In this document: positions 1-64,000 of the stretch, piece after piece
Layout: the number at the start of each line of letters is the position of its first letter
Position numbering within the stretch: position 1 is the first letter of the stretch
DNA from: an uncultured delta proteobacterium
GTDB lineage: Bacteria; Desulfobacterota; Binatia; Binatales; Binataceae
NCBI GenBank assembly: GCA_963724765.1
Contig: CAVRVY010000001.1
Span: forward strand, 128,001 to 192,000
Direction of reading: 5' to 3'
DNA: 64,000 nucleotides
The notes under the pieces: model-generated
Databases searched by the model: none
What the model was told of the DNA's origin: nothing
What the model saw: the letters and a program-made list of their open reading frames with translations, nothing else
Position numbers and translations under genes: made by a program

Positions 1-41
1 CGACGCCCGCAACGGCAGAACGGCCCGGCGGCTGTATCTTT

Positions 42-1088
42 TTGGCGGCTGCGCTCGTCGCCTCCACCACGGCGCTGATCGCTTTCGCGCTCACGCTCGC
101 AATTCCTGCGCGTGCGGCGGCGGACTCCGGCCCGGTACTCGCGGAGGTCGGCAGCCACAAGATCACCCAACAGGAAGTCGACTCCAAGATAAAGATCCAG
201 CTCTACGATGCCCGCAAAGAGGCCCTCGATCAGATGGTGGACGACTATCTGATTCAGCAGGCAGCCAAGAAGGAGAAGCTCAGCATCGCCGACTACGTCA
301 AGCGTGAAGTCGACGACAAGGCGGTGGCCGACGTCAACAACGCGACGGCCAAGAAGTTTTATGACGAGAACAAGGACAAGATTCCAGCGCTGAAGAACGC
401 CGGCTCATACGATAAGATCAAGGATCGATTGATCGCGGCGCTGCGCCAGCGCGACGCCCAGCAGCAGCACGAGCAGCTCCTGGCCCGGCTGCGCAAGGAG
501 GGCGGTGCCAAGATCCTGCTCGAGGCGCCGCGCATCAATGTCAACCTGGGCGCTGCCGGCCATCCCACGCTGGGCCCCAAAAATGCGCCTGTCACGGTGA
601 TCGAGTTCGCCGACTTCCAGTGCCCGTTCTGCAAGCGCTCCGAAGACGCCGTGATGGCTATCCATCAGAAGTACGGCGACCGGATTCAGCTGGTGTTCAT
701 GGATTTTCCGTTGAGCTTCCACCCGCATGCGATGCCAGCCGCCAACGCCGCGCGCTGCGCCGAGGCACAGGGCAAGTTCTGGCAATATCATGACGCGCTG
801 TTTGGCGATCAATCCAAGCTCGAACCCGGCGACCTTAAGGCGACCGCCAAGAAGCTCGGGCTCGACATGACCAAGTTCAACGCCTGCTTCGACAAGAGCC
901 AGTACGACCAGGCGATCCAAAAGGATCTGGAGGAGGGCCACAGGCTCAACGTGAACGGCACGCCGACCTTTTTTATCGACGGGCGCGAAATCGTTGGGGC
1001 GCAGCCGACGGAGAATTTCGTAAGTATAATTGACCAGGAACTTGCCAAGAACGGCGACCACAACAAGAAGACTGCTGCCGCCAAGTAG
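42..1088 (+). CDS. Periplasmic DsbA/thioredoxin-fold protein with SurA-like N-terminal region
   Basis: Signal peptide; EFADFQCPFC (CxxC) and GTPTFFIDG motifs. Start codon uncertain. Confidence 0.85.
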   Translation: MAAALVASTTALIAFALTLAIPARAAADSGPVLAEVGSHKITQQEVDSKIKIQLYDARKEALDQMVDDYLIQQAAKKEKLSIADYVKREVDDKAVADVNNATAKKFYDENKDKIPALKNAGSYDKIKDRLIAALRQRDAQQQHEQLLARLRKEGGAKILLEAPRINVNLGAAGHPTLGPKNAPVTVIEFADFQCPFCKRSEDAVMAIHQKYGDRIQLVFMDFPLSFHPHAMPAANAARCAEAQGKFWQYHDALFGDQSKLEPGDLKATAKKLGLDMTKFNACFDKSQYDQAIQKDLEEGHRLNVNGTPTFFIDGREIVGAQPTENFVSIIDQELAKNGDHNKKTAAAK

Positions 1089-1114
1089 CGGAAATTGTCT
1101 GAGCGTAGGGCCTG

Positions 1115-1152
1115 AAACCGCCGGCTGCGTCGCGGCCGGCGGTTTTCCTTTG
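1115..1152 (+). terminator. Rho-independent terminator
   Basis: aaaccgccggc...gccggcggttt hairpin followed by T-rich tract, just after the DsbA stop. Confidence 0.65.
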
Positions 1153-1351
1153 TTCCGGACGACCTTACCCGCGGCCTGTTCCGCTGCGCGAAGGGGAGTA
1201 ATTCTTTCGGGTCTTTCTCTTTTGAGAGGGGGCTGAGCTTCGGCCGATGAGCGCCGCAGCTTCTTCACCTTTCGTCCCCCTACGCACCGGTTTTCATCAA
1301 CGCTGGCAGCGCGACGCGGATGGTGCGAGAATCGCGCCGGAGAAATTCCCA

Positions 1352-2185
1352 ATGGAGAATCCGAAGCCAGCATCCGGGCCCCCGCGCCCCGTCCGCCGCT
1401 CAGAGAAAAAAGCGCCGCGCACGCTCTGCGTCGATATCGGCGGCACCGGCATCAAGGCCGAGTTACTCGACGAGCGCGGTCGCCCGCTGACCGATCGCGC
1501 TCGCATCCCGACACCGAAGAAAGCGACACCGCATCAGGTGATCGCCATCATCCGTAAGCTGGCCAAAACCGAGGGTGAGTTCGATCGCGTCTCGGTGGGT
1601 TTTCCGGGGGTGACCAAGAACGGCGTCATCTATACCGCGCCCAACCTGGGCAAGGGATGGAACAATTTCGCGCTCGAGCAGAAGCTGCGCCGCGCGCTGG
1701 GACGCCCGGTGCGCCTCGCCAACGACGCTGATGTGCAGGGCCTCGGCAGCGTCACCGGTCACGGGGTCGAACTGATCATCACGCTCGGCACCGGTGTGGG
1801 CTCGGCGATTTTTGCCAACGGCAATCGCATCCACCTCGAGCTTGGGCATCATCCGTTCCACAAGGGCAGGACTTACGAGGACGAGCTGGGCCATCGGATG
1901 CTGCTCAAGAAGGGCAGTAAGTGGTGGAACAAGCGATTGCGGGAAGCAATCGAGGATCTCAAGAATGCGTTCAACTATGACCGGCTTTATATCGGCGGCG
2001 GCGACACCAAGTTCATCCGCTTCGAGCCGCCCGAGGGAGTGAAGATCGTCAGCAACGTGGAAGGGCTGCTCGGCGGAATCAAGCTATGGCAGGAGGTCGA
2101 CGCGAAGCCGGCCTCGGGGGCGGGCGCCAAAACGCCGCGCCCCGTCAAACGCCGGCGGAAGAGGGGCGTCCCGGCGCAAGCGTAG
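1352..2185 (+). CDS. ROK-family sugar kinase (polyphosphate glucokinase-like)
   Basis: VDIGGTGIK, NDADVQG, TLGTGVGS and ELGH motifs. ATG at 1352 preferred over ORF start 1247. Confidence 0.8.
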   Translation: MENPKPASGPPRPVRRSEKKAPRTLCVDIGGTGIKAELLDERGRPLTDRARIPTPKKATPHQVIAIIRKLAKTEGEFDRVSVGFPGVTKNGVIYTAPNLGKGWNNFALEQKLRRALGRPVRLANDADVQGLGSVTGHGVELIITLGTGVGSAIFANGNRIHLELGHHPFHKGRTYEDELGHRMLLKKGSKWWNKRLREAIEDLKNAFNYDRLYIGGGDTKFIRFEPPEGVKIVSNVEGLLGGIKLWQEVDAKPASGAGAKTPRPVKRRRKRGVPAQA

Positions 2186-2328
2186 CACTGGACGAAGCTT
2201 TCGAGGGCCAACGCCGGGCGGCGGCCCGCGGCTTCCAATCGGCGACGTATCGGCGATAGACTCCCGTACGCTCAGCTGACCCGATGCCGGGCCGCCTCAG
2301 ATTCCGTTTAGTCCAGGGAGAGACACCG

Positions 2329-4002
2329 ATGGCCGAAAATCTGCGCAGCAAACTGGTGACCGAAGGCGTCCAGCGCGCGCCCAACCGCTCGATGCTTCGC
2401 GCGGTGGGGTTCCGCGACAGCGACTTCAACAAGCCGATCATCGGCGTCGCCAACGGTTACAGCACGATCACGCCCTGCAACATGGGCCTCGACACGCTGG
2501 CGAAGCGCGCCGAGACCGCAGTGCGCGGCGCGGGCGCAATGCCGCAGATGTTCGGCACGATCACGGTCAGCGACGGGATCGCGATGGGCACCGAGGGAAT
2601 GAAATACTCGCTGGTCTCGCGCGAGGTCATCGCGGACTCGATCGAAACCGCCTGCGGTGCGCAGTCGATGGACGGCGTGATCGCGATCGGCGGCTGCGAC
2701 AAGAACATGCCGGGCGCGATGATCGCGATCGCGCGGATGAACATCCCGGCGATCTTCGTCTATGGCGGCACCATCAAGCCCGGCAATCTCAACGGCCGCG
2801 ACCTCACTATCGTCAGCGCCTTCGAGGCGGTCGGTGAGTACAGCGCGCACAAGATCAGCGAAGCCGAGTTGCTCGAGGTCGAACGCCACGCCTGCCCCGG
2901 CGCCGGCTCGTGCGGCGGAATGTACACGGCGAACACGATGTCGTCGGCGATCGAGGCGATGGGGATGAGCCTGCCGTATTCCTCGACGATGGCGGCCGAG
3001 GACGCCGAAAAGGCCGAGAGCGCCGCGCGTTCGGGCGAGGTGCTGGTCGAGGCGGTGCATCGCGGGCTGTTGCCGCGCCAGATCATGACGCGCAAGGCTT
3101 TCGAGAACGCGATCGCGGTGGTGATGGCGGTCGGCGGATCGACCAACGCCGTGCTGCACCTGCTCGCGATCGCGCACGCCGCCAACGTCCCGCTGAATAT
3201 CGACGACTTCGAGACTATCCGCCAGCGCACCCGCGTGCTGTGCGATCTCAAGCCCTCGGGACGCTACGTGACCACCGAGTTCCATCGCGCGGGCGGCGTC
3301 CCGCAGGTGATGAAGATGCTGCTCGCGCACGGAATCCTCCATGGCGGCGAAAAGACCATCACGGGCCGCACCGTCGCCGAGAATCTGGCCGAGGTTCCCG
3401 AAGCGCCGCGCAAGGACCAGAACGTCATCCGTCAGTGGGACAATCCGATGTACGCCGAGGGCCATCTGGCGATCCTGCGCGGCAACCTTGCGACCGAGGG
3501 CGCGGTGGCGAAGGTCACCGGGATCAAGCATCACGAGATCACCGGACCGGCGCGGGTATTCGATCGTGAAGAGGACACGCTCGATGCGATCCTCGCGGGC
3601 AAGATCAAAAAAGGCGACGTCCTCGTGATCCGTTACGAAGGGCCCAAGGGCGGACCCGGGATGCGTGAGATGCTGTCGCCGACCTCGGCGATCATCGGTG
3701 CCGGACTGGGCGACTCGGTCGGACTGATCACTGATGGACGCTTCTCGGGCGGAACCTATGGGCTGGTGGTGGGCCACGTCGCACCCGAGGCCGCGGTGGG
3801 CGGGTTGATCGCGCTTATAAAGGAAGGGGACTCGATAACGATTGACGGGAACAAGCGCCTGTTGCAACTCAACCTGCCCGAGGACGAGATCGCGCGCCGG
3901 CGCGCGGCCTGGAAGCCGCCCGCGCCACGCTACACCCGCGGCGTGCTGGCCAAGTACGCGGCGCAGGTGTCGTCGGCCTCCCTTGGCGCGGTGACCGACT
4001 GA
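2329..4002 (+). CDS. ilvD: Dihydroxy-acid dehydratase
   Basis: [35 protein letters not shown] and TDGRFSG motifs; GGAG RBS before ATG 2329. Confidence 0.95.
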
Positions 4003-4207
4003 ACTGCTGAACCGCGCAACCGCGCGACGGCGGGCTGTCGCCGGTGGCGTGCCGCCCACGGCTCCGCACTGCGACGGTGCGTGAGCGCCAGCCGCAAGCG
4101 CCGTCAAGCCGCGTAACTTGACTTGCTCGAAGCGCGGTCAGTATAACTCGGAGGCCCGAATCAATTCGGCCGAATCGGCACAGAGAAACCTTCTGGGGGA
4201 GGACCGG

Positions 4208-5416
4208 ATGGTGACTGGCTTACAGTGGCGACTACTTCGACTGGCCCCATTGTTTGTGTTGCTCGCCGGGCCGGCCTTCGCCCAGGTTCCCAGCAGCCCC
4301 ACGCTTCAGTTTCCATACACTCAGCCGCCCGCCGAGGGCGTCGGAGTGCTCAAGATGCCGCCGCCCAGTCCGCACTGGGTGCTGATCAATGCCCCACTCT
4401 ACGGTAACTTTATCGTGTCTCAGGTTTACGTGGTCGACGGCGATTCGAGAAAAATTATCGGCATGCTGACGGGCGGCATGATCTCGACGGCGGCGATATC
4501 GCCCGACCATAAACGCATCTTTCTCGGCGATACGTTTTTCTCGCGCGGCACGCGCGGCAGCCGTACCGACGTGATCACCTTTTACGACACGAGCAGCCTC
4601 GAACCGGTGAGCGAGGTCGTAATACCGCCGAAGCGCCAGCTTGCCGGCCCTGATAACCTGCAGCTCGGGGCGACCTCCGACGGGCATCTGCTGCTGGTGG
4701 CCAACATGACCCCGGCGACTTCGATAACGGTGATTGATATCGCGGCGTCGAAGGTGCTCGGCGAGATTCCGATAACCGGATGCGCCGAATTCCAACTCAC
4801 CGGCAACCGGCAATTCGCCTCGCTGTGCGGCGACGGCTCGCTCCTGATGGTGAGTTTCGACGACAGCGGCAAGTCGGTCAGCGAAAAGCGCAGCTCGAGT
4901 TTCTTCGAGCCCGAGAAGGATCCGGTCTACGCAGTGCCGGCGATTATCAAGAGCGAAAACTACTACGTCACTTATCATGGAGTAGTGCATCCGGTTGATA
5001 TGTCGACCGATCCGCCGACCCCCGGTCCGACGTGGTCGCTAACCTCTGATCAGGAGCGGGCGGCGGGATGGAGGCCCGGCGGCAGCCAGCCAATCTGGGG
5101 ACATTCGTCGGACGGTCTCTTGTACGCCCTGATGCATCAGGGCGGCGAGTGGACGCATAAGCAGCCCGGTTCCGAGATCTGGGTATTCAGTGCGAAGGAC
5201 GGCAAGCGCATCGAACGCCTGTCGCTGCCCGAGCCGGCGACCGCGATCTTCGTATCCCCGGACGACAAGCCGCTGATCTTTGCCGCGACCGCCACTGATA
5301 TTTTACAAATTGGCGCGCCGCCATGGTCGCTCCAGATACTATCGGCGGAAAACGGCAGATACCTGGGAAAAATCGACCAGATGGGCGGCTTTCCGTCCAA
5401 CATGTTTGGCCTGTAA
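4208..5416 (+). CDS. TTQ amine dehydrogenase heavy (beta-propeller) subunit, MauB/AauB family
   Basis: Signal peptide; SRGTRGSRTDV, NMTPATSI, WRPGG.QP and H..PGSEIW motifs; lies next to the light chain. Confidence 0.85.
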   Translation: MVTGLQWRLLRLAPLFVLLAGPAFAQVPSSPTLQFPYTQPPAEGVGVLKMPPPSPHWVLINAPLYGNFIVSQVYVVDGDSRKIIGMLTGGMISTAAISPDHKRIFLGDTFFSRGTRGSRTDVITFYDTSSLEPVSEVVIPPKRQLAGPDNLQLGATSDGHLLLVANMTPATSITVIDIAASKVLGEIPITGCAEFQLTGNRQFASLCGDGSLLMVSFDDSGKSVSEKRSSSFFEPEKDPVYAVPAIIKSENYYVTYHGVVHPVDMSTDPPTPGPTWSLTSDQERAAGWRPGGSQPIWGHSSDGLLYALMHQGGEWTHKQPGSEIWVFSAKDGKRIERLSLPEPATAIFVSPDDKPLIFAATATDILQIGAPPWSLQILSAENGRYLGKIDQMGGFPSNMFGL

Positions 5417-5449
5417 CTGGACCGCGCGCAACCGCAGGAGGAATGGATA

Positions 5450-5959
5450 ATGGACGACCTGGTCGAAAGGCTGGCGCGTAAGCTTGCGGCGCAAACCTCC
5501 CGCCGGCGGTTGCTGGGGATGCTCGGAACGGCGCTGCTCGGCGGTGTGGCGTTGCCCCTCCTGCCGGTGCAACGCGTCGCGCGTGCGGCCGAGACTGCGG
5601 ATTCAGCCAACGAACCGGGAGACCAGATGAGCTGCGACTACTGGCGGTATTGCGGCTTTGACGGAAATCTTTGCGGCTGCTGCGGCGGAACGCTCACCGA
5701 GTGCCCGCCGGGATCGATCATGTCACCCACCGGATGGGTCGGCACTTGCAGGCATCCGGTTGACGGCAAGGACTATATAATCGCCTATCGCGACTGCTGC
5801 GGAAAAGAATATTGCGGCCGCTGCGCCTGCCACGGCGACAAGGGCGACCTACCGATCTATCGGACTCAACTCGACAACGAAGTGCTATGGTGCTTCGGAG
5901 TAAAGAGCGGATGGGCGGTGAATTGCACTACCGCGGTCAATCTCGGTGTCAAGTCGTGA
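5450..5959 (+). CDS. TTQ amine dehydrogenase light subunit, MauA/AauA family
   Basis: Tat signal SRRRLL; CDYWRYC; both TTQ Trp residues (GWVGTC, VLWCFG); 14 Cys. Confidence 0.92.
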   Translation: MDDLVERLARKLAAQTSRRRLLGMLGTALLGGVALPLLPVQRVARAAETADSANEPGDQMSCDYWRYCGFDGNLCGCCGGTLTECPPGSIMSPTGWVGTCRHPVDGKDYIIAYRDCCGKEYCGRCACHGDKGDLPIYRTQLDNEVLWCFGVKSGWAVNCTTAVNLGVKS

Positions 5960-6015
5960 AGAGAGGCCCTGTGCAACACCATAGGTGGAGCGCTGCCGGC
6001 TAGAAACATCGGACA

Positions 6016-6050
6016 CGGCCCGCGACAATACGCGGGCCGCTTTCGTTTTT
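6016..6050 (+). terminator. Rho-independent terminator
   Basis: cggcccgcg-acaata-cgcgggccg followed by ctttcgttttt. Confidence 0.7.
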
Positions 6051-6225
6051 GGATACACCTTGTGCTCGGCGGGGTTGGGACGTTTGATTGCCGCGGCGGC
6101 CGCTCAAAATGACAGGTCGAAGTAGCCTGCCGCAAGCGCGCTCCCGTTGGGGGGCCGGGATACTCGCGCGGCTGGGATGGAATCAGCCGACACCGACTCC
6201 CGCGGACCGACGCGCAATCGGTGCG

Positions 6226-7023
6226 ATGAACCACGAGGCGATTTTATACTACTCGCACTTTTGCTCGCCGGCCGTGCGGCGCGAGATCGCGCGACTGCGC
6301 AGCGAACTGGACAGCCAATACGATATATTCGCGGTGGGCTATTGCCGATCCGCCGGCGCCCTCAACGGCATAGACGGCGTTCCTGCGCTGGAATATTCTG
6401 CGGACGATTTGATAGCGCTGCCCTATCCAGGTAAAACTCGACATTTCGATCCGCACAATTTCATCGGGAACGCGGACCTGGTGCCGATGAAGTTTTTCCT
6501 CGATCGGCCAGGCTACGATCACTACTGGATTATCGAATACGACGTGCGCTTCAGCGGCGCATGGCCCGGGTTATTTGCCGGCCTGTCGTCCTCAGCCGCG
6601 GACCTGCTGTGCACGACCATACAAACGTGGACGGAGAATCCGAACTGGGCGCACTGGGGTACCCTGACGACTGGCGGCGAAGACGTGCCGATGGAGCGCC
6701 GGGTAAAGGGATTCATGCCGTTCTGCCGCCTCTCCCATGCACTGCTGGCGGGCTGCGACGCGCGCTATCGCAGGGGATGGGGCGGACACTGCGAAGTCCT
6801 GTGGCCGACCATCGCCAGCCTCGCGGGCCTACACCTGGAGGATATCGGCGGTAACGGCAGTTTCACACCTGCCGAGCGTCGTGGCCGCTATTACCAAAAC
6901 ACTCCCTCTGAATGGTCGCAGTTTCCGGGTACGTTCGTCTATCGGCCCTGCTTCGCCGATCGCAATCTCTTCGGGCCGCAGTGTCATTTCGGCGGCACAC
7001 TCTGGCACCCAGTGAAGGAGTAG
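6226..7023 (+). CDS. DUF3405-like / glycosyltransferase-like protein
   Basis: YDHYWIIEYDVRFSGAW motif and C-terminal HPVK; ATG 6226 chosen. Confidence 0.55.
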   Translation: MNHEAILYYSHFCSPAVRREIARLRSELDSQYDIFAVGYCRSAGALNGIDGVPALEYSADDLIALPYPGKTRHFDPHNFIGNADLVPMKFFLDRPGYDHYWIIEYDVRFSGAWPGLFAGLSSSAADLLCTTIQTWTENPNWAHWGTLTTGGEDVPMERRVKGFMPFCRLSHALLAGCDARYRRGWGGHCEVLWPTIASLAGLHLEDIGGNGSFTPAERRGRYYQNTPSEWSQFPGTFVYRPCFADRNLFGPQCHFGGTLWHPVKE

Positions 7024-7108
7024 GACCTTGCCCGATCGTGTAGGCGAGAGCGAGCCTGGGCCTGGCGCTTCGCGGCCCACGGTCCATCGTCGCGCGGCTA
7101 TGACAGGA

Positions 7109-7306
7109 TCATCTCAGGGCGGGAATGTGCACTCCAGGTATATTGCCAACGAGGCCGAACCCTTGGAGGAGCCATACTACCACTACGAGAAAGACGACGA
7201 TGTTAAGCACGCTCTTGATGCCGGCGGCCATGGGAATGTAGGTGTTTATCAGCCACATCAACAGCCCGACTACAACCAAAACGAGCACGATACTCACTAA
7301 AGTCAT
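7109..7306 (-). CDS. Thivi_2564-like small two-TM membrane protein
   Basis: LVVVGLLMWLINTYIPM...KSVLNIVV...WLL pattern. Confidence 0.75.
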   Translation of the reverse strand: MTLVSIVLVLVVVGLLMWLINTYIPMAAGIKSVLNIVVFLVVVVWLLQGFGLVGNIPGVHIPALR

Positions 7307-7382
7307 GTGCGTACCCTCTAATCCTGCGTCCAGTCTGAATTATGGTTTTTGAAAGTCAAATCGTTTGACTGCAAGAGCCGGG

Positions 7383-7784
7383 TTATTCAAGCGGAGGATC
7401 GGGTGACGTTGCCTGGTAATCGTGTTCCTGGTAGATGGCCGTGACGGGAGGAGGCGAAGGCGCCGGGACTGATTTGACGATGCTCGACTCGCTGTGCTGC
7501 TGGTAAGACGTTGTTGTATCCCCGCTGCCGGATTCCGCGACGGTGTCCGCGCGTGTGGATTTGTACATGCTGGTGGTTCGGGTGGTGGAATTGAAGTCAG
7601 CAGGTTCGGCGCTCGAGGTGGAGGCGGGCGGCATTGTCACCGATGGCGGCGGCGCAACCACCACCGCGGGTTCTTCGGGTACGTAGGTTGTAGTCTTGGC
7701 CTCATGGCTGACGCATCCTGCCGCCAGGAGGGCGTTCAGGAGGACGGTCGCCGACAAGGCCTTGAGAATTGCCGATTTCATCAT
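7383..7784 (-). CDS. Ser/Thr/Pro-rich lipoprotein
   Basis: Lipobox LAAGC; low complexity; overlaps the stop of the BON gene. Confidence 0.65.
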   Translation of the reverse strand: MMKSAILKALSATVLLNALLAAGCVSHEAKTTTYVPEEPAVVVAPPPSVTMPPASTSSAEPADFNSTTRTTSMYKSTRADTVAESGSGDTTTSYQQHSESSIVKSVPAPSPPPVTAIYQEHDYQATSPDPPLE

Positions 7785-8188
7785 GGCTTCTGCCAGGTCA
7801 GCCGATTGTTGACGCCTTTGACACCGTCGATTCCGGCCACCAAAGTGGCCGCGCGATGCACGTCCTCTGGCGAAGCGAGCACGCCGGTGAGCGTAACCCG
7901 CCCGTGGTCGGCGTCGACAGTGAGCGGATAATCGTCGGCCAACCCCTTATTGGCTATTGCGGCCTTGACCTCCACGATAAGGAGCGCGTCCTGGGCGCGC
8001 TCGGCGGGAGAAGAATAATGGTGTGTTGAGGAACTCTGCGCCGACATATTCTCCTGGCGCACGTTCTCGCTAACAGAACTCTGGGCTCTCGCCGTCGCCG
8101 GATGCGCCACGATCGCGACGCTCAGCGCGGCAACGGCGAGCCCGGCCAACAGTGAACGTTGGCTCATGTATCGATTTTTGCTTTGCAT
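7781..8188 (-). CDS. Exported BON-domain (OsmY-like) protein
   Basis: Signal peptide; D......VKAA...V...G.VTLTG...GVKGVNNRL. Confidence 0.85.
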   Translation of the reverse strand: MQSKNRYMSQRSLLAGLAVAALSVAIVAHPATARAQSSVSENVRQENMSAQSSSTHHYSSPAERAQDALLIVEVKAAIANKGLADDYPLTVDADHGRVTLTGVLASPEDVHRAATLVAGIDGVKGVNNRLTWQKP

Positions 8189-8243
8189 CTAACCCCACTC
8201 CGGAGACAGGATTGTGCGCGTCCTGAAACAGGGGATGACCGAT

Positions 8244-8690
8244 CTATCTACCACTCGTAGGCCAGGTCAGGTTGTTCTTGACCATCTCCACGCCACTTAC
8301 GTTCGCGACCACTTTTCGGGCATGCGCGGCCGTCGCCTGCGAATCCACGTTGCCGACGAGCGTGACCGTGCCCTGGTCGGAATCAACATGAATAGTGTAG
8401 TGCTTGGTCACCTGATCAGTCAGCATCGCGGCCTTGACCTTGGTGGTCAGGGTCGCATCGCCAACCTGATCCTTGGTAGCGCGATACGCATGTTTTGCCG
8501 AATCGGCGGCATCGCCAGCGCCGGCCTTCACCGAGGGAGCGCTCGCGACGGCTTGCGCCGAAGCGCCGCTTTCATGTATTTCCTGACCCGCGGCGCTTTC
8601 CTGCGCATGCAAAGGTGGTGAAATACTCAATCCGCCGCCGAGGAGGCCGGCGAGCGCCAGCGTGGTCACTGCTTTTACTCTGATCTTCAT
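8244..8690 (-). CDS. Exported BON-domain (OsmY-like) protein
   Basis: DATLTTKVKAA...IHVDSDQGTVTLVG...GVEMVKNNL. Confidence 0.88.
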   Translation of the reverse strand: MKIRVKAVTTLALAGLLGGGLSISPPLHAQESAAGQEIHESGASAQAVASAPSVKAGAGDAADSAKHAYRATKDQVGDATLTTKVKAAMLTDQVTKHYTIHVDSDQGTVTLVGNVDSQATAAHARKVVANVSGVEMVKNNLTWPTSGR

Positions 8691-8703
8691 TGTTTTCTCC
8701 TCA

Positions 8704-8925
8704 TTACGGACTGCTATTGGTATATGTCGTGGTGTGCTGTCTCTCTACCGTCGCGCTGGTATCGGGAGCGCTGCTGGTGATCGTGGTCGAAGAGGTCGTC
8801 GCCGGCGTATCAACGGCCGGAACCACCGTCCGATGTTCTTCGCTGGAGAAGGAAAAACAGCCGCCCAATACGAAACAGACACTCGCGCTAAAAAGAATCC
8901 GGCCGAACCGGCCTGGATATTTCAT
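8704..8925 (-). CDS. Small Thr-rich lipoprotein
   Basis: Lipobox LGGC; AAGGAG RBS; in-operon spacing. Confidence 0.6.
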   Translation of the reverse strand: MKYPGRFGRILFSASVCFVLGGCFSFSSEEHRTVVPAVDTPATTSSTTITSSAPDTSATVERQHTTTYTNSSP

Positions 8926-9006
8926 TAATGTCATCTCCTTTCCATGGAAAATTATGCGCTCGGCGCGAATGTACACCAACGTCGCGTATTATGCGCCGAG
9001 CGTGAA

Positions 9007-9348
9007 TTACTCAGACGTTGTTTTGTCACTACTTTCGGAGTGCGTCTCTCCGAACGGTCCATAGGTCGTGTTGCTCTTCGAATGTTTCTGCACTGACGGA
9101 GCCGAATCATCCGGCATGTTTGACTCGGTCGTAGTGGTTTCGCTCGAGTTCGAAGACGGAGGACTGACCTCCACGGGCGGGTTGACCGTCGTATTCCTGG
9201 TCACCGTTCTGCTGGTCACGCTCGGCGCGGCTGGAACGTTGGTGACCGTGCTGTCTGATTCCGTCGTGGTCTGGGACCACGCATTACCCGCAACGCCGAG
9301 GGCCACACTAATTGCGGCCGCGGAGATCCATAAGCTTAGAGATTTCAT
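9007..9348 (-). CDS. Secreted Ser/Thr-rich protein
   Basis: Signal peptide ending AWS-Q; AAGGAG RBS. Confidence 0.65.
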   Translation of the reverse strand: MKSLSLWISAAAISVALGVAGNAWSQTTTESDSTVTNVPAAPSVTSRTVTRNTTVNPPVEVSPPSSNSSETTTTESNMPDDSAPSVQKHSKSNTTYGPFGETHSESSDKTTSE

Positions 9349-9560
9349 TCCATTATTCTCCTTTCTATTGAATACGGCTAAATACAATTCATGGATGGTC
9401 GACAGTCATTCGTCCCAGCGGTACTAAACTCACTCCCATCAATCGAGTGTCCTGAGTCTTAAGGTACTCTGCCGCCGTGGTTGTTATCGATCCTGCAACC
9501 TCAGTGTCCATCGGTATACTATCCAAGGTCAATGCTATAAAGGGCACAGTTGGAACATTA

Positions 9561-9576
9561 TGTGCTCCGCAGCACC
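9561..9576. promoter_or_regulatory. Candidate Crp-family operator TGTGC-N6-GCACC
   Basis: 14/16 identical to the site at 39651; upstream of the BON operon. Confidence 0.45.
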
Positions 9577-9769
9577 TTTAGACTGAACATCGCGAAAGTG
9601 CGAGTTGTCGCTCCTTACAAAGCAGGTGACCGACTATAGTACATAGAAGTATTGACTAGGTATGTCCTGGTATTGTGGATAAAAGAAAATCTCCTTCGCG
9701 TTACGGGAACGCGAAGGAGATTCCGCACAACGCCTGGCAGAGGCGCGTGCCTTTGTTGCGGCCTGCTGG

Positions 9770-10723
9770 CTAGCTGCCGGTCCTGAGCAGCACCTCGACT
9801 TGCCGGTCGCGCCTGAGCTGCGGATCGGAGAGCGCGCCAATCTGGATTCTCTGAGCTGGCACGCCAGCCTGAATCAGCGCGTCACGAACCGCTCCGGCAC
9901 GGCGCTGGTCGAGCTCCTGCTGCGCGGCGTTGCCACCGTTCGGCTGATTAGTTGAGCCGTCTATTCCGAGTTGGAGAGACGGGTTATTCGCCATGTATGC
10001 GGCGATCTCTGTGACAGTTGCCATTTCCCAGGACTGAACATTTGCCTGATCGTTGGCGAACGTGAAATCCCTGTAGGGGGTCCAGGTACCCACAATACCA
10101 ACCGCGCCCTGGACGCCGGTCGGTCCGACGGGACCTTGAGCGCCCCTGTCGCCAGCGGGGCCTGATTCACCAGCCCGGCCCGCCATTACGGAGCCCTCGG
10201 CGCCAGATTGCCCGGTGGCTCCTTGCGCGCCTGCGTAGCCAGAATCGCCAGCTGCGCCGGCAGGACCGACCAGAGTCGAGCCCTGCGATCCCTGTGCTCC
10301 TGTCATACCCTGCGCGCCGACGGAGCCGGCAGGACCAGTTGGCCCTGAAGGACCTACCGCGCTAGCGCCTTGAGCGCCCATCTCTCCGACCGCACCCTGC
10401 TCGCCGGCAGGACCGGCAGCGCCAGTCATTCCGCGAGCACCGGCCATAACCGCACCTGCGGGTCCTGGGGCGCCAATCGCGCCTTGCGGGCCCATCGGAC
10501 CGGTTGGGCCCTCATTGCCGGCAGGGCCTGCCATGACGTAGCCCGGAGCTCCGGTCGGTCCAACGGGACCTTGTGGACCGGCGGGACCGGCGGGGCCCTG
10601 ATAGCCTTGCGGCCCGACCAGGGTATTAGTCGCGACTACTGGCTCAGGCGGCGGTGGCGGTGCGGTGCTGCAACCCACGACGAACAGCATCGCGACAACG
10701 ACACAGCACATTGAACGTATCAT
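9770..10723 (-). CDS. Lipoprotein with Gly-X-Y repeat region and C-terminal OmpA-like peptidoglycan-binding domain
   Basis: Lipobox VVGC; residues 37-212 are G-X-Y repeats; C-terminal F.ND..., L..RRAGAVRDALIQAGVPAQRI, RQVEV. Confidence 0.85.
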   Translation of the reverse strand: MIRSMCCVVVAMLFVVGCSTAPPPPPEPVVATNTLVGPQGYQGPAGPAGPQGPVGPTGAPGYVMAGPAGNEGPTGPMGPQGAIGAPGPAGAVMAGARGMTGAAGPAGEQGAVGEMGAQGASAVGPSGPTGPAGSVGAQGMTGAQGSQGSTLVGPAGAAGDSGYAGAQGATGQSGAEGSVMAGRAGESGPAGDRGAQGPVGPTGVQGAVGIVGTWTPYRDFTFANDQANVQSWEMATVTEIAAYMANNPSLQLGIDGSTNQPNGGNAAQQELDQRRAGAVRDALIQAGVPAQRIQIGALSDPQLRRDRQVEVLLRTGS

Positions 10724-10847
10724 CTCGTTACCTCCATCTTGCGTCTCATCGAATTACTTAACCTCCCTCCTAACGCAGAAATGCAGGCACCTTACTTGCC
10801 TGCGAACCAAAGAATTCGCAGCGTCCCCGCCCGTCGAACGATTGGAC

Positions 10848-11213
10848 TCATTCTTGTCGTAGCGCTCCGGGCCCACTCGAAGGCTTTATAATGGCATTAC
10901 TGACTATTCCGCCAGCCAGAATACTCAGACCGGCGATCCCAAACGACTGCCACCATGGGAGCCATTGATGCAGCAGCAGAATCCAGGCGCACAGAATGCA
11001 GATCGCGCCGAAGACCATCGCGGTGATGATCGCCAGGCGCACCACGGCACGGTCTATTCGCGCTTCAATAGCCGTTTCCACGCTGGTTTGAAACATATGT
11101 ATCTCAGACCGAAGAATGCGCGATACATCGTCCAGTACCCTGTCCGTCAGAGTTGCCCAGTCCGTGTTGGCCGCCGACGCCGGATCAATCGTCAGAGGAT
11201 TTTTTTCCGCCAT
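10848..11213 (-). CDS. YqjE/phage-holin-superfamily membrane protein
   Basis: DDVSRILRSEI followed by two TM helices; typical DUF883 neighbour. Confidence 0.6.
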   Translation of the reverse strand: MAEKNPLTIDPASAANTDWATLTDRVLDDVSRILRSEIHMFQTSVETAIEARIDRAVVRLAIITAMVFGAICILCAWILLLHQWLPWWQSFGIAGLSILAGGIVSNAIIKPSSGPGALRQE

Positions 11214-11502
11214 TGCGCCCACCCCATTCGCCTGAAGCGCGTCGCGAGAGCGCGAAGCCCAGCAGGGCGGCGATCATGACTGGGCCGGTTGCCCGATTGT
11301 TGATGCTTGAGCCGAGGAGAAAGCCCAAGGCGCCCGCCATCAGGGAAACCCCAACAGGGTGGCTTTCGATAAGATGATCGGGACGCAAGTCACTTTCGGC
11401 GCGTTCGAGCTTCGCGTTGACCTCGGTCAAAGTGTCGCGAAGGTTCTGACGCGCCTCGTTTCGTTCAACGTCATTCTTGGAAATCTCTTCTTGGCTTGTC
11501 AT
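11185..11502 (-). CDS. DUF3618/YqjK-like protein
   Basis: EARQNLRDTLTEV...HP.G..L.AGALGFLLG. Confidence 0.55.
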   Translation of the reverse strand: MTSQEEISKNDVERNEARQNLRDTLTEVNAKLERAESDLRPDHLIESHPVGVSLMAGALGFLLGSSINNRATGPVMIAALLGFALSRRASGEWGGRNGGKKSSDD

Positions 11503-11779
11503 ATTCTTCACTGTGAGGGCTTGCGCCGTTCGAACTTCCGTTGTTGAGATGACTTCCGGTCGCCATTGCGGCTATAAAGCCGCTCGCAGCGCTCTGGATG
11601 GCAAGGCGGCCAAGGATTGCGAGTATTGCCAGACCAACACGGTTCTTGAAGCCTCCGCCAACGAGAAAACCTGCCGCAGCGGCAATTCCCAGTGACGTAA
11701 AGGGCGCGTCCCTGACGTACTCGTCCAGAGACTCGCGCCGGCCGTGAGGCGACTGTGCGCTATCGGCTGAAGTATCCAC
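11471..11779 (-). CDS. DUF883/ElaB-like membrane-anchored protein
   Basis: DEYVRDAPFTSLGIAAAAGFLVG; GTG start inferred. Confidence 0.6.
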   Translation of the reverse strand: MDTSADSAQSPHGRRESLDEYVRDAPFTSLGIAAAAGFLVGGGFKNRVGLAILAILGRLAIQSAASGFIAAMATGSHLNNGSSNGASPHSEEYDKPRRDFQE

Positions 11780-11793
11780 GAAACGGCATCCGC

Positions 11794-12033
11794 TCAGGAA
11801 ACACGTCTGACGAGACGCGCGGCGAAATAGCCGATCGCGAACGCGGCTGCGATGGCCAGCCATGGTTCGCGGCGAGCGAATTCACGAACATCGAAGTCGA
11901 GTCCCTTTTCCTCGACATATTGTCGTGCTGCCCCATAGCCGTCCTTGATTGCCTGGCTGGCCTTCTCGGCTGCCTGACGACCCTGATCCATCGTCTGGCG
12001 CATCGTGGAATTTGCGGCATCTTCAAATGTCAT
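11794..12033 (-). CDS. DUF883/YqjD/ElaB-like protein
   Basis: REFARREPWLAIAAAFAIGYFAARL C-terminal anchor; GAGG RBS. Confidence 0.7.
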   Translation of the reverse strand: MTFEDAANSTMRQTMDQGRQAAEKASQAIKDGYGAARQYVEEKGLDFDVREFARREPWLAIAAAFAIGYFAARLVRRVS

Positions 12034-12154
12034 CGTTGCTACCTCATAATGCGAAAGTTGGTACTAACTAAAAATGGCCCTTGTGCCATAGCGTGTCTTC
12101 GAGAGTGCATCTAAATACAATGGTTGAATAGTCTAGTGCTTGTTCTCAATATAT

Positions 12155-13220
12155 TTCGTTGGACAGATATCAACAGGGTGTCGCGAGCGAATCGGCGGAC
12201 ATCCAGGGAGGGGGCTCCCGGATGCCCGCCTGCTCACCGTTTGCCTTGCGGCGAACGTCGCTCGGCAAGCGGAAGAATTGTCACAATCAGCTTGAATTCC
12301 GTCACGGGTGAGCGGACTCCTCTTGGTCACTCCGATGCGCGCTCTCGAATACCTACTGTATTTCGATACGCGCGCCAGAGCCATCGGGCCACGATGTGAG
12401 TTGGTTACATGGAGCACCAAGCCCGTCGAACCGCAGGGTTGGGGCCGGCGGCGGTCTGTTACAGTAATGCTTATGCGCGCCGTGCGAGTGTCAGGGAGCC
12501 GAAGATTACGGGGACTCAGGAACATCTCCTGGCTCACCGCGCGCCAGCTGAACCGGCTGGCGGCGGCGCTGGCCATGAGCCGGGTGGCCAAGCGCGGGAT
12601 CATCTTCGACGAACAGCATGCGCCCGAATCGGCGTACGTCCTGCTCTCGGGGGTGGCGCGGATCACCTGCTGCAACCGCAAGGGCGATCGCACGCTGGTG
12701 ATAATGGTCGCGCCGGGGATGATCCCTGGTTTCCCGCCGCCGGTGTCCGGGATCAGCTATAGCTTCCGCTGCGAGGCGGTCACCGACTGCCAGATCGGAA
12801 CCGTGGCGCTGGGGACCTTCATTGAAATCGCGCTGGGGATCGCCTCGGCCGACTTCAAGCGCATGGCCGCCAGCTATTCGGGACGCTGGGACCTGGTGCA
12901 ATTGCGCTGCGCGAATTTCATGAGTTGCACGCTGGAGGAACGCGTGGCGCTGATTCTGCTGGAGCTGAGCGAGAACTTCGGCGTTCCCGATCGGCAGGGC
13001 GTGCGGCTGACCGTGCCGGCGCGGCACAAGGACCTGGCCGAACTGGTGGGCGCCTCCCGGCCGCGGGTGACCGAATATCTCGCGCTGCTCGAACGCGAGC
13101 ATCTGATTGTACGCGAGGGCCGTCAATTGATCGTCAAACGCGAGCGGCTGGAAAACTTTCTCGCCCACCGGCATTCGTCCGCCAGCCGCCGCCAGTTCGA
13201 AAACACCCTCGCGTCATAAC
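12155..13220 (+). repeat. 1,066-bp direct repeat, copy 1 (divergent promoter region + Crp gene)
   Basis: Matches 44175-45240 at offset 32,020; only two differences seen (12186/44206, 12199/44219). Confidence 0.95.
12467..13219 (+). CDS. Crp/Fnr-family transcriptional regulator (copy 1)
   Basis: cNMP-like beta-barrel region, LEERVALILLEL, HTH HKDLAELVGASRPRVTE; start uncertain. Confidence 0.88.
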   Translation: MLMRAVRVSGSRRLRGLRNISWLTARQLNRLAAALAMSRVAKRGIIFDEQHAPESAYVLLSGVARITCCNRKGDRTLVIMVAPGMIPGFPPPVSGISYSFRCEAVTDCQIGTVALGTFIEIALGIASADFKRMAASYSGRWDLVQLRCANFMSCTLEERVALILLELSENFGVPDRQGVRLTVPARHKDLAELVGASRPRVTEYLALLEREHLIVREGRQLIVKRERLENFLAHRHSSASRRQFENTLAS

Positions 13221-13283
13221 TTGTTCCGTGGCGGTTTGGCCTTTTGCAGGCCGCCGAGATAGTCCTTTATAAGACACGGCTTA

Positions 13284-13299
13284 TGTTCCATAGATAACA
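13284..13299. promoter_or_regulatory. Candidate Crp-family operator TGTTC-N6-TAACA
   Basis: About 63 bp upstream of the second Crp gene. Confidence 0.5.
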
Positions 13300-13361
13300 T
13301 TCCGTTTGCTTGATCACCGCGCAGGGGCATAGGGTCGTGACATGCTCTTTAAGGTGCAAAG

Positions 13362-14105
13362 TTGAATGGAACCCGAAATCCCCCAGACAGTGACCTCGAC
13401 AAACTGACCCGGCTCAAGGCTCTTTCATGGCTCTCGGTCGCGGAGCTGGGGGTGCTGGCGGGAGCGCTGGCGCTGACCAACTTCAAACGGCCGCAAATAA
13501 TTTTCCGTGAGGCCGCGCTTACCTCCGACGCGCATATCCTGTTGCAAGGCATCGCGCGCGTCACTTGTCAGAATGCCCGCGGCGAGCGGGTGACCATCGC
13601 CCTGCTGCCGCCGGGTCCGATCCCGGAGTTTCCGTCGTTGCAACTCAGGCGCTTCGATTTTCGCTGCGAAGCTTACAATGATTGCCGCATCGGCAGTCTG
13701 AGCTGGAGCAACTTCGAAGGTATCGCCGCGCATCGCTCGCAGTCGATGTTCAAGACCTTTCATCAGAACGATTTGCAGCAGTGCTACCGGCTGCTGCTGC
13801 GCAGTTCGAGCTTTCTCAACCTCGGGCTCCACGAACGCATCGGGATTACCCTGCTCGAACTGGCTTCCGACTTCGGAATCAGCGAGTCGCGCGGCGCCCT
13901 TTTGCGGGTCTCGTTCAGCCACCAGGACATTGCCGACCTGGTCGGCGCCTCGCGGCCCAGGGTCACCGAGCACCTGGCTCAAATGGAGCGCGAGCAGCTG
14001 GTCATTCGTCAAGGCCGCCAATTGATCGTCCGCGTGGATATGCTTGGAAACGCGATGAACGTTTCGCTACCGAGCGGGCCTAGCTCAATCAGCGCATCCA
14101 TCTAG
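13362..14105 (+). CDS. Crp/Fnr-family transcriptional regulator (paralogue)
   Basis: Same architecture; HQDIADLVGASRPRVTE. Confidence 0.88.
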   Translation: MNGTRNPPDSDLDKLTRLKALSWLSVAELGVLAGALALTNFKRPQIIFREAALTSDAHILLQGIARVTCQNARGERVTIALLPPGPIPEFPSLQLRRFDFRCEAYNDCRIGSLSWSNFEGIAAHRSQSMFKTFHQNDLQQCYRLLLRSSSFLNLGLHERIGITLLELASDFGISESRGALLRVSFSHQDIADLVGASRPRVTEHLAQMEREQLVIRQGRQLIVRVDMLGNAMNVSLPSGPSSISASI

Positions 14106-14360
14106 AAAGCAAGCGGCGCCCGTTCGGCGTCTGATTTCTCAGTGCGCCGGAGGCAAGGCCGCCCGCTCAGCGCCGAACGCATAGAGCGCCAGCCGGCCGA
14201 CACAATCGCATCGCTTTTCCGCCCGCTGCCAAAGATAATTGTCCGCAAACGCCGTTAAGGCTTTTGTGTTTCCGCACCCCCAGAGCCGTTCCGAGACTTT
14301 CCTGCTGATGCTCTCTCTCGCGCACATCCGGCGAAGGCTTTCGACTGCGCTCGGTGAAAT

Positions 14361-14397
14361 AAAAAAGCGGAGCGGAGCCGCGATGGCCCCGCTCCGC
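14361..14397 (-). terminator. Terminator of the ice-binding protein gene
   Basis: gcggagcggagcc/ggccccgctccgc hairpin with A6 on the + strand. Confidence 0.7.
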
Positions 14398-14418
14398 GTT
14401 CGCGCCGTTTTCCCGCCT

Positions 14419-16164
14419 CTACGGAGCGGGTCTCACGACGGTATTGTCGTCCATCGTAACCGCGCCTGTACCGGAGACGGCTCCTGCCAGCGCTCTGCCG
14501 TCCAGCACCGCGCCGCTCACCAGAGTGATTGACGTGTTCGACAGTATGTTTCCCGCAAAGTGACTACCCGTGCCAATGGTCGCTGAACTGCCAACCTGCC
14601 AGAATATCTGGGAAGGTTTGGCGCCGCCTGCGAGTGTAATCCCATAGCCGGATGACGTGGTCAGGGTGGAAGCGATCTGAAAGATAAAGACCGCATTCGG
14701 ATCGCCCTGGGCGTCGAGCGTGAGATTCCCGCCTCCCGATATCGCCGTCGACGTTCCGGACCGATAGAGGCCGGGGGTGAAGGTCAGCCCGCCAATATTT
14801 CCAACGGCCGGAGTAAAAGCCCCCGTTCGTCCCGCGGCGTCGTTATATGCGATGGCCAAGGCCGCCTCGCCGGCCTGAGCGGTGGTATTGTTCACGTCTA
14901 TTGTGCCGTCTACCATTCCTGGCGGGAAATTGGTCATTGAAGTGCCCGGCCACAAGCCGACATCTCCGGTAATCATGGTTGGCGTCGACGTGTTGCTGAT
15001 CCCGGCGGCGGCAAGAACCGCAAAATTGGCCGCGGCGCCAAGAGCTACCGTGCTCTGGCTCGCGCTCGTCCCTGTTGTAAACTGCCATTCATAGCTACCC
15101 GACGGTTGATTCCCCGCCAGTGCATTGTCATACAGATCACGGGCCTCGTTCGTAATCGAAGCGGTGTACAATGTATCGATCAGCAGATTGGCCCTGGGCA
15201 CGAAGGTCGCGATCGTCACGTTGTTTGTCGAGTCATAGAAATAGGTGACGGTTCCGGCCACGCTGGCGCCGCCTGGTCCAGTCAGAAAGAAATCCCCGGT
15301 AGTGATAGTCGCGTAGTTCATCGCTTCGCTGAAGGTCGCATTGACCTTCTGATTGATCGGCACAAGCGACGCATTATTGGCCGGGTTTGTGGAGGTCACG
15401 GTAGGTCGCACAATCGCCGCATCCGTTCCGGTGTCGAAACTCCATACATAGTTGCTAGCCAATGGGATGCTCGCGAGACTTTTAACTCCAGTGGTAATCG
15501 TGGCTATATAGTGAGTGCTCGGTTTGAGACCGTATGCGGGTCTGAAAGTCACAGAGCCGGAGGCGTAAGAGACCGTTCCAATTATCGCGGCACCGCCCGG
15601 TTTTGTCACCGTAAACCTTGTTGTGTCGAACGAACCGGGAGACATTTCCTCGCTAAACATCGCGATGATCAGCTGGTTGGTGGGAACATCTGTAGCGGCG
15701 TCGGCGGGATTTGTGAAAGTCACCGTAGGATGGCTCGTATCGCTGCTAACGCCGGTGGTAAAACTCCATACATACGGATGTCCCATCGCGACGCCTGCCA
15801 GGTCCGAGGCCTCCGGTTTGACTTCGGCAGTATACGTGGTATTAGGCAGCAAGCTCAAAGACGGCCTGAAAATTGCGGTTCTGCCATAGTAACTGACTTC
15901 TCCGCTAACCAGGGCGCCCCCGGGTTTTTGTAGAATCAAACATGCGCTCATCGACGGGATGGACATTTGCTGGCTGAAGGTCACTGTAACTGGCTGATTC
16001 AGGGTTACGCCCACGGCTCCATCAGCCGGGCTCGTCGCGGTCACCGTTGGCGTGACGGAAACCGGGCCTTCGATTTGCGAGTTACTAACTGCGGTCCATA
16101 CGCCTGAAAACGCGATCAGGATTATCGCGATGAACCACAGTTTAAGCGGTTCCTGTGTCTTCAT
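14419..16164 (-). CDS. Secreted ice-binding protein: three SbsA/Big_5 Ig-like domains + DUF3494
   Basis: Three PTV..T.PA...TFS..M...WSFTTG repeats; C-terminal FAVLA, LTLDAQGDPNAVFIFQI, IFWQVGSSAT, GRALA. Confidence 0.9.
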   Translation of the reverse strand: MKTQEPLKLWFIAIILIAFSGVWTAVSNSQIEGPVSVTPTVTATSPADGAVGVTLNQPVTVTFSQQMSIPSMSACLILQKPGGALVSGEVSYYGRTAIFRPSLSLLPNTTYTAEVKPEASDLAGVAMGHPYVWSFTTGVSSDTSHPTVTFTNPADAATDVPTNQLIIAMFSEEMSPGSFDTTRFTVTKPGGAAIIGTVSYASGSVTFRPAYGLKPSTHYIATITTGVKSLASIPLASNYVWSFDTGTDAAIVRPTVTSTNPANNASLVPINQKVNATFSEAMNYATITTGDFFLTGPGGASVAGTVTYFYDSTNNVTIATFVPRANLLIDTLYTASITNEARDLYDNALAGNQPSGSYEWQFTTGTSASQSTVALGAAANFAVLAAAGISNTSTPTMITGDVGLWPGTSMTNFPPGMVDGTIDVNNTTAQAGEAALAIAYNDAAGRTGAFTPAVGNIGGLTFTPGLYRSGTSTAISGGGNLTLDAQGDPNAVFIFQIASTLTTSSGYGITLAGGAKPSQIFWQVGSSATIGTGSHFAGNILSNTSITLVSGAVLDGRALAGAVSGTGAVTMDDNTVVRPAP

Positions 16165-16285
16165 GTGAATCTCTCTCCTCGTTAGTTGGTGCGACGCGTC
16201 GCCGCATAAATTGAAAAGGATAGCAAGTGGGATATCTACTCTATTCTGATGCGATCTTAGGGACTAGTCTGTCAGGAGGCGGAGT

Positions 16286-16301
16286 TGTCACAGGGAGAAC
16301 A
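16286..16301. promoter_or_regulatory. Candidate Crp-family operator TGTCA-N6-GAACA
   Basis: About 120 bp upstream of the ice-binding protein start. Confidence 0.5.
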
Positions 16302-16892
16302 AAAGGCGTCGAACCGGAGCGCTGCTTGTCCTGATGAGACTATTGACTATTGCTATGCGCGTTGTGCGAGCGTGGGGAATGCAAAGAGTACGGTCACTGA
16401 CTAATGGGAACGATAGAACACGGAGATATGGGGATAGTGACGCGAGCAGTGGAGGCTCGTTCGTTCAAGCGGCAATATATGGTCACTTTCCAGGTGTATG
16501 GCTGCTCGATGGGTCCGGGGCGGCGGCGATTTACAAGAGCCTGTGGGCAGCCGGCGTGTTAATCGAAGGCGGCGGGTGCGGGGTTTCTCGACTCGAGAAG
16601 GAAACTCGGCTGACATCGAGAAGATGCGCCCATGCGCTTTGCGGTCGGATCCAGTCGGGGTCGGTGACGCGGGTGCATTTTGACTTCAACAGAGCGAGCG
16701 ACCGTGAAGTTTGAGCAGTGGGCGCTCGATGAATCGGCCGGTACGCGCGAAGCGACTGAGCGCCACGATTTGGGTTAAGAGCTGCTGCGAGGCGAGGGGG
16801 GAGGGCAAGCCTATTGTGGGTTTAGGAGGTCGGGAATTCGTAAGAATTTGCTTATTATGAGGAGATCCGCGAGCCCGCTTCGCCGCTTCGAT

Positions 16893-16908
16893 TGTTCTTT
16901 GGGGAACA
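16893..16908. promoter_or_regulatory. Candidate Crp-family operator TGTTC-N6-GAACA
   Basis: Perfect arms, extendable to TTGTTC/GAACAA. Confidence 0.55.
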
Positions 16909-17121
16909 AATTTCGGGCCTACGCGTGACATTTCGTTCTGATCTTGCCATTACGAGTGTAAAATTGTCCTACCACGCAGGGCGCTGGCCGCTCCGGCCGT
17001 TTCCAAGGGCCGGCTGCAATCGAAGTTCTTACCCTCGCCTTAAGTGCGAACTCGCAAACGCGTGCAGCCCGGATGGCGTCGATGCCAGCGGCAGTTCGTA
17101 AAGGTACCAGTCGCTAATGTG

Positions 17122-17137
17122 TGTTACTTGAGTAACA
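17122..17137. promoter_or_regulatory. Candidate Crp-family operator TGTTA-N6-TAACA
   Basis: 7-bp perfect arms TGTTACT/AGTAACA, about 100 bp before the FAAL gene. Confidence 0.6.
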
Positions 17138-17238
17138 ATGGTAGTGTCTCGAGTCAGGGGCCGGCGCGAAGATTCGGCTTTTGAAAAAGGGACTTCCCAA
17201 CGAAAGCGGCACAGATAAATAGGAGTCCTGCTGATCGG

Positions 17239-19014
17239 GTGGTCGAGTTTTCCACCCTCGTCGAAGCCCTGAGCTGGCGCGCGCTGTGGCAGCCGGAGCA
17301 GCGGATTTACAATTATCTGCTCGATGGAGAAACAGAAGGCGAACACCTGACCTTTGCGGCTCTGGACCGGCAAGCGCGGGCGATTGGTGCGCTGCTGCAA
17401 AGCCATGTGGCAACTGGTGAGCGCGCCCTGTTGCTCTATCCAACGGGTCTCGAATTCATCGCCGGTTTTTTTGGTTGCCTATATGCCGGGGTGATTGCGG
17501 TCCCTGTGCCCCCACCCAATCCAGCCCAGCCGCAGCGAACGCTCCCCAGGCTTCTCGCCATCACTAACGACGCTCGACCGACGGCGGCGCTGACCACGTC
17601 ATCGATTCTGTCCAAGGTGGAGGGCTTGTTCACTCAAGCGCCAGAGCTGCAGACGATGCGCTGGTTGGCCACCGACAACGTTGCCGGTGATCCGGCTGAG
17701 GAATGGCAGGACCCTGCCGCGACCGGCAACAGCCTGGCTTTGCTCCAATACACCTCGGGTTCGACCACGACACCTCGAGGTGTGATGGTCAGCCACGCGA
17801 ACCTCATCCGGAACTCGGCGCATATCAGCCGAGTCTTCGAAGTCGCGGCGGATACCGTATCCGTGACCTGGCTGCCGGCCTTCCATGATATGGGCCTTGC
17901 CAACGGAATCATCCAACCACTGCTCCGGGGACGTCACTGTTACCTGATGCCGCCGCAGTCCTTTCTTCAGCGGCCGGTGCGATGGCTCCAGGCTATTTCG
18001 CGTTACAAGGCCGCCGTCAGTGGAGGCCCCAATTTCGCCTATGAACTATGCTCTCGCAGGGTCACTCCGGAACAACGCGAAACTCTGGACCTCGGCAGTT
18101 GGTATGCGGCTTACAACGGTGCTGAGCCGATCCGGGCGGACACTCTTAGCCGGTTTGTCGCGACCTTTGCACGATGTGGCTTCCGTCCGCGCTTCTTCTA
18201 TCCGTGTTATGGGCTCGCCGAAGCGACCCTGATTGTCTCGGGCGGACTTCTCCACGATGAGCCCATACTCTGCACGACCGAGGTGACGGCGCTCGAACAC
18301 AACCGCGTCGTGGAAGGCTGCGACCCGCTGCGCAATGTGCGGACCCTGGTAGGGTCTGGCGGCGCCATGTTCGGTACACGAATTGTCATCGTCGATCCGG
18401 AATCGTTGACCGCCTGTGCGCCGGATTCAGTGGGCGAAATCTGGGTTTCAGGCCCCACCGTCGCGCACGGCTATTGGAACCGGCCGCAAGAGACCGAGCG
18501 TACTTTCCAGGCCTGTCTGGCGGACACCGGCGAAGGGCCGTTCCTGCGCACCGGCGATTTAGGATTCTTAAAAGACGGCGAGTTGTTCGTCACCGGCCGC
18601 TTGAAGGACCTGATCATCATCGACGGCCGCAACTTCTACCCCCAGGATATTGAATTGACCGTGGAACAGAGCCATCCGGCGATGCGGCCGGGTTGTTGCG
18701 CGGCATTTTCGGTTGATTTCAACGAAGAACGGCTGATCGTCGCCGCGGAGGTTGAGCGTCGCTACCAGGCGGGCTTCCAGGAGAGCCAGGTCGGCCACAA
18801 CGGGACAGCGCGCGCCCATCCAAACGGACGTCCGCCGCTGGATGTCGAGGCGGTAGTGCGGGCCATCCGCCGGACAGTGGCGGAGGAGCACGACGTACGC
18901 GCGCACGCGGTGGTGCTGCTTCGGGCTGGAAGCATCCCGAGGACGCCCAGCGGCAAGGTCCAGCGCCGTGTCTGCAAGGCCAGTTTTCTGGACGGCACGC
19001 TGGACAAACTGTGA
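17239..19014 (+). CDS. Fatty acyl-AMP ligase (FAAL)
   Basis: LQYTSGST, WLPAFHDMGL, CYGLAEATL, FAAL-type insertion, LRTGDLG, PRTPSGK. Confidence 0.92.
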   Translation: MVEFSTLVEALSWRALWQPEQRIYNYLLDGETEGEHLTFAALDRQARAIGALLQSHVATGERALLLYPTGLEFIAGFFGCLYAGVIAVPVPPPNPAQPQRTLPRLLAITNDARPTAALTTSSILSKVEGLFTQAPELQTMRWLATDNVAGDPAEEWQDPAATGNSLALLQYTSGSTTTPRGVMVSHANLIRNSAHISRVFEVAADTVSVTWLPAFHDMGLANGIIQPLLRGRHCYLMPPQSFLQRPVRWLQAISRYKAAVSGGPNFAYELCSRRVTPEQRETLDLGSWYAAYNGAEPIRADTLSRFVATFARCGFRPRFFYPCYGLAEATLIVSGGLLHDEPILCTTEVTALEHNRVVEGCDPLRNVRTLVGSGGAMFGTRIVIVDPESLTACAPDSVGEIWVSGPTVAHGYWNRPQETERTFQACLADTGEGPFLRTGDLGFLKDGELFVTGRLKDLIIIDGRNFYPQDIELTVEQSHPAMRPGCCAAFSVDFNEERLIVAAEVERRYQAGFQESQVGHNGTARAHPNGRPPLDVEAVVRAIRRTVAEEHDVRAHAVVLLRAGSIPRTPSGKVQRRVCKASFLDGTLDKL

Positions 19015-19024
19015 GGGCTGATCG

Positions 19025-22000
19025 ATGGCCGGGAATTCCACCAATGGCGACTTTCGGAGCTTTGCCGATCGGAACGAGCGTGTCGAACAGCGCCATTCAG
19101 ATTCGCCCCCGGCTGAAGTCATCGCGGCCTGGATGGTCTCGCGGCTTTCAGTTCTGCTCGGCATCGAGTCTCACGAGATAGACGTTCGGGAGCCCTTCGC
19201 CAGCTATGGCCTGGGATCAACGGAGTTGGTGAGCCTCTCTGGTGAGCTCGCAGAGTGGCTCGGACGGCAACTTTCTCCTGAACTGGCATATGAGTATTCC
19301 ACCATCGACACTCTCGCGCGGCACCTGGCGCAGCCGCCGGAACTGTCGCGGTCAGCGATGCGGTCGGCCGCGCACTCGGCCGCGAAGACTGGCCAGGATC
19401 CTTTAGCGCAACCCGAACCGATCGCAATCATCGGCATCGGCTGCCGATTTCCCGGCGCCAAGGACCCGTTGGCTTTCTGGCAATTGCTGCACGATGGGGT
19501 CGATGCCATCACGGAAGTTCCCGCCGAGCGCTTCAACCTCCGCGCCTTTTACGATCCAGATCCGGCGGCCCCGGGCAAGATGAGCACCCGCTGGGGCGGC
19601 TTCCTTGAGCAGGTGGACCAATTCGATCCGCATTTCTTCGGCATCTCGCCGCGGGAAGCTTCGCGCATGGATCCCCAGCAACGCCTGTTGCTCGAGGTGG
19701 CTTGGGAAGCGCTGGAAGATGCTGGACAGGTGCGGGAGCGTCTGGCCGGCACTCAGACCGGCGTGTTCATCGGCATATCGAACAACGATTACGGCCGGAT
19801 TCAGTTCAGCGATCCTTATAGCATCGATGCCTACGCGGGCACCGGCAATGCCCTGAGCATCGCGGCCAACCGGCTCTCCTACCTGTTCGATTTCCGCGGG
19901 CCGAGCATCGCGGTTGATACCGCCTGTTCCTCGTCGCTCGTGGCGGTGCACCTGGCCTGCCGCAGCCTCTGGAGCGGAGAGTCCACTGTGGCACTGGCCG
20001 GAGGCGTGAACCTGATCCTGTCGCCGGCGATTAGCATCAATTTTACCAAAGCCGGCGTGATGGCTCCGGACGGGCGCTGCAAGGCTTTCGATGCGCGAGC
20101 CAACGGCTACGTTCGCAGTGAGGGCGCCGGTCTTGTCGTTCTGAAACCCCTGTCGAGGGCCTTGGCCGAAGCTGATCCGATTTACGCGCTGATTCGCGGC
20201 AGCGCGGTGAATCAGGACGGACGGAGCAACGGGCTGATGGCGCCCAATCCGCTGGCTCAGGAGGCCGTCCTGCGCGAAGCCTACCGGCGAGCCGGGGTTT
20301 CGCCCGGCCGCGTGCAATACGTCGAGGCGCACGGCACCGGCACATTTTTGGGCGACCCGATCGAGGCGAAAGCGCTGGGCACGGTGCTCGCCGTCGGCCG
20401 TCCGCGCGCACGCCCATGCGCCTTGGGCTCGGTCAAAACCAATATCGGCCATCTCGAGGCCGCGGCTGGTATTGCCGGCTTGATCAAGGTGGCCCTGACG
20501 CTTAAGCATCGGGAGATCCTGCCGAGCCTGCACTTTCAGGAGCCCAACCCCCATATTCCTTTTGAGACGCTCCCGCTGCGGGTGCAGACGAAACCGGGTC
20601 CGTGGCCCGCGGAGCCGGGTCCGGCGCTGGCCGGGGTGACCTCGTTGGGGTTTGGCGGAACCAATGCTCACGTGGTTCTGCAAGAGGCGCCGCCGTCCAA
20701 CCTCGGAATGCGTAATGGGGACCGCACGGCGGAAAATCCGCGAGGGGAAATCCGCAATAGCAAGTCCGCACACTTACTACCGCTTTCGGCCCGAAGTCCG
20801 GAAGCCCTTCAATCTCTGGCGCGCGCATATCAGGAGTTTCTGGCTGGCGCGGAGTCCAACGCGTCGCTGCGCGACATCTGTTACACGGCCAGCGTGCGCC
20901 GCAGTCATCACGACTATCGCCTCGCGGTGAGGGGCAACTCGCCGGAGCAACTCACCGCGGGCCTGGAGGCCTTCTTGCGCGGCGAGGCTCATTCCGGCCT
21001 GTCCTCCGGTCGCAGCGTTTCAAGTCGCCAGCGAAAACTGGTCTTCGTGTTTCCCGGCCAAGGGTCCCAATGGTGGGGTATGGGACGAGCGCTGCTCACG
21101 CAGGAGGCAGTCTTCCGTGAAGTCGTGAAACGCTGCGACCGGGCGATGCGACGGTACTGCGATTGGTCTTTGCTCGCCGAACTCAGCGCCATCGACGCGT
21201 CGCGGTCGCGGTTGAACGAAATCGACATCGTCCAGCCGGCTCTTTTCGCGATTCAGGTGGCGCTGGCAGCCTTGTGGCGCTCCTGGGGTATCGAGCCACA
21301 GGCCGTCGTGGGCCACAGCATGGGAGAGGTCGCGGCGGCCTGCGTCGCCGGTGCGTTGACTCTGGAAGATGCAACCCGGGTCATTTGCCGGCGCAGCCGT
21401 TTGATTAAGCCCACCATCGGGCGGGGCGCGATGGCCGCGGTGGAGCTTTCGATCGAGGAAGCCCGGCGCGCGCTGGCCGGCTACGAAGATCGCGTATCCA
21501 TCGCTGCCAGCAACAGTCCGACCTCCACGGTGCTGTCAGGAGATCCGGCGGCGCTCAAAGCGATCCTTGATCAATTGCAACGCCAGGACATCTTCTGCGG
21601 CCTGGTCAAGGTCGATTTCGCCTCTCACAGCCACCAGATGGATCCCTTGCGCGCCGATTTGTTGCGGGCCCTGGAAGGGCTGAAGCCTCGGGCCGGATCG
21701 CTGCCCATCTATTCGACCGTGACAGGCATGGTCAGCAATGGAAGCGAGTTCGAGGCGCTCCATTGGGTCAGGAACCTGCGCGAGCCCGTGCTCTTTTCAA
21801 CCGCAGTGCAGCAACTACTGGAAAACGGACATGACACTTTCCTGGAGGTCAGTCCGCATCCCATTTTGCTTAGCGCCATCCAGCAAGGGATTCATCATTT
21901 CGGCCAGGAGGGCGCCGCCGTGCTCCCTTCCCTGCGGCGCGGGGAACAGGAACACGCGGTGATGATGGGATCGCTGGGCGCGTTATATGCGCTCGGTTCT

Positions 22001-25000
22001 CCGATCGACTGGGGCCGGATTTATCCGCCCGGGAGCCAGTGCGTTCGCCTCCCGTTTTATCCGTGGCAACGGGAGCGTTGCTGGCTCGAGACTCCGGCAG
22101 AAGGCCTCGACTCTCTATTGGAGCAAATCCCTCGGGCCGAGAGCGGCAAGCATCCTCTTCTGGGCCGGCATTTAAAATCGGCGCAGCCTGCGGAAACCCA
22201 CTTCTGGGAAGTCATCCTGGACAAGCGAACGCTGCCTTATCTGGACGAGCATCGCATCGAGGGGGTCGCACTGCTGCCCGCCTCGCTCTACCTGGAGATG
22301 GCTCTGTCCGCCGCGCATGAAGCCTTCGCGAAACAGCCATTTGTCTTGGAGAATATTGAATTTCGCAAGGCACTTTTCCTGCCTGAGGCTGGAACCCGCA
22401 CGATTCAGGTGATCCTTTCTCCCGATGCGGATGCGGCCGCATCAGTTCATATCTACAGCCGTCCGACAGACGCGGAGCGGTCCAGTAACTCATGGATACT
22501 GCATGCGAGTGCGAAGGTCTGTCCGCAGCACGATGGTGGCGTCTCGCCAGTTCTCGGGCGGGATGTGCTTGCGGAGATCCAGGCTCGATGCTCCGAGAGG
22601 GTCTCCGGCCAGGACTACTACTCGCGGCTGGGCGAAAGCGGTATCCAATATGGCCCTTTTTTCCAGAGCATCTCACAGTTGTGGCGATACAACGGGGATA
22701 TGCTGGGTGAAGTGCGGGTTCCCGACGGCTCCGATACGCAGTTCGACGCCTATCAATTCCATCCGGCGATACTGGACGCCTGCTTGCAGACTGTCGGCGC
22801 TGGAGTAGCTACTCAAGCGCTAGCAACCGGCAAACAGAGTATCTACATACCTACCCATATCGACCAGGTCCGGATCTACGACCGCCCGGGCCCGCATCTG
22901 TGGAGTCACGCCCAGCTGCAAGAGCACGAGGCTGATACAATCATGGGAGGCGTGCGGCTGCTGGACGAAGCGGGGCAGGTGGCGGTCGAGATTGTGGGAC
23001 TACGCTTCGATCAGCTCGGGCACGACGCACGGCCTGCGCTCGAGCAGAATCCGGACGATTGGCTTTACGAGTTCCAGTGGCAGTCCCACGATCGTCTGGC
23101 GAAGGATCGTCCGGACAACGAGCATCTGGCCAATGAGCGTTCAGAGGGACAAAGAGTCTCGCAGCCGTCCGCGCCAGCGAGCCCGGGGCGCTGGCTGATC
23201 TTTGCCGACAATAGTGGCGTGGGAGAAGCGTTGGCGGCACGGTTAAAAGGCGAGGGCGCACAGAGCGTCCTGGTTTCGCGCGGAGAATCCTACGAGCGCA
23301 CGGACCCTGAGCATTTTCGCATCCGCCCCGAACAGCCGGAGGACTTCCGAAGGCTTTTCGCCGCGGCGCTGTCATCCAATCAGTCCGCCTGCCGCGGGAT
23401 GATCCATCTCTGGAGTCTTGACGCTCCTCTGCCAGAGAAGACCGACGTCGCCTCGCTGAAGACGGCACAGACTTTTGGCTGCGGCAGTGCCCTGCCGTTG
23501 GTCCAGGAACTGGTCGAAGTCCAATCGCGCGAACTACCTCGTTTGTGGCTGGTCACGCGGGGCGCTCAGGCGGCAGGGGAAGAGTCCTCACCCTTGGGCG
23601 TAGCTCAGGCGCCGCTTTGGGGATTGGGCCGCGTCATCGCCCAGGAGCATCCGACGCTCTGGGGAGGACTCATAGATCTGGAAAGACCGGTGGATCCGGA
23701 ATTCGAGGTCTCGCAGGGCGATGCCGCCGCTAATCAATTGTGCGAGGAAATCACCACTCCAGATGGAGAGGATCAGGTTGCGTTCCGTCATGGCCGGCGA
23801 TACGTGGCCCGTTTAGTGCCCCGGCCCCGATCTGCGACACAGGGGCCTCCCCTTAGATGGCAGCCTGATGGCACTTACCTGATCACCGGAGGACTGGGGG
23901 ACCTGGGCCTCGTGGTCGCCCGTTGGATGGTAGAGCAGGGCGCTCGGCGGTTGATTCTTTTGGGACGCACGAGGCTCCCTCCCCGCGCCAGTTGGGGTTC
24001 GGTGCAGGCGGGAACCCGCCTGGCTCATCAAATCGCCGTCATCCGTGAGCTGGAAGCGCTGGGAGCGAGCGTGCATCCGGGCTCGGTGGATGTGGCGGAT
24101 GAAGGAGAGTTGCGCGCTTTTCTGGACGAGTTTCGCTCCGAGGGTTGGCCGCCGATCCGGGGCGTAGTGCATGCCGCGGGTGTGCTGCACGACGGACTGC
24201 TGTCGCAGCTTGATGCCGCCGCGCTGGACTCGGTTTTGCGGCCCAAGGTGATGGGTGGCTGGTTGCTGCATCGGTTACTCGAAGATGCTCCCTTGGACTT
24301 CTTCGTACTTTTTTCTTCCGCGGGCTCTCTCCTGGGCCAGCCTGGTCAGGGGAACTATGCTGCGGCCAACGCCTTTCTCGATGCTCTGGCGCATCATCGA
24401 AGGGCCCAGGGCCAGCCGGCACTGACTATCAACTGGGGAGCCTGGGCCGATTTGGGCTTCGCGGATACGGCTGGGGGCAAGCGCCTGGCGGCGCGTCTTG
24501 CGCTGCTGGGAATCAGCAGCATCGCGCCCCAACAAGCGCTGAAAGTGATGGAACGGATGCTCCGGCAAGGCTCGACCCAGGTTGTCGCGGTACCAGTCGA
24601 TTGGCGCCAGTATCGCCACTTTTTTCCAGCGGGCACTGAATCACCGCTACTCTCTCAACTTGCATGCGGGGAACCTGGCATTGCGCTACAAGCGGAGCAT
24701 CAGGGAGAAAAGAAATTCCTGACCCGCGACCTTCTCCTCGCCGCGCAACCAGCGGAGCGTCACCGGCTATTGCGGTCCTACCTGAGTCAGCAAGTGGTTC
24801 GTGTGCTCGGGCTCTCCGCATCCAGGCTGGACGTACATCAACCGCTCAGCAATCTGGGGCTGGACTCCTTGATGGCGGTCGAGCTGAAGAACCGGATTGC
24901 GCTTGACCTGGGCGTGAATGTGCCGATGGTGAAATTTCTGCAGGGACCTAGCGTCGAGCAGGCCGCGGCGCTGCTATCCGAACAACTGACAGCGGTGGTC

Positions 25001-25165
25001 TCCGAGGCGTCCGCGGGGTTTTCTCCGGCAGTTGCGCTACCCCAGGAGGCGCGGCAAAACGGCCACGCCAATGAACATCTGCTGGCAAACCTCGATCAGC
25101 TTTCGGATGAGGAAGTGAATTCATTACTCGCCGACACTCTGGCTGAAGAGGAACGCAGTGAATGA
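19025..25165 (+). CDS. Type I PKS: ACP-KS-AT-DH-KR-ACP
   Basis: YGLGS (ACP); DTACSSS/HGTGT/NIGH (KS); GHSMG + FASH (AT); HRIEGVALLP (DH); GGLGDLG, LHD, YAAAN (KR); LGLDSL (ACP). Confidence 0.95.
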   Translation: MAGNSTNGDFRSFADRNERVEQRHSDSPPAEVIAAWMVSRLSVLLGIESHEIDVREPFASYGLGSTELVSLSGELAEWLGRQLSPELAYEYSTIDTLARHLAQPPELSRSAMRSAAHSAAKTGQDPLAQPEPIAIIGIGCRFPGAKDPLAFWQLLHDGVDAITEVPAERFNLRAFYDPDPAAPGKMSTRWGGFLEQVDQFDPHFFGISPREASRMDPQQRLLLEVAWEALEDAGQVRERLAGTQTGVFIGISNNDYGRIQFSDPYSIDAYAGTGNALSIAANRLSYLFDFRGPSIAVDTACSSSLVAVHLACRSLWSGESTVALAGGVNLILSPAISINFTKAGVMAPDGRCKAFDARANGYVRSEGAGLVVLKPLSRALAEADPIYALIRGSAVNQDGRSNGLMAPNPLAQEAVLREAYRRAGVSPGRVQYVEAHGTGTFLGDPIEAKALGTVLAVGRPRARPCALGSVKTNIGHLEAAAGIAGLIKVALTLKHREILPSLHFQEPNPHIPFETLPLRVQTKPGPWPAEPGPALAGVTSLGFGGTNAHVVLQEAPPSNLGMRNGDRTAENPRGEIRNSKSAHLLPLSARSPEALQSLARAYQEFLAGAESNASLRDICYTASVRRSHHDYRLAVRGNSPEQLTAGLEAFLRGEAHSGLSSGRSVSSRQRKLVFVFPGQGSQWWGMGRALLTQEAVFREVVKRCDRAMRRYCDWSLLAELSAIDASRSRLNEIDIVQPALFAIQVALAALWRSWGIEPQAVVGHSMGEVAAACVAGALTLEDATRVICRRSRLIKPTIGRGAMAAVELSIEEARRALAGYEDRVSIAASNSPTSTVLSGDPAALKAILDQLQRQDIFCGLVKVDFASHSHQMDPLRADLLRALEGLKPRAGSLPIYSTVTGMVSNGSEFEALHWVRNLREPVLFSTAVQQLLENGHDTFLEVSPHPILLSAIQQGIHHFGQEGAAVLPSLRRGEQEHAVMMGSLGALYALGSPIDWGRIYPPGSQCVRLPFYPWQRERCWLETPAEGLDSLLEQIPRAESGKHPLLGRHLKSAQPAETHFWEVILDKRTLPYLDEHRIEGVALLPASLYLEMALSAAHEAFAKQPFVLENIEFRKALFLPEAGTRTIQVILSPDADAAASVHIYSRPTDAERSSNSWILHASAKVCPQHDGGVSPVLGRDVLAEIQARCSERVSGQDYYSRLGESGIQYGPFFQSISQLWRYNGDMLGEVRVPDGSDTQFDAYQFHPAILDACLQTVGAGVATQALATGKQSIYIPTHIDQVRIYDRPGPHLWSHAQLQEHEADTIMGGVRLLDEAGQVAVEIVGLRFDQLGHDARPALEQNPDDWLYEFQWQSHDRLAKDRPDNEHLANERSEGQRVSQPSAPASPGRWLIFADNSGVGEALAARLKGEGAQSVLVSRGESYERTDPEHFRIRPEQPEDFRRLFAAALSSNQSACRGMIHLWSLDAPLPEKTDVASLKTAQTFGCGSALPLVQELVEVQSRELPRLWLVTRGAQAAGEESSPLGVAQAPLWGLGRVIAQEHPTLWGGLIDLERPVDPEFEVSQGDAAANQLCEEITTPDGEDQVAFRHGRRYVARLVPRPRSATQGPPLRWQPDGTYLITGGLGDLGLVVARWMVEQGARRLILLGRTRLPPRASWGSVQAGTRLAHQIAVIRELEALGASVHPGSVDVADEGELRAFLDEFRSEGWPPIRGVVHAAGVLHDGLLSQLDAAALDSVLRPKVMGGWLLHRLLEDAPLDFFVLFSSAGSLLGQPGQGNYAAANAFLDALAHHRRAQGQPALTINWGAWADLGFADTAGGKRLAARLALLGISSIAPQQALKVMERMLRQGSTQVVAVPVDWRQYRHFFPAGTESPLLSQLACGEPGIALQAEHQGEKKFLTRDLLLAAQPAERHRLLRSYLSQQVVRVLGLSASRLDVHQPLSNLGLDSLMAVELKNRIALDLGVNVPMVKFLQGPSVEQAAALLSEQLTAVVSEASAGFSPAVALPQEARQNGHANEHLLANLDQLSDEEVNSLLADTLAEEERSE

Positions 25166-26736
25166 GCAGTACTTCCCAGCGAACCGCCGGCCTTTCATCC
25201 GCAGAAAAGCGTGCCCTGCTTGCCCAACTTCTTCGAAAAAAGGCGGGACGTTCAAAATCAGTATATCCATTATCCTATAATCAACAGGGTATATGGTTCC
25301 TCTACCAACTTGCGCCGGAAAGTACGATTTACAATGTCACTTTCGCCGCGCGCGTCTCCTCCGAGCTGGATATCGGCGCCTTGCGCGGCGCGTTTCAGGC
25401 GCTGGTTGATCGCCATCCCTCGCTCCGGACCACCTTTTCGGTTGACGCCGGTAACCCCGTTCAACAAGTCCACGAACATCAAAAGGTCCACTTCGAGGAG
25501 ACAGATGCGGCAGCCTGGAGCGGCGATGAGCTGAAGTCACGCCTGGCCGAGGACGCCTATCGACCTTTCGACCTGGAACGAGGCCCCGTTCTGCGGGTGA
25601 GCCTGTTCACGCGTTCGGCGCTGGAACACGTCCTGTTGCTGGCGGTGCATCACATCGTCATCGATTTCTGGTCGCTGGCGGTGATCCTGAACGAGCTCAG
25701 CGTATTGTATTCCGCGCAAAAGGCTGGCTCGCCGGCGGTTCTGCCTTCGCTCGATTTGCAATACACGGATTACCTTCGTTGGCAAACCGAAATGCTGGGG
25801 GGCCCGCAAGGCGAAAGGCTGTGGAGCTATTGGCGCAAGCAATTGGCTGCACCACTGCCCGTGCTGAACCTCCCTGTCGATCGGCCGCGGCCGCCAATTC
25901 AGACGTATCGCGGCGCCTCTCACGACTTCACCTTGAACGATGAACTAAGCGGACTCCTCAAGACTCTCGCCAGGGCCAACGGCGTGACCTTGTATATGGT
26001 CCTTCTGGCGGCGTTCCAGGTGACGCTTTTCCACCTGACTGGTCAGGAAGACCTTCTGGTGGCTTCTCCCGTGGTCGGCCGCAATCGGGCCGAATTCGAG
26101 GGGATCGTGGGACTGTTCACCAATCCCGTCATGCTGCGGGCGAATCTTTCCGGAAATCCAACTTTCCAGGCGTTTCTTGCCCAGGTGCGCCAAACCGTTC
26201 TGGCCGCGCTCGAGCATCAGGATTATCCGACTCTGCTCCTGGTCCAGCGGCTCCGGCCGCCGAGGGATCTCAGCCGTCCGCCGTTGTCTCAAGTGATGTT
26301 CGTGCTGGATAAATCGCACCGGCTGACGGAGCAGGGGACGCCCGCATTCGTGCTGGGCGAAACCGGGTTGCGGATGAATCCTGGCGGGTTGATGCTGGAA
26401 TCCTTCCCTCTGGAACGCCGGTCGGCCACACTCGACCTCGCAATATTGATAATCGAGACGCCAGGCGCTCTCTCTCTTTCCGTACGCTACAACAGAGATC
26501 TGTTTGAGCCTGCCACCATCTCTCGAATCGCGGGAAATTTTGAAACCCTTCTGCGCCGTGTCGTCATAGAGCCCGAGGCCAGGTTGAGCGCATTAAGCGA
26601 GGCGCTCGCGCGGGCGGACAGACAACAACAGGAAGCGACCCGAAAACAGTGCCGGCAAATTAATTCGCAGAAATTAAAAACCGTCAAGCGCAAAACGCTT
26701 GCTCTGCCGCAACTCCATCGTAATGGCGCCCTATGA
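25162..26736 (+). CDS. Stand-alone NRPS condensation domain
   Basis: LSYNQQGIW, HHIVIDFWS, basic C-terminal tail KLKTVKRK; ATGA overlaps on both sides. Confidence 0.9.
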   Translation: MSSTSQRTAGLSSAEKRALLAQLLRKKAGRSKSVYPLSYNQQGIWFLYQLAPESTIYNVTFAARVSSELDIGALRGAFQALVDRHPSLRTTFSVDAGNPVQQVHEHQKVHFEETDAAAWSGDELKSRLAEDAYRPFDLERGPVLRVSLFTRSALEHVLLLAVHHIVIDFWSLAVILNELSVLYSAQKAGSPAVLPSLDLQYTDYLRWQTEMLGGPQGERLWSYWRKQLAAPLPVLNLPVDRPRPPIQTYRGASHDFTLNDELSGLLKTLARANGVTLYMVLLAAFQVTLFHLTGQEDLLVASPVVGRNRAEFEGIVGLFTNPVMLRANLSGNPTFQAFLAQVRQTVLAALEHQDYPTLLLVQRLRPPRDLSRPPLSQVMFVLDKSHRLTEQGTPAFVLGETGLRMNPGGLMLESFPLERRSATLDLAILIIETPGALSLSVRYNRDLFEPATISRIAGNFETLLRRVVIEPEARLSALSEALARADRQQQEATRKQCRQINSQKLKTVKRKTLALPQLHRNGAL

Positions 26737-29700
26737 GAAGCTCGGAACCCGCGCAACAGAGTGCAGGCGTGTCCGGGAGATTTATCGAAGGGTTTCGACT
26801 TTCGCCTCAGCAGAAGCATCTGTGGTCGTTGCAGCAGGTTGACCAAAGTCCGTCTTATCGTGCTCAATGCGCCATTCTGATTGAAGGAAATGTTGATACC
26901 GGCATTTTGAAAGCAGCCTTGCGCAATGTCTGGGATCGACATGAGATACTCCGCACTGCTTTTCAATGCCTGCCTGGAATAGACGGTCCATTTCAGGTTA
27001 TGACCGACGGCGGCGTACTATCTGTCGATAGCTACAACCTCACCGGTTGGGATTCTCCTCGGCAGGAGGCTCGAATCGCAGCGCTGTGCCAAAAAGCGAA
27101 CGAGACACCTCTTGACTTCGAGCAGGGGCGAATCTCTCAGGTATCCCTGATTACTCTGTCGCCGACCCGGCATACGTTACTTGTCAGTCTGTCGTCACTT
27201 TGCGCGGACAGTATATCGCTCAACAATTTGATGCGGGAAATCTGTGATGCGTATTCGGCCTATCTGCGGCATGAAGAACTTGCCGACCAACCGGCGCAAT
27301 ACGCTGATCTCGCAGAATGGCAAAACGAGCTACTTGAATCGGAAGATACGAAAACAGGGAGAGACTACTGGCGCAGACAGGATTTCGCGGACCTCCCTGC
27401 TTTTAAGCTTCCGTATGAAGGTCAATCTCCGATAAAGCCGGGATTTAGGCCGCTCTTTGTGGCCTCGACGATTGATTCTGGCAGCCTGGCGAAGGTAAGG
27501 ACGCTCACGCGGAAGTACGACGCTTCGGCTTGCGCATTTCTGTTGGCATGCTGGCAGATCCTGCTCTGGCGTCTTGTCGGAGAATCGGACTTTGTCGTGG
27601 GGATGGCCTGCGATGGCCGTGCATATGAGGAGCTCCAGAAGACCCTGGGGCTGTTTTCAAAACACCTGCCGCTTCGTTGTCATCTGGAGGGGAAGCTCCA
27701 GTTCTGTGAAATCCTGCGGCGAGTCGATGAATCGGCCTGCGAAGCGCTGCAATGGCAGGAGTATTTCAGTTGGGAACACGTTGCCGGATCGAATGGAAAT
27801 CTACCAGCGACGCCATTTTGCGCCGCCGGTTTCGAGTTTCGGGAACAAACCGTCAAGTATTCCGCCGCCGACCTGACATTTTCCATTCGCAAGCAACTTG
27901 TCTACGCCGATCGTTTCAAAGTGAAACTGTCCTGTTTTCAGAAGGAAGACCTGGTAGTCGCCCAATTTCACTATGACTCGAGCTTGTTCCGCGCCGAGGA
28001 TATCAAACGTCTGAACGAGCAGTTTCACAAGTTGCTGGAAAGTGCTGTGAGGAACCCGGAAGCCGCCATCAACGAGTTGGAAATTCTAAGCACCGCTCAA
28101 CGACAACAACTGTTGGCAGAGTTCAACGCTACCGAAACCGATTTTCCAGAAGACAAGCTCATCCACCAACTGTTCGAAGAACAAGTCGAGCGCACGCCCG
28201 ACAGCGTCGCCGTGGCCTTTGAGCAGCAGCAGTTGAGCTATGCTCAACTCAATGCTCGCGCCAATCAATTGGCCCATCACCTGCAGGCTCTGGGCGTCAG
28301 CTCGGATGTGCCGGTGGCGATTTGTATGACGCGCTGCCCAGAGATGGTAGTAGGACTTCTTGGAATTCTTAAAGCCGGAGGCGCGTACCTGCCGTTGGAT
28401 CCGGCCTATCCGAAAGAGCGACTGGCCTTCATGCTGGAGGATGCCCGGGCGCCAGTGCTGCTGACGCAATCGCGTGTCGCGGCAAGTATGCCCGTTCATC
28501 GAGCGCACCTCCTATGCCTGGACTCAGGATGGGAGGCCATCGGACGAGAGAGTAAAGAGAATCCGGTCAGCAGGTCCACGGTCAGGAACCTTGCGTATGT
28601 GATTTACACATCGGGCTCAACTGGAGAGCCCAAGGGAGTGATGGTCGAGCACAGGAGTCTGGTCAACTACCTGTGCTGGCTCGGTGAGGGGCTGCTGGGC
28701 GACGCGCTAAAGCACCTGCCTTTGACTACCAGACTGACTTTCGACATGTGTCTGAAACAATTGTTTCCGCCGCTCCTGCGCGGAGGTGAGGTCTGGATAC
28801 TTTCGGAAGAGATCGCGGTCGAGCCCACAAAGCTGCTTTCGGCCCTTGGTGCGCGGACAGGGGTGGGGCTCAACTGCGTACCTTCCTTATGGAAGGCCAT
28901 GCTACAGGCAATCGACTCCGGGCACGCCATAAATCCGGCTGGAAGCCTCGCGTATCTATTGTTCGGCGGCGAACAACTAAGTCAAGATCTATCCGACAGT
29001 TCCTTGTCCGCGCTGCCCAAGCTCCAGATCTGGAACATATACGGGCCGACCGAGGCCACTGCCAATGCGTGCGCTGCTAAAATAGGTGCCGGAGAGGAGA
29101 TAACCATTGGTCGTCCCATTGCTAATACTCAGATCTATATTTTGGATTCCTTTTTGCGTCCTGTCCCTATCGGCATTCCGGGCGAGTTATATATTGGCGG
29201 AACAGGCGTGGCCCGAGGCTATCTCAACCGGCCGGAGTTGACTGCCGAGAAATTCATTCCACACCCCTTCAGCGCCCGAGCGGGAGCCCGAATGTACAAA
29301 ACCGGGGATCTGGCTCGCTACTTGCCCGACGGGAGGATCGAGTTCCTCGGCCGTACTGACTACCAGGTTAAAATTCGAGGATTCCGGATCGAATTGGGCG
29401 AGCTCGAGGCGGTGCTTGGCGAACACCCGGCCGTGCGCGAGGCTGTCGTCGCGGCTCAGGACGACGCGTCCGGAGAAAAGCGGCTGGTGGCCTATATCGT
29501 CGCTGAGCGAGAGTTCCGCCTTACGGCTAATGACCTGCGCGGCTTTTTGCGCCAGAGGCTGCCCGAGTACATGGTCCCCGCGACCTTTGTGCTGCTGGAT
29601 GCTCTGCCGCTGATGCTCAACGGTAAAGTAGACCGCCGTGCGCTGCCGGCGCTCGACCGAACCAGACCCGAACGGGAGAGCGCTTTCGTTATACCGCGCA

Positions 29701-32700
29701 GCCCTACAGAGGAGATCCTGACCGAGATTTGGGTCCAGCTACTAGGCATTGAACGGATAGGCATTCACGACAATTTCTTCGATCTCGGCGGTCATTCTCT
29801 TCTGGCGACCCAGGCCGTTTCCCGAATACGCGACGCCTTCGGAGTGGAAATACCACTGCGCCGGCTGTTCGAAGTGCCCACGGTGGCCGGCTTGGCCGAA
29901 AACATCGAGGTGGCGCGCCGGGCGGGACATGAGCTGCAGGCACCGCCAATAGTGCCTATCGCGCGCGACGGAGATCTGCCGCTCTCTTTTGCCCAGCAGC
30001 GGCTGTGGTTCATCGATCAGTTGGCGCCGGGTGACTCCGCCTACAATATTTCGGCCGCCATCCGCCTCAAAGGACCACTCAACGTGGTCGCATTGGAGCG
30101 TAGTCTCAGCGAGATCGTGAAGCGTCATGAAGCCTTGCGGACGACCTTTACGATAATGGATGGATCTCCGGCCCAGGTCATTGCCCCGACCCTGACGATG
30201 GCGCTGCCGGCAATCGACCTGCGGAATCTGCCCGAGCACGAGCGAGAGATAGAGGTTCAGCGGCTGGGTGCCGAAGAGGCCCGGCGGCCGTTTGATTTAG
30301 CCCAGGGCCCGCTGTTGCGAATCGCTCTGCTACGACTGGGCGAAGAGGAGCATGTGGGGCTCCTCACGATGCATCATATTGTCTCTGACGGTTGGTCAAC
30401 CGGAATACTGATCCGGGAGATGGCTGTGCTCTACGAAGCTTTCTCTTCGGGAAAAGCCTCACCACTGCCCGAACTGCCGATCCAATATGCGGACTTCGCC
30501 AACTGGCAGCGCCATTGGTTGCAGGGAGAAGTCCTGGAGACCCAGCTTGCCTATTGGAAGCAGCAATTGCTCGGCAGCCCGCCTCTGCTGGAGCTGCCTT
30601 TGGAACGCTCCAGGCCGGTGGTCCAGAGTTTCCGCGGTGCCCATAGATCGTTGCTGTTGCCCAGGACCGTAGGCGACGCATTAAAGACGCTGAGCCGCGA
30701 CGAAGGGGTTACCCTGTTCATGACGTTGCTCGCGGTGTTCAAGATTTTGTTGCATCGCTACACGAGTCAAGACGACTTGATCGTGGGCACGCCGATCGCC
30801 AACCGCAACCATACGGAGATCGAGGGACTGATTGGATTCTTCGTCAATACTCTGGTCTTACGCACTGACCTCTCAGGTAATCCCGGTTTTCGGGAGCTTG
30901 TGCGCCGGGTGCGGGAAGTGTGTTTGGCAGCATATAGCCACCAGGACCTGCCCTTTGAAAAGTTGGTTGAAGAATTACACCTGGAGCGGGACTTAAGCCG
31001 CAACCCGCTCTTTCAGGTGATGTTCGTGCTGAACAGCGCGGTAGCGGAAACGGTAGAGCTGAGAGGCCTGATCGTAAGCCCTGTGAAGGGTGACGGCGAG
31101 ACAGCTCACGTCGACTTGACCATGCAGATAAGTGAGACCCAGCAAGGGTTGATGGAAGTGGCATTGGTATACAACACCGATCTGTTTGAGGCCGCTACAA
31201 TCACTCGTATGCTGGCGCATTTTCAGACCCTCCTGGAGGGCGTAGTCGCAGCGCCCGATCGGCGCCTCTCGGAGTTGCCACTATTGAGCGACGCAGAGCG
31301 GCATCAGCTGATGGTTGAGTGGAACGGCAGCAAGATCGACGATCCGAGAAATCTGTGTATCCATCAGCTTTTTGAAACGCAGGTAGAACGAGCCCCGAAC
31401 GCGATCGCGGTAGAGTTTGAAGGTGCGCAACTGACATATGGTGAGCTGAACGGCCGGGCTAATCAACTGGCTCATCACTTGCGGACTCTGGGAGTGGGAC
31501 CGGACGTGCCCGTCGGGATCTGCCTGGAGTCCTCGTTGGAGATGGTCGTCGGCTTAATAGGCATTCTCAAGGCGGGTGGAGTATACGTACCGCTGGACCC
31601 GGTCTGTCCGAGCGAGCGCCTGGCCTTCATGCTCGAAGATACCGGGACGCCAGTGCTGTTGACTCAGGAGCGATTGGTGCCGGGGCTGCCTGGACATCGG
31701 GCCAAAGTAGTCTGTCTGGATTCTGGCTGGGAGACCATTGCCCGACAAAACCGTAAGAACCCCATCAACGTAGCCGTGTTGGACAATCTGGCTTATGTTA
31801 TTTACACCTCCGGCTCCACGGGTCAACCGAAGGGAGTTCTCGTCCCACACAGTTCGATAGTGAATCACTGCTGCGATATTCAAAAATACTATGAGCTTGA
31901 CTCAAGCGATCGGATACTTCAGTTCTCTTCACTGAGTTTTGATTTATCATTGGAGCAAATGTTGCCGACACTTATCGTCGGGGCCACGCTCGTGTTGGAA
32001 CGGTCGGATGTGTGGCATACGAACGAATTGCACAGAAGAATTGCGGAGTTCGGACTCACGGTACTCAATCTTCCGACGGCCTACTGGCAGGAGCTAGCTC
32101 GTGAGTGGACGGACCTCCCGGATCTGATTTCGAACGTTCAGCCCAGGCTTTTCATCGTTGGCGGAGATGTAATGCCGCCCGAAGCTCTAGACCATTGGCT
32201 GAAAAGCCCCATGCGTGCAGTCCGTCTAATCAATGCTTACGGCCCTACCGAGGCGACAATAACGACGACTGCCTTTGAAATCACGCCACGGCCTGACGAG
32301 AGCGCGAGTTTTCAGAAGGTTCCCATTGGTCGTCCCCTCGCTAACAGAGAGATCTACATTCTCGATAAGTACGGCAACCCGGCTCCGGCTGGAGTTGCTG
32401 GTGAGCTGTACATCGGCGGTTGGGCTCTGGCGCGAGGCTATCTCAACTGCCCTGATTTGACTGCCGAGAGATTTGTCCCGCACCCCTTCAGCACCGAGCG
32501 CGGGGCACGGCTGTATAAGAGCGGCGACATGGCCCGCTATCGGCTGGATGGAAACATCGACTTGCTCGGTCGGCTTGACCGCCAGGTAAAGATCCGCGGC
32601 TTCCGGATCGAACTGGAGGAAATCGAGGCGGCGCTTGGCCAGCACCCGGCCGTACGGGAGGCCGTCGTCTTAGCTCGTGAGGAGACACATGGAGAGCGGC

Positions 32701-34019
32701 GGCTGGTAGCCTATATCGTGGCTCAGCAAGAGTCCCGCCCCGCCCCCGATGACCTGCGCGGGTTTCTGAAAGAGAAACTGCCCGAATACATGGTGCCCGC
32801 AGTATTCGTGTTTCTCGATGCCATCCCGCTGATGCCTAGCGGTAAGGTAGACCGCCGGGCGCTGCCGGCACCTGAGCGAATACGGTTCGAACTGGAAAAG
32901 GCATTCGTAGCGCCTCGCGACGCTCTGGAAGTTCAGCTCACTAATCTTTGGGAGGAGGTTCTGGATGTCCAGCCTATTGGAGTGAGAGATAATTTTTTCG
33001 AGCTTGGAGGCCATTCTCTGGCAGCGGTGCGTCTGTTCGCGTTGATTGAGAAAAGGCTAGGCAAAAGGCTTCCGCTCGCCACTGTTTTTCAGAACGCAAC
33101 TGTCGAGCATCTAGCCATTATTTTCCGCCAGCAGGCTAAGCCTGCACTTCAATCGTCCCTGGTCGCTATTCAACCTGGCGGCAACAAGCGGCCCCTTTTC
33201 TTGGTACATCCGGCTGGTGGACACGTTTTTCCCTACGTTCATTTGGCGCACTGTTTGGGCTTAGACCAACCATGCTATGGGCTACAGGCAAGAGGACTGG
33301 AAGAAGGGCAAGAGCCTCACACGCGGATCGAAGACATGGCTACTCATTACATTAAGGCACTGCAGGCCGTGCAGCCCGAGGGTCCCTATCTTCTCGGAGG
33401 GTGGTCGATGGGCGGCGTCGTAGCTTTCGAGATGGCTCAACAGCTTCGCGCGCAAAGACAGGGGGTGGCTTTGTTAGCACTATTGGATGGACGAATTCCG
33501 ACTCTCGACGAGGATTTCGAGAACGAAGATTTTGAGACGACTTTGTTGGCTGATTTTGTCCGCTATTTCGGTCTTTCGCTCGATCCTCGAGATTCTCTTG
33601 TAGGGATCCCAAAAGACGAACTATTAATGCGCGTGCTCGAGCAGGCGAAAAGAGCCGGCTTGGTACCTCTGGATGTCGAAGCTTCTCAAGCCCGCCCTTT
33701 TGTTGAACTCTGCAAGGCCGACTTTCGAGCCACCCGGAAATACATGATGCATCGCTATCCCGGCCGGGTCACGCTCTTCAAGGCTGCTCAGGATCTTGCG
33801 GGGACGTCCTCTGACCCGACACTAGGCTGGAGAAAGTGGGTTGATGGAGGAGTAGAGGTCCATGTCGTTCCAGGCAACCACGCGAGTATGGTTTACAAAC
33901 CTCACGTTGAAGTGTTAGCCGAGGTGATGAGAACTTGTCTGAGCCAGGCGCAATCCGCTGATGAATGGTTCGCCGATGACAGTGAATCGAGTGACCAGTT
34001 GATGAAGGTAGTTCAATGA
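26733..34019 (+). CDS. NRPS: degenerate C-A-T-C-A-T-TE
   Basis: First C lacks catalytic His (SSLCAD); two YTSGSTG A domains; two GGHSL carriers; HHIVSDGWS; TE GWSMG. Confidence 0.95.
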
Positions 34020-34234
34020 ACAGAGACGCGAGACAAGACAATGCAACCTACAAAGTCGTCGTGAATCATGAAGAGCAGTACTCGATCTGGCCGGTCGAAA
34101 AGGAAAACCCTCTTGGCTGGACGGATGTAGGCAAAAGCGGGTTTAAGACGGAATGCCTGGAGTACATCAAGGAGGTGTGGACCGACATGCGACCACTCAG
34201 CCTAAGAAAGAACATGGAGGAGCGGAAACGGTAG
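34016..34234 (+). CDS. MbtH-like protein
   Basis: [12 protein letters not shown]...GW...WTDMRPLSL. Confidence 0.97.
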
Positions 34235-34275
34235 ATCCGTTCATCGAAAGATTGAATGTCGCGCATCTTCCACAG

Positions 34276-35049
34276 GTGATTCTGCCCGTGACTGCTCCTC
34301 CTTTTGACTCCTGGATTCTCTGTCGCGAGCCTCGCCCACAGGCCCGCCTCCGTCTGTTCTGCTTTTCGTATGCGGGAAGTGGTGCGTCGGCTTTTCGCAT
34401 TTGGCCACGCGGCTTGCCTACGGACGTCGAGGTTTGTCCAGTGCAACTCCCGGGACGGGAAACCAGGCTGATGGAGCGTCCGTTTACTCAGCTCTCGCCT
34501 CTTGTCCAAACCGTCACGAAAGCTCTGTTTCCGTTCCTGGACAAACCTTTTGCCCTGTTCGGCCACAGCCTGGGAGCATTGGTCAGTTTTGAGCTCGCTC
34601 GCGAGCTCCGCAGACAGTACGATGTGCATCCTGCTCGATTATTTGTCTGTTCCGCTCGCGCGCCGCAGATTCTTCATCGAGGCCTGCCTATTCACAACCT
34701 GCCGGAAAAGGACTTTTTAGCGGAACTGCGTCGGCTGAACGGTACTCCTACGGAGGTCCTGAACAACGAAGGGCTAATGGAGATTATGCTTCCACATTTG
34801 CGCGCGGATTTCGCGCTCTACGAGACCTACGCGTACGCGCCCGGTTCTCCCCTGAACTGTCCCATTTCTGCGTTTGGCGGCTGGCAAGATCGCACAGTGA
34901 GCCATAGCGATCTTGAAGCCTGGCGTGATCAGACGAGCGTTTCCTTCTCCTCGCAGATGTTTCCCGGCGATCATTTCTTTTTGAACGCAAATCAGTTGCC
35001 GCTTCTTCGCGTGCTCTCCGAGGAATTGCGCGGCAACTGCGGCGACTAG
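34276..35049 (+). CDS. Type II (editing) thioesterase
   Basis: RLFCFSYAGSGA, QLPGRE, GHSLG, GDHFF; GTG start inferred. Confidence 0.92.
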   Translation: MILPVTAPPFDSWILCREPRPQARLRLFCFSYAGSGASAFRIWPRGLPTDVEVCPVQLPGRETRLMERPFTQLSPLVQTVTKALFPFLDKPFALFGHSLGALVSFELARELRRQYDVHPARLFVCSARAPQILHRGLPIHNLPEKDFLAELRRLNGTPTEVLNNEGLMEIMLPHLRADFALYETYAYAPGSPLNCPISAFGGWQDRTVSHSDLEAWRDQTSVSFSSQMFPGDHFFLNANQLPLLRVLSEELRGNCGD

Positions 35050-35062
35050 AGAGAGCGGCCAG

Positions 35063-35830
35063 GTGAAGGTATTCCCCAACCGCTGCTCTATTGCTGCGTG
35101 GGGCGTTCCACCCAGAGGGTTGACATTAGGTAGCAATGAGGTTCATGTCTGGCGAGCCGCCTTGGGCCAGGCGCCCTCGCAGATAGATCGCTTCCTGCCG
35201 ACGCTTGCAGCGGATGAACGGGCGAGAGCCGAGAGATTTCACTTCCCCAAAGATCGCGAGCACTTTGTTGTCGCTCGTGGAGCGCTCAGAGCTATCCTCG
35301 GTTTCTATCTGAACCGGGCGCCGGAATGCTTGTCATTCGCCTACAGCTCTCATGGGAAGCCTGCCGTGGTGTTGGAATCCGGCGAGGCTCCGATTCGCTT
35401 CAACATATCCCACTCTCGCGGAGTGGCCCTTTATGCAGTCACCTGTGGCCGCGAGGTCGGCATCGATCTCGAATATATGCGCTCCGATTTGGAGGTAGAG
35501 CAGATCGCCGGGCGATTCTTCTCGCGCCGGGAAATCGCGACACTCCATGCGCTCCCAGCGGCCCTCCGGAGATACGCGTTCTTTCTCTGTTGGACCCGCA
35601 AGGAAGCCTACATCAAGGCCAGAGGTGAAGGACTTTCACTAGCTTTGGATCAGTTCGACGTGTCGCTGATTCCCGGAGAACCTGCGGCACTGCTTGGCAC
35701 TCGGCCCGACGCAGACGAAGCGCTGCGTTGGTCTCTACTGGAACTGACCCCTGGACCGCCCGAATACGCCTCCGCCCTTGCGGTGGAAGGAGTCGGCTGG
35801 TCGCTCGCATTGTGGCAATGGCCAAGCTGA
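35063..35830 (+). CDS. Sfp-type 4'-phosphopantetheinyl transferase
   Basis: GKP, FNISHS, VGIDLE, WTRKEAYIKA. Confidence 0.95.
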   Translation: MKVFPNRCSIAAWGVPPRGLTLGSNEVHVWRAALGQAPSQIDRFLPTLAADERARAERFHFPKDREHFVVARGALRAILGFYLNRAPECLSFAYSSHGKPAVVLESGEAPIRFNISHSRGVALYAVTCGREVGIDLEYMRSDLEVEQIAGRFFSRREIATLHALPAALRRYAFFLCWTRKEAYIKARGEGLSLALDQFDVSLIPGEPAALLGTRPDADEALRWSLLELTPGPPEYASALAVEGVGWSLALWQWPS

Positions 35831-36136
35831 GCCATAAATACTGCATATACCCCCGAAGAATAGTACATTTCAGAACCGAGTTTGCAGACGATCGGCTCCG
35901 ACATGATGAGTTTAACCCCGATTTGAGCATACCTGTGCTCGCTTTTACTAATCCATTGGCATATAAGTGATCTAAGTCGGCCGAGAGTTTCCTCACATCT
36001 TTACACTTTGCCAAAGGTGGACAACCGAAGGTTGCTCCCCCACTCGGGTATTTGCATCTAGGCCGACTCGCAAAATGGCGATCGAGTGAGTATCACGGCG
36101 GTGTTTGTTATCTCCGAGGAGTCCTAAACTCGTACA

Positions 36137-37129
36137 ATGAAGATTTTTTCGCTTCGAGCTTGGATTATGATTGCCGCGATGTCGTTGTTCGGGGCACTCG
36201 CGGCGCTTTGGCCGGCGATAGGCCATACGGATATCGTGCAGGCTCCAGGCACCGAATCGAGCGCCGGTGGCGCAATGGACGCCTGGCTTGTAGCTCGCGG
36301 CCTGATAGGCCGCGGGATGATTGGCGAGCAATCCGGCGCTGACCTCATGACACCGGTGTCAGGCGCCGAGGTCGAGGAAACTCGACAGACAGAGGACCAA
36401 ACCGGCCAGGTACTGATGCAGGTCAAGCTGTGGAACGAAACGGTCGGCGACAGCACGATCCATATCGAGGTTACCACCTTAAGCAGCTATCAGTTCGAAG
36501 TCAGTTTCTGGCTGTTCCCCAATCATCGGCAGGGCTGCACCATGTACCAATGGACGCTGTACGATCATGGCCGAGCGCTGCAGAGCGCGTTCTGGCGTAA
36601 TGACGCGCCAGTGCTGCGGTTGGCCGGCGCCCCCAATCTGCCGCATGACCTGTATCCCGACGCGGTGCCGTGGATGGCGTTTCTGCGAGTCCTCGACGCG
36701 CCGCGCGAAGGCGGTGAAGGTGCACTACATCAACAGATCACGCCGTACAGTTACGTGGGCCAGAATGTTGTGGCCAAAGGCATCGAGCAGATAAGCGTGC
36801 CGGCCGGCAGTTTTTCCGCCCTCAAGGTCACCGCTCAAGTCGACATTGCTACGGTAATGCCAAACTGGCCGCGGTTCGTGATGCACGTCGTCCAGCCGGT
36901 GGTTCCCAAGAACACGCTTTACTTCCAGGCGACGGCGCCCTACCGGCTGCTCAAGCAGCAGGGCGCCACGTTCGTTGGCGGTCCCGAGGTCACTACGGAA
37001 CTCATTCGCTTTTACGTCGCCGGCGCGCCGCCGGCCGCCGTGCCCTCACCGGCCGTAGCCGCCCTCCAAGCAAGGGACGCGCCAATCGTCGCCCCGCTCG
37101 GAGGCCCATCGATCTCCGTGAAGCAATAA
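36137..37129 (+). CDS. Exported protein, DUF3108-like
   Basis: Signal peptide; E.ISVPAGSF.ALKV motif. Confidence 0.5.
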   Translation: MKIFSLRAWIMIAAMSLFGALAALWPAIGHTDIVQAPGTESSAGGAMDAWLVARGLIGRGMIGEQSGADLMTPVSGAEVEETRQTEDQTGQVLMQVKLWNETVGDSTIHIEVTTLSSYQFEVSFWLFPNHRQGCTMYQWTLYDHGRALQSAFWRNDAPVLRLAGAPNLPHDLYPDAVPWMAFLRVLDAPREGGEGALHQQITPYSYVGQNVVAKGIEQISVPAGSFSALKVTAQVDIATVMPNWPRFVMHVVQPVVPKNTLYFQATAPYRLLKQQGATFVGGPEVTTELIRFYVAGAPPAAVPSPAVAALQARDAPIVAPLGGPSISVKQ

Positions 37130-37199
37130 ACGGTCACGAAGTCTCGCATGGTAGCCATCGGCGCGAGTTTCAATCGATTTACCGAGACAACCCACCCTT

Positions 37200-37517
37200 C
37201 TAATTTAGCCCGAAGAAAAGGTTTACGCCCTCCGATGGCGGAGGCGCACTGTAGGTCGGCCCAGCTGGGTAATATTCCGGCTCGGGCGCGTAGTAGTAGT
37301 TGGGCGCGGGCGCATAATAGGCGTTAGGCGCAGGCGCAATATAGCCACCACCGCCGTGGCCTCCTCTGTGTTGATTTCCGTGACGCTCTTCGTGATGCTG
37401 CGCGCCGCCGCCATGGCCACCGGCTAACGCAGGCCTCATCGCAACACCGCAAATCACGACGCCGAAGCCGATCGCAATCGCGATTTTACTGATTCTAGTG
37501 GGCGTGATCTTTCTCAT
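37200..37517 (-). CDS. Small secreted Gly/His- and Pro/Tyr-rich protein
   Basis: Signal peptide ending ALA; APAPN.YY repeats; GGAG RBS. Confidence 0.65.
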   Translation of the reverse strand: MRKITPTRISKIAIAIGFGVVICGVAMRPALAGGHGGGAQHHEERHGNQHRGGHGGGGYIAPAPNAYYAPAPNYYYAPEPEYYPAGPTYSAPPPSEGVNLFFGLN

Positions 37518-37588
37518 ATTGATTCTCCATTTCGCAGCGAATCCCGACAAACCGGCGGATTTCCGCATTGTTGTGTCCGGACTCTCAA

Positions 37589-38050
37589 TCACGCGCTCTT
37601 TTTTGCCGCTGCGGAACGCACTTTGCCCCGAAACATCTCATCGGCGGCCTCTTTCTGTGTGTTCGACATGCTGTTGTACAGAGCCTCAAAGGCCGGGACG
37701 AATTTAGTCATTCCAGCTTCATGCGCTTCGATCACCGCTTGATAGGATTTGACCGCTTCGACTGCAGTCATCGCCTTAGCGTCCTGGCCTCTCTGCTTTT
37801 GCAGATCGCTCATCGCCTTTGCATTATCGCGCATCACCTGGACGAGACCGTCCCATTGGGCCTGCTGGGCAGCCGTGATGTGAAGCCTGTTGTGTAACTC
37901 CTTGATGTGCGCCTCAACGGGATCGGCTTTGGCGGCAGCTACCGCCGGCTCCGTCGTCGCGGGCGCGGCAATGGCTAAAGGACCGGCGAGAACGAACGAG
38001 CCGAACAGGGTCGCCGCCACAAGTGCGCGTGCTGCTGATTGCATGAACAT
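37589..38050 (-). CDS. Spy/CpxP (LTXXQ) family periplasmic chaperone
   Basis: LHITAAQQAQWD...LYNSMSNTQKEAAD; signal peptide. Confidence 0.8.
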   Translation of the reverse strand: MFMQSAARALVAATLFGSFVLAGPLAIAAPATTEPAVAAAKADPVEAHIKELHNRLHITAAQQAQWDGLVQVMRDNAKAMSDLQKQRGQDAKAMTAVEAVKSYQAVIEAHEAGMTKFVPAFEALYNSMSNTQKEAADEMFRGKVRSAAAKKSA

Positions 38051-38220
38051 GTCTTTACTCCCGAAGTTAGTTGCGATCGCTGAAAACCACGACATGACAG
38101 AGTATTCCGGCTACTCTCCGTGATCGTATTATGTCGCGAGGAGAAGCGAGAAGCTAACCTACAGACTTTCGCAAATGGCAGTAAATATCTAGTGATTTAG
38201 CTGTGGAAGACGGAGGAAAG

Positions 38221-38236
38221 TGTTCTCACCGGAACG
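38221..38236. promoter_or_regulatory. Candidate Crp-family operator TGTTC-N6-GAACG
   Basis: Upstream of the Spy/CpxP gene. Confidence 0.45.
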
Positions 38237-38302
38237 AATTGATATGCTTCGAAGGATCGAACGGTGCCAGCAGATTTGCTGTAACTCAGCGGCTCCAAGT
38301 AC

Positions 38303-39166
38303 TCATTGATGAATCGCTTCATCACTTACTATCTGGCCGTCTCGTAAGCGAATCATACGGTGCGCGCGTTCCATGACCTGAGGATCATGGGTGGAAAAAA
38401 TGAAGGTCGTGCCGGTAGCGCGATTGAGATGTTCCATCACGTCGAGAAGCGAGACAGCTGTGGCAGAGTCCAGATTCGCCGTCGGTTCGTCCGCCAGGAT
38501 GAGCGCGGGTTCTGTGACCATGGCTCGCGCGACAGCGACCCGCTGCTGCTGTCCGCCGGACAATTCTGCCGGGCGGCGATCTTCAAGTCCGGCGAGCCCA
38601 ATCTCCGAGAACAATTTGCGTACTTTTTCCCTGCGCTTGTGCGCCGTCATTCCCTGCAGTAGCAAGGTAAACTCGGCATTTTCCAGCGCGGTGAGCACAG
38701 GCATCAGGTTGTAGGTTTGGAAGACGAATCCGATGCGTTGCAAACGCAAACGAGCCAGCGCACCCGCGGATAAGAGTTGAAGATCCTGGCCTGCCACCCG
38801 GACCTCTCCGGTGTCTGCCCGATCGAGTCCGCCGATGATGTTGAGCAGGGTGGTTTTGCCAGAACCTGAGGGGCCGGCAGTAGCCACGAATTCCCCAGGA
38901 GCGATGCGTAGAGAGATGCCACGCAATGCCGGAACTTCTATTGGCCCCGTGCGGTAGGTCTTCCTCAGATCCTTCAGTTCTACCGCCCACTCCACATCGC
39001 TCTCCGCCTGGCGCTTGGCCGCAAGCCGGTCACCGGTTTGCTCGAGCTTGCTGTTGGTTCCCGCCTCTAGTTCATTGTACATCTGATTCTTGGCCGCAGC
39101 AGCATCCGGGCTGGGCTCGAGCGCCCCGAGTGGGCGACGAGGCGGAATAGAGGAGTCCAAGCTCAC
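38303..39166 (-). CDS. ABC transporter ATPase (LolD/MacB type)
   Basis: GPSGSGKT, LSGGQQQR, LADEPT, STHD; true start may be later. Confidence 0.93.
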   Translation of the reverse strand: MSLDSSIPPRRPLGALEPSPDAAAAKNQMYNELEAGTNSKLEQTGDRLAAKRQAESDVEWAVELKDLRKTYRTGPIEVPALRGISLRIAPGEFVATAGPSGSGKTTLLNIIGGLDRADTGEVRVAGQDLQLLSAGALARLRLQRIGFVFQTYNLMPVLTALENAEFTLLLQGMTAHKRREKVRKLFSEIGLAGLEDRRPAELSGGQQQRVAVARAMVTEPALILADEPTANLDSATAVSLLDVMEHLNRATGTTFIFSTHDPQVMERAHRMIRLRDGQIVSDEAIHQ

Positions 39167-39275
39167 GCGAGGAACCTTCGACAGGCGGTCCGCGCACGCT
39201 TGGGCGCTTGGCGGAACGGAACCGCGCTCAGAGATTGGAAGAGCGGCAATAAGCGGCGCACCGTAATGTCGACGC

Positions 39276-39575
39276 TTAGAAAATGAATCCCCAATAGCTC
39301 CTCGCCGTGGACTGACAGTTAGTGTTGTTTGAGTCGCAGCTTAGGCAATTGTAGCCTTGGTCGTCACACACATTGTGTCTCGATGATCCATACTGCGCAT
39401 CAGCGCGTTGACAATTATTGTTATCGTCGCAAGCGAGGCAATTATTGCCATTTGTGTCGCATACCGAGTGTGTCGATGCATACTGCCCGGAGGGGCCAGA
39501 CCAGAAACACGCCTGCATGCCGAGCATTGATAAGACGAGAAGCGAGGCGAAAGCAAGTGTCTTGAACATAGTCAT
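39276..39575 (-). CDS. Small Cys/Asn-rich lipoprotein with an internal duplication
   Basis: Lipobox MQAC; two copies of H.VCD..G.NCL.CD.NN.NCQ. Confidence 0.7.
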   Translation of the reverse strand: MTMFKTLAFASLLVLSMLGMQACFWSGPSGQYASTHSVCDTNGNNCLACDDNNNCQRADAQYGSSRHNVCDDQGYNCLSCDSNNTNCQSTARSYWGFIF

Positions 39576-39650
39576 CTACTTCCTCTTACCATCATGCGCG
39601 TCTCAGGCGTGCGGACGCAAAGTAGGGACGGTTCCGTTTTGAACGCTTGG

Positions 39651-39666
39651 TGTGCTCCGCGGCACA
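39651..39666. promoter_or_regulatory. Candidate Crp-family operator TGTGC-N6-GCACA
   Basis: Perfect arms, 76 bp upstream of the Cys-rich lipoprotein. Confidence 0.55.
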
Positions 39667-39714
39667 GATCGATGAGATAACTTCACGCGGTCTCATGTTC
39701 TGGAGATCGGCTAT

Positions 39715-41007
39715 TTAAAGCACCTTCAACGCGTCCGGCAGATCCGTTCGCGCCGCCTTGAGCGCAGGATAGAAAGAGAGAACTGTCGCCATCATGAATA
39801 CGATGCTTACCGACCAGACGATCCGATCCAGACTCAGGCGCGAATACAAAATCGGGTCAAAGATGAGCGCGGGGTTAAGGCCGGATCTGAATATCCAGCG
39901 CAGATCCAATCCGGTCGTGGCGAAATAGTGTTGTACGCTCAAACCCAGCAGCAGTCCGAGCGCCAGGCTGATAGTCGTGAGAGCCAGAGACTCGCCGACG
40001 ATCATGAGTGCAAGCTGGAGAGGCCGAAGGCCAAGAGCCTTACAGACGCCGAATTCATAGCGGCGCTCCAGGACTCTCATCAAAATCGTGTTGAGTATCC
40101 CGAGTCCTACCATCGCGAGTACCACACCGTTCATGATGTAGTTAAAAGCATGGTCCAGGCGAAGTATCTGAGCCAGCATCGGCATCGATTGCCGCCAGGT
40201 CAGGACCTCGACCGGGGCTCCCTTCAACAGTCTGCGCAGACCCATCGCGACCTTCAGGGAGTCACGCTCCCGGCCAAGCACGAGCGCTATCTGAGTCACC
40301 TGATGGTCCGGCAGTCCGAGCAGTTTTTGGGCCACCGGCAGTGGCAAATGGATGATGTTGGAATCGACCGCTTGCAGGCCCGTGCTAAAGATCCCGGTCA
40401 CTCGTAAGAGCGTGCTTTGCATTTCTCCTCCGGCGCCGTTCTTGGCTTCAGTCCCAGGCTGTCGCACCGGCTGAGTCATAAGCACTACTTTGGAACCCAC
40501 CTTCACCTCGAGCTTGCGGGCTATCTCGGAGCCAATCACAACACCGGAGGGCTTGTCGTCATTCAGATACGTACCCGCGATGATCCGCTGAGGGATCAGC
40601 GACACGGTGCGCTCTTGTCGCGGTATGACTCCGATAATTCTGACGCCGGCGGTGTTGGCTGCAGAACTGAGTAATCCGGAGGCCACAAGCCGCGGACTAA
40701 TGCCTCGCACGAGAGCTGCCATGGCCGGGCTATGCAGCAACTCCTCGGCCGTTGAAACTGCTGAAGCGGTAAGCAACAGCTCTTGGGAACCGGTGTCCTG
40801 AAAACCCTTTGACTGGACTACCACATGCCCTGACCCCAGCCGCACTCCATCGGCGACCATCTGCTCGTGGCCGCCATCGAGTAGGCCCAACGAGATGAGC
40901 AGCAGAGCGAGACCCAGACTCAAGGCGAGGGCTGTCAACAGGGTGCCGCGAGGATTGCGCCAAAGGTTGCGCCAGCTGAGTTTCGCGACAAGGAGAACAC
41001 TAGTCAC
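39715..41007 (-). CDS. FtsX/LolE-like ABC permease
   Basis: WRNLWRN.R, NTILMRVLER..EFG. Confidence 0.9.
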   Translation of the reverse strand: MTSVLLVAKLSWRNLWRNPRGTLLTALALSLGLALLLISLGLLDGGHEQMVADGVRLGSGHVVVQSKGFQDTGSQELLLTASAVSTAEELLHSPAMAALVRGISPRLVASGLLSSAANTAGVRIIGVIPRQERTVSLIPQRIIAGTYLNDDKPSGVVIGSEIARKLEVKVGSKVVLMTQPVRQPGTEAKNGAGGEMQSTLLRVTGIFSTGLQAVDSNIIHLPLPVAQKLLGLPDHQVTQIALVLGRERDSLKVAMGLRRLLKGAPVEVLTWRQSMPMLAQILRLDHAFNYIMNGVVLAMVGLGILNTILMRVLERRYEFGVCKALGLRPLQLALMIVGESLALTTISLALGLLLGLSVQHYFATTGLDLRWIFRSGLNPALIFDPILYSRLSLDRIVWSVSIVFMMATVLSFYPALKAARTDLPDALKVL

Positions 41008-41010
41008 TGC

Positions 41011-42270
41011 TTAGACCTTACGGATCGCTTCCGTTGGCCGAAAGTGCGCAGCCCGCCATGCTGGATAAAAAGCGGACACAAGCGCTGTGATAGCCAATCC
41101 GAGCGCGGCTTCATAATAGGCGGAGAAATCCTGGCGACCGTACCAGAGATGGCCCACTACGACTCCAGCGAGAGAGACCACTTCACCTGTGGCACCGCCC
41201 AAGTCGAGGCCATGGACCTGCAAATACCACAGCAGCGGAGCGCCAATTAGTCCCCCCAAAACCAGACTGACCCCGGCCAAAGCTGCCGCCTCTGCGAGGA
41301 TAAGGCTAATTACCTGGGCCGGCCTCATTCCAAGCGCCATGAGCATGCCGAACTCGCGAGTGCGCTCAAAGACCGCCATCAACATAGTGTTCATGATGCC
41401 GATGACTGCTAACAGAAAGAAGATAAAAAAGAGCACAAAAGTTATGCTGCGATTGAACTGCACATAGTCGGCCAGCTCGGGCACCAGTTGCTCCCAGGAC
41501 ATCACTTGAACAGGTGGTCTCTTGGCCAGTCGGACCTGAAGTGCTGCGGTGACCGCCGTGGCTTCGGCTATGTCGTGAAGCCTGATGCCGATCTCATGTA
41601 TCCTCTCCGGCGCCAGGCTCAATAGTTTCTGCAGAGAAGAAAGGGACATGAGCACCACGCTCCGGTCCAGAGCATCAAGGCCAGTGTGAAAAATTCCGGT
41701 AATGGTGTACAGGTCATTGCCCATCGAACCGTCGGCCGCCTGGGTTAACAGGACGATCTGCGATCCCACCTGGACGCCAATGGTGCTGGCGAGCTTGTCT
41801 CCCACTGCCACACCCATCGGCATCCGTTCGCTCAGGTAGCTCCCCTTTACCATCTGGGTATTGAGGACAGTGATCTTTGGTTCTTGATCGGGAACGACTC
41901 CCAAAAGCTCCACCCCGGAGGAGCGATGGCCCGAGTTCACCAGACCGTAGCCGTACACCCGGGGAGCCACGGCATAAACTCGTGAGTCTGCAGTGATGGC
42001 GGCAAGCAGCGCGCTCACGTCCGTCCCTTTCCTCCCGCCCAAGGTTTTCTGGATGGGACGATTAGGGTAGTAACCTGGTGCGTGCACCTGGATCTGAGAA
42101 AGAACCAGGCGCGTGCCGTTTTCAATCATTTGCCATCTGAGGCCGGCCATCAGGCAAGCAACGAACATCAGCATGGCATAGCCCAGGGCGATGGCGGCCA
42201 TAGTGATGAAGGTACGCCGCGGATTGCGCCAGAGATTGCGCCAGGCAAGCTTGAGAAGCTGCGTGCTCAT
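41011..42270 (-). CDS. FtsX/LolC-like ABC permease
   Basis: AWRNLWRNPRRT, NTMLMAVFERTREFGML. Confidence 0.92.
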   Translation of the reverse strand: MSTQLLKLAWRNLWRNPRRTFITMAAIALGYAMLMFVACLMAGLRWQMIENGTRLVLSQIQVHAPGYYPNRPIQKTLGGRKGTDVSALLAAITADSRVYAVAPRVYGYGLVNSGHRSSGVELLGVVPDQEPKITVLNTQMVKGSYLSERMPMGVAVGDKLASTIGVQVGSQIVLLTQAADGSMGNDLYTITGIFHTGLDALDRSVVLMSLSSLQKLLSLAPERIHEIGIRLHDIAEATAVTAALQVRLAKRPPVQVMSWEQLVPELADYVQFNRSITFVLFFIFFLLAVIGIMNTMLMAVFERTREFGMLMALGMRPAQVISLILAEAAALAGVSLVLGGLIGAPLLWYLQVHGLDLGGATGEVVSLAGVVVGHLWYGRQDFSAYYEAALGLAITALVSAFYPAWRAAHFRPTEAIRKV

Positions 42271-43130
42271 TACTTCATGTTGGGCAGGGAGAACGTCTCC
42301 GCGCTGATCGGCACGTCGAAGCTGATATTGTCGTACACAACAGTAGTCTGCTCCTCAGGTTTGTCCGCCGCTTGCATAACCAGGCGCGTAGGAACGAGCC
42401 TCCCCCCCATTGTTTTGTAATCAGAAAAAGTCAGCTCCCGCACCAGCTTGCCGTCTTCATCGTAGTAGCCTTGCCAGGCCGGCATCAGGTTGGTCTGGCG
42501 GATCTGCAGAACAATTTTGCCCCAGACTACCACTGCCTCCGGCTTGGGCGTCAAGGTATATTCATATACCGCGACTTTACCCCGTTTTCCTTCAAAGGAT
42601 GTCGCGATAGAGTAGTCGCGGGTAAGAAAACTCTCTTTCACGAGGTCGTCGATAGTGAAGGCACTTCCCATCCACGAAGTCATCGTCATTGAAGTAGGAA
42701 GCTTGACCGTGCGTTTCGTTTTCGGCAGGTAGTACCAGATGTCGCGACCGACTTTGAGGATCGCTGTGCCGGCTTGATCTTGAGGAGCATCGATATGCAC
42801 CAGAACCTTGTCGCCTAGCGACCAGATCTTCATCGAGAGGTTGCGTGGAGCGTCTTCATTGGAGACTTGCATTGTCAGCGAGGCGATGCTGGATTTGCTG
42901 CTAAACAGGCGAGCTACATGGTCCACGATTTGCCGTGCCCGTGGATCGTCCGCGCCATGAGACGGCTCGGCCGCTGCGGCATGAGAGAGATGGGCCGGAC
43001 CCAGCAATGCCAGCGCAACGCATATGGCTAAACCTGCTTCTTTCCATCGCATAACTAGACCATGTTTACCCCGAAACGGCCCAAGCAACGCGGGAACACG
43101 CGAGCCTGTCTGAGTCTGATCGGCGCTCAA
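42270..43130 (-). CDS. LolA-like outer-membrane lipoprotein-sorting protein
   Basis: GTAILK, WYYLP, SWMGSAFT.DDL, YYDEDGKL; real start may be 43052. Confidence 0.85.
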   Translation of the reverse strand: MSADQTQTGSRVPALLGPFRGKHGLVMRWKEAGLAICVALALLGPAHLSHAAAAEPSHGADDPRARQIVDHVARLFSSKSSIASLTMQVSNEDAPRNLSMKIWSLGDKVLVHIDAPQDQAGTAILKVGRDIWYYLPKTKRTVKLPTSMTMTSWMGSAFTIDDLVKESFLTRDYSIATSFEGKRGKVAVYEYTLTPKPEAVVVWGKIVLQIRQTNLMPAWQGYYDEDGKLVRELTFSDYKTMGGRLVPTRLVMQAADKPEEQTTVVYDNISFDVPISAETFSLPNMK

Positions 43131-43134
43131 GCCG

Positions 43135-44097
43135 TCATGCCTGCCCGACCGTACGCTTCGTTATGAGTTCGCGTTTAACTTCGACGACTTCAGTGACAAG
43201 CGGCTTACCCATCAATAGTCCCATCGGTATTCGCACCAGAAGGTTAAAGGCGCATACGGCCAGGGAGAGCGCGAACAGATCGTCCTTGCTGGCGAACCGT
43301 GCAAAACTGAGGGTGAAGACGAGCTGAGTCGTTCCGATCCCTCCCGGCGAAAACGGCGCATTGCCTATCGCCACAATGAATGGCGTCAACGCCAATGCCT
43401 GCGTTAGCGGGAGCTTTATATGAAAACTCGCGAACTGTCCGTAGAGCGATAAGCCTGCGCCCAGGAAAATCAGGAACCTGATAGAGAGCAGACTGAGATA
43501 CTGCAGCGGCCGCGCCATGCGGAAGCTTACCAGCGACGGCCGATCGTAGATCCATCGGAGCCAATTTCCGGCCCCGAGCCTAGCCCCCCACAACAGCCAG
43601 AACGTGGCGATGAAACCGCCAATTCCAAGCGCACCTGCCGCGTAATTCAAGCCGAGACGGATCGGTGACGTCGGCACGACCGCGATCGCAAGCAGCGATA
43701 GTACGGCCAGCAGCATCACGTCGACGTAGGTCTGGAACAGCAAGGTGCCTACGCCCGTCAGCCAGGGCACGCGCTTGCGTGTGTGAAGGAAGAGCACATA
43801 CATACTGCTGGCTACATAGGAGTTGACGATCTGAAAAAAATAGACCGTGGCCATGGTCGGAAGCAGCTCGCGCGACTTGGTCGGCCCGTGGAAATAACTG
43901 AACAGACGGGAATACAGGATCGTCTCACCGACAAACCAGCATAGAAGGCCCCCAAGGCTCGCGCCCACAAAGAGCCAGAACCTGGCACGGCCCGCGGCAT
44001 CGGCCACCTGGCTCCAGGAGATGCCACGCGCGGCGTACCATACGATTGCCGCCGCTATCCCATAGGCGACAAGGTTTTGCAGCACTGTCTTGCGCAC
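43135..44097 (-). CDS. Lysylphosphatidylglycerol-synthase TM / flippase-like membrane protein
   Basis: Multiple TM helices; PFSPGGIGT motif; GAAGGAG RBS before GTG 44097. Confidence 0.7.
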   Translation of the reverse strand: MRKTVLQNLVAYGIAAAIVWYAARGISWSQVADAAGRARFWLFVGASLGGLLCWFVGETILYSRLFSYFHGPTKSRELLPTMATVYFFQIVNSYVASSMYVLFLHTRKRVPWLTGVGTLLFQTYVDVMLLAVLSLLAIAVVPTSPIRLGLNYAAGALGIGGFIATFWLLWGARLGAGNWLRWIYDRPSLVSFRMARPLQYLSLLSIRFLIFLGAGLSLYGQFASFHIKLPLTQALALTPFIVAIGNAPFSPGGIGTTQLVFTLSFARFASKDDLFALSLAVCAFNLLVRIPMGLLMGKPLVTEVVEVKRELITKRTVGQA

Positions 44098-44174
44098 CTG
44101 GACTTTCACTCCTTCAGGGATAGGGGTAACGCAGCCCTGCGCATAGGCAATGCGGTATTTCTCCTCAGCGTCGC

Positions 44175-45240
44175 TTCGTTGGACAGATATCAACAGGGTG
44201 TCGCGGGCGAATCGGCGGGCATCCAGGGAGGGGGCTCCCGGATGCCCGCCTGCTCACCGTTTGCCTTGCGGCGAACGTCGCTCGGCAAGCGGAAGAATTG
44301 TCACAATCAGCTTGAATTCCGTCACGGGTGAGCGGACTCCTCTTGGTCACTCCGATGCGCGCTCTCGAATACCTACTGTATTTCGATACGCGCGCCAGAG
44401 CCATCGGGCCACGATGTGAGTTGGTTACATGGAGCACCAAGCCCGTCGAACCGCAGGGTTGGGGCCGGCGGCGGTCTGTTACAGTAATGCTTATGCGCGC
44501 CGTGCGAGTGTCAGGGAGCCGAAGATTACGGGGACTCAGGAACATCTCCTGGCTCACCGCGCGCCAGCTGAACCGGCTGGCGGCGGCGCTGGCCATGAGC
44601 CGGGTGGCCAAGCGCGGGATCATCTTCGACGAACAGCATGCGCCCGAATCGGCGTACGTCCTGCTCTCGGGGGTGGCGCGGATCACCTGCTGCAACCGCA
44701 AGGGCGATCGCACGCTGGTGATAATGGTCGCGCCGGGGATGATCCCTGGTTTCCCGCCGCCGGTGTCCGGGATCAGCTATAGCTTCCGCTGCGAGGCGGT
44801 CACCGACTGCCAGATCGGAACCGTGGCGCTGGGGACCTTCATTGAAATCGCGCTGGGGATCGCCTCGGCCGACTTCAAGCGCATGGCCGCCAGCTATTCG
44901 GGACGCTGGGACCTGGTGCAATTGCGCTGCGCGAATTTCATGAGTTGCACGCTGGAGGAACGCGTGGCGCTGATTCTGCTGGAGCTGAGCGAGAACTTCG
45001 GCGTTCCCGATCGGCAGGGCGTGCGGCTGACCGTGCCGGCGCGGCACAAGGACCTGGCCGAACTGGTGGGCGCCTCCCGGCCGCGGGTGACCGAATATCT
45101 CGCGCTGCTCGAACGCGAGCATCTGATTGTACGCGAGGGCCGTCAATTGATCGTCAAACGCGAGCGGCTGGAAAACTTTCTCGCCCACCGGCATTCGTCC
45201 GCCAGCCGCCGCCAGTTCGAAAACACCCTCGCGTCATAAC
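44175..45240 (+). repeat. 1,066-bp direct repeat, copy 2
   Basis: Matches 12155-13220. Confidence 0.95.
44487..45239 (+). CDS. Crp/Fnr-family regulator (copy 2, protein identical to copy 1)
   Basis: Identical translation in the ORF track. Confidence 0.88.
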   Translation: MLMRAVRVSGSRRLRGLRNISWLTARQLNRLAAALAMSRVAKRGIIFDEQHAPESAYVLLSGVARITCCNRKGDRTLVIMVAPGMIPGFPPPVSGISYSFRCEAVTDCQIGTVALGTFIEIALGIASADFKRMAASYSGRWDLVQLRCANFMSCTLEERVALILLELSENFGVPDRQGVRLTVPARHKDLAELVGASRPRVTEYLALLEREHLIVREGRQLIVKRERLENFLAHRHSSASRRQFENTLAS

Positions 45241-45371
45241 CCAAGGGCCAAGGGTGATCACTCGCAAGGTGCAGGCGTGGACGAAGCACGTGCGTGCGAA
45301 AGACTGGCTGCGGTGTAATTTTCACTTTTGCGAGGCCCTTGTCGGCCAGACCATCGCGATGTTCTGATGAC

Positions 45372-45584
45372 CTACCACTTGAAGGCGCCTTGGTTGGAGC
45401 CGGTAGGCGCGGCAGTCCTCGATACCGCTTTCCGTTGGCTGGTCAAGAACGAAATGTCCGCGCCTGGCCTGTCGGGAAACAGGACTGAAACGTCAATGTC
45501 CGAAAAGCCCGCTACCTTAAGCTGGTCGACGATGGTGACTGCTGGATCTTCGCCTTTTGCGAGATCAAATAACTCTTTTTGCAC
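45372..45584 (-). pseudogene. Truncated general-stress protein (N-terminal remnant)
   Basis: A.TIVDQLKVAGFS..DVSVLFPD resembles the N-terminus of YflT-like stress proteins; the TM half is absent. Confidence 0.45.
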
Positions 45585-45597
45585 GAGGTTTATTCTT

Positions 45598-45753
45598 CTA
45601 CTTTTTTACTTTATCGATCAGGCGTTCCACCGTTTTCTTCACCTTACCGGTGGCCTGATCCATCCGTCCTTCGTCCTTAAGCTTTTGGTCGTTCGTCACA
45701 ACACCAACTGCTTCCTTAGCGCGGCCTTTGATCGTGTCGGTCGTTTCACTCAT
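45598..45753 (-). CDS. CsbD-family stress protein
   Basis: KGRAKEAVG..TND..LK.EG..DQ..GKVK; GGAGG RBS. Confidence 0.9.
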   Translation of the reverse strand: MSETTDTIKGRAKEAVGVVTNDQKLKDEGRMDQATGKVKKTVERLIDKVKK

Positions 45754-45778
45754 CGCATTGTCCTCCCGTTTTGATTGT

Positions 45779-46030
45779 TTAAAGCAGATGCCCGCCGCGA
45801 ACGAGCGGACCACCCGCGCTCATCTTTCCCATGCTCTGCCGCGGCCCGGAAGCAGAGGACGTGCTCGAAACGTCGCCAGCATCCAGGGCGATCGTTTCGA
45901 GCAGCTCGTAGATTCTGGCGCGCGCTTGGCGAACTTCGCTGGCCGGACTAGCGACTTGTTCGGACAGCAGGAAAGTCAATTCGGTACGCGCGCGCGTGAG
46001 CTCCAGTTTCAAGTGACTATACGTCTCCAT
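45779..46030 (-). CDS. Hypothetical protein
   Basis: ATG ORF co-oriented within the stress cluster. Confidence 0.4.
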   Translation of the reverse strand: METYSHLKLELTRARTELTFLLSEQVASPASEVRQARARIYELLETIALDAGDVSSTSSASGPRQSMGKMSAGGPLVRGGHLL

Positions 46031-46089
46031 GTTATCCAGCCTTTATCAGCGCCAGCGTAATCGCGGCCTCGCGCAACGGTCGTCAAGTA

Positions 46090-46266
46090 TTACCGAAAAT
46101 ACATCGCATGTCCGAAGCCACCACCACCCATCAAAAGAAACACAACCAGGATGATGAGCAGAAGGCCCGCCAGACCCATTCCCCGCCCGCCATAGTAGCC
46201 GCCGCGGTATCCATAAAACCCGCCGCCGCCGAGTAGTAAAATCAGCACGATAATGACAAGTAACAT
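46090..46266 (-). CDS. DUF3309-like small membrane protein (58 aa, not in ORF track)
   Basis: MLLVIIVLILLLGGGGFYGYRGGYYGGRGMGLAGLLLIILVVFLLMGGGGFGHAMYFR. Confidence 0.8.
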   Translation of the reverse strand: MLLVIIVLILLLGGGGFYGYRGGYYGGRGMGLAGLLLIILVVFLLMGGGGFGHAMYFR

Positions 46267-46362
46267 ATAAGTTCCATCCTCTTGGTTATTCGATCCGTCT
46301 AACTTGCACCGCGGCCGGCCTGCGAGAACTCAGAATCCACAGCCTTGGCGTTCGTCGGATCG

Positions 46363-46434
46363 TCAGACTACACCGAGCAGCCAGAGCACGAGCACGATCA
46401 CCACGATGCCTCCAACAGAAATGGGAAGGTACAT
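46363..46434 (-). CDS. 23-aa single-TM small protein (not in ORF track)
   Basis: MYLPISVGGIVVIVLVLWLLGVV with a GAGG RBS. Confidence 0.55.
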   Translation of the reverse strand: MYLPISVGGIVVIVLVLWLLGVV

Positions 46435-46581
46435 AAAGGACCTCTTCAGGCCTTTCTCTCGCAACTTGAAGGTTGGTCTAGCAGAACGCGGTCAAAGGCG
46501 AGTGGAAGGGCCGCCGTTTGGCTGGATCAAATTCGGACTTCGATTCCTATGTCGATCCCGACTCACCCAGACTACATCTAT

Positions 46582-46597
46582 TGTGAGCCAAATCCCA
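46582..46597. promoter_or_regulatory. CRP-like site TGTGA-N6-TCCCA
   Basis: One mismatch to the canonical TGTGA-N6-TCACA. Confidence 0.45.
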
Positions 46598-46615
46598 CGG
46601 CAATAACTCCCCGTT

Positions 46616-46657
46616 GGTTCTATGGAGAACAAAATGGGTTCTATGGAGAACAAAATG
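46616..46657. repeat. 21-bp tandem duplication, each unit containing GGTTC-N6-GAACA
   Basis: (ggttctatggagaacaaaatg)x2. Confidence 0.85.
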
Positions 46658-46826
46658 CGTCATTCAGGAAGCTTGCCCGCGCCTCTATAGCAAGTTCATT
46701 CTCAGCGGCGCACGGCGCGAACGCGATCGTTTCCATCATAGAAATCCGACTCGCGATTCCAGACCGGCGGGTCCGCGCGCTAGAGTGTCTCAGTGCGGTC
46801 GCAGTAGCTGACGCGTGCGAGGTGTT

Positions 46827-47354
46827 ATGAATCAGATCAATATAGTCGATAAGTGGGAACAGAAACGCATGCGTCATCGCCATGAGCATGCGCCGCTGAT
46901 TAACGTTAACCGGGCGCTGGTGGAGGTCCTGACGCCCGGCCAGCGGATGGCTGACTCGTTCGCGCTGGTAATGGGCAGTTGGAAATTCATGATCGTTCAA
47001 TCGCTGATTCTGGCTGCGTGGATCGTCGTGAACGTCATCGCCTGGGTGCACCACTGGGACCCGTACCCATTCATCCTCCTGAATTTGGCGCTCAGCTTCC
47101 AGGCCGCGTACGCTGCACCGATCATCATGATGTCGCAGAATCGACAGGCGGCGAAAGACCGCTTGATGGCGGAGCAGGACTACCTGGTCAACACCAAGGC
47201 CGAGGAAGAAGTGAAGGCAATCATGCATCATCTAGAGCAGCAGGACGAGGCGATGATCGATATTCTGCATACGATGGAGGAGCAGCATCGGGCGATCATT
47301 AAGGGATTCGCCGCGATGGGGTTTAACGGCAATGGGACTCCAGCGCCCGCCTGA
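46827..47354 (+). CDS. DUF1003 membrane protein
   Basis: GSWKF, DPYPFILLNLALSFQAAYAAPIIMMSQNRQ. Confidence 0.92.
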   Translation: MNQINIVDKWEQKRMRHRHEHAPLINVNRALVEVLTPGQRMADSFALVMGSWKFMIVQSLILAAWIVVNVIAWVHHWDPYPFILLNLALSFQAAYAAPIIMMSQNRQAAKDRLMAEQDYLVNTKAEEEVKAIMHHLEQQDEAMIDILHTMEEQHRAIIKGFAAMGFNGNGTPAPA

Positions 47355-47505
47355 GGTCTGAAGGCCCCGCGGAAAATGCCATCGGTTGGGTGGACAGGCC
47401 GATTTCGACTGCCGTCGCGAGGCCCCGATCATGATGCAAGCTGCGTAGTACGCACGTACCGAGGCGCACTTCTCCGCTTCACGCTCGTATCGAACCGCGA
47501 TATGC

Positions 47506-48276
47506 TCAGAAGCTGAAATTGTTCGGGCGAGAGCGAACCGCGCTTCGGGGCGCCTGAAGATTGTGGGTTTCGAGTAACACGTCGATTCCTTCGTCGTGAA
47601 ACAACTCGCGCAGTGCGGCGCCAATGTCGGGATCTTCACGGCCGGCGAGTTGTGGGCCGGCTTCGATTACTGTCACTCGTGAACCAAAGCGCCTCATCGC
47701 CTGCGAGAGTTCGAGTCCGACGTAGCCACCGCCCATAACGATTAGATGCTCCGGCAGTCTGTCGAGGTCGAGCGCTTCGACGTGAGTCATCGGTTGGGCC
47801 GCCGAGAGTCCCGGGATATCGGGCATAGTCGCGCGCGAACCCAGACCGAGGAACACGCGCTCGCCGAAAATCCGTCTCGCACCGCCGTCGTTGAGCGCGA
47901 TTTCAACGGTCTTGGGAGCGACGAAGCGGGCGTCGCCCATGATCAGTTCCGCGCCGCTCGCCGCATGACGATTGACGTGCATCTGATGCAGACCCTCGAC
48001 CATCATCCGCTTGCGACGTTGAACGCCCGCCATGCTGATCGCAAGCGAATCCATTTTGAGTCCGAATTCCGCACCACGCCTGGCCAGCGAGGCTACTTTC
48101 GCGGAGTAGATCAGGTTTTTGCTCGGCAGGCAGGCGACGTTGGGGCACGCCCCGCCGAGCCATCTCCGTTCAACCAACGCGGTGCGATGACCCGCCTTGG
48201 CCATCGTCCAGGCGAGGAACTTCCCCGCTTCTCCGCTGCCGAGAGCAAGAATCTCGTACGTTTCGATGTCTGGCAT
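47506..48276 (-). pseudogene. C-terminally truncated pyridine nucleotide-disulfide oxidoreductase (MerA/RclA-like)
   Basis: GSGEAG, GGACPNVACLPSK and GGGYVGLE present; similarity stops at about residue 240, with no dimerisation domain. Confidence 0.75.
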
Positions 48277-48683
48277 TGTCCCCGACTCCTCTCTGTAGCC
48301 ACGGTTCGCTAGGCCCTTTTGTCGACCAGGGATCACCTCTTGGCTTTATTCCTGGATACATCTTCTCCAGCGGGACTTAACTTATCCGGCACGGCTCGCT
48401 CTTCTCAGAGTTTGCCATCTCAGCATCTGTTGTTCTCCATCTACCACCGCTTTGGGGTATGCGCCTGAGGTCTCGCGCGTCTCACAGCGCTCTCACTTGA
48501 GGCTTAGCAGTGGTGGAGCATTTGTTCGGCAGATCCATCTCTATTCGCATTGTCCGGGTGTCCACGGGAGAGCCTTCGAGCGACTAGCGACCGGGGAAGC
48601 CATTTCCTTTTGAGTTCACGACCCATCAATTTGCAGACACATCTTCACGAAGAGAACTTCAGGCAGTCGCGACTGATCTCCAT

Positions 48684-49274
48684 TCAATCGCGGAAGGGTG
48701 TGCCTGCAATGATGTCGCAGAAATTTGGTCTGACGTAGCCGGGCAGGAAGCGCTCGACTGCGTCACCCATAGTATTAGCCCACCCGGTCTGCGGCTTATG
48801 GAAAATTGCTTCAGCGAAGGTTCGTGGCATCACCTCTTTGAAGTTAAGTCGGGGAAAGGCCGCCAGGACCTCTTCGCGCTCCGAGTCCGCAACCTCCTGA
48901 AAACCAATACCTAACACGTCCACGTTCACGCCCTCATAGACCAGTTCAATCTCGGGCCGCTTGTACTTCGGAATTTCCAAGGTGTTATGCAGCGCGATCG
49001 CATCCCAAACGATTTCGATCGATTGTCGAGGGATTCCGCGCTCGACGAGGAACTTGCGAGCCGCGTTTGCTCTGTCGAGTTCGAATCGTTCATTCGGGCT
49101 GCTGTACTTTTTGACTAGCCCGAAGTCATGGAATACGGCGCCCAGGTAAAGCAACTCATGATCCACGCTGAGACCGTGACGCGCGCCGTGCAGGGCGCCA
49201 AACAGATACACACGAAGAGAGTGATTGAATAACATTGGCGATGCGGAAGCCCGCAACAGCTCGGTGGCCTCCAT
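48684..49274 (-). CDS. HD-domain protein
   Basis: FNHSLRVY, FHDFG, RFE, VWDAIALH; 5' end uncertain or degraded. Confidence 0.75.
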   Translation of the reverse strand: MEATELLRASASPMLFNHSLRVYLFGALHGARHGLSVDHELLYLGAVFHDFGLVKKYSSPNERFELDRANAARKFLVERGIPRQSIEIVWDAIALHNTLEIPKYKRPEIELVYEGVNVDVLGIGFQEVADSEREEVLAAFPRLNFKEVMPRTFAEAIFHKPQTGWANTMGDAVERFLPGYVRPNFCDIIAGTPFRD

Positions 49275-49763
49275 CCCTGCATCATCATACTGAGCGAGCC
49301 CGGTATCAGACGCCTCAGGAATTCGCGTGCGGCATGGGACGTAGCGACAAACCTCTTCGGACCGATTCAGAATAGTCGTCCGCGGCCACGCGACAGAATG
49401 ATCGGAGAAGTTGCTCGACCGAAGCGCGCAAGAGGTTGAGAACCGCCTCGCAAGGCGTGCCGGCAGGCGTCGTCGGAAAGGGGCCGATACGTGGATTCCT
49501 TGGCGGCCAACGAAGAAATCTCCCGTCAGATTGCGACCGAGCTTGCCGAATCGCCGATTGCAAATACCGATGTTGCTCTTATACTCCAGCGACAAGAATT
49601 AGACCAAGCCGTCGGTCCGCATCCGCGGCGCCCCGTGACCACGTGGAACAATGCGATCGCGTAGGGCGATCCCTGCAGGCGGCGGCCCCCTGTTACCGTC
49701 GACGAGGCTCATTGCTATCTGGCACGCGCGAAGGTTCTCGCCTTCGAAGCCCTTCCACAATTA

Positions 49764-50037
49764 GTGACCGAGATAGCTTCGCGCACCGCGACCCTCAAGA
49801 CGCTCGAAGGCGTGCTGCTTTCGCTGATCCTGAGCGAGCGCAGCCGCGCCCAGGGCAACAATACAAGCGGGCTTCTCGACGCGCCCGAACTCGCCAAGCG
49901 CTTGGGATTTCCGCAATCATGGGTCAGGGAACAGGGCACGGCTCGGAAAGCTGCCTTTCATCCGACTCGGCCACGTTCGATTCAGGCTTGAAGAAATCGA
50001 ACGCTACCTCGCGGAACGCGCCAGCCAAGCCGCTTGA
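49764..50037 (+). pseudogene. Frameshifted excisionase-like (HTH_17) gene
   Basis: LLDAPELAKRLGFPQSWVREQ, then +1 shift at 49934-49936, then ARLGKLPFIRLGHVRFRLEEIERYL. Confidence 0.7.
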
Positions 50038-50069
50038 TTTCCGGTCCGCCGTACTATACGCCCGTATAA

Positions 50070-50261
50070 ATGACCGGCGGGGAGATTCGTGCGCTCAGGG
50101 AAAAACTGGGCTGGACTCAGATGGCCTTGGCCGAGGCTATCGGAGTAACCTCGAACACCGTAGCCCGATGGGAGTGCGGCGAGATGGCGATCTCCGAATC
50201 GGCCGCCAGACTCCTCCAAAAAATCGCCGCTGAGCAACGATCTCGTACTGGGAAGAGGTGA
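50070..50261 (+). CDS. XRE/Cro HTH regulator
   Basis: IRALREKLGWTQMALAEAIGVTSNTVARWE. Confidence 0.85.
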   Translation: MTGGEIRALREKLGWTQMALAEAIGVTSNTVARWECGEMAISESAARLLQKIAAEQRSRTGKR

Positions 50262-50459
50262 GGGCGCTATGACTTCGATCAAACGGCACCATCAGGGCAA
50301 CGGCCAGAATTGCGAATGCCCATGGCGGCTTGATTATCGCCCGATGGGCACCTACGGCTCCCGACGGCGATTATTTTTCCCGACCAGGAAGGCAGCGGAG
50401 AAACAGCTCGCGCTCGCGCCGAGAATCAAAATCGTGTAAGTGCTTGATTTATAAGGCTT

Positions 50460-50549
50460 GGAGGGGTGGCCGAGCGGTTGAAGGCACCGGTCTTGAAAAC
50501 CGGCAGCGGCGAAAGTCGCTCGTGGGTTCGAATCCCACCCCCTCCGCCA
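50460..50549 (+). tRNA. tRNA-Ser (TGA)
   Basis: GGAGGGG/CCCCTCC acceptor stem, ccggt-cTTGAaa-accgg anticodon arm, long variable arm, GGTTCGAATCC, encoded CCA. Confidence 0.96.
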
Positions 50550-50963
50550 GCGAGTCTGCGATGTTGAGCATTCTCCGGAGAACTGCACGGAATCGCCGTG
50601 TGTGCGGCGCTTGGTGGTTTCAAAGTCCGAGATTCCCACGCCGTTCGCCTGGATTCTCTCCATTTCTGATTTCGGCGGTGGACTTTGGCGTTCTGAGCAC
50701 TAACTTGTCCGCGGCCGGATGGGCGCACAATCAGAGCGCGACGCCCGAATGCTTCGACGCTTCGGCGGATTCGATCAGGAAACGGTGCTCGGAACGATCA
50801 AGCTGTTTGCAACGCTGAAAAACTGATCCACTTTACCGCTGTAAAAATGAGCCACTCCGGACCGGTTCCTTGTTCGCTCTTTTCTGAGATTTTAAACGTC
50901 TGATCTTTTCGCCGATGCGCGTTAGGTGTCGCGCGCCAGCGCGTACCCTGCGCGTAAGCGTTC

Positions 50964-51767
50964 CTAACGCGCTGCACTATGGTCGGCATAGAGTTCTTTC
51001 TTCGCGCCGCTGGAAGCAGCGGGCTTGGCGCCGCGCTGGCTGCGAAAGGAATCGCCGCGAGTTGTGAGTATGTGGGCGTGATGACTGAGACGATCGAGCA
51101 GCGCCGTCGTGAGCTTTTCGTCGCCGAATACCTTTACCCACTCCGAGAACGCCAGATTGGTGGTGATGATGGTCGAGCGGCGTTCGTAGCGCTGGGCCAG
51201 CAGATTGAAGAGCAACTCGCCGCCGGTGCGCTCGAACGGCACGAATCCCAGTTCATCGGCGATCAGAAGCGCGACTTTTTGATAACGCTGCTGAAGCACA
51301 GTGAGCCGCCGCTCGTCGCGCGCCTCGACCAGGCTCTGCACCAGATCGGCGGCCCGCGCGAAGTGAACTCGCAGCCGCCGGCGCGTGGCTTCCAGTCCAA
51401 GCGCGATCGCCAGATGCGTCTTACCGGTGCCGATCGGGCCGGCCAGGATTACATCCTCTGCGCGTCCGATGAAGTCGCAACTCGCCAGTTCCATCAGCTT
51501 GGGCCGTGACACGCCCTTAAGCGCCGCCCAATCGAGCTGGTCGAAGGTCTTGACGTCGGCAAAGCGCGCCTCGCGCAGCAGGCGGCGCGCGGTGCTTTGA
51601 TGGCGATTGGTGATCTCGGCTTCGAGCAGTTCGCGCAGCAGATCTTCGTAGGGCCAACCGGCATCGCGAGCGCGCCGACATATGGCGGGATAATCACGCA
51701 CTACAGCAGCGAGCTTGAGTTCGTGGCAGTACTACTGGATGACCGCCTCACACGCCGCGTTACTCAT
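50964..51767 (-). pseudogene. istB: IS21 helper ATPase with early in-frame TAG (51732-51734)
   Basis: [21 protein letters not shown]; ATG 51767 is followed by a stop at codon 12. Confidence 0.85.
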
Positions 51768-53233
51768 GGACGGCTCCGGCTGCCAGCAGATGATCGTAAT
51801 CAGATGCGCGTCCGGCTTCGACCACGTAGGCGGCGAGCGCATCGGGCACCGCGACGTTGTCGATGCGCGGTTCGGCCGCCGCGAGATCTGGTACTTTGCT
51901 GCGATGTTGTTTAATCGCCGCCTCCCAGCGCCAGGCGCACGCGATCTTCGCCGTGTTCGCAGACCGCGCCGAGCAGCCGCGCCAGCACACGCGCCGCTTC
52001 CAGTTCGCCGTGAGTTCCGCACAACAGTCCCCACAGTCCGCTCCATGGTGCGCCCAACTCGGCGATCAACTCCGGCGCGACCTGGCGCACCGCGTGAGGC
52101 TTGCGCGAAAGCTCAGGAAGATAATGCCGATAGCGAACTTGACGAGTTCCAAACCGGGCCCGTGGATGCGTCACGCTCTCGCCCATGCAGGTGATGCGGA
52201 CGTCATCCACCCCCAAGTATGCGGTCGCGTTCAAGCGCGCCCAGCGCGACGGCACCGAGTACCAAGCACCTTCGATTCTAACCATCGCGCGCGAACTGAT
52301 CTCGACCGGGATGGGCTTGCGCACCTCGAAGCTGGTGGCTGGAACCGGCAGTAATTGCGCGCGTTCCTCCGCCCATAGTTCACTTCTGGGTCTGCCGGCA
52401 TCGTGCCGAGCCGCGAACGTCGCATCGAGGTCATCGAGTAGCTGGCGCGAGATCGCGTCGAGACTATCGCCGCGTGGGATCGGCGTGAGATGCGCGAGTC
52501 GTATCGCCTTGCCGCGGCTTTCGACGCCACCCTTGTCGTGTCCTTCACCGATGCGCGCGAAGTCGGGCTCGAACAGATAGTGACTGACCAGCGCGAGGAA
52601 CCGGCCCGTGAGTTCGCGCCGTGCGCCGACGATCTTGCGCACCGCGGCCGCGAGATTATCGTAGACGCAGCGCTTCGCGACTGCGCCCAGATGTGCGAAT
52701 GCCCGCACGTGGCCGTCGAGAAAAGCTAGTTGATCGCAGCGCTCGTAGAGCCAGGCGAACTCGCGGCCCGAGTACATCAGCCGCATCAGGAACTCCCAGG
52801 CTTTGCGCCGCTCGCCGCCGACTTCGACCACCACCTCGAAGAAATCGATCTGCGCTTCGCCCGGGCGATTAATCAGCGGCACGTAAACTTCAGCGCGTTG
52901 CCGGCAGCGTTCGCGCCAGTAGTCGCCGACCAACGTCCTGCCGACTCGATAACCTTCCGTTCTCAGCTGACGATGAAGCCGCATCGCAGTGATGCGTTGC
53001 TTGCCAGTGGTGCGCGGCTCCCACTCCGCCACCAGTTCCTCGAGCCGCGGCTGCACCAATTCCCACACCGGCCGCTCGCGCGGTTGCCGAGAAGTCCTAA
53101 CCGGCTCGGGCTGATCAAGATACTTCGCGACCGTGTTGCGGCTTAACCCAAGCTCCCGCGCGACCCGCCGGATGCTCTGCCCCTCTTTCAGTACCTTGTG
53201 TCGCAGTACGTGCACCTGATCCATCTTCAGCAT
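51760..53233 (-). pseudogene. istA: IS21 transposase with a frameshift near 51925
   Basis: HTH, AQIDF, YDNL, KGGVE; C-terminus continues in another frame to ...ASDYDHLL. Confidence 0.85.
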
Positions 53234-53281
53234 CCCCGTCCTCCGGCTCCTGCCGGAGTCTATGGCCGGGGTGGCTCACTT

Positions 53282-55018
53282 TTAGAGCGGTAAACGGATC
53301 AGTTCTTTAGCGGCATCTCCACAAGCCGGGAAGGGGAAGCCGAGCACCTTGTGCTGGGCCTCCCAGGCGAGCGGCAGTTCGGTCCTGTCGTTGAGCAACG
53401 ATTGAGCGGTGAGTTCCGGCGGCTGGCAACCATTTACGATCTGTTCGACGATCTCCGGAGCCAGAAATGCGAGCCGAATTACTCGGCTCACGTAGCGTTT
53501 CCCGACCTTCTCTCGCTTGGCGATTTCGACCATCGAAGCGACGCGGCCTGAGACCAGATCGTCAAACCAGCAGTGCGCGCGTGCGATCAGTTTCAGGAGC
53601 ACGGTATCGGTTCTCGGAGCAGAGTCGCCATTGACGACGAACTTCATCTCGACTCCACGCCGCCTCATTTGTAAGGGGATCCGGCGAGTGAGTTTGAGCT
53701 GAGCCGGCCCGCGAGCAACCAATTTCTGGGAAGACTCAGTGGGCAGCTTGATGGACAGCTGGATGCCATCGGGTCGTAACTCGACACGGTCAACCAGATG
53801 GTCAAGCGCCGCTGGCGCTTCGGCCTCGGCTCGAAGGCGACTGCTCCATCCGCTTGCGGCTTCAAGAATGGATTTGGTCTGGGTTGCCTCCGAGTCGGAC
53901 AGCTCGATGTCGGCCAGGATCGCAGTGCGATCATCGAGAATCATCGCGGCCGCGGTGGCGACGCTGCGCTCGAATTCGGCTGCGGGAACCCTCCAGCCTT
54001 CTTGGGACCGCTTCGCACTGTCAGTCATAAGGCAGCGCGAGACGTAGTAGCGATAGCGGCGCTTGCCTTTGACCGCGTGGCTGGGGGTGAGACGTGCTCC
54101 ACTTTCATCAAAGAGCTTGCCCGCGAGCGGGCTGCTCATCGAGCGACTCGGCTGGCCGTCGGCCCGTGCAGCGCGACTGCGCAACAGCTCCTGGGTTTCG
54201 TCCCAAATCGACCGTTCAACTATAGGGTGATGTTGGCCCGGGTATCGGGTTCCCTTGTGCCGGACCTCGCCGACATAGATTGGATTTCTCAGGAGCGTGT
54301 ACAACGCGCCACGCGCGAAGCGCATTCCCCCGGACTTGATGCCGTTCTTTGCTACCCGAAGCTTTGATCGGATTCCATCGCGATCAAGTTCCTCCCGGAG
54401 AACTCGCACGCTGCGCAGCTGACAGTACCGCTGGAAGATGTGTTTCACAGTCTCGGCCTCGGTAGAATTGACCATCACCAACTGCCGGTCGCGAATTTCG
54501 TAGCCGAGGGGAACCAGGCCGCCCATCCACATGCCCTTGCGTTTTGAGGCGGCGATCTTGTCCCGGATCCTCTCTCCGTTTACCTCGCGCTCGAACTGCG
54601 CGAACGACAACAAAACGTTGAGCGTCAGGCGGCCCATTGAGGTCGTAGTGTTGAACTGTTGGGTGACCGCGACGAAAGAAACGCTATGGCTATCAAGGAC
54701 TTCGACCATTCGGGCAAAATCTGATAGCGACCTGGTCAGCCGGTCAACCTTGTAGACGACCACCACATCGACGAGCTTTTGCCGGATGCCCTCAAGCAGG
54801 TTCTGTAGGCCAGGGCGATCCATGGTCGCGCCCGAAAGACCGCCGTCGTCGTAGTGGGTGTTGAGCAGTCGCCAGCCTTCGCCCGTCTGGCTTCTGACGA
54901 ACGCTTCGCAGGATTCTCGCTATGCGTGGAGCGAGTTGAAGTCCTGCTCCAGCCCTTCTTCCGAGGACTTGCGCGTGTATATCGCGCAGCGCAGGGTCTG
55001 CGGTTTAGCGGGCTCCAT
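53282..55018 (-). pseudogene. Large serine recombinase with in-frame TAG (54920-54922)
   Basis: CAIYTRKSSEEGLEQDFNSLHA*RE, DRLTRS, LLSFAQFERE; original stop split by IS21. Confidence 0.88.
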
Positions 55019-55487
55019 CTTGCTGCTCCTGGTGGGAGTTGTGCAGACCGAAAAAAAGTGGCCCTGACCAGCGCGCGCCGGTGATCTCGTTGGCGACTTT
55101 TGAAAGCGATTGGAAGCGTTTTCCTCGGAACATAAATCCGTCTTTCAAGGCGGTTACCTGATGCTTGGTGCCGTGCCACTCCCGGATCAGCACCGCACCG
55201 GCTTTGACCGGGCGCTTCGGCTCGACCGCGATCGGTCGCCGCTCCCCAGCGTCGCCTGCGACGCTGCGCAGAAGGCGCCGCGTAGCGGGTTTCAAACCGC
55301 CGAAAGCTTGCTCCTGAAGGCGATAGGCCAGCGCTTGGATAAGCAAAGGGCGGCGAAGCCGGTCGGGTGGATCCGAGCCGTACACGGCCTTCCATCGAGT
55401 ATTGAGTTGCTCGGGACCAAGCGCGGTAAGGACCTCTAGCGCCGCTGCCAACCCTTTGATATCGCCTCGCTTAATCGAGTTATTCAT
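55005..55487 (-). CDS. DUF2924 protein
   Basis: LAYRLQE..FGGL, GAVLIREWHG, SLS.VA.EITG.RWSGPLFFGL; usual recombinase partner. Confidence 0.9.
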   Translation of the reverse strand: MNNSIKRGDIKGLAAALEVLTALGPEQLNTRWKAVYGSDPPDRLRRPLLIQALAYRLQEQAFGGLKPATRRLLRSVAGDAGERRPIAVEPKRPVKAGAVLIREWHGTKHQVTALKDGFMFRGKRFQSLSKVANEITGARWSGPLFFGLHNSHQEQQDGAR

Positions 55488-55945
55488 GTGGGCCGCACCT
55501 CTCCGGGTACCACACACATTGCTCGACAGCCGCCGCGCTGCGCTACTGGCATCGAAGGTCTGTGTGCGAGCGAGCTTGACGTATCAGGCGGCGCATTGTG
55601 GTAAACTCCGTTAGATGAAGTCTCGCTACGTGGTAGTAGTTGCGCTTGCGGTCGCGGCGCTTGATGCACGGCCGGCCGCAGATGCTAGGGGCTCAACCTT
55701 CCGCACGCAACACCTTCGTCAGCACGGACCAAGCCTTCGAGTTCGACTATCCCAGTTCTCTCATTTTGTGCCGACCGGACCCTCGGCAAGCCGACCTGTG
55801 GCAACCGGAGGAATCTTGCGAAGAGTACATGAGAGCGCCAGAGAGAAAATCCCTCACTGAAGCAGCCGGATAGACCGGTTGCACCGGAGTAAAAATCCGG
55901 CAGCAATAGCCCATTTGCCGTGGAACGGCAGAGGTGGGCGGAGGG

Positions 55946-57445
55946 ATGAAGCGGGTGGAACTATACGCGCAGGTTCGACGAGCGGTTTACGTGGAGGGGC
56001 TGAGTCGGCGGGAAGCAGCACGGCGCTTTGGGATCGACCCGCGGACGGTGGCGAAGATGCTGGCGTTCTCGGTGCCGCCTGGTTATCGACGGAGCCGGCC
56101 GCCGGCGCGGCCCAAGCTGGATCCGTTTGTCGGGATTATCGACCGGATCTTGGAAGAAGATAAGTTACGCCCAGCCAAGCAGCAGCACACGGCGAAACGG
56201 ATTTTCGAGCGGCTGCGCGATGAGCATGGGTATGACGGCGGGATCTCGATCGTAAGGGCTTACGTACACGAGCATCGCCAGCGGCTGCGCGAGATGTTCG
56301 TGCCACTGCACCATGATCCTGGACACGCGCAAGTCGACTTCGGTGAAGCGCTCGCGGTAATCGCAGGTGAGGAGTGCAAGATCCACTTCTTCGCGATGGA
56401 CTTGCCGCACAGCGATGCTTGTTTGGTGCAGGCCTATCCGGCGGAGAGCACCGAGGCCTTCTGCGAAGGTCACAACGTCAGCTTCGAGTTCTTTGGCGGA
56501 GTGCCGCGTTCGATCCTCTACGACAACACCAAGCTGGCGGTGGCGCGCATACTCGGAGATGGCACCCGTAAGCGCACCAAGGTCTTCAGTGAGCTGCAGT
56601 CCCACTCTCTGTTCGCCGATCGCTTCGGGCGGCCGGGCAAGGGTAACGATAAGGGCAAGGTCGAGGGGTTGGTCGGCTATGCGCGGCGCAACTTCATGGT
56701 GCCGATCCCGCGCGCACTCAGCTTCGCTGAGCTAAATGAGCAGTTGCTGGAGTGCTGCCGCCGTCGTTTGAAGGATCGGCTACGTGGTCATGATGACACC
56801 ATCGGCGAGCGGCTGGTGAAGGACCGTGAGGCTCTCCTGCCGCTGCCGCCCGCACCCTATGATGCGTGCGAAAAGAGGCCCGCCTGGGTCAGCTCGTTGT
56901 CGCTGGTGCGCTACCGCGGCAACAACTACTCAGTGCCAAGCGCATACGGTCACCGCGAGGTGCTGGTCCGAGGTTACGTCCACGAAGTTGTGATCGCCTG
57001 TGCAACCGAGGAGATCGCCCGGCACGCTCGTTCCTACGAGCGCGAGGACTTCGTGTTCAACCCACTGCACTACCTGGCCCTGCTGGAGCGGAAGATCGGC
57101 GCGCTGGACCAGGCCGCGCCGCTGGTCGGCTGGGAACTACCTGAAGAGTTCGCAACGCTGCGCCGGCTGCTCGAAGCGCGCCTGCGCAAGCCCGGTAAGC
57201 GGGAGTTCGTTCAGGTCCTGCGCTTGCTCGAGGTGTTCGGTCTCGAAGACGTGGTCGCAGGAGTTCGAGAAGCGATCGATCGCGGAGTGATTAGCTTCGA
57301 CGCGGTCAAGCATCTCGTGCTGTGCCGCATCGAACGGCGCCCACCGCGACTCGACCTGAAGATCTATCCCTATCTGCCACAGGCGACTGTGAGCACCACC
57401 TCGGCCCGATCCTACCTGAGCCTGATGGCGGGAGCAGGTTCATGA
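55946..57445 (+). CDS. istA: IS21 transposase
   Basis: AQVDFGEA, LYDN, KGKVEG. Confidence 0.93.
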   Translation: MKRVELYAQVRRAVYVEGLSRREAARRFGIDPRTVAKMLAFSVPPGYRRSRPPARPKLDPFVGIIDRILEEDKLRPAKQQHTAKRIFERLRDEHGYDGGISIVRAYVHEHRQRLREMFVPLHHDPGHAQVDFGEALAVIAGEECKIHFFAMDLPHSDACLVQAYPAESTEAFCEGHNVSFEFFGGVPRSILYDNTKLAVARILGDGTRKRTKVFSELQSHSLFADRFGRPGKGNDKGKVEGLVGYARRNFMVPIPRALSFAELNEQLLECCRRRLKDRLRGHDDTIGERLVKDREALLPLPPAPYDACEKRPAWVSSLSLVRYRGNNYSVPSAYGHREVLVRGYVHEVVIACATEEIARHARSYEREDFVFNPLHYLALLERKIGALDQAAPLVGWELPEEFATLRRLLEARLRKPGKREFVQVLRLLEVFGLEDVVAGVREAIDRGVISFDAVKHLVLCRIERRPPRLDLKIYPYLPQATVSTTSARSYLSLMAGAGS

Positions 57446-58218
57446 GCGATACGCCCCAGGTTCTGCTCACCCATTACTTGAAAACACTCAGATTGCCCAC
57501 CTTTTTGCGCGAGTATGACAAGTTGGCGCGCCAATGCGCCGGCGAGGATGTCGACTATCCTCGCTACCTGTTGCGCCTGGCCGAGCTGGAGATGATCGAA
57601 CGGGAACGCCGGACCATCGAGCGGCGAATCAAGGAAGCCAGGTTCCCGGCGGTCAAAAGTCTCGATAGCTTCGAATTCGCAGCGCTCCCCTCGCTCAACA
57701 AGACGCTAGTGCTGGAACTGGCCCGCTCGGAGTATATCGCGCGCCGCGAGAACATCATCGCGGTCGGCAACAGTGGCACCGGCAAGACTCATGTGGCTCT
57801 CGGGCTAGGTCTGGCCGCCTGCCAGAAGGGTCTCGCGGTCGGCTTCACCACCGCTGCCGCTTTGGTCAACGAGCTGCATGAAGCGCATGATGAGAAGCGT
57901 CTGCTGCGCCTCCAACGTCAACTCGCCGGCTACAAGCTTCTGATCGTGGATGAACTCGGCTACGTCCCGCTCTCCCCAACTGGTGCAGAGTTACTGTTCG
58001 AAGTCTTCAGCCAGCGCTACGAGCGCGGCTCGATCATCGTTACCAGCAATCTGCCGTTCGATGAGTGGACCAGCGTGTTCGGCTCCGAGCGCTTAACCGG
58101 CGCACTGCTTGATCGTCTTACCCACCACGTTCACATCCTCGAGATGAACGGTGACAGCTTCAGGCTCAAACACAGCAAGCGCCGCATCAGTGACGATCAA
58201 CCGCGAGAATCCGGCTAA
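57442..58218 (+). CDS. istB: IS21 helper ATPase
   Basis: GNSGTGKT, DELGY, TSNL, LLDRLTHH; ATGA overlap with istA. Confidence 0.93.
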   Translation: MSDTPQVLLTHYLKTLRLPTFLREYDKLARQCAGEDVDYPRYLLRLAELEMIERERRTIERRIKEARFPAVKSLDSFEFAALPSLNKTLVLELARSEYIARRENIIAVGNSGTGKTHVALGLGLAACQKGLAVGFTTAAALVNELHEAHDEKRLLRLQRQLAGYKLLIVDELGYVPLSPTGAELLFEVFSQRYERGSIIVTSNLPFDEWTSVFGSERLTGALLDRLTHHVHILEMNGDSFRLKHSKRRISDDQPRESG

Positions 58219-59534
58219 CACCACTAACTCCAACCCACAAAGCTAGATCTTTTCGACACAGTAGCGAGGGGGTGATCCCCCTCGCGCTCCCCCTGCCAGA
58301 CGTCAACCTACCTGCCATCGGCTTATCCAAATGATGGACTTTTGCTCTGGCGCGCTGATGTACTTTCACTCCGGTGTTGACAGTACATCTGCAATGCCTC
58401 TTATAATAGCCAGGAGCCGGTCGTCGCGTGCTTGGCATATCCGGCCGCCGAATACGCTGGTTCTACCTTTGAAGGTGCCACTTTCGTGGTAAGCGTGCTG
58501 AAGGAAAAGGCAACAGAGGGCGCTTGTCTGGACAATTTACCACACGGCAACAGATCAACTGTTCACGGCGAACTAGTAAACGGCGTGACATTCAAAGTCA
58601 GCCACGATGGATGGGTAGCCATGGGGTACGTTCAAGACAACTTCATTCATCGAGCATTTAACCGGAATCAGTGCTACGAACTGGATATCAACATAAGCCA
58701 GCAAGATGGCACTGGATACGATCCCGGCGATGTTCCGAAAGGGTTCGATAAAGTGCAGTTTGACAAGGTGCACGCGCGTCTCAGGCAAATCCTTGGCTCT
58801 TTCAGATTTCTCAGATAGCTGGCGGAGATCGGCCAGAACTCACCAGATTCCCAGGGCGAGCATCGGCAAATTGTCGCAGGAAGCCGTTTCGAGCCAACTC
58901 GAACATCGCCTGGCGGCGACGCTCGGCACTTCGCCTGGGCGGCGACGAGTTTCTCCTGCTCGAGTGACCTTCTGCGTTCGATCTTCGCAGTACCCTGCAA
59001 TCTCTGGAGAGCTGAGCCTGTGGTAACAGCTGTTCCGAGGGCCTGAGGCGTCCCGCACACGCGGCAATTTCGTTTATCGCTGCAGAGAATCCAGAACGTT
59101 CAGGACTGGCTGGCGGAGAGGAGGGGGCTCGGCCTGGCGGCATGCCAGAAGGGCGGTCAGCTTCACATGGCGAGCGCGACCCGCCATCCCAAGTTCCCAC
59201 TATCCTTGGGACATCGCTCGCCAAGCTGTTGGGCGACACTGTCGATAGCCGCATAGTCCCGCAGGGCGAGTAAGGCGCGCATTTGACAATGCTTGAGCGC
59301 GGGCGCATTGTGGCGATTGCTCGCGTCCCCTCCTGACAAATCACCGGGCATCTCCGAAAAGACGGTGTTCGCGGATCGGGTGGTTTCCGCTCCGAGGAAA
59401 CCGCTCGGAACCGCATCGGATGGGAACCACCTTTGGCTGGCTGCGCGCGGCAGTTGAGCGTCGGCGACGGCGCTTGAAGGTGGCCAGAGATCTTTGTCGC
59501 CAGGCCCGCTGTGAATTTTCGAAGAGTCTTTCCC

Positions 59535-59735
59535 ATGAGTATCGCCAAGATTTTGGAAGACAGAAAGACCGACAATATGGCCGAAGTGGAGCGCCACGGG
59601 GGCGTTTGGAAGGATGGTGCTTTTCTGTTTCCGGATGGTAGCAGCGGTTCATTCAGCCGCAATGAGAGTTATCGCGACAGCAAGGGAGTCTTACGCCTTC
59701 ACACCGTCTTCGTGAGTAACTCGGTGCCCGGATAA
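59535..59735 (+). CDS. Hypothetical protein or fragment
   Basis: Protein-like composition only. Confidence 0.25.
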   Translation: MSIAKILEDRKTDNMAEVERHGGVWKDGAFLFPDGSSGSFSRNESYRDSKGVLRLHTVFVSNSVPG

Positions 59736-59837
59736 TCCCGATCGCCGCTTGGACTCCTTTTGTTAAGGTCATCGGCAGCCCTTGCGCGGAAAACCAGTAG
59801 CGGGTCAGGCCGCGAGTTGCCGAATCCAAACGTTTAG

Positions 59838-60765
59838 ATGGAGCCCGCCGAGGCGAGTTCTTTGATCAACCCGTTCAACCCGTCCTTTTGGCGTGATGCG
59901 TATTCTCATTACCCGTCTTTGCTCGCCGGGCCGCCGTGGCTGCTTCCGCTCCTTTTACCTACTGTCTTGGTGGCGCGCCACCGCGACGTCGTAAATGTTC
60001 TGCGAGACTACGAGGTATTTTCGAGCAGTTCGCGTCAACTGTCTCTTGTTGCCAAGCTGGACCCATTCGCAGGCGCTCAAACAATGCTGTTCTCGGATCC
60101 GCCCGTGCACACTCGGCTCAAGCGCTTGGTTATGCCCTACTTCAAGCCCGGGCGCATCAATCTCCTGACTCCAAGGATTCAGACTCTTACCAATCAGCTG
60201 CTCGACCACATTGAAAGGAAGGCCGAGTTCGATGCGGTAAGTGATGCTCGCTCTCGTCCTGCTGTTGCTGTTCGCCGGCGACACAACTACCAATCTGATC
60301 GCCAACGGTTTGCTCGCATTGAGCACCCACCCTGACCAGCTAAGACGCCTTGGGTTAGCTCCGGAAGTTCTGACACCGAATGCGGTAGAAGAGGTGTTGC
60401 GCTACGACAGTCCGGTCCAAATGGTAATGCGCTTCTGCACCCGAGACACTCACATTGGCGAGACGGCTGTTCCGGGCGGCGCAGTCGTGCTGGTTCTAAT
60501 CAGCGCCGCTAACCGAGACCCTGCGCAATTTCATGCCCCGGACAGCTTTGATATTGCGCGCCATCCGAATAATCACGTTGCTTTTGGCGATGGAATTCAC
60601 GCCTGTATCGGTGCCCACCTGGCCCGGCTGCAGGGCAGAATCGTACTTGGCTCGGTAGTCGAGCGCTTCCCCCGGCTTAGGCTCTCCGCGCCGGACCAGC
60701 CGCTTCACTACGATGGATATCTGTTGTCGCGAGGACTGACCTCACTAACGATGGTGATCGATTAG
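59838..60765 (+). pseudogene. Cytochrome P450 pseudogene (internal deletion + frameshift near 60240)
   Basis: DPPVHTRLK in one frame; AGDTTT, EEVLR and FGDGIHACIG in another; the middle helices are missing. Confidence 0.85.
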
Positions 60766-60823
60766 ACCATTATCATTTCGCGTGAAGGTCACGGGACATC
60801 ACAATCAATGGGAGAGACGCAGC

Positions 60824-61033
60824 GTGAAAGAAGTTAGGGTTCTCCATCGTGAAGGCCATATGACCGCTCGTGACGTGATCGATTGTGTCGGCTGCCTCGA
60901 GCGGTCTGGTATCTCCGCGCATTCGCGCAGGGAACAACCGGGATACGGCACGGTAATGGTTAACGAAGACTCCGACAAAGATCGCGCGCTTCAAATTCTT
61001 CGTGCCCAAGGCTTCGAGGTTGTGGAGGGATAG
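60824..61033 (+). CDS. Small hypothetical protein with CxxC
   Basis: GGAG RBS + GTG; DCVGC; ferredoxin/ACT-like alternation pattern. Confidence 0.4.
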   Translation: MKEVRVLHREGHMTARDVIDCVGCLERSGISAHSRREQPGYGTVMVNEDSDKDRALQILRAQGFEVVEG

Positions 61034-61141
61034 GCCGGTTAACTTAGGACCCGACCGGGCCGGGAAGCGATCGTTGCGGTCAGCCGTACTGATGGTTCCA
61101 TGGCCGAGCTGGATGCCCGTTTCGTAGTTTAAGCTCCTCTC

Positions 61142-61230
61142 GTCGAACACCACGTTGGGTCCCTTGAGGCCGAGCGTAACGGTTACCGCGTCGGCGAGAA
61201 TGTTGACCCAATGAGAATCTTCTCGCGCGC
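61142..61230 (-). pseudogene. groEL: groEL N-terminal relic
   Basis: AREKIL/GVNILADAVTVTLGLKGPNVVFD, frameshifted. Confidence 0.7.
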
Positions 61231-61436
61231 ATTTTGTAAAAAACGAGCTATCCTTGCGGCCATATCTCGTCAGGGAACCAGCGCGATAGCTCTCGAACCG
61301 TCGCGGGCTCTTGCGTCTGACCCTGCCTAAGCTGCTCGGCAATTTACTTCAGCTTGTCGGGGCCTATCAAAAGGGGGGCAGGAACCATTATTTCGTCGTT
61401 CATAAGCCTGTACTTGGCTTTCAGGTGCGCGCCGCT

Positions 61437-62330
61437 TCAAAGATGGGGCCGTGCTTCGACACCAGTTACGCTAAGACCGGACGGCCGTCGATTGCGGAAG
61501 TAATCCTTGGGCTTGAAGAACGAGTCCGGGTCGGACAGCACGAGCACATGCCGCAAGACCTGGTCCATATGGTCGAGTTTGATCAAGCTGACGTTCTTCA
61601 GCACCTGCTGCGGAATGTCGGAGATTTCTTTCTCGTTTTCCCCGGGGATGACGACCGTCTTGATGCCGCCGCGATGAGCCGCGAGCACCTTCTCCTTGAG
61701 GCCGCCAATCGGCAGCAGCCGCCCGCGCAGCGTGATCTCGCCCGCCATCGCCAGATCGTTGCGGATTTGCACCCGGCATAACGCCGAGACGAGCGCGGTT
61801 GCGAGCGTAATTCCTGCCGGCGGCCCATCCTTGGGGATCGCGCCTTCGGGAATATGCAGGTGGATATCGATCTTCTGGTAGAAGTTCGGCGCAAGGCCAA
61901 GCGTCGCCGCGCGTGAGCGTACGTACGAGAGTGCCGCCTGCGCGCTTTCCTGCATCACCTCGCCGAGCTGGCCGGTGATCGTAAGCTTGCCGCGGCCTGG
62001 GACGATCGTCACCTCGACCGACAGCAGCTCGCCGCCCAGCTCCGTCCACGCCAGTCCCGTCGCGACGCCGATCTGCGGCTCCGTTTCCGCGGTCCCATAG
62101 CGGAACTTAGGCGGTCCCAGGAACTTCAACAGGCTCGACGACGAGACTTTGACGTACGCGTTGCGGTCCGTCTTGACCACTTCGACCGCGACCTTCCGGC
62201 AGATCGAGGCGATCTCTCGCTCGAGGTTGCGGACGCCGGCTTCACGCGTGTAGTGGCGGATGATTCCGAGCAGCGCACCGTCGGAAAACTCGATGTTCTC
62301 CTCCTTTACGCGCCGTTGGCTTCAGCAGCT
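61437..62330 (-). pseudogene. lon: Lon protease C-terminal fragment with catalytic Ser replaced by Pro
   Basis: [28 protein letters not shown] (normally PKDGPSAG), GGLKEK; no N-domain or Walker motifs. Confidence 0.85.
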
Positions 62331-62619
62331 CGCCGTGGATGCGGGGCGCACCCCACAGTGGGTTGGCGCTGTTCATCTGCCGGATCAGATCACGAATTTC
62401 GCGAACTACTGACGGCCGCCCAGGCCTCGAGCGCCAGCGCCAATAGAGCCGGAAGCCTTGAATGCGAGCATGCCCGTGACACTACGGCCGGGCAAAATAA
62501 ATCGCCAGACTTTTCGATGCTTTCCGAGTTTTCAGTAGGCACAAGCTTCTGCGGAGCACAAATCACCCTTCGCTCAGGCTTGAATGCATGTACCGGAGAT
62601 TAGTCCTGCGACGCAGCAT

Positions 62620-62705
62620 TGCAACGATAAGTTGCATTAATTATGACAAGTTACGTCTCAACTGGCTTTAAATCATTTAAGAATATTTATGGCATGTTTA
62701 CTGCT
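62620..62705 (+). promoter_or_regulatory. Putative sigma54 promoter with upstream palindrome
   Basis: TGGCATGTTTACTGCT (62690-62705) fits -24/-12 spacing; TGCAAC-N5-GTTGCA at 62620-62636; AT-rich spacer. Confidence 0.5.
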
Positions 62706-63001
62706 CCTTAGCGTTCCGGAAAGATGAGTGAGGAACAGGTCACTTCAATGGGGATTAACCATCGCGCTACTTCGAAACAATCGCTCCAGCGCGGATTGCC
62801 CATGCGGAGCGACCGCGTCGCTGCACGTTCCCCTCTAGCCAACGCCTAAGGCAGGACTACGAACGGTGGAACTCTGGTGATCGGCCGTCTGCCGCATTTG
62901 CACAGGAATTCGTATTACGCGGCGATTTCCGAAAGACACAAGCATCAGCATCGATAAATTTGCGTTGACGATCGCCAGTTACTTGTCTGGAGAGGTCCGA
63001 A

Positions 63002-63679
63002 ATGTCGTCGAAAGGTAAGATACTCCCTAAGTTTTCGCTTCGGCCGTGGATTCTAGCGATCATCATTCTATGCATGAGTGTTTGGCGGGCGCCGGCCGAG
63101 ACTCCCGCGCAAGAGGCAGCTCCCGCCACGTTGGATGTGACCGTGCACTCGACTTTGTGGTCATTCGAAGGGCCTGGAACCAACAATGCTCCATATCTGG
63201 TGATCGGTATGGCGGATCGCGGAGGCACCCCGTCCTACAGTTCGCTTCGGATCGCTGAAGACCAAGGAACGAATCCGTCTACAGGAAATACAATAACGCG
63301 CCAGGGCGGCCCGGCTGACTTGGCAAGTCGCAACGGCAAAATCGAGTTCGGTCCGCTAGCATTATCGAGCCTCCTTGATCCGACCGTTGGGGTCGCGGGC
63401 CACTTGAATTTTCGAACGGAACCTACAAGCGCACGCCAGACTGTTCCGAGATCACCTGACCTGGCGAGCGTTAAAGTCTACCCCTCACTAGACCATATGT
63501 TAGCGCCTGGATCTTTTCTGTACGGATACCGGGCGAATTACCTTCCGTCGAAACGACGGTTGAGCAATAACGAATCCTTCGCGCACGAAGTAGTACAGGC
63601 ACCTCGCCCGCTTTTCGAACTCGAGTTCGGCAGCTGGCGCCTCCCGGTGATGCTCTCTGAGGCCGCAGTTTCACGATAG
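63002..63679 (+). CDS. Exported hypothetical protein
   Basis: GAGG RBS; hydrophobic N-terminal signal. Confidence 0.55.
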   Translation: MSSKGKILPKFSLRPWILAIIILCMSVWRAPAETPAQEAAPATLDVTVHSTLWSFEGPGTNNAPYLVIGMADRGGTPSYSSLRIAEDQGTNPSTGNTITRQGGPADLASRNGKIEFGPLALSSLLDPTVGVAGHLNFRTEPTSARQTVPRSPDLASVKVYPSLDHMLAPGSFLYGYRANYLPSKRRLSNNESFAHEVVQAPRPLFELEFGSWRLPVMLSEAAVSR

Positions 63680-63704
63680 CCCGCCGAACTCTTGGTGACG
63701 ATCA

Positions 63705-64000
63705 ATGCCACGACTCGGTGTAGGGTTGCGCCTGCTGTTCGCTGCAATAGCGCTGACACCACTCTTACCGTGCTGTGCTTCGAGTTGGGCTGCCGCCTCG
63801 AAGGAAGAGATATGCGACATCGATGCTGATTTTGCGCTTGGCCTCGAGGACTATCCTGCAGCGATAACACTGCATCGTAAAGTTCTGCGCGCGCACAACG
63901 ACAATGCGCTGGCGCATTATCATTTGGGGTTTGCATACGGTATGAAGGGGCGTAAGGCAGATGAGATCAACGAATATCTTGCAGCGGCAAGGCTCGGCCT
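63705..64000 (+). CDS. Exported TPR protein (runs off the window)
   Basis: Signal-like N-terminus; DYPAAITLHRKVL...NALAHYHLGFAYG. Confidence 0.75.
   Translation, partial: MPRLGVGLRLLFAAIALTPLLPCCASSWAAASKEEICDIDADFALGLEDYPAAITLHRKVLRAHNDNALAHYHLGFAYGMKGRKADEINEYLAAARLG

Follow-up and report, generated by a model that had tools for sequence, protein, structure and literature searches.

The window that we analysed, a stretch of 64,000 nucleotides from an uncultured member of Candidatus Binataceae, contains a lipopeptide-type biosynthetic gene cluster which lies, together with its export genes, between two nearly identical copies of a Crp-type regulator cassette and among stress genes. The features of the locus are the following:

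7068-50459 (no strand): 43.4-kb segment missing from the matching site of relative G003; it holds the stress genes, the repeats and the cluster
7781-11863 (-): left stress genes, namely two BON genes (7781-8188 and 8244-8690), a collagen-repeat/OmpA gene, a Holin-X-like gene, a 108-aa ORF and a DUF883 gene (DUF883_C, 11471-11863); Pfam
12155-13220 (+): repeat copy 1, leader and complete Crp1 gene, 1,064/1,066 bases identical to copy 2
12155-12472 (+): 318-nt leader/promoter region ("up") of copy 1, with predicted structure (z -3.45)
12194-12230 (+): leader hairpin with a 16-bp stem, copy 1; its equivalent in copy 2 is 44214-44250
12473-13219 (+): Crp1 coding region of copy 1, 248 aa; cNMP_binding and HTH_Crp_2
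13225-14075 (+): 851-bp tract, 99.88% identical to C3:714466-713616 of the same genome
13362-14105 (+): CrpB, the second paralogue of Crp type, which usually lies downstream of Crp1; Pfam and relatives
14419-16164 (-): gene for a Big_5/Ice_binding-like protein; Pfam
16285-16415 (+): third, decayed remnant of Crp1 at the left cluster border, made up of the leader's 3' end and roughly 17 initial codons
17239-35830 (+): core of the cluster (PKS/NRPS, lipopeptide-type); Pfam
36137-37129 (+): 330-aa protein without a Pfam family, kept in relatives beside the cluster or beside CsbD/DUF3309
37589-38095 (-): gene for an LTXXQ-motif protein; Pfam
38303-44193 (-): export/envelope operon with an ABC ATPase, two MacB/FtsX-type permeases, a LolA-like protein and LPG_synthase_TM; Pfam
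44175-45240 (+): repeat copy 2, leader and complete Crp1 gene, with both flanks found as loose ends in the public runs X2 and X4
44493-45239 (+): Crp1 coding region of copy 2, whose protein is identical to that of copy 1
45598-47354 (mixed): right stress genes CsbD (45598-45813, -), DUF3309 (46090-46266, -) and DUF1003 (46815-47354, +); Pfam
50460-50549 (+): tRNA-Ser(TGA), right edge of the variable segment

The two copies are direct repeats with an offset of 32,020, and differ only at 12186 and 12199, which are A in copy 1 and G in copy 2. Outside both ends identity falls at once to the random level and, since the Crp ORF including its stop codon ends at 13219, the identity stops one base past the stop. 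The preliminary description had reported this offset, the two substitutions and this end point, and the alignment bore it out. A chance or low-complexity repeat was ruled out, as 1,066 bases with two differences are beyond chance. The ends of the repeat match gene limits: the LPG-synthase ORF starts at one of them, and the other follows the stop of Crp1 by one base. The repeat also spans the whole shared region with sharp ends, which fits plain duplication as well as gene conversion.

Each copy consists of the structured leader and a complete Crp/Fnr-type gene, whose start at 12473 was placed where homologues begin (the longest ORF begins at 12308). Pfam matches, each above its cut-off (PF00027, 32.9 bits; PF13545, 46.5 bits), assign the predicted product to the Crp/Fnr family of regulators, with an N-terminal domain of cyclic-nucleotide-binding type and a C-terminal Crp-type helix-turn-helix. 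The A at 12199 interrupts the hairpin stem in copy 1, where copy 2 and all aligned relatives have G. In copy 2 the leader (44175-44492) also borders on the divergent LPG-synthase operon, at the start of the latter. No known RNA family was accepted for the leader, since both Rfam matches lay far under the gathering scores (21 vs 72 and 17.8 vs 79 bits).

The gene names given beforehand (BON, DUF883, Crp, CsbD, DUF3309, DUF1003 and ice-binding) were upheld by Pfam. The cluster core encodes a fatty-acyl-AMP ligase-type AMP-binding enzyme, a PKS (KS-AT-DH-KR-ACP), a stand-alone C domain, a two-module NRPS with TE, a type II thioesterase and a PPTase. The repeats enclose 18 main ORFs, none of which matched a transposase or integrase family in Pfam, and the gaps between these ORFs are too short to hide one. 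A composite transposon or IS-bounded unit was therefore rejected, because the repeats encode a Crp-type regulator and the interval is without transposase. The earlier statement that IS and integrase are absent thus holds inside the interval, but must be qualified by what lies 5.7-13 kb rightward, beyond tRNA-Ser: an IS21 (50964-53233), a large serine recombinase gene (53282-54823) and an IS21-family element (55830-58382, 8 copies). In the literature we found nothing bearing on this Crp-bounded locus.

The 43.4-kb segment resembles a tRNA-linked genomic island, in that it abuts tRNA-Ser and that the corresponding site of G003 lacks it; in G005 and G014 it is replaced there by other DNA. Unlike such an island, it is located 5' of the tRNA, no integrase family match adjoins it, the far border carries no repeat of the tRNA end, and the serine recombinase gene is found past the tRNA and the IS21. 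A 56-aa ORF beside the tRNA (50269-50439) had no Pfam match, and the borders of the segment have no common word of at least 11 nt. A classical integrase-mediated tRNA island was therefore rejected for this segment, as there is neither an att-like repeat nor an integrase match beside the tRNA.

An identical pair of this kind might arise from a false join or a collapsed repeat, the true genome being a chromosome with one Crp1 and a separate molecule. The genome assembly consists of 4 contigs and its contamination is estimated at 5.16%, and the public data, short contigs from four metagenome runs (X1-X4), are unable to connect one end of a 1,066-bp repeat with the other; moreover, the copy-1 left junction is bridged by no contig of these runs (gap at about 12001-12200). 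Against this, run X2 spans the right junction of copy 1 with 0 differences, and the flanks of copy 2, left and right, are matched exactly in X2 and X4, two runs from separate studies. The copies are distinguishable at two bases, and in X1, X2 and X4 the repeat has about double the word depth of its flanks, a value that is indicative only. The assembly also resolves a 2.55-kb element present in 8 copies at 99.9-100% identity. Since contigs of other public runs carry three of the four junctions, an assembly artefact, which the preliminary description had kept as its alternative, is extremely unlikely.

Three junctions are colinear in relatives, which are MAGs, some of them incomplete or with frameshifts: from DUF883 to the repeat, from the repeat through CrpB to the ice-binding gene, and from the LPG-synthase gene to the repeat. 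At the left of copy 1, G003:C10, G013:C11 and G004:C2 run continuously from the DUF883 gene across the boundary to the Crp1 stop, at 77-79% identity; the 109 nt to the left of the boundary (12046-12154) are not alignable with relatives (37-50%). At the right of copy 1, G014:C12 is continuous over window positions 12376-14057 and then reaches the ice-binding gene, which thus adjoins Crp1-CrpB there too, while G003:C10 aligns over 13028-14038. In other genomes of the family CrpB lies directly downstream in 41 of 64 full-length Crp1-type loci, and in four relatives the LTXXQ gene sits between Crp1 and CrpB, unlike here. At the left of copy 2, G003:C2, from the relative that has most of the cluster DNA in common, is continuous over 39277-44450 and reaches 276 nt into the repeat. 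The junction of copy 2 with CsbD was not found as such in any relative.

In G003:C2 the 276-nt leader is directly followed by a 58-nt internal fragment of Crp1 (window 44992-45048, 84%), which indicates that a Crp1 next to the LPG-synthase gene has decayed. The homology of this remnant to the context of copy 1 begins at window position 12154, that is, at the same left boundary. The copy-2 site of G014:C10 holds a 59-nt leader remnant and a CrpB-type gene. LPG_synthase_TM orthologues occur in 69 of 165 family genomes, and 40 upstream regions were fetched from about 52 orthologue matches of at least 64% identity, leaving out unpublished genomes and the six that had been examined before. No intact Crp1 adjoined the LPG-synthase gene at any of the 64 Crp1 loci or in any of these 40 regions, of which four had a CrpB-type gene and two an LTXXQ gene. 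The evidence for an old second site is therefore limited to the remnants in G003 and G014.

The preliminary description had proposed that a fresh 32-kb circle was plugged into a single Crp gene. More generally, a segment of about 31-32 kb may have been inserted recently by recombination through Crp1, as a circle, by unequal crossing-over or by tandem duplication. Identical direct repeats that flank an IS-free interval would be explained in this way, and the site of the cluster is indeed variable: its chromosomal position differs among G003, G014 and the genome studied here (G000), and it was not found in G013, which is 96% complete and the most similar relative at one core locus (90%). The gene orders Crp1-cluster-LPG synthase in G041, cluster-LPG synthase-Crp1 remnant in G003 and Crp1...cluster-LPG synthase-Crp1 in G000 are circular permutations of one another. 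Furthermore, G005:C17 and L102 show the order HolinX-orf-DUF883-(Crp1 or remnant)-CrpB-CsbD with no cluster between; the Crp1 of G005 is internally deleted. The predicted joining of left and right stress genes is therefore real in these two relatives, but it passes through CrpB and not through Crp1. This is a misfit for a simple Crp1 crossover: in the usual arrangement, DUF883-Crp1-CrpB-CsbD, it would put CrpB by copy 2, whereas CrpB adjoins copy 1 and copy 2 continues straight into the CsbD side. Between CrpB and CsbD, the alignments with G005 and L102 yield no more than patchy matches and give no exact insertion point. The process has the look of Campbell-type single-crossover integration, in which a long interval without transposase comes to lie between direct repeats of the shared sequence. 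However, new junctions would be expected from it, yet three of four exist in other species; a decayed Crp1 with the same left boundary is already at the copy-2 site of G003, and a clean empty site was not found among relatives. Neither a circle nor an empty-site form appeared in the public-run contigs, themselves too short to reveal one. A recent insertion through Crp1 is thus possible but on balance rather unlikely, and the fresh circle is not supported by the junctions.

The distribution of the cluster tells against a recent arrival as well. Among the 16 other species in the genus, 9 have the PKS/NRPS core, at 71-81% DNA identity and usually beside the same stress genes. The cluster is therefore an old, position-variable part of the stress-gene neighbourhood in this Candidatus Binataceae genus and no fresh foreign insert. 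Of the plug-in proposed earlier, the variable site is supported and the recent plugging-in is not, and the ice-binding gene is linked to the cluster in no other genome examined.

We assign a probability of roughly 0.5 to the reading that the repeats result from a gene conversion that took place recently between Crp paralogues at two old sites. The two repeats would be long-standing sites of one Crp/Fnr-type regulator cassette, leader and gene, one beside the DUF883 stress operon and the other at the right end of the PKS/NRPS cluster, where it faces the LPG-synthase/ABC export operon head-to-head. RecA-type homologous recombination would recently have made the copies identical while their flanks were not exchanged, that is, ectopic gene conversion. 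In fact, both sites hold homologous sequence in G003, intact in C10 and as leader with gene fragment in C2, and there the leader copies of the two sites are 68% alike, as compared to 99.3% here. Diverged homology outside the identical tract is limited to about 20 nt on the left, with none on the right; these 20 nt before 12155 are weakly alike among all copies, and the two G000 copies differ there. The genome also has a second near-identical tract among its Crp loci, namely 13225-14075 against contig C3, which lies by an older leader remnant of 84% identity and is a further sign of conversion.

The C3 copy is, at the same time, a reason to consider that a Crp1 fragment was copied and pasted without prior homology, for example by capture at a break, so that one site was newly made. 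It is a patchwork in which a 78-nt Crp1 fragment matching window 12950-13027 precedes a 197-nt gap and then the 851 nt, and this joint with its flanks is also present in runs X1-X4. The genes flanking the C3 site are 1.47 kb apart in G001, which has no CrpB match there, as compared to 2.63 kb here, and the coincidence of the repeat ends with gene limits would fit such a process. On the other hand, G001 holds 1.47 kb of other DNA at this place, so that a clean empty site for the C3 copy of CrpB was not found; the C3 site carries the older leader remnant, and leader and Crp remnants occupy the copy-2 site in G003 and G014. Copy-and-paste is therefore very improbable.

As regards the direction of the putative conversion, the leader and Crp1 trees are too poorly rooted and resolved to name a donor: the leader tree is an unresolved three-way split (informative sites 20 to 16), and bootstrap values at the relevant nodes of the Crp1 tree are 26-51. 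Leader identity to G003:C2 (79/70%) as compared to G003:C10 (71.5/63%) gives a modest lean, and copy 2 may, weakly, be favoured as donor.

RecA-dependent gene conversion homogenises dispersed bacterial paralogues such as the duplicate tuf genes of Salmonella and the rRNA operons. The present copies are similar in being near-identical tens of kb apart, with unexchanged flanks and with counterparts in G003 that are 68% alike. They differ in that the unit is a regulator gene with its leader and not a highly expressed housekeeping gene, in that the copies bracket a biosynthetic cluster, and in that the second site is seen in relatives only as remnants.

Whatever their origin, direct repeats of 1 kb plausibly allow RecA-mediated deletion or amplification of the 31-kb interval. 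Gene clusters between direct repeats of about 1 kb that amplify or delete are known as amplifiable units of DNA in Streptomyces. Here too such repeats bracket a secondary-metabolite region that could in principle amplify or drop out, but the host is an uncultured member of the Binataceae and not an actinomycete, and amplification or deletion, neither of which was observed, is only potential. Crp1-type genes or remnants lie at the cluster borders in G000, G003 and G014, all of the genus, and in G041, which hints that paralogous regulator genes guide rearrangements of the region. It is also conceivable, although rather doubtful, that the Crp1 cassette acts as portable homology, the bracketed cluster looping out and re-entering another Crp locus by RecA alone. 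As every genome of the family has several Crp1/CrpB loci, a Crp1-bracketed cluster could relocate in this way, and the permuted orders, the border remnants and the differing sites would be its traces. If true, a 30-kb biosynthetic cluster could be relocated, lost or amplified with neither IS nor integrase.

For genome mining, the locus advises caution, because identical repeats around a cluster are alone no proof that it was acquired recently; in the present case the repeats alone are young, while the cluster is of long standing in the genus. If recombination keeps the copies identical, the locus would clearly exemplify the concerted evolution of a regulator, here in Candidatus Binataceae, an uncultured lineage from soil, and a 31-kb lipopeptide-type cluster would be open to loss or amplification without any mobile-element enzyme.

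The assembled genome (G000) comprises 5,415,031 bases in four contigs (C1 to C4) containing no N, the window being C1:128001-192000, with an estimated completeness of 96.98% and contamination of 5.16%. A direct repeat, identical at 1,064 of 1,066 bases, occurs at positions 12155-13220 and, offset by 32,020, at 44175-45240; the only mismatches, at 12186 and 12199 of the left copy (copy 1), are the two substitutions of the preliminary description, whose coordinates and offset were likewise recovered. Identity drops to a random level just beyond either end. In each copy, 318 nt of non-coding leader precede a complete regulator gene of the Crp/Fnr type (cNMP_binding and HTH_Crp_2 domains), referred to as Crp1, which in copy 1 likely starts at 12473 and encodes 248 aa; since its stop codon ends at 13219 and the repeat at 13220, identity does stop one base past the gene, as first described. 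The left end of the repeat coincides with the start of the ORF of LPGs, an LPG_synthase_TM gene of an export operon, and the leader of the right copy (copy 2) abuts this divergently transcribed operon.

The leader has a strong predicted fold (z -3.45) around a hairpin with a 16-bp stem, which is disrupted in copy 1 by an A at 12199, where copy 2 and every aligned relative have G. The conserved hairpin, which has a GGGG loop and lies at 12193-12266 and 44213-44286, fits no Rfam family and may be an undescribed cis-regulatory element. Relatives of it were observed at C4:760008-760263, upstream of a DksA/TraR-type gene, and at C1:1375804-1375844, and each genus genome without other matches contains one hairpin match of 65-75 nt.

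The following features lie between the repeats or overlap the left end of copy 2:

13362-14105, + strand, CrpB, a second Crp-type gene
14419-16164, - strand, Big_5/ice-binding-like protein
17239-19014, + strand, AMP-binding enzyme of the fatty-acyl-AMP ligase type
19025-25165, + strand, PKS (KS-AT-DH-KR-ACP)
25162-26736, + strand, stand-alone condensation domain
26733-34019, + strand, NRPS with two modules and a terminal thioesterase
34153-35049, + strand, type II thioesterase
35063-35830, + strand, PPTase
36137-37129, + strand, 330-aa protein of no family
37589-38095, - strand, LTXXQ protein
38303-44193, - strand, export operon: ABC ATPase, two MacB/FtsX permeases, LolA-like protein and LPG_synthase_TM (LPGs)

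None of the listed ORFs between the repeats matches a transposase or integrase family, in agreement with the earlier claim that the interval holds no IS element or integrase, and the flanking stress genes named at that time (BON, DUF883, CsbD, DUF3309 and DUF1003) were all five identified. A third, decayed Crp1 remnant (leader end and about 17 codons) is present at 16285-16415, between the ice-binding gene and the PKS/NRPS lipopeptide-type gene cluster, and a 126-aa ORF (16334-16714) begins with it. Upstream of the DUF883 gene, 182 non-coding nt (11864-12045) are 83-88% identical to four relatives and more conserved than the neighbouring coding regions (72-75%).

Misassembly had been named as an alternative explanation of the repeats. 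The window stretch is found in soil, peat and sediment metagenome runs of several studies, and Logan contigs from four of these runs (X1 to X4, from three studies and not fully independent, one being perhaps the source of the assembly) were compared with window 9155-16220. A contig of X2 bridges the right junction of copy 1 (12950-13880) with zero differences; a loose end in X2 at 12155 carries 30 letters of the left flank of copy 2, and one in X4 at 13220 has the right flank of that copy; the two matches were both checked. The word depth of the repeat with respect to its flanks is about 2x in X1, X2 and X4, a value that is indicative only. What speaks for an artefact is that none of the contigs listed for the four runs bridges copy 1 at its left junction (gap at about 12001-12200), and that these short contigs cannot join both ends of a 1,066-bp repeat. 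Besides the bridge and the recurring flanks, however, the assembly separates eight copies of a 2.55-kb IS21-family element that are 99.9-100% identical, which points to long reads, and we regard an artefact as very improbable.

Three other genus genomes (G003:C10, G013:C11 and G004:C2, given as genome:contig) share the left junction of copy 1: their alignments (77-79%) extend unbroken across 12155, linking the DUF883 gene to the Crp1 stop. For its right junction, G014:C12 gave a single alignment over 12376-14057, followed by the ice-binding gene, in the gene order collagen/OmpA, Crp1, CrpB, ice-binding gene, and G003:C10 gave a single alignment over 13028-14038. In a census of 64 full-length Crp1-type loci from other family genomes, the gene directly downstream of Crp1 is CrpB in 41 and LTXXQ in 4, and DUF883 or its neighbour ORF lies upstream in 14; neither CsbD downstream of Crp1 nor LPGs upstream of it was found in any of the 64, nor an intact Crp1 in any of 40 LPGs upstream regions. 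As for copy 2, G003:C2 is colinear with 7788-9362, then 46089-46597, then 16893-37129 and then 38319-44450, extending 276 nt into the repeat, and continues with 58 nt that match 44992-45048 (84%), after which core DNA follows. By alignment, the sequence adjoining LPGs there is an internally deleted Crp1, and its likeness to the copy 1 context starts at 12154, the same left boundary. G014:C10 has the order LPGs, 59-nt leader remnant, CrpB-type gene. The right junction of copy 2 has no exact counterpart in the relatives, and the neighbour of CsbD in G005:C17 and in L102, a locus fetched from a relative, is CrpB. Judged from these comparisons, three junctions (left and right of copy 1, left of copy 2) are old.

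In G003:C10, G013:C11, G004:C2 and G006:C48 (loci L032-L035) an LTXXQ gene lies between Crp1 and CrpB. In at least the first three, part of the Crp1 3' end (from ~13028) is directly repeated on either side of the LTXXQ gene, a small-scale version of the repeat-bracketed architecture; in G006 the second copy of this repeat was not resolved.

The reading we prefer, with a probability of about one in two, is that gene conversion recently took place between old Crp sites. The DUF883-side and LPGs-side leaders are 68% identical in G003 as compared to 99.3% in G000. About 20 nt to the left of 12155 are weakly alike across all copies and genomes, the two copies of G000 differing there; this likeness resembles the edge of a conversion tract within older homology, 20 nt being thin evidence. 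Over two sub-segments, the repeat leader is 79% and 70% identical to the LPGs-side copy of G003 and 71.5% and 63% to its DUF883-side copy, which, together with the left end of the repeat at the LPGs ORF start, leans towards copy 2 as the donor; informative sites split 20 versus 16, and trees did not resolve the direction. A second tract was observed on C3, where 851 bp (C3:714466-713616) are 99.88% identical to 13225-14075 (CrpB and its upstream region). Ahead of it lie a Crp1 fragment of 78 nt (98.7%) and, farther out, an older leader remnant (84%), and the joint passes from the fragment to the CrpB tract omitting window 13028-13224; this type of joint, with its flanks, is also present in X1-X4. 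The tract and fragment (C3:713616-714544) are flanked by genes for an isoamylase and a YflT-like protein, with a LigD gene nearby. At least 8 other genus genomes have, in the vicinity of Crp-type or CsbD genes, a ~148-nt element that is about 80% conserved and lies at C3:713178-713327 in G000. The lack of an intact Crp1 beside LPGs elsewhere counts against conversion, and against insertion as well; the old second site is supported by the remnants in two genomes. A copying of the cassette independent of homology appears improbable.

The preliminary description had proposed that a 32-kb circle integrated through the Crp gene. Such a recent crossover insertion is unlikely, but part of the proposal stands. 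The left and right stress genes are joined without the cluster in two relatives (G005:C17 and L102), with CrpB and not Crp1 beside CsbD; the chromosomal site of the cluster is not the same in G000, G003 and G014; and Crp1-type sequence is repeatedly found at the cluster borders: G041 (another family genome) has an intact left-hand gene, G003 and G014 have right-hand remnants, and G000 has copy 2 on the right and the decayed remnant on the left. The border orders in G041, G003 and G000 are circular permutations of one another. These joined genes, varying sites and marked borders make a recombinational route through Crp genes a fair general idea. However, a crossover in the usual DUF883-Crp1-CrpB-CsbD locus would put CrpB by copy 2, whereas it lies by copy 1, and none of the Crp1 loci or LPGs upstream regions surveyed has an intact Crp1 beside LPGs. 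The observation is confirmed and its interpretation partly supported.

In G003:C13, core DNA matching 1287-7067 (87%) lies 93 bp from a tRNA-Ser gene matching 50460-50559 (95%), so that this site lacks 43.4 kb (7068-50459), a segment with every stress gene, the cluster and the two repeats; the same modules are placed on two other contigs of G003. Other DNA is present at the tRNA-Ser site in G014 (8.6 kb) and G005 (~30.6 kb). No tRNA-end repeat was found at the far border of the 43.4-kb segment, and no integrase match beside tRNA-Ser. At 50964-58382 an IS21 element (istA/istB) comes right after tRNA-Ser; beyond it are the gene of a large serine recombinase, matched in its resolvase domain from profile position 48 on, and then a 2,553-bp IS21-family element with 8 copies in the genome. 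The variable segment has at its left edge (7090-7333) an element of ~230 nt, of which G003, G004, G005 and G013 have copies (78-84%) just outside their Holin-X/DUF883 module. A 142-nt repeat (62319-62460) has at least 7 further copies (90-95% identity) on C1, C3 and C4, and a piece similar to it adjoins the LPG-synthase gene in G041. An 11-kb block of G014 (G014:C12:81493-92500, L045), with BON, collagen/OmpA, Crp1, CrpB and two ice-binding genes, forms an insert between sequences that are 158 bp apart in C2:138424-141920 of G000, which indicates that the stress module also relocates between species.

Core DNA of the cluster (~16.9-34 kb) gave 71-81% matches in 9 of the 16 other genus genomes (G001, G002, G003, G004, G005, G006, G009, G014 and G015), the export operon in 7 and the 330-aa protein in 10; LPGs orthologues are present in 69 of 165 family genomes, four unpublished genomes counted in. 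In the relatives the cluster set lies amid the same small stress genes, in an order that is different each time. No copy of the cluster was found in G013 (96% complete), the most similar relative at one core locus (90%), and the distribution is therefore patchy. The ice-binding gene is linked to the cluster in G000 only and lies on separate contigs elsewhere, so the proposed ice-binding/lipopeptide module is no conserved unit. On the basis of these matches, the cluster is no foreign newcomer to this genus.

The genome carries the regulator cassette twice, as identical copies that lie 32 kb from each other in direct orientation. Gene conversion at tuf and rrn offers a comparison for such near-identical copies, and the amplifiable units of Streptomyces for a repeat-bracketed region. 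RecA-type recombination would have made both copies identical, and deletion or amplification of the 31-kb interval could proceed through these repeats; the two Crp1 copies would double the dosage of the regulator.
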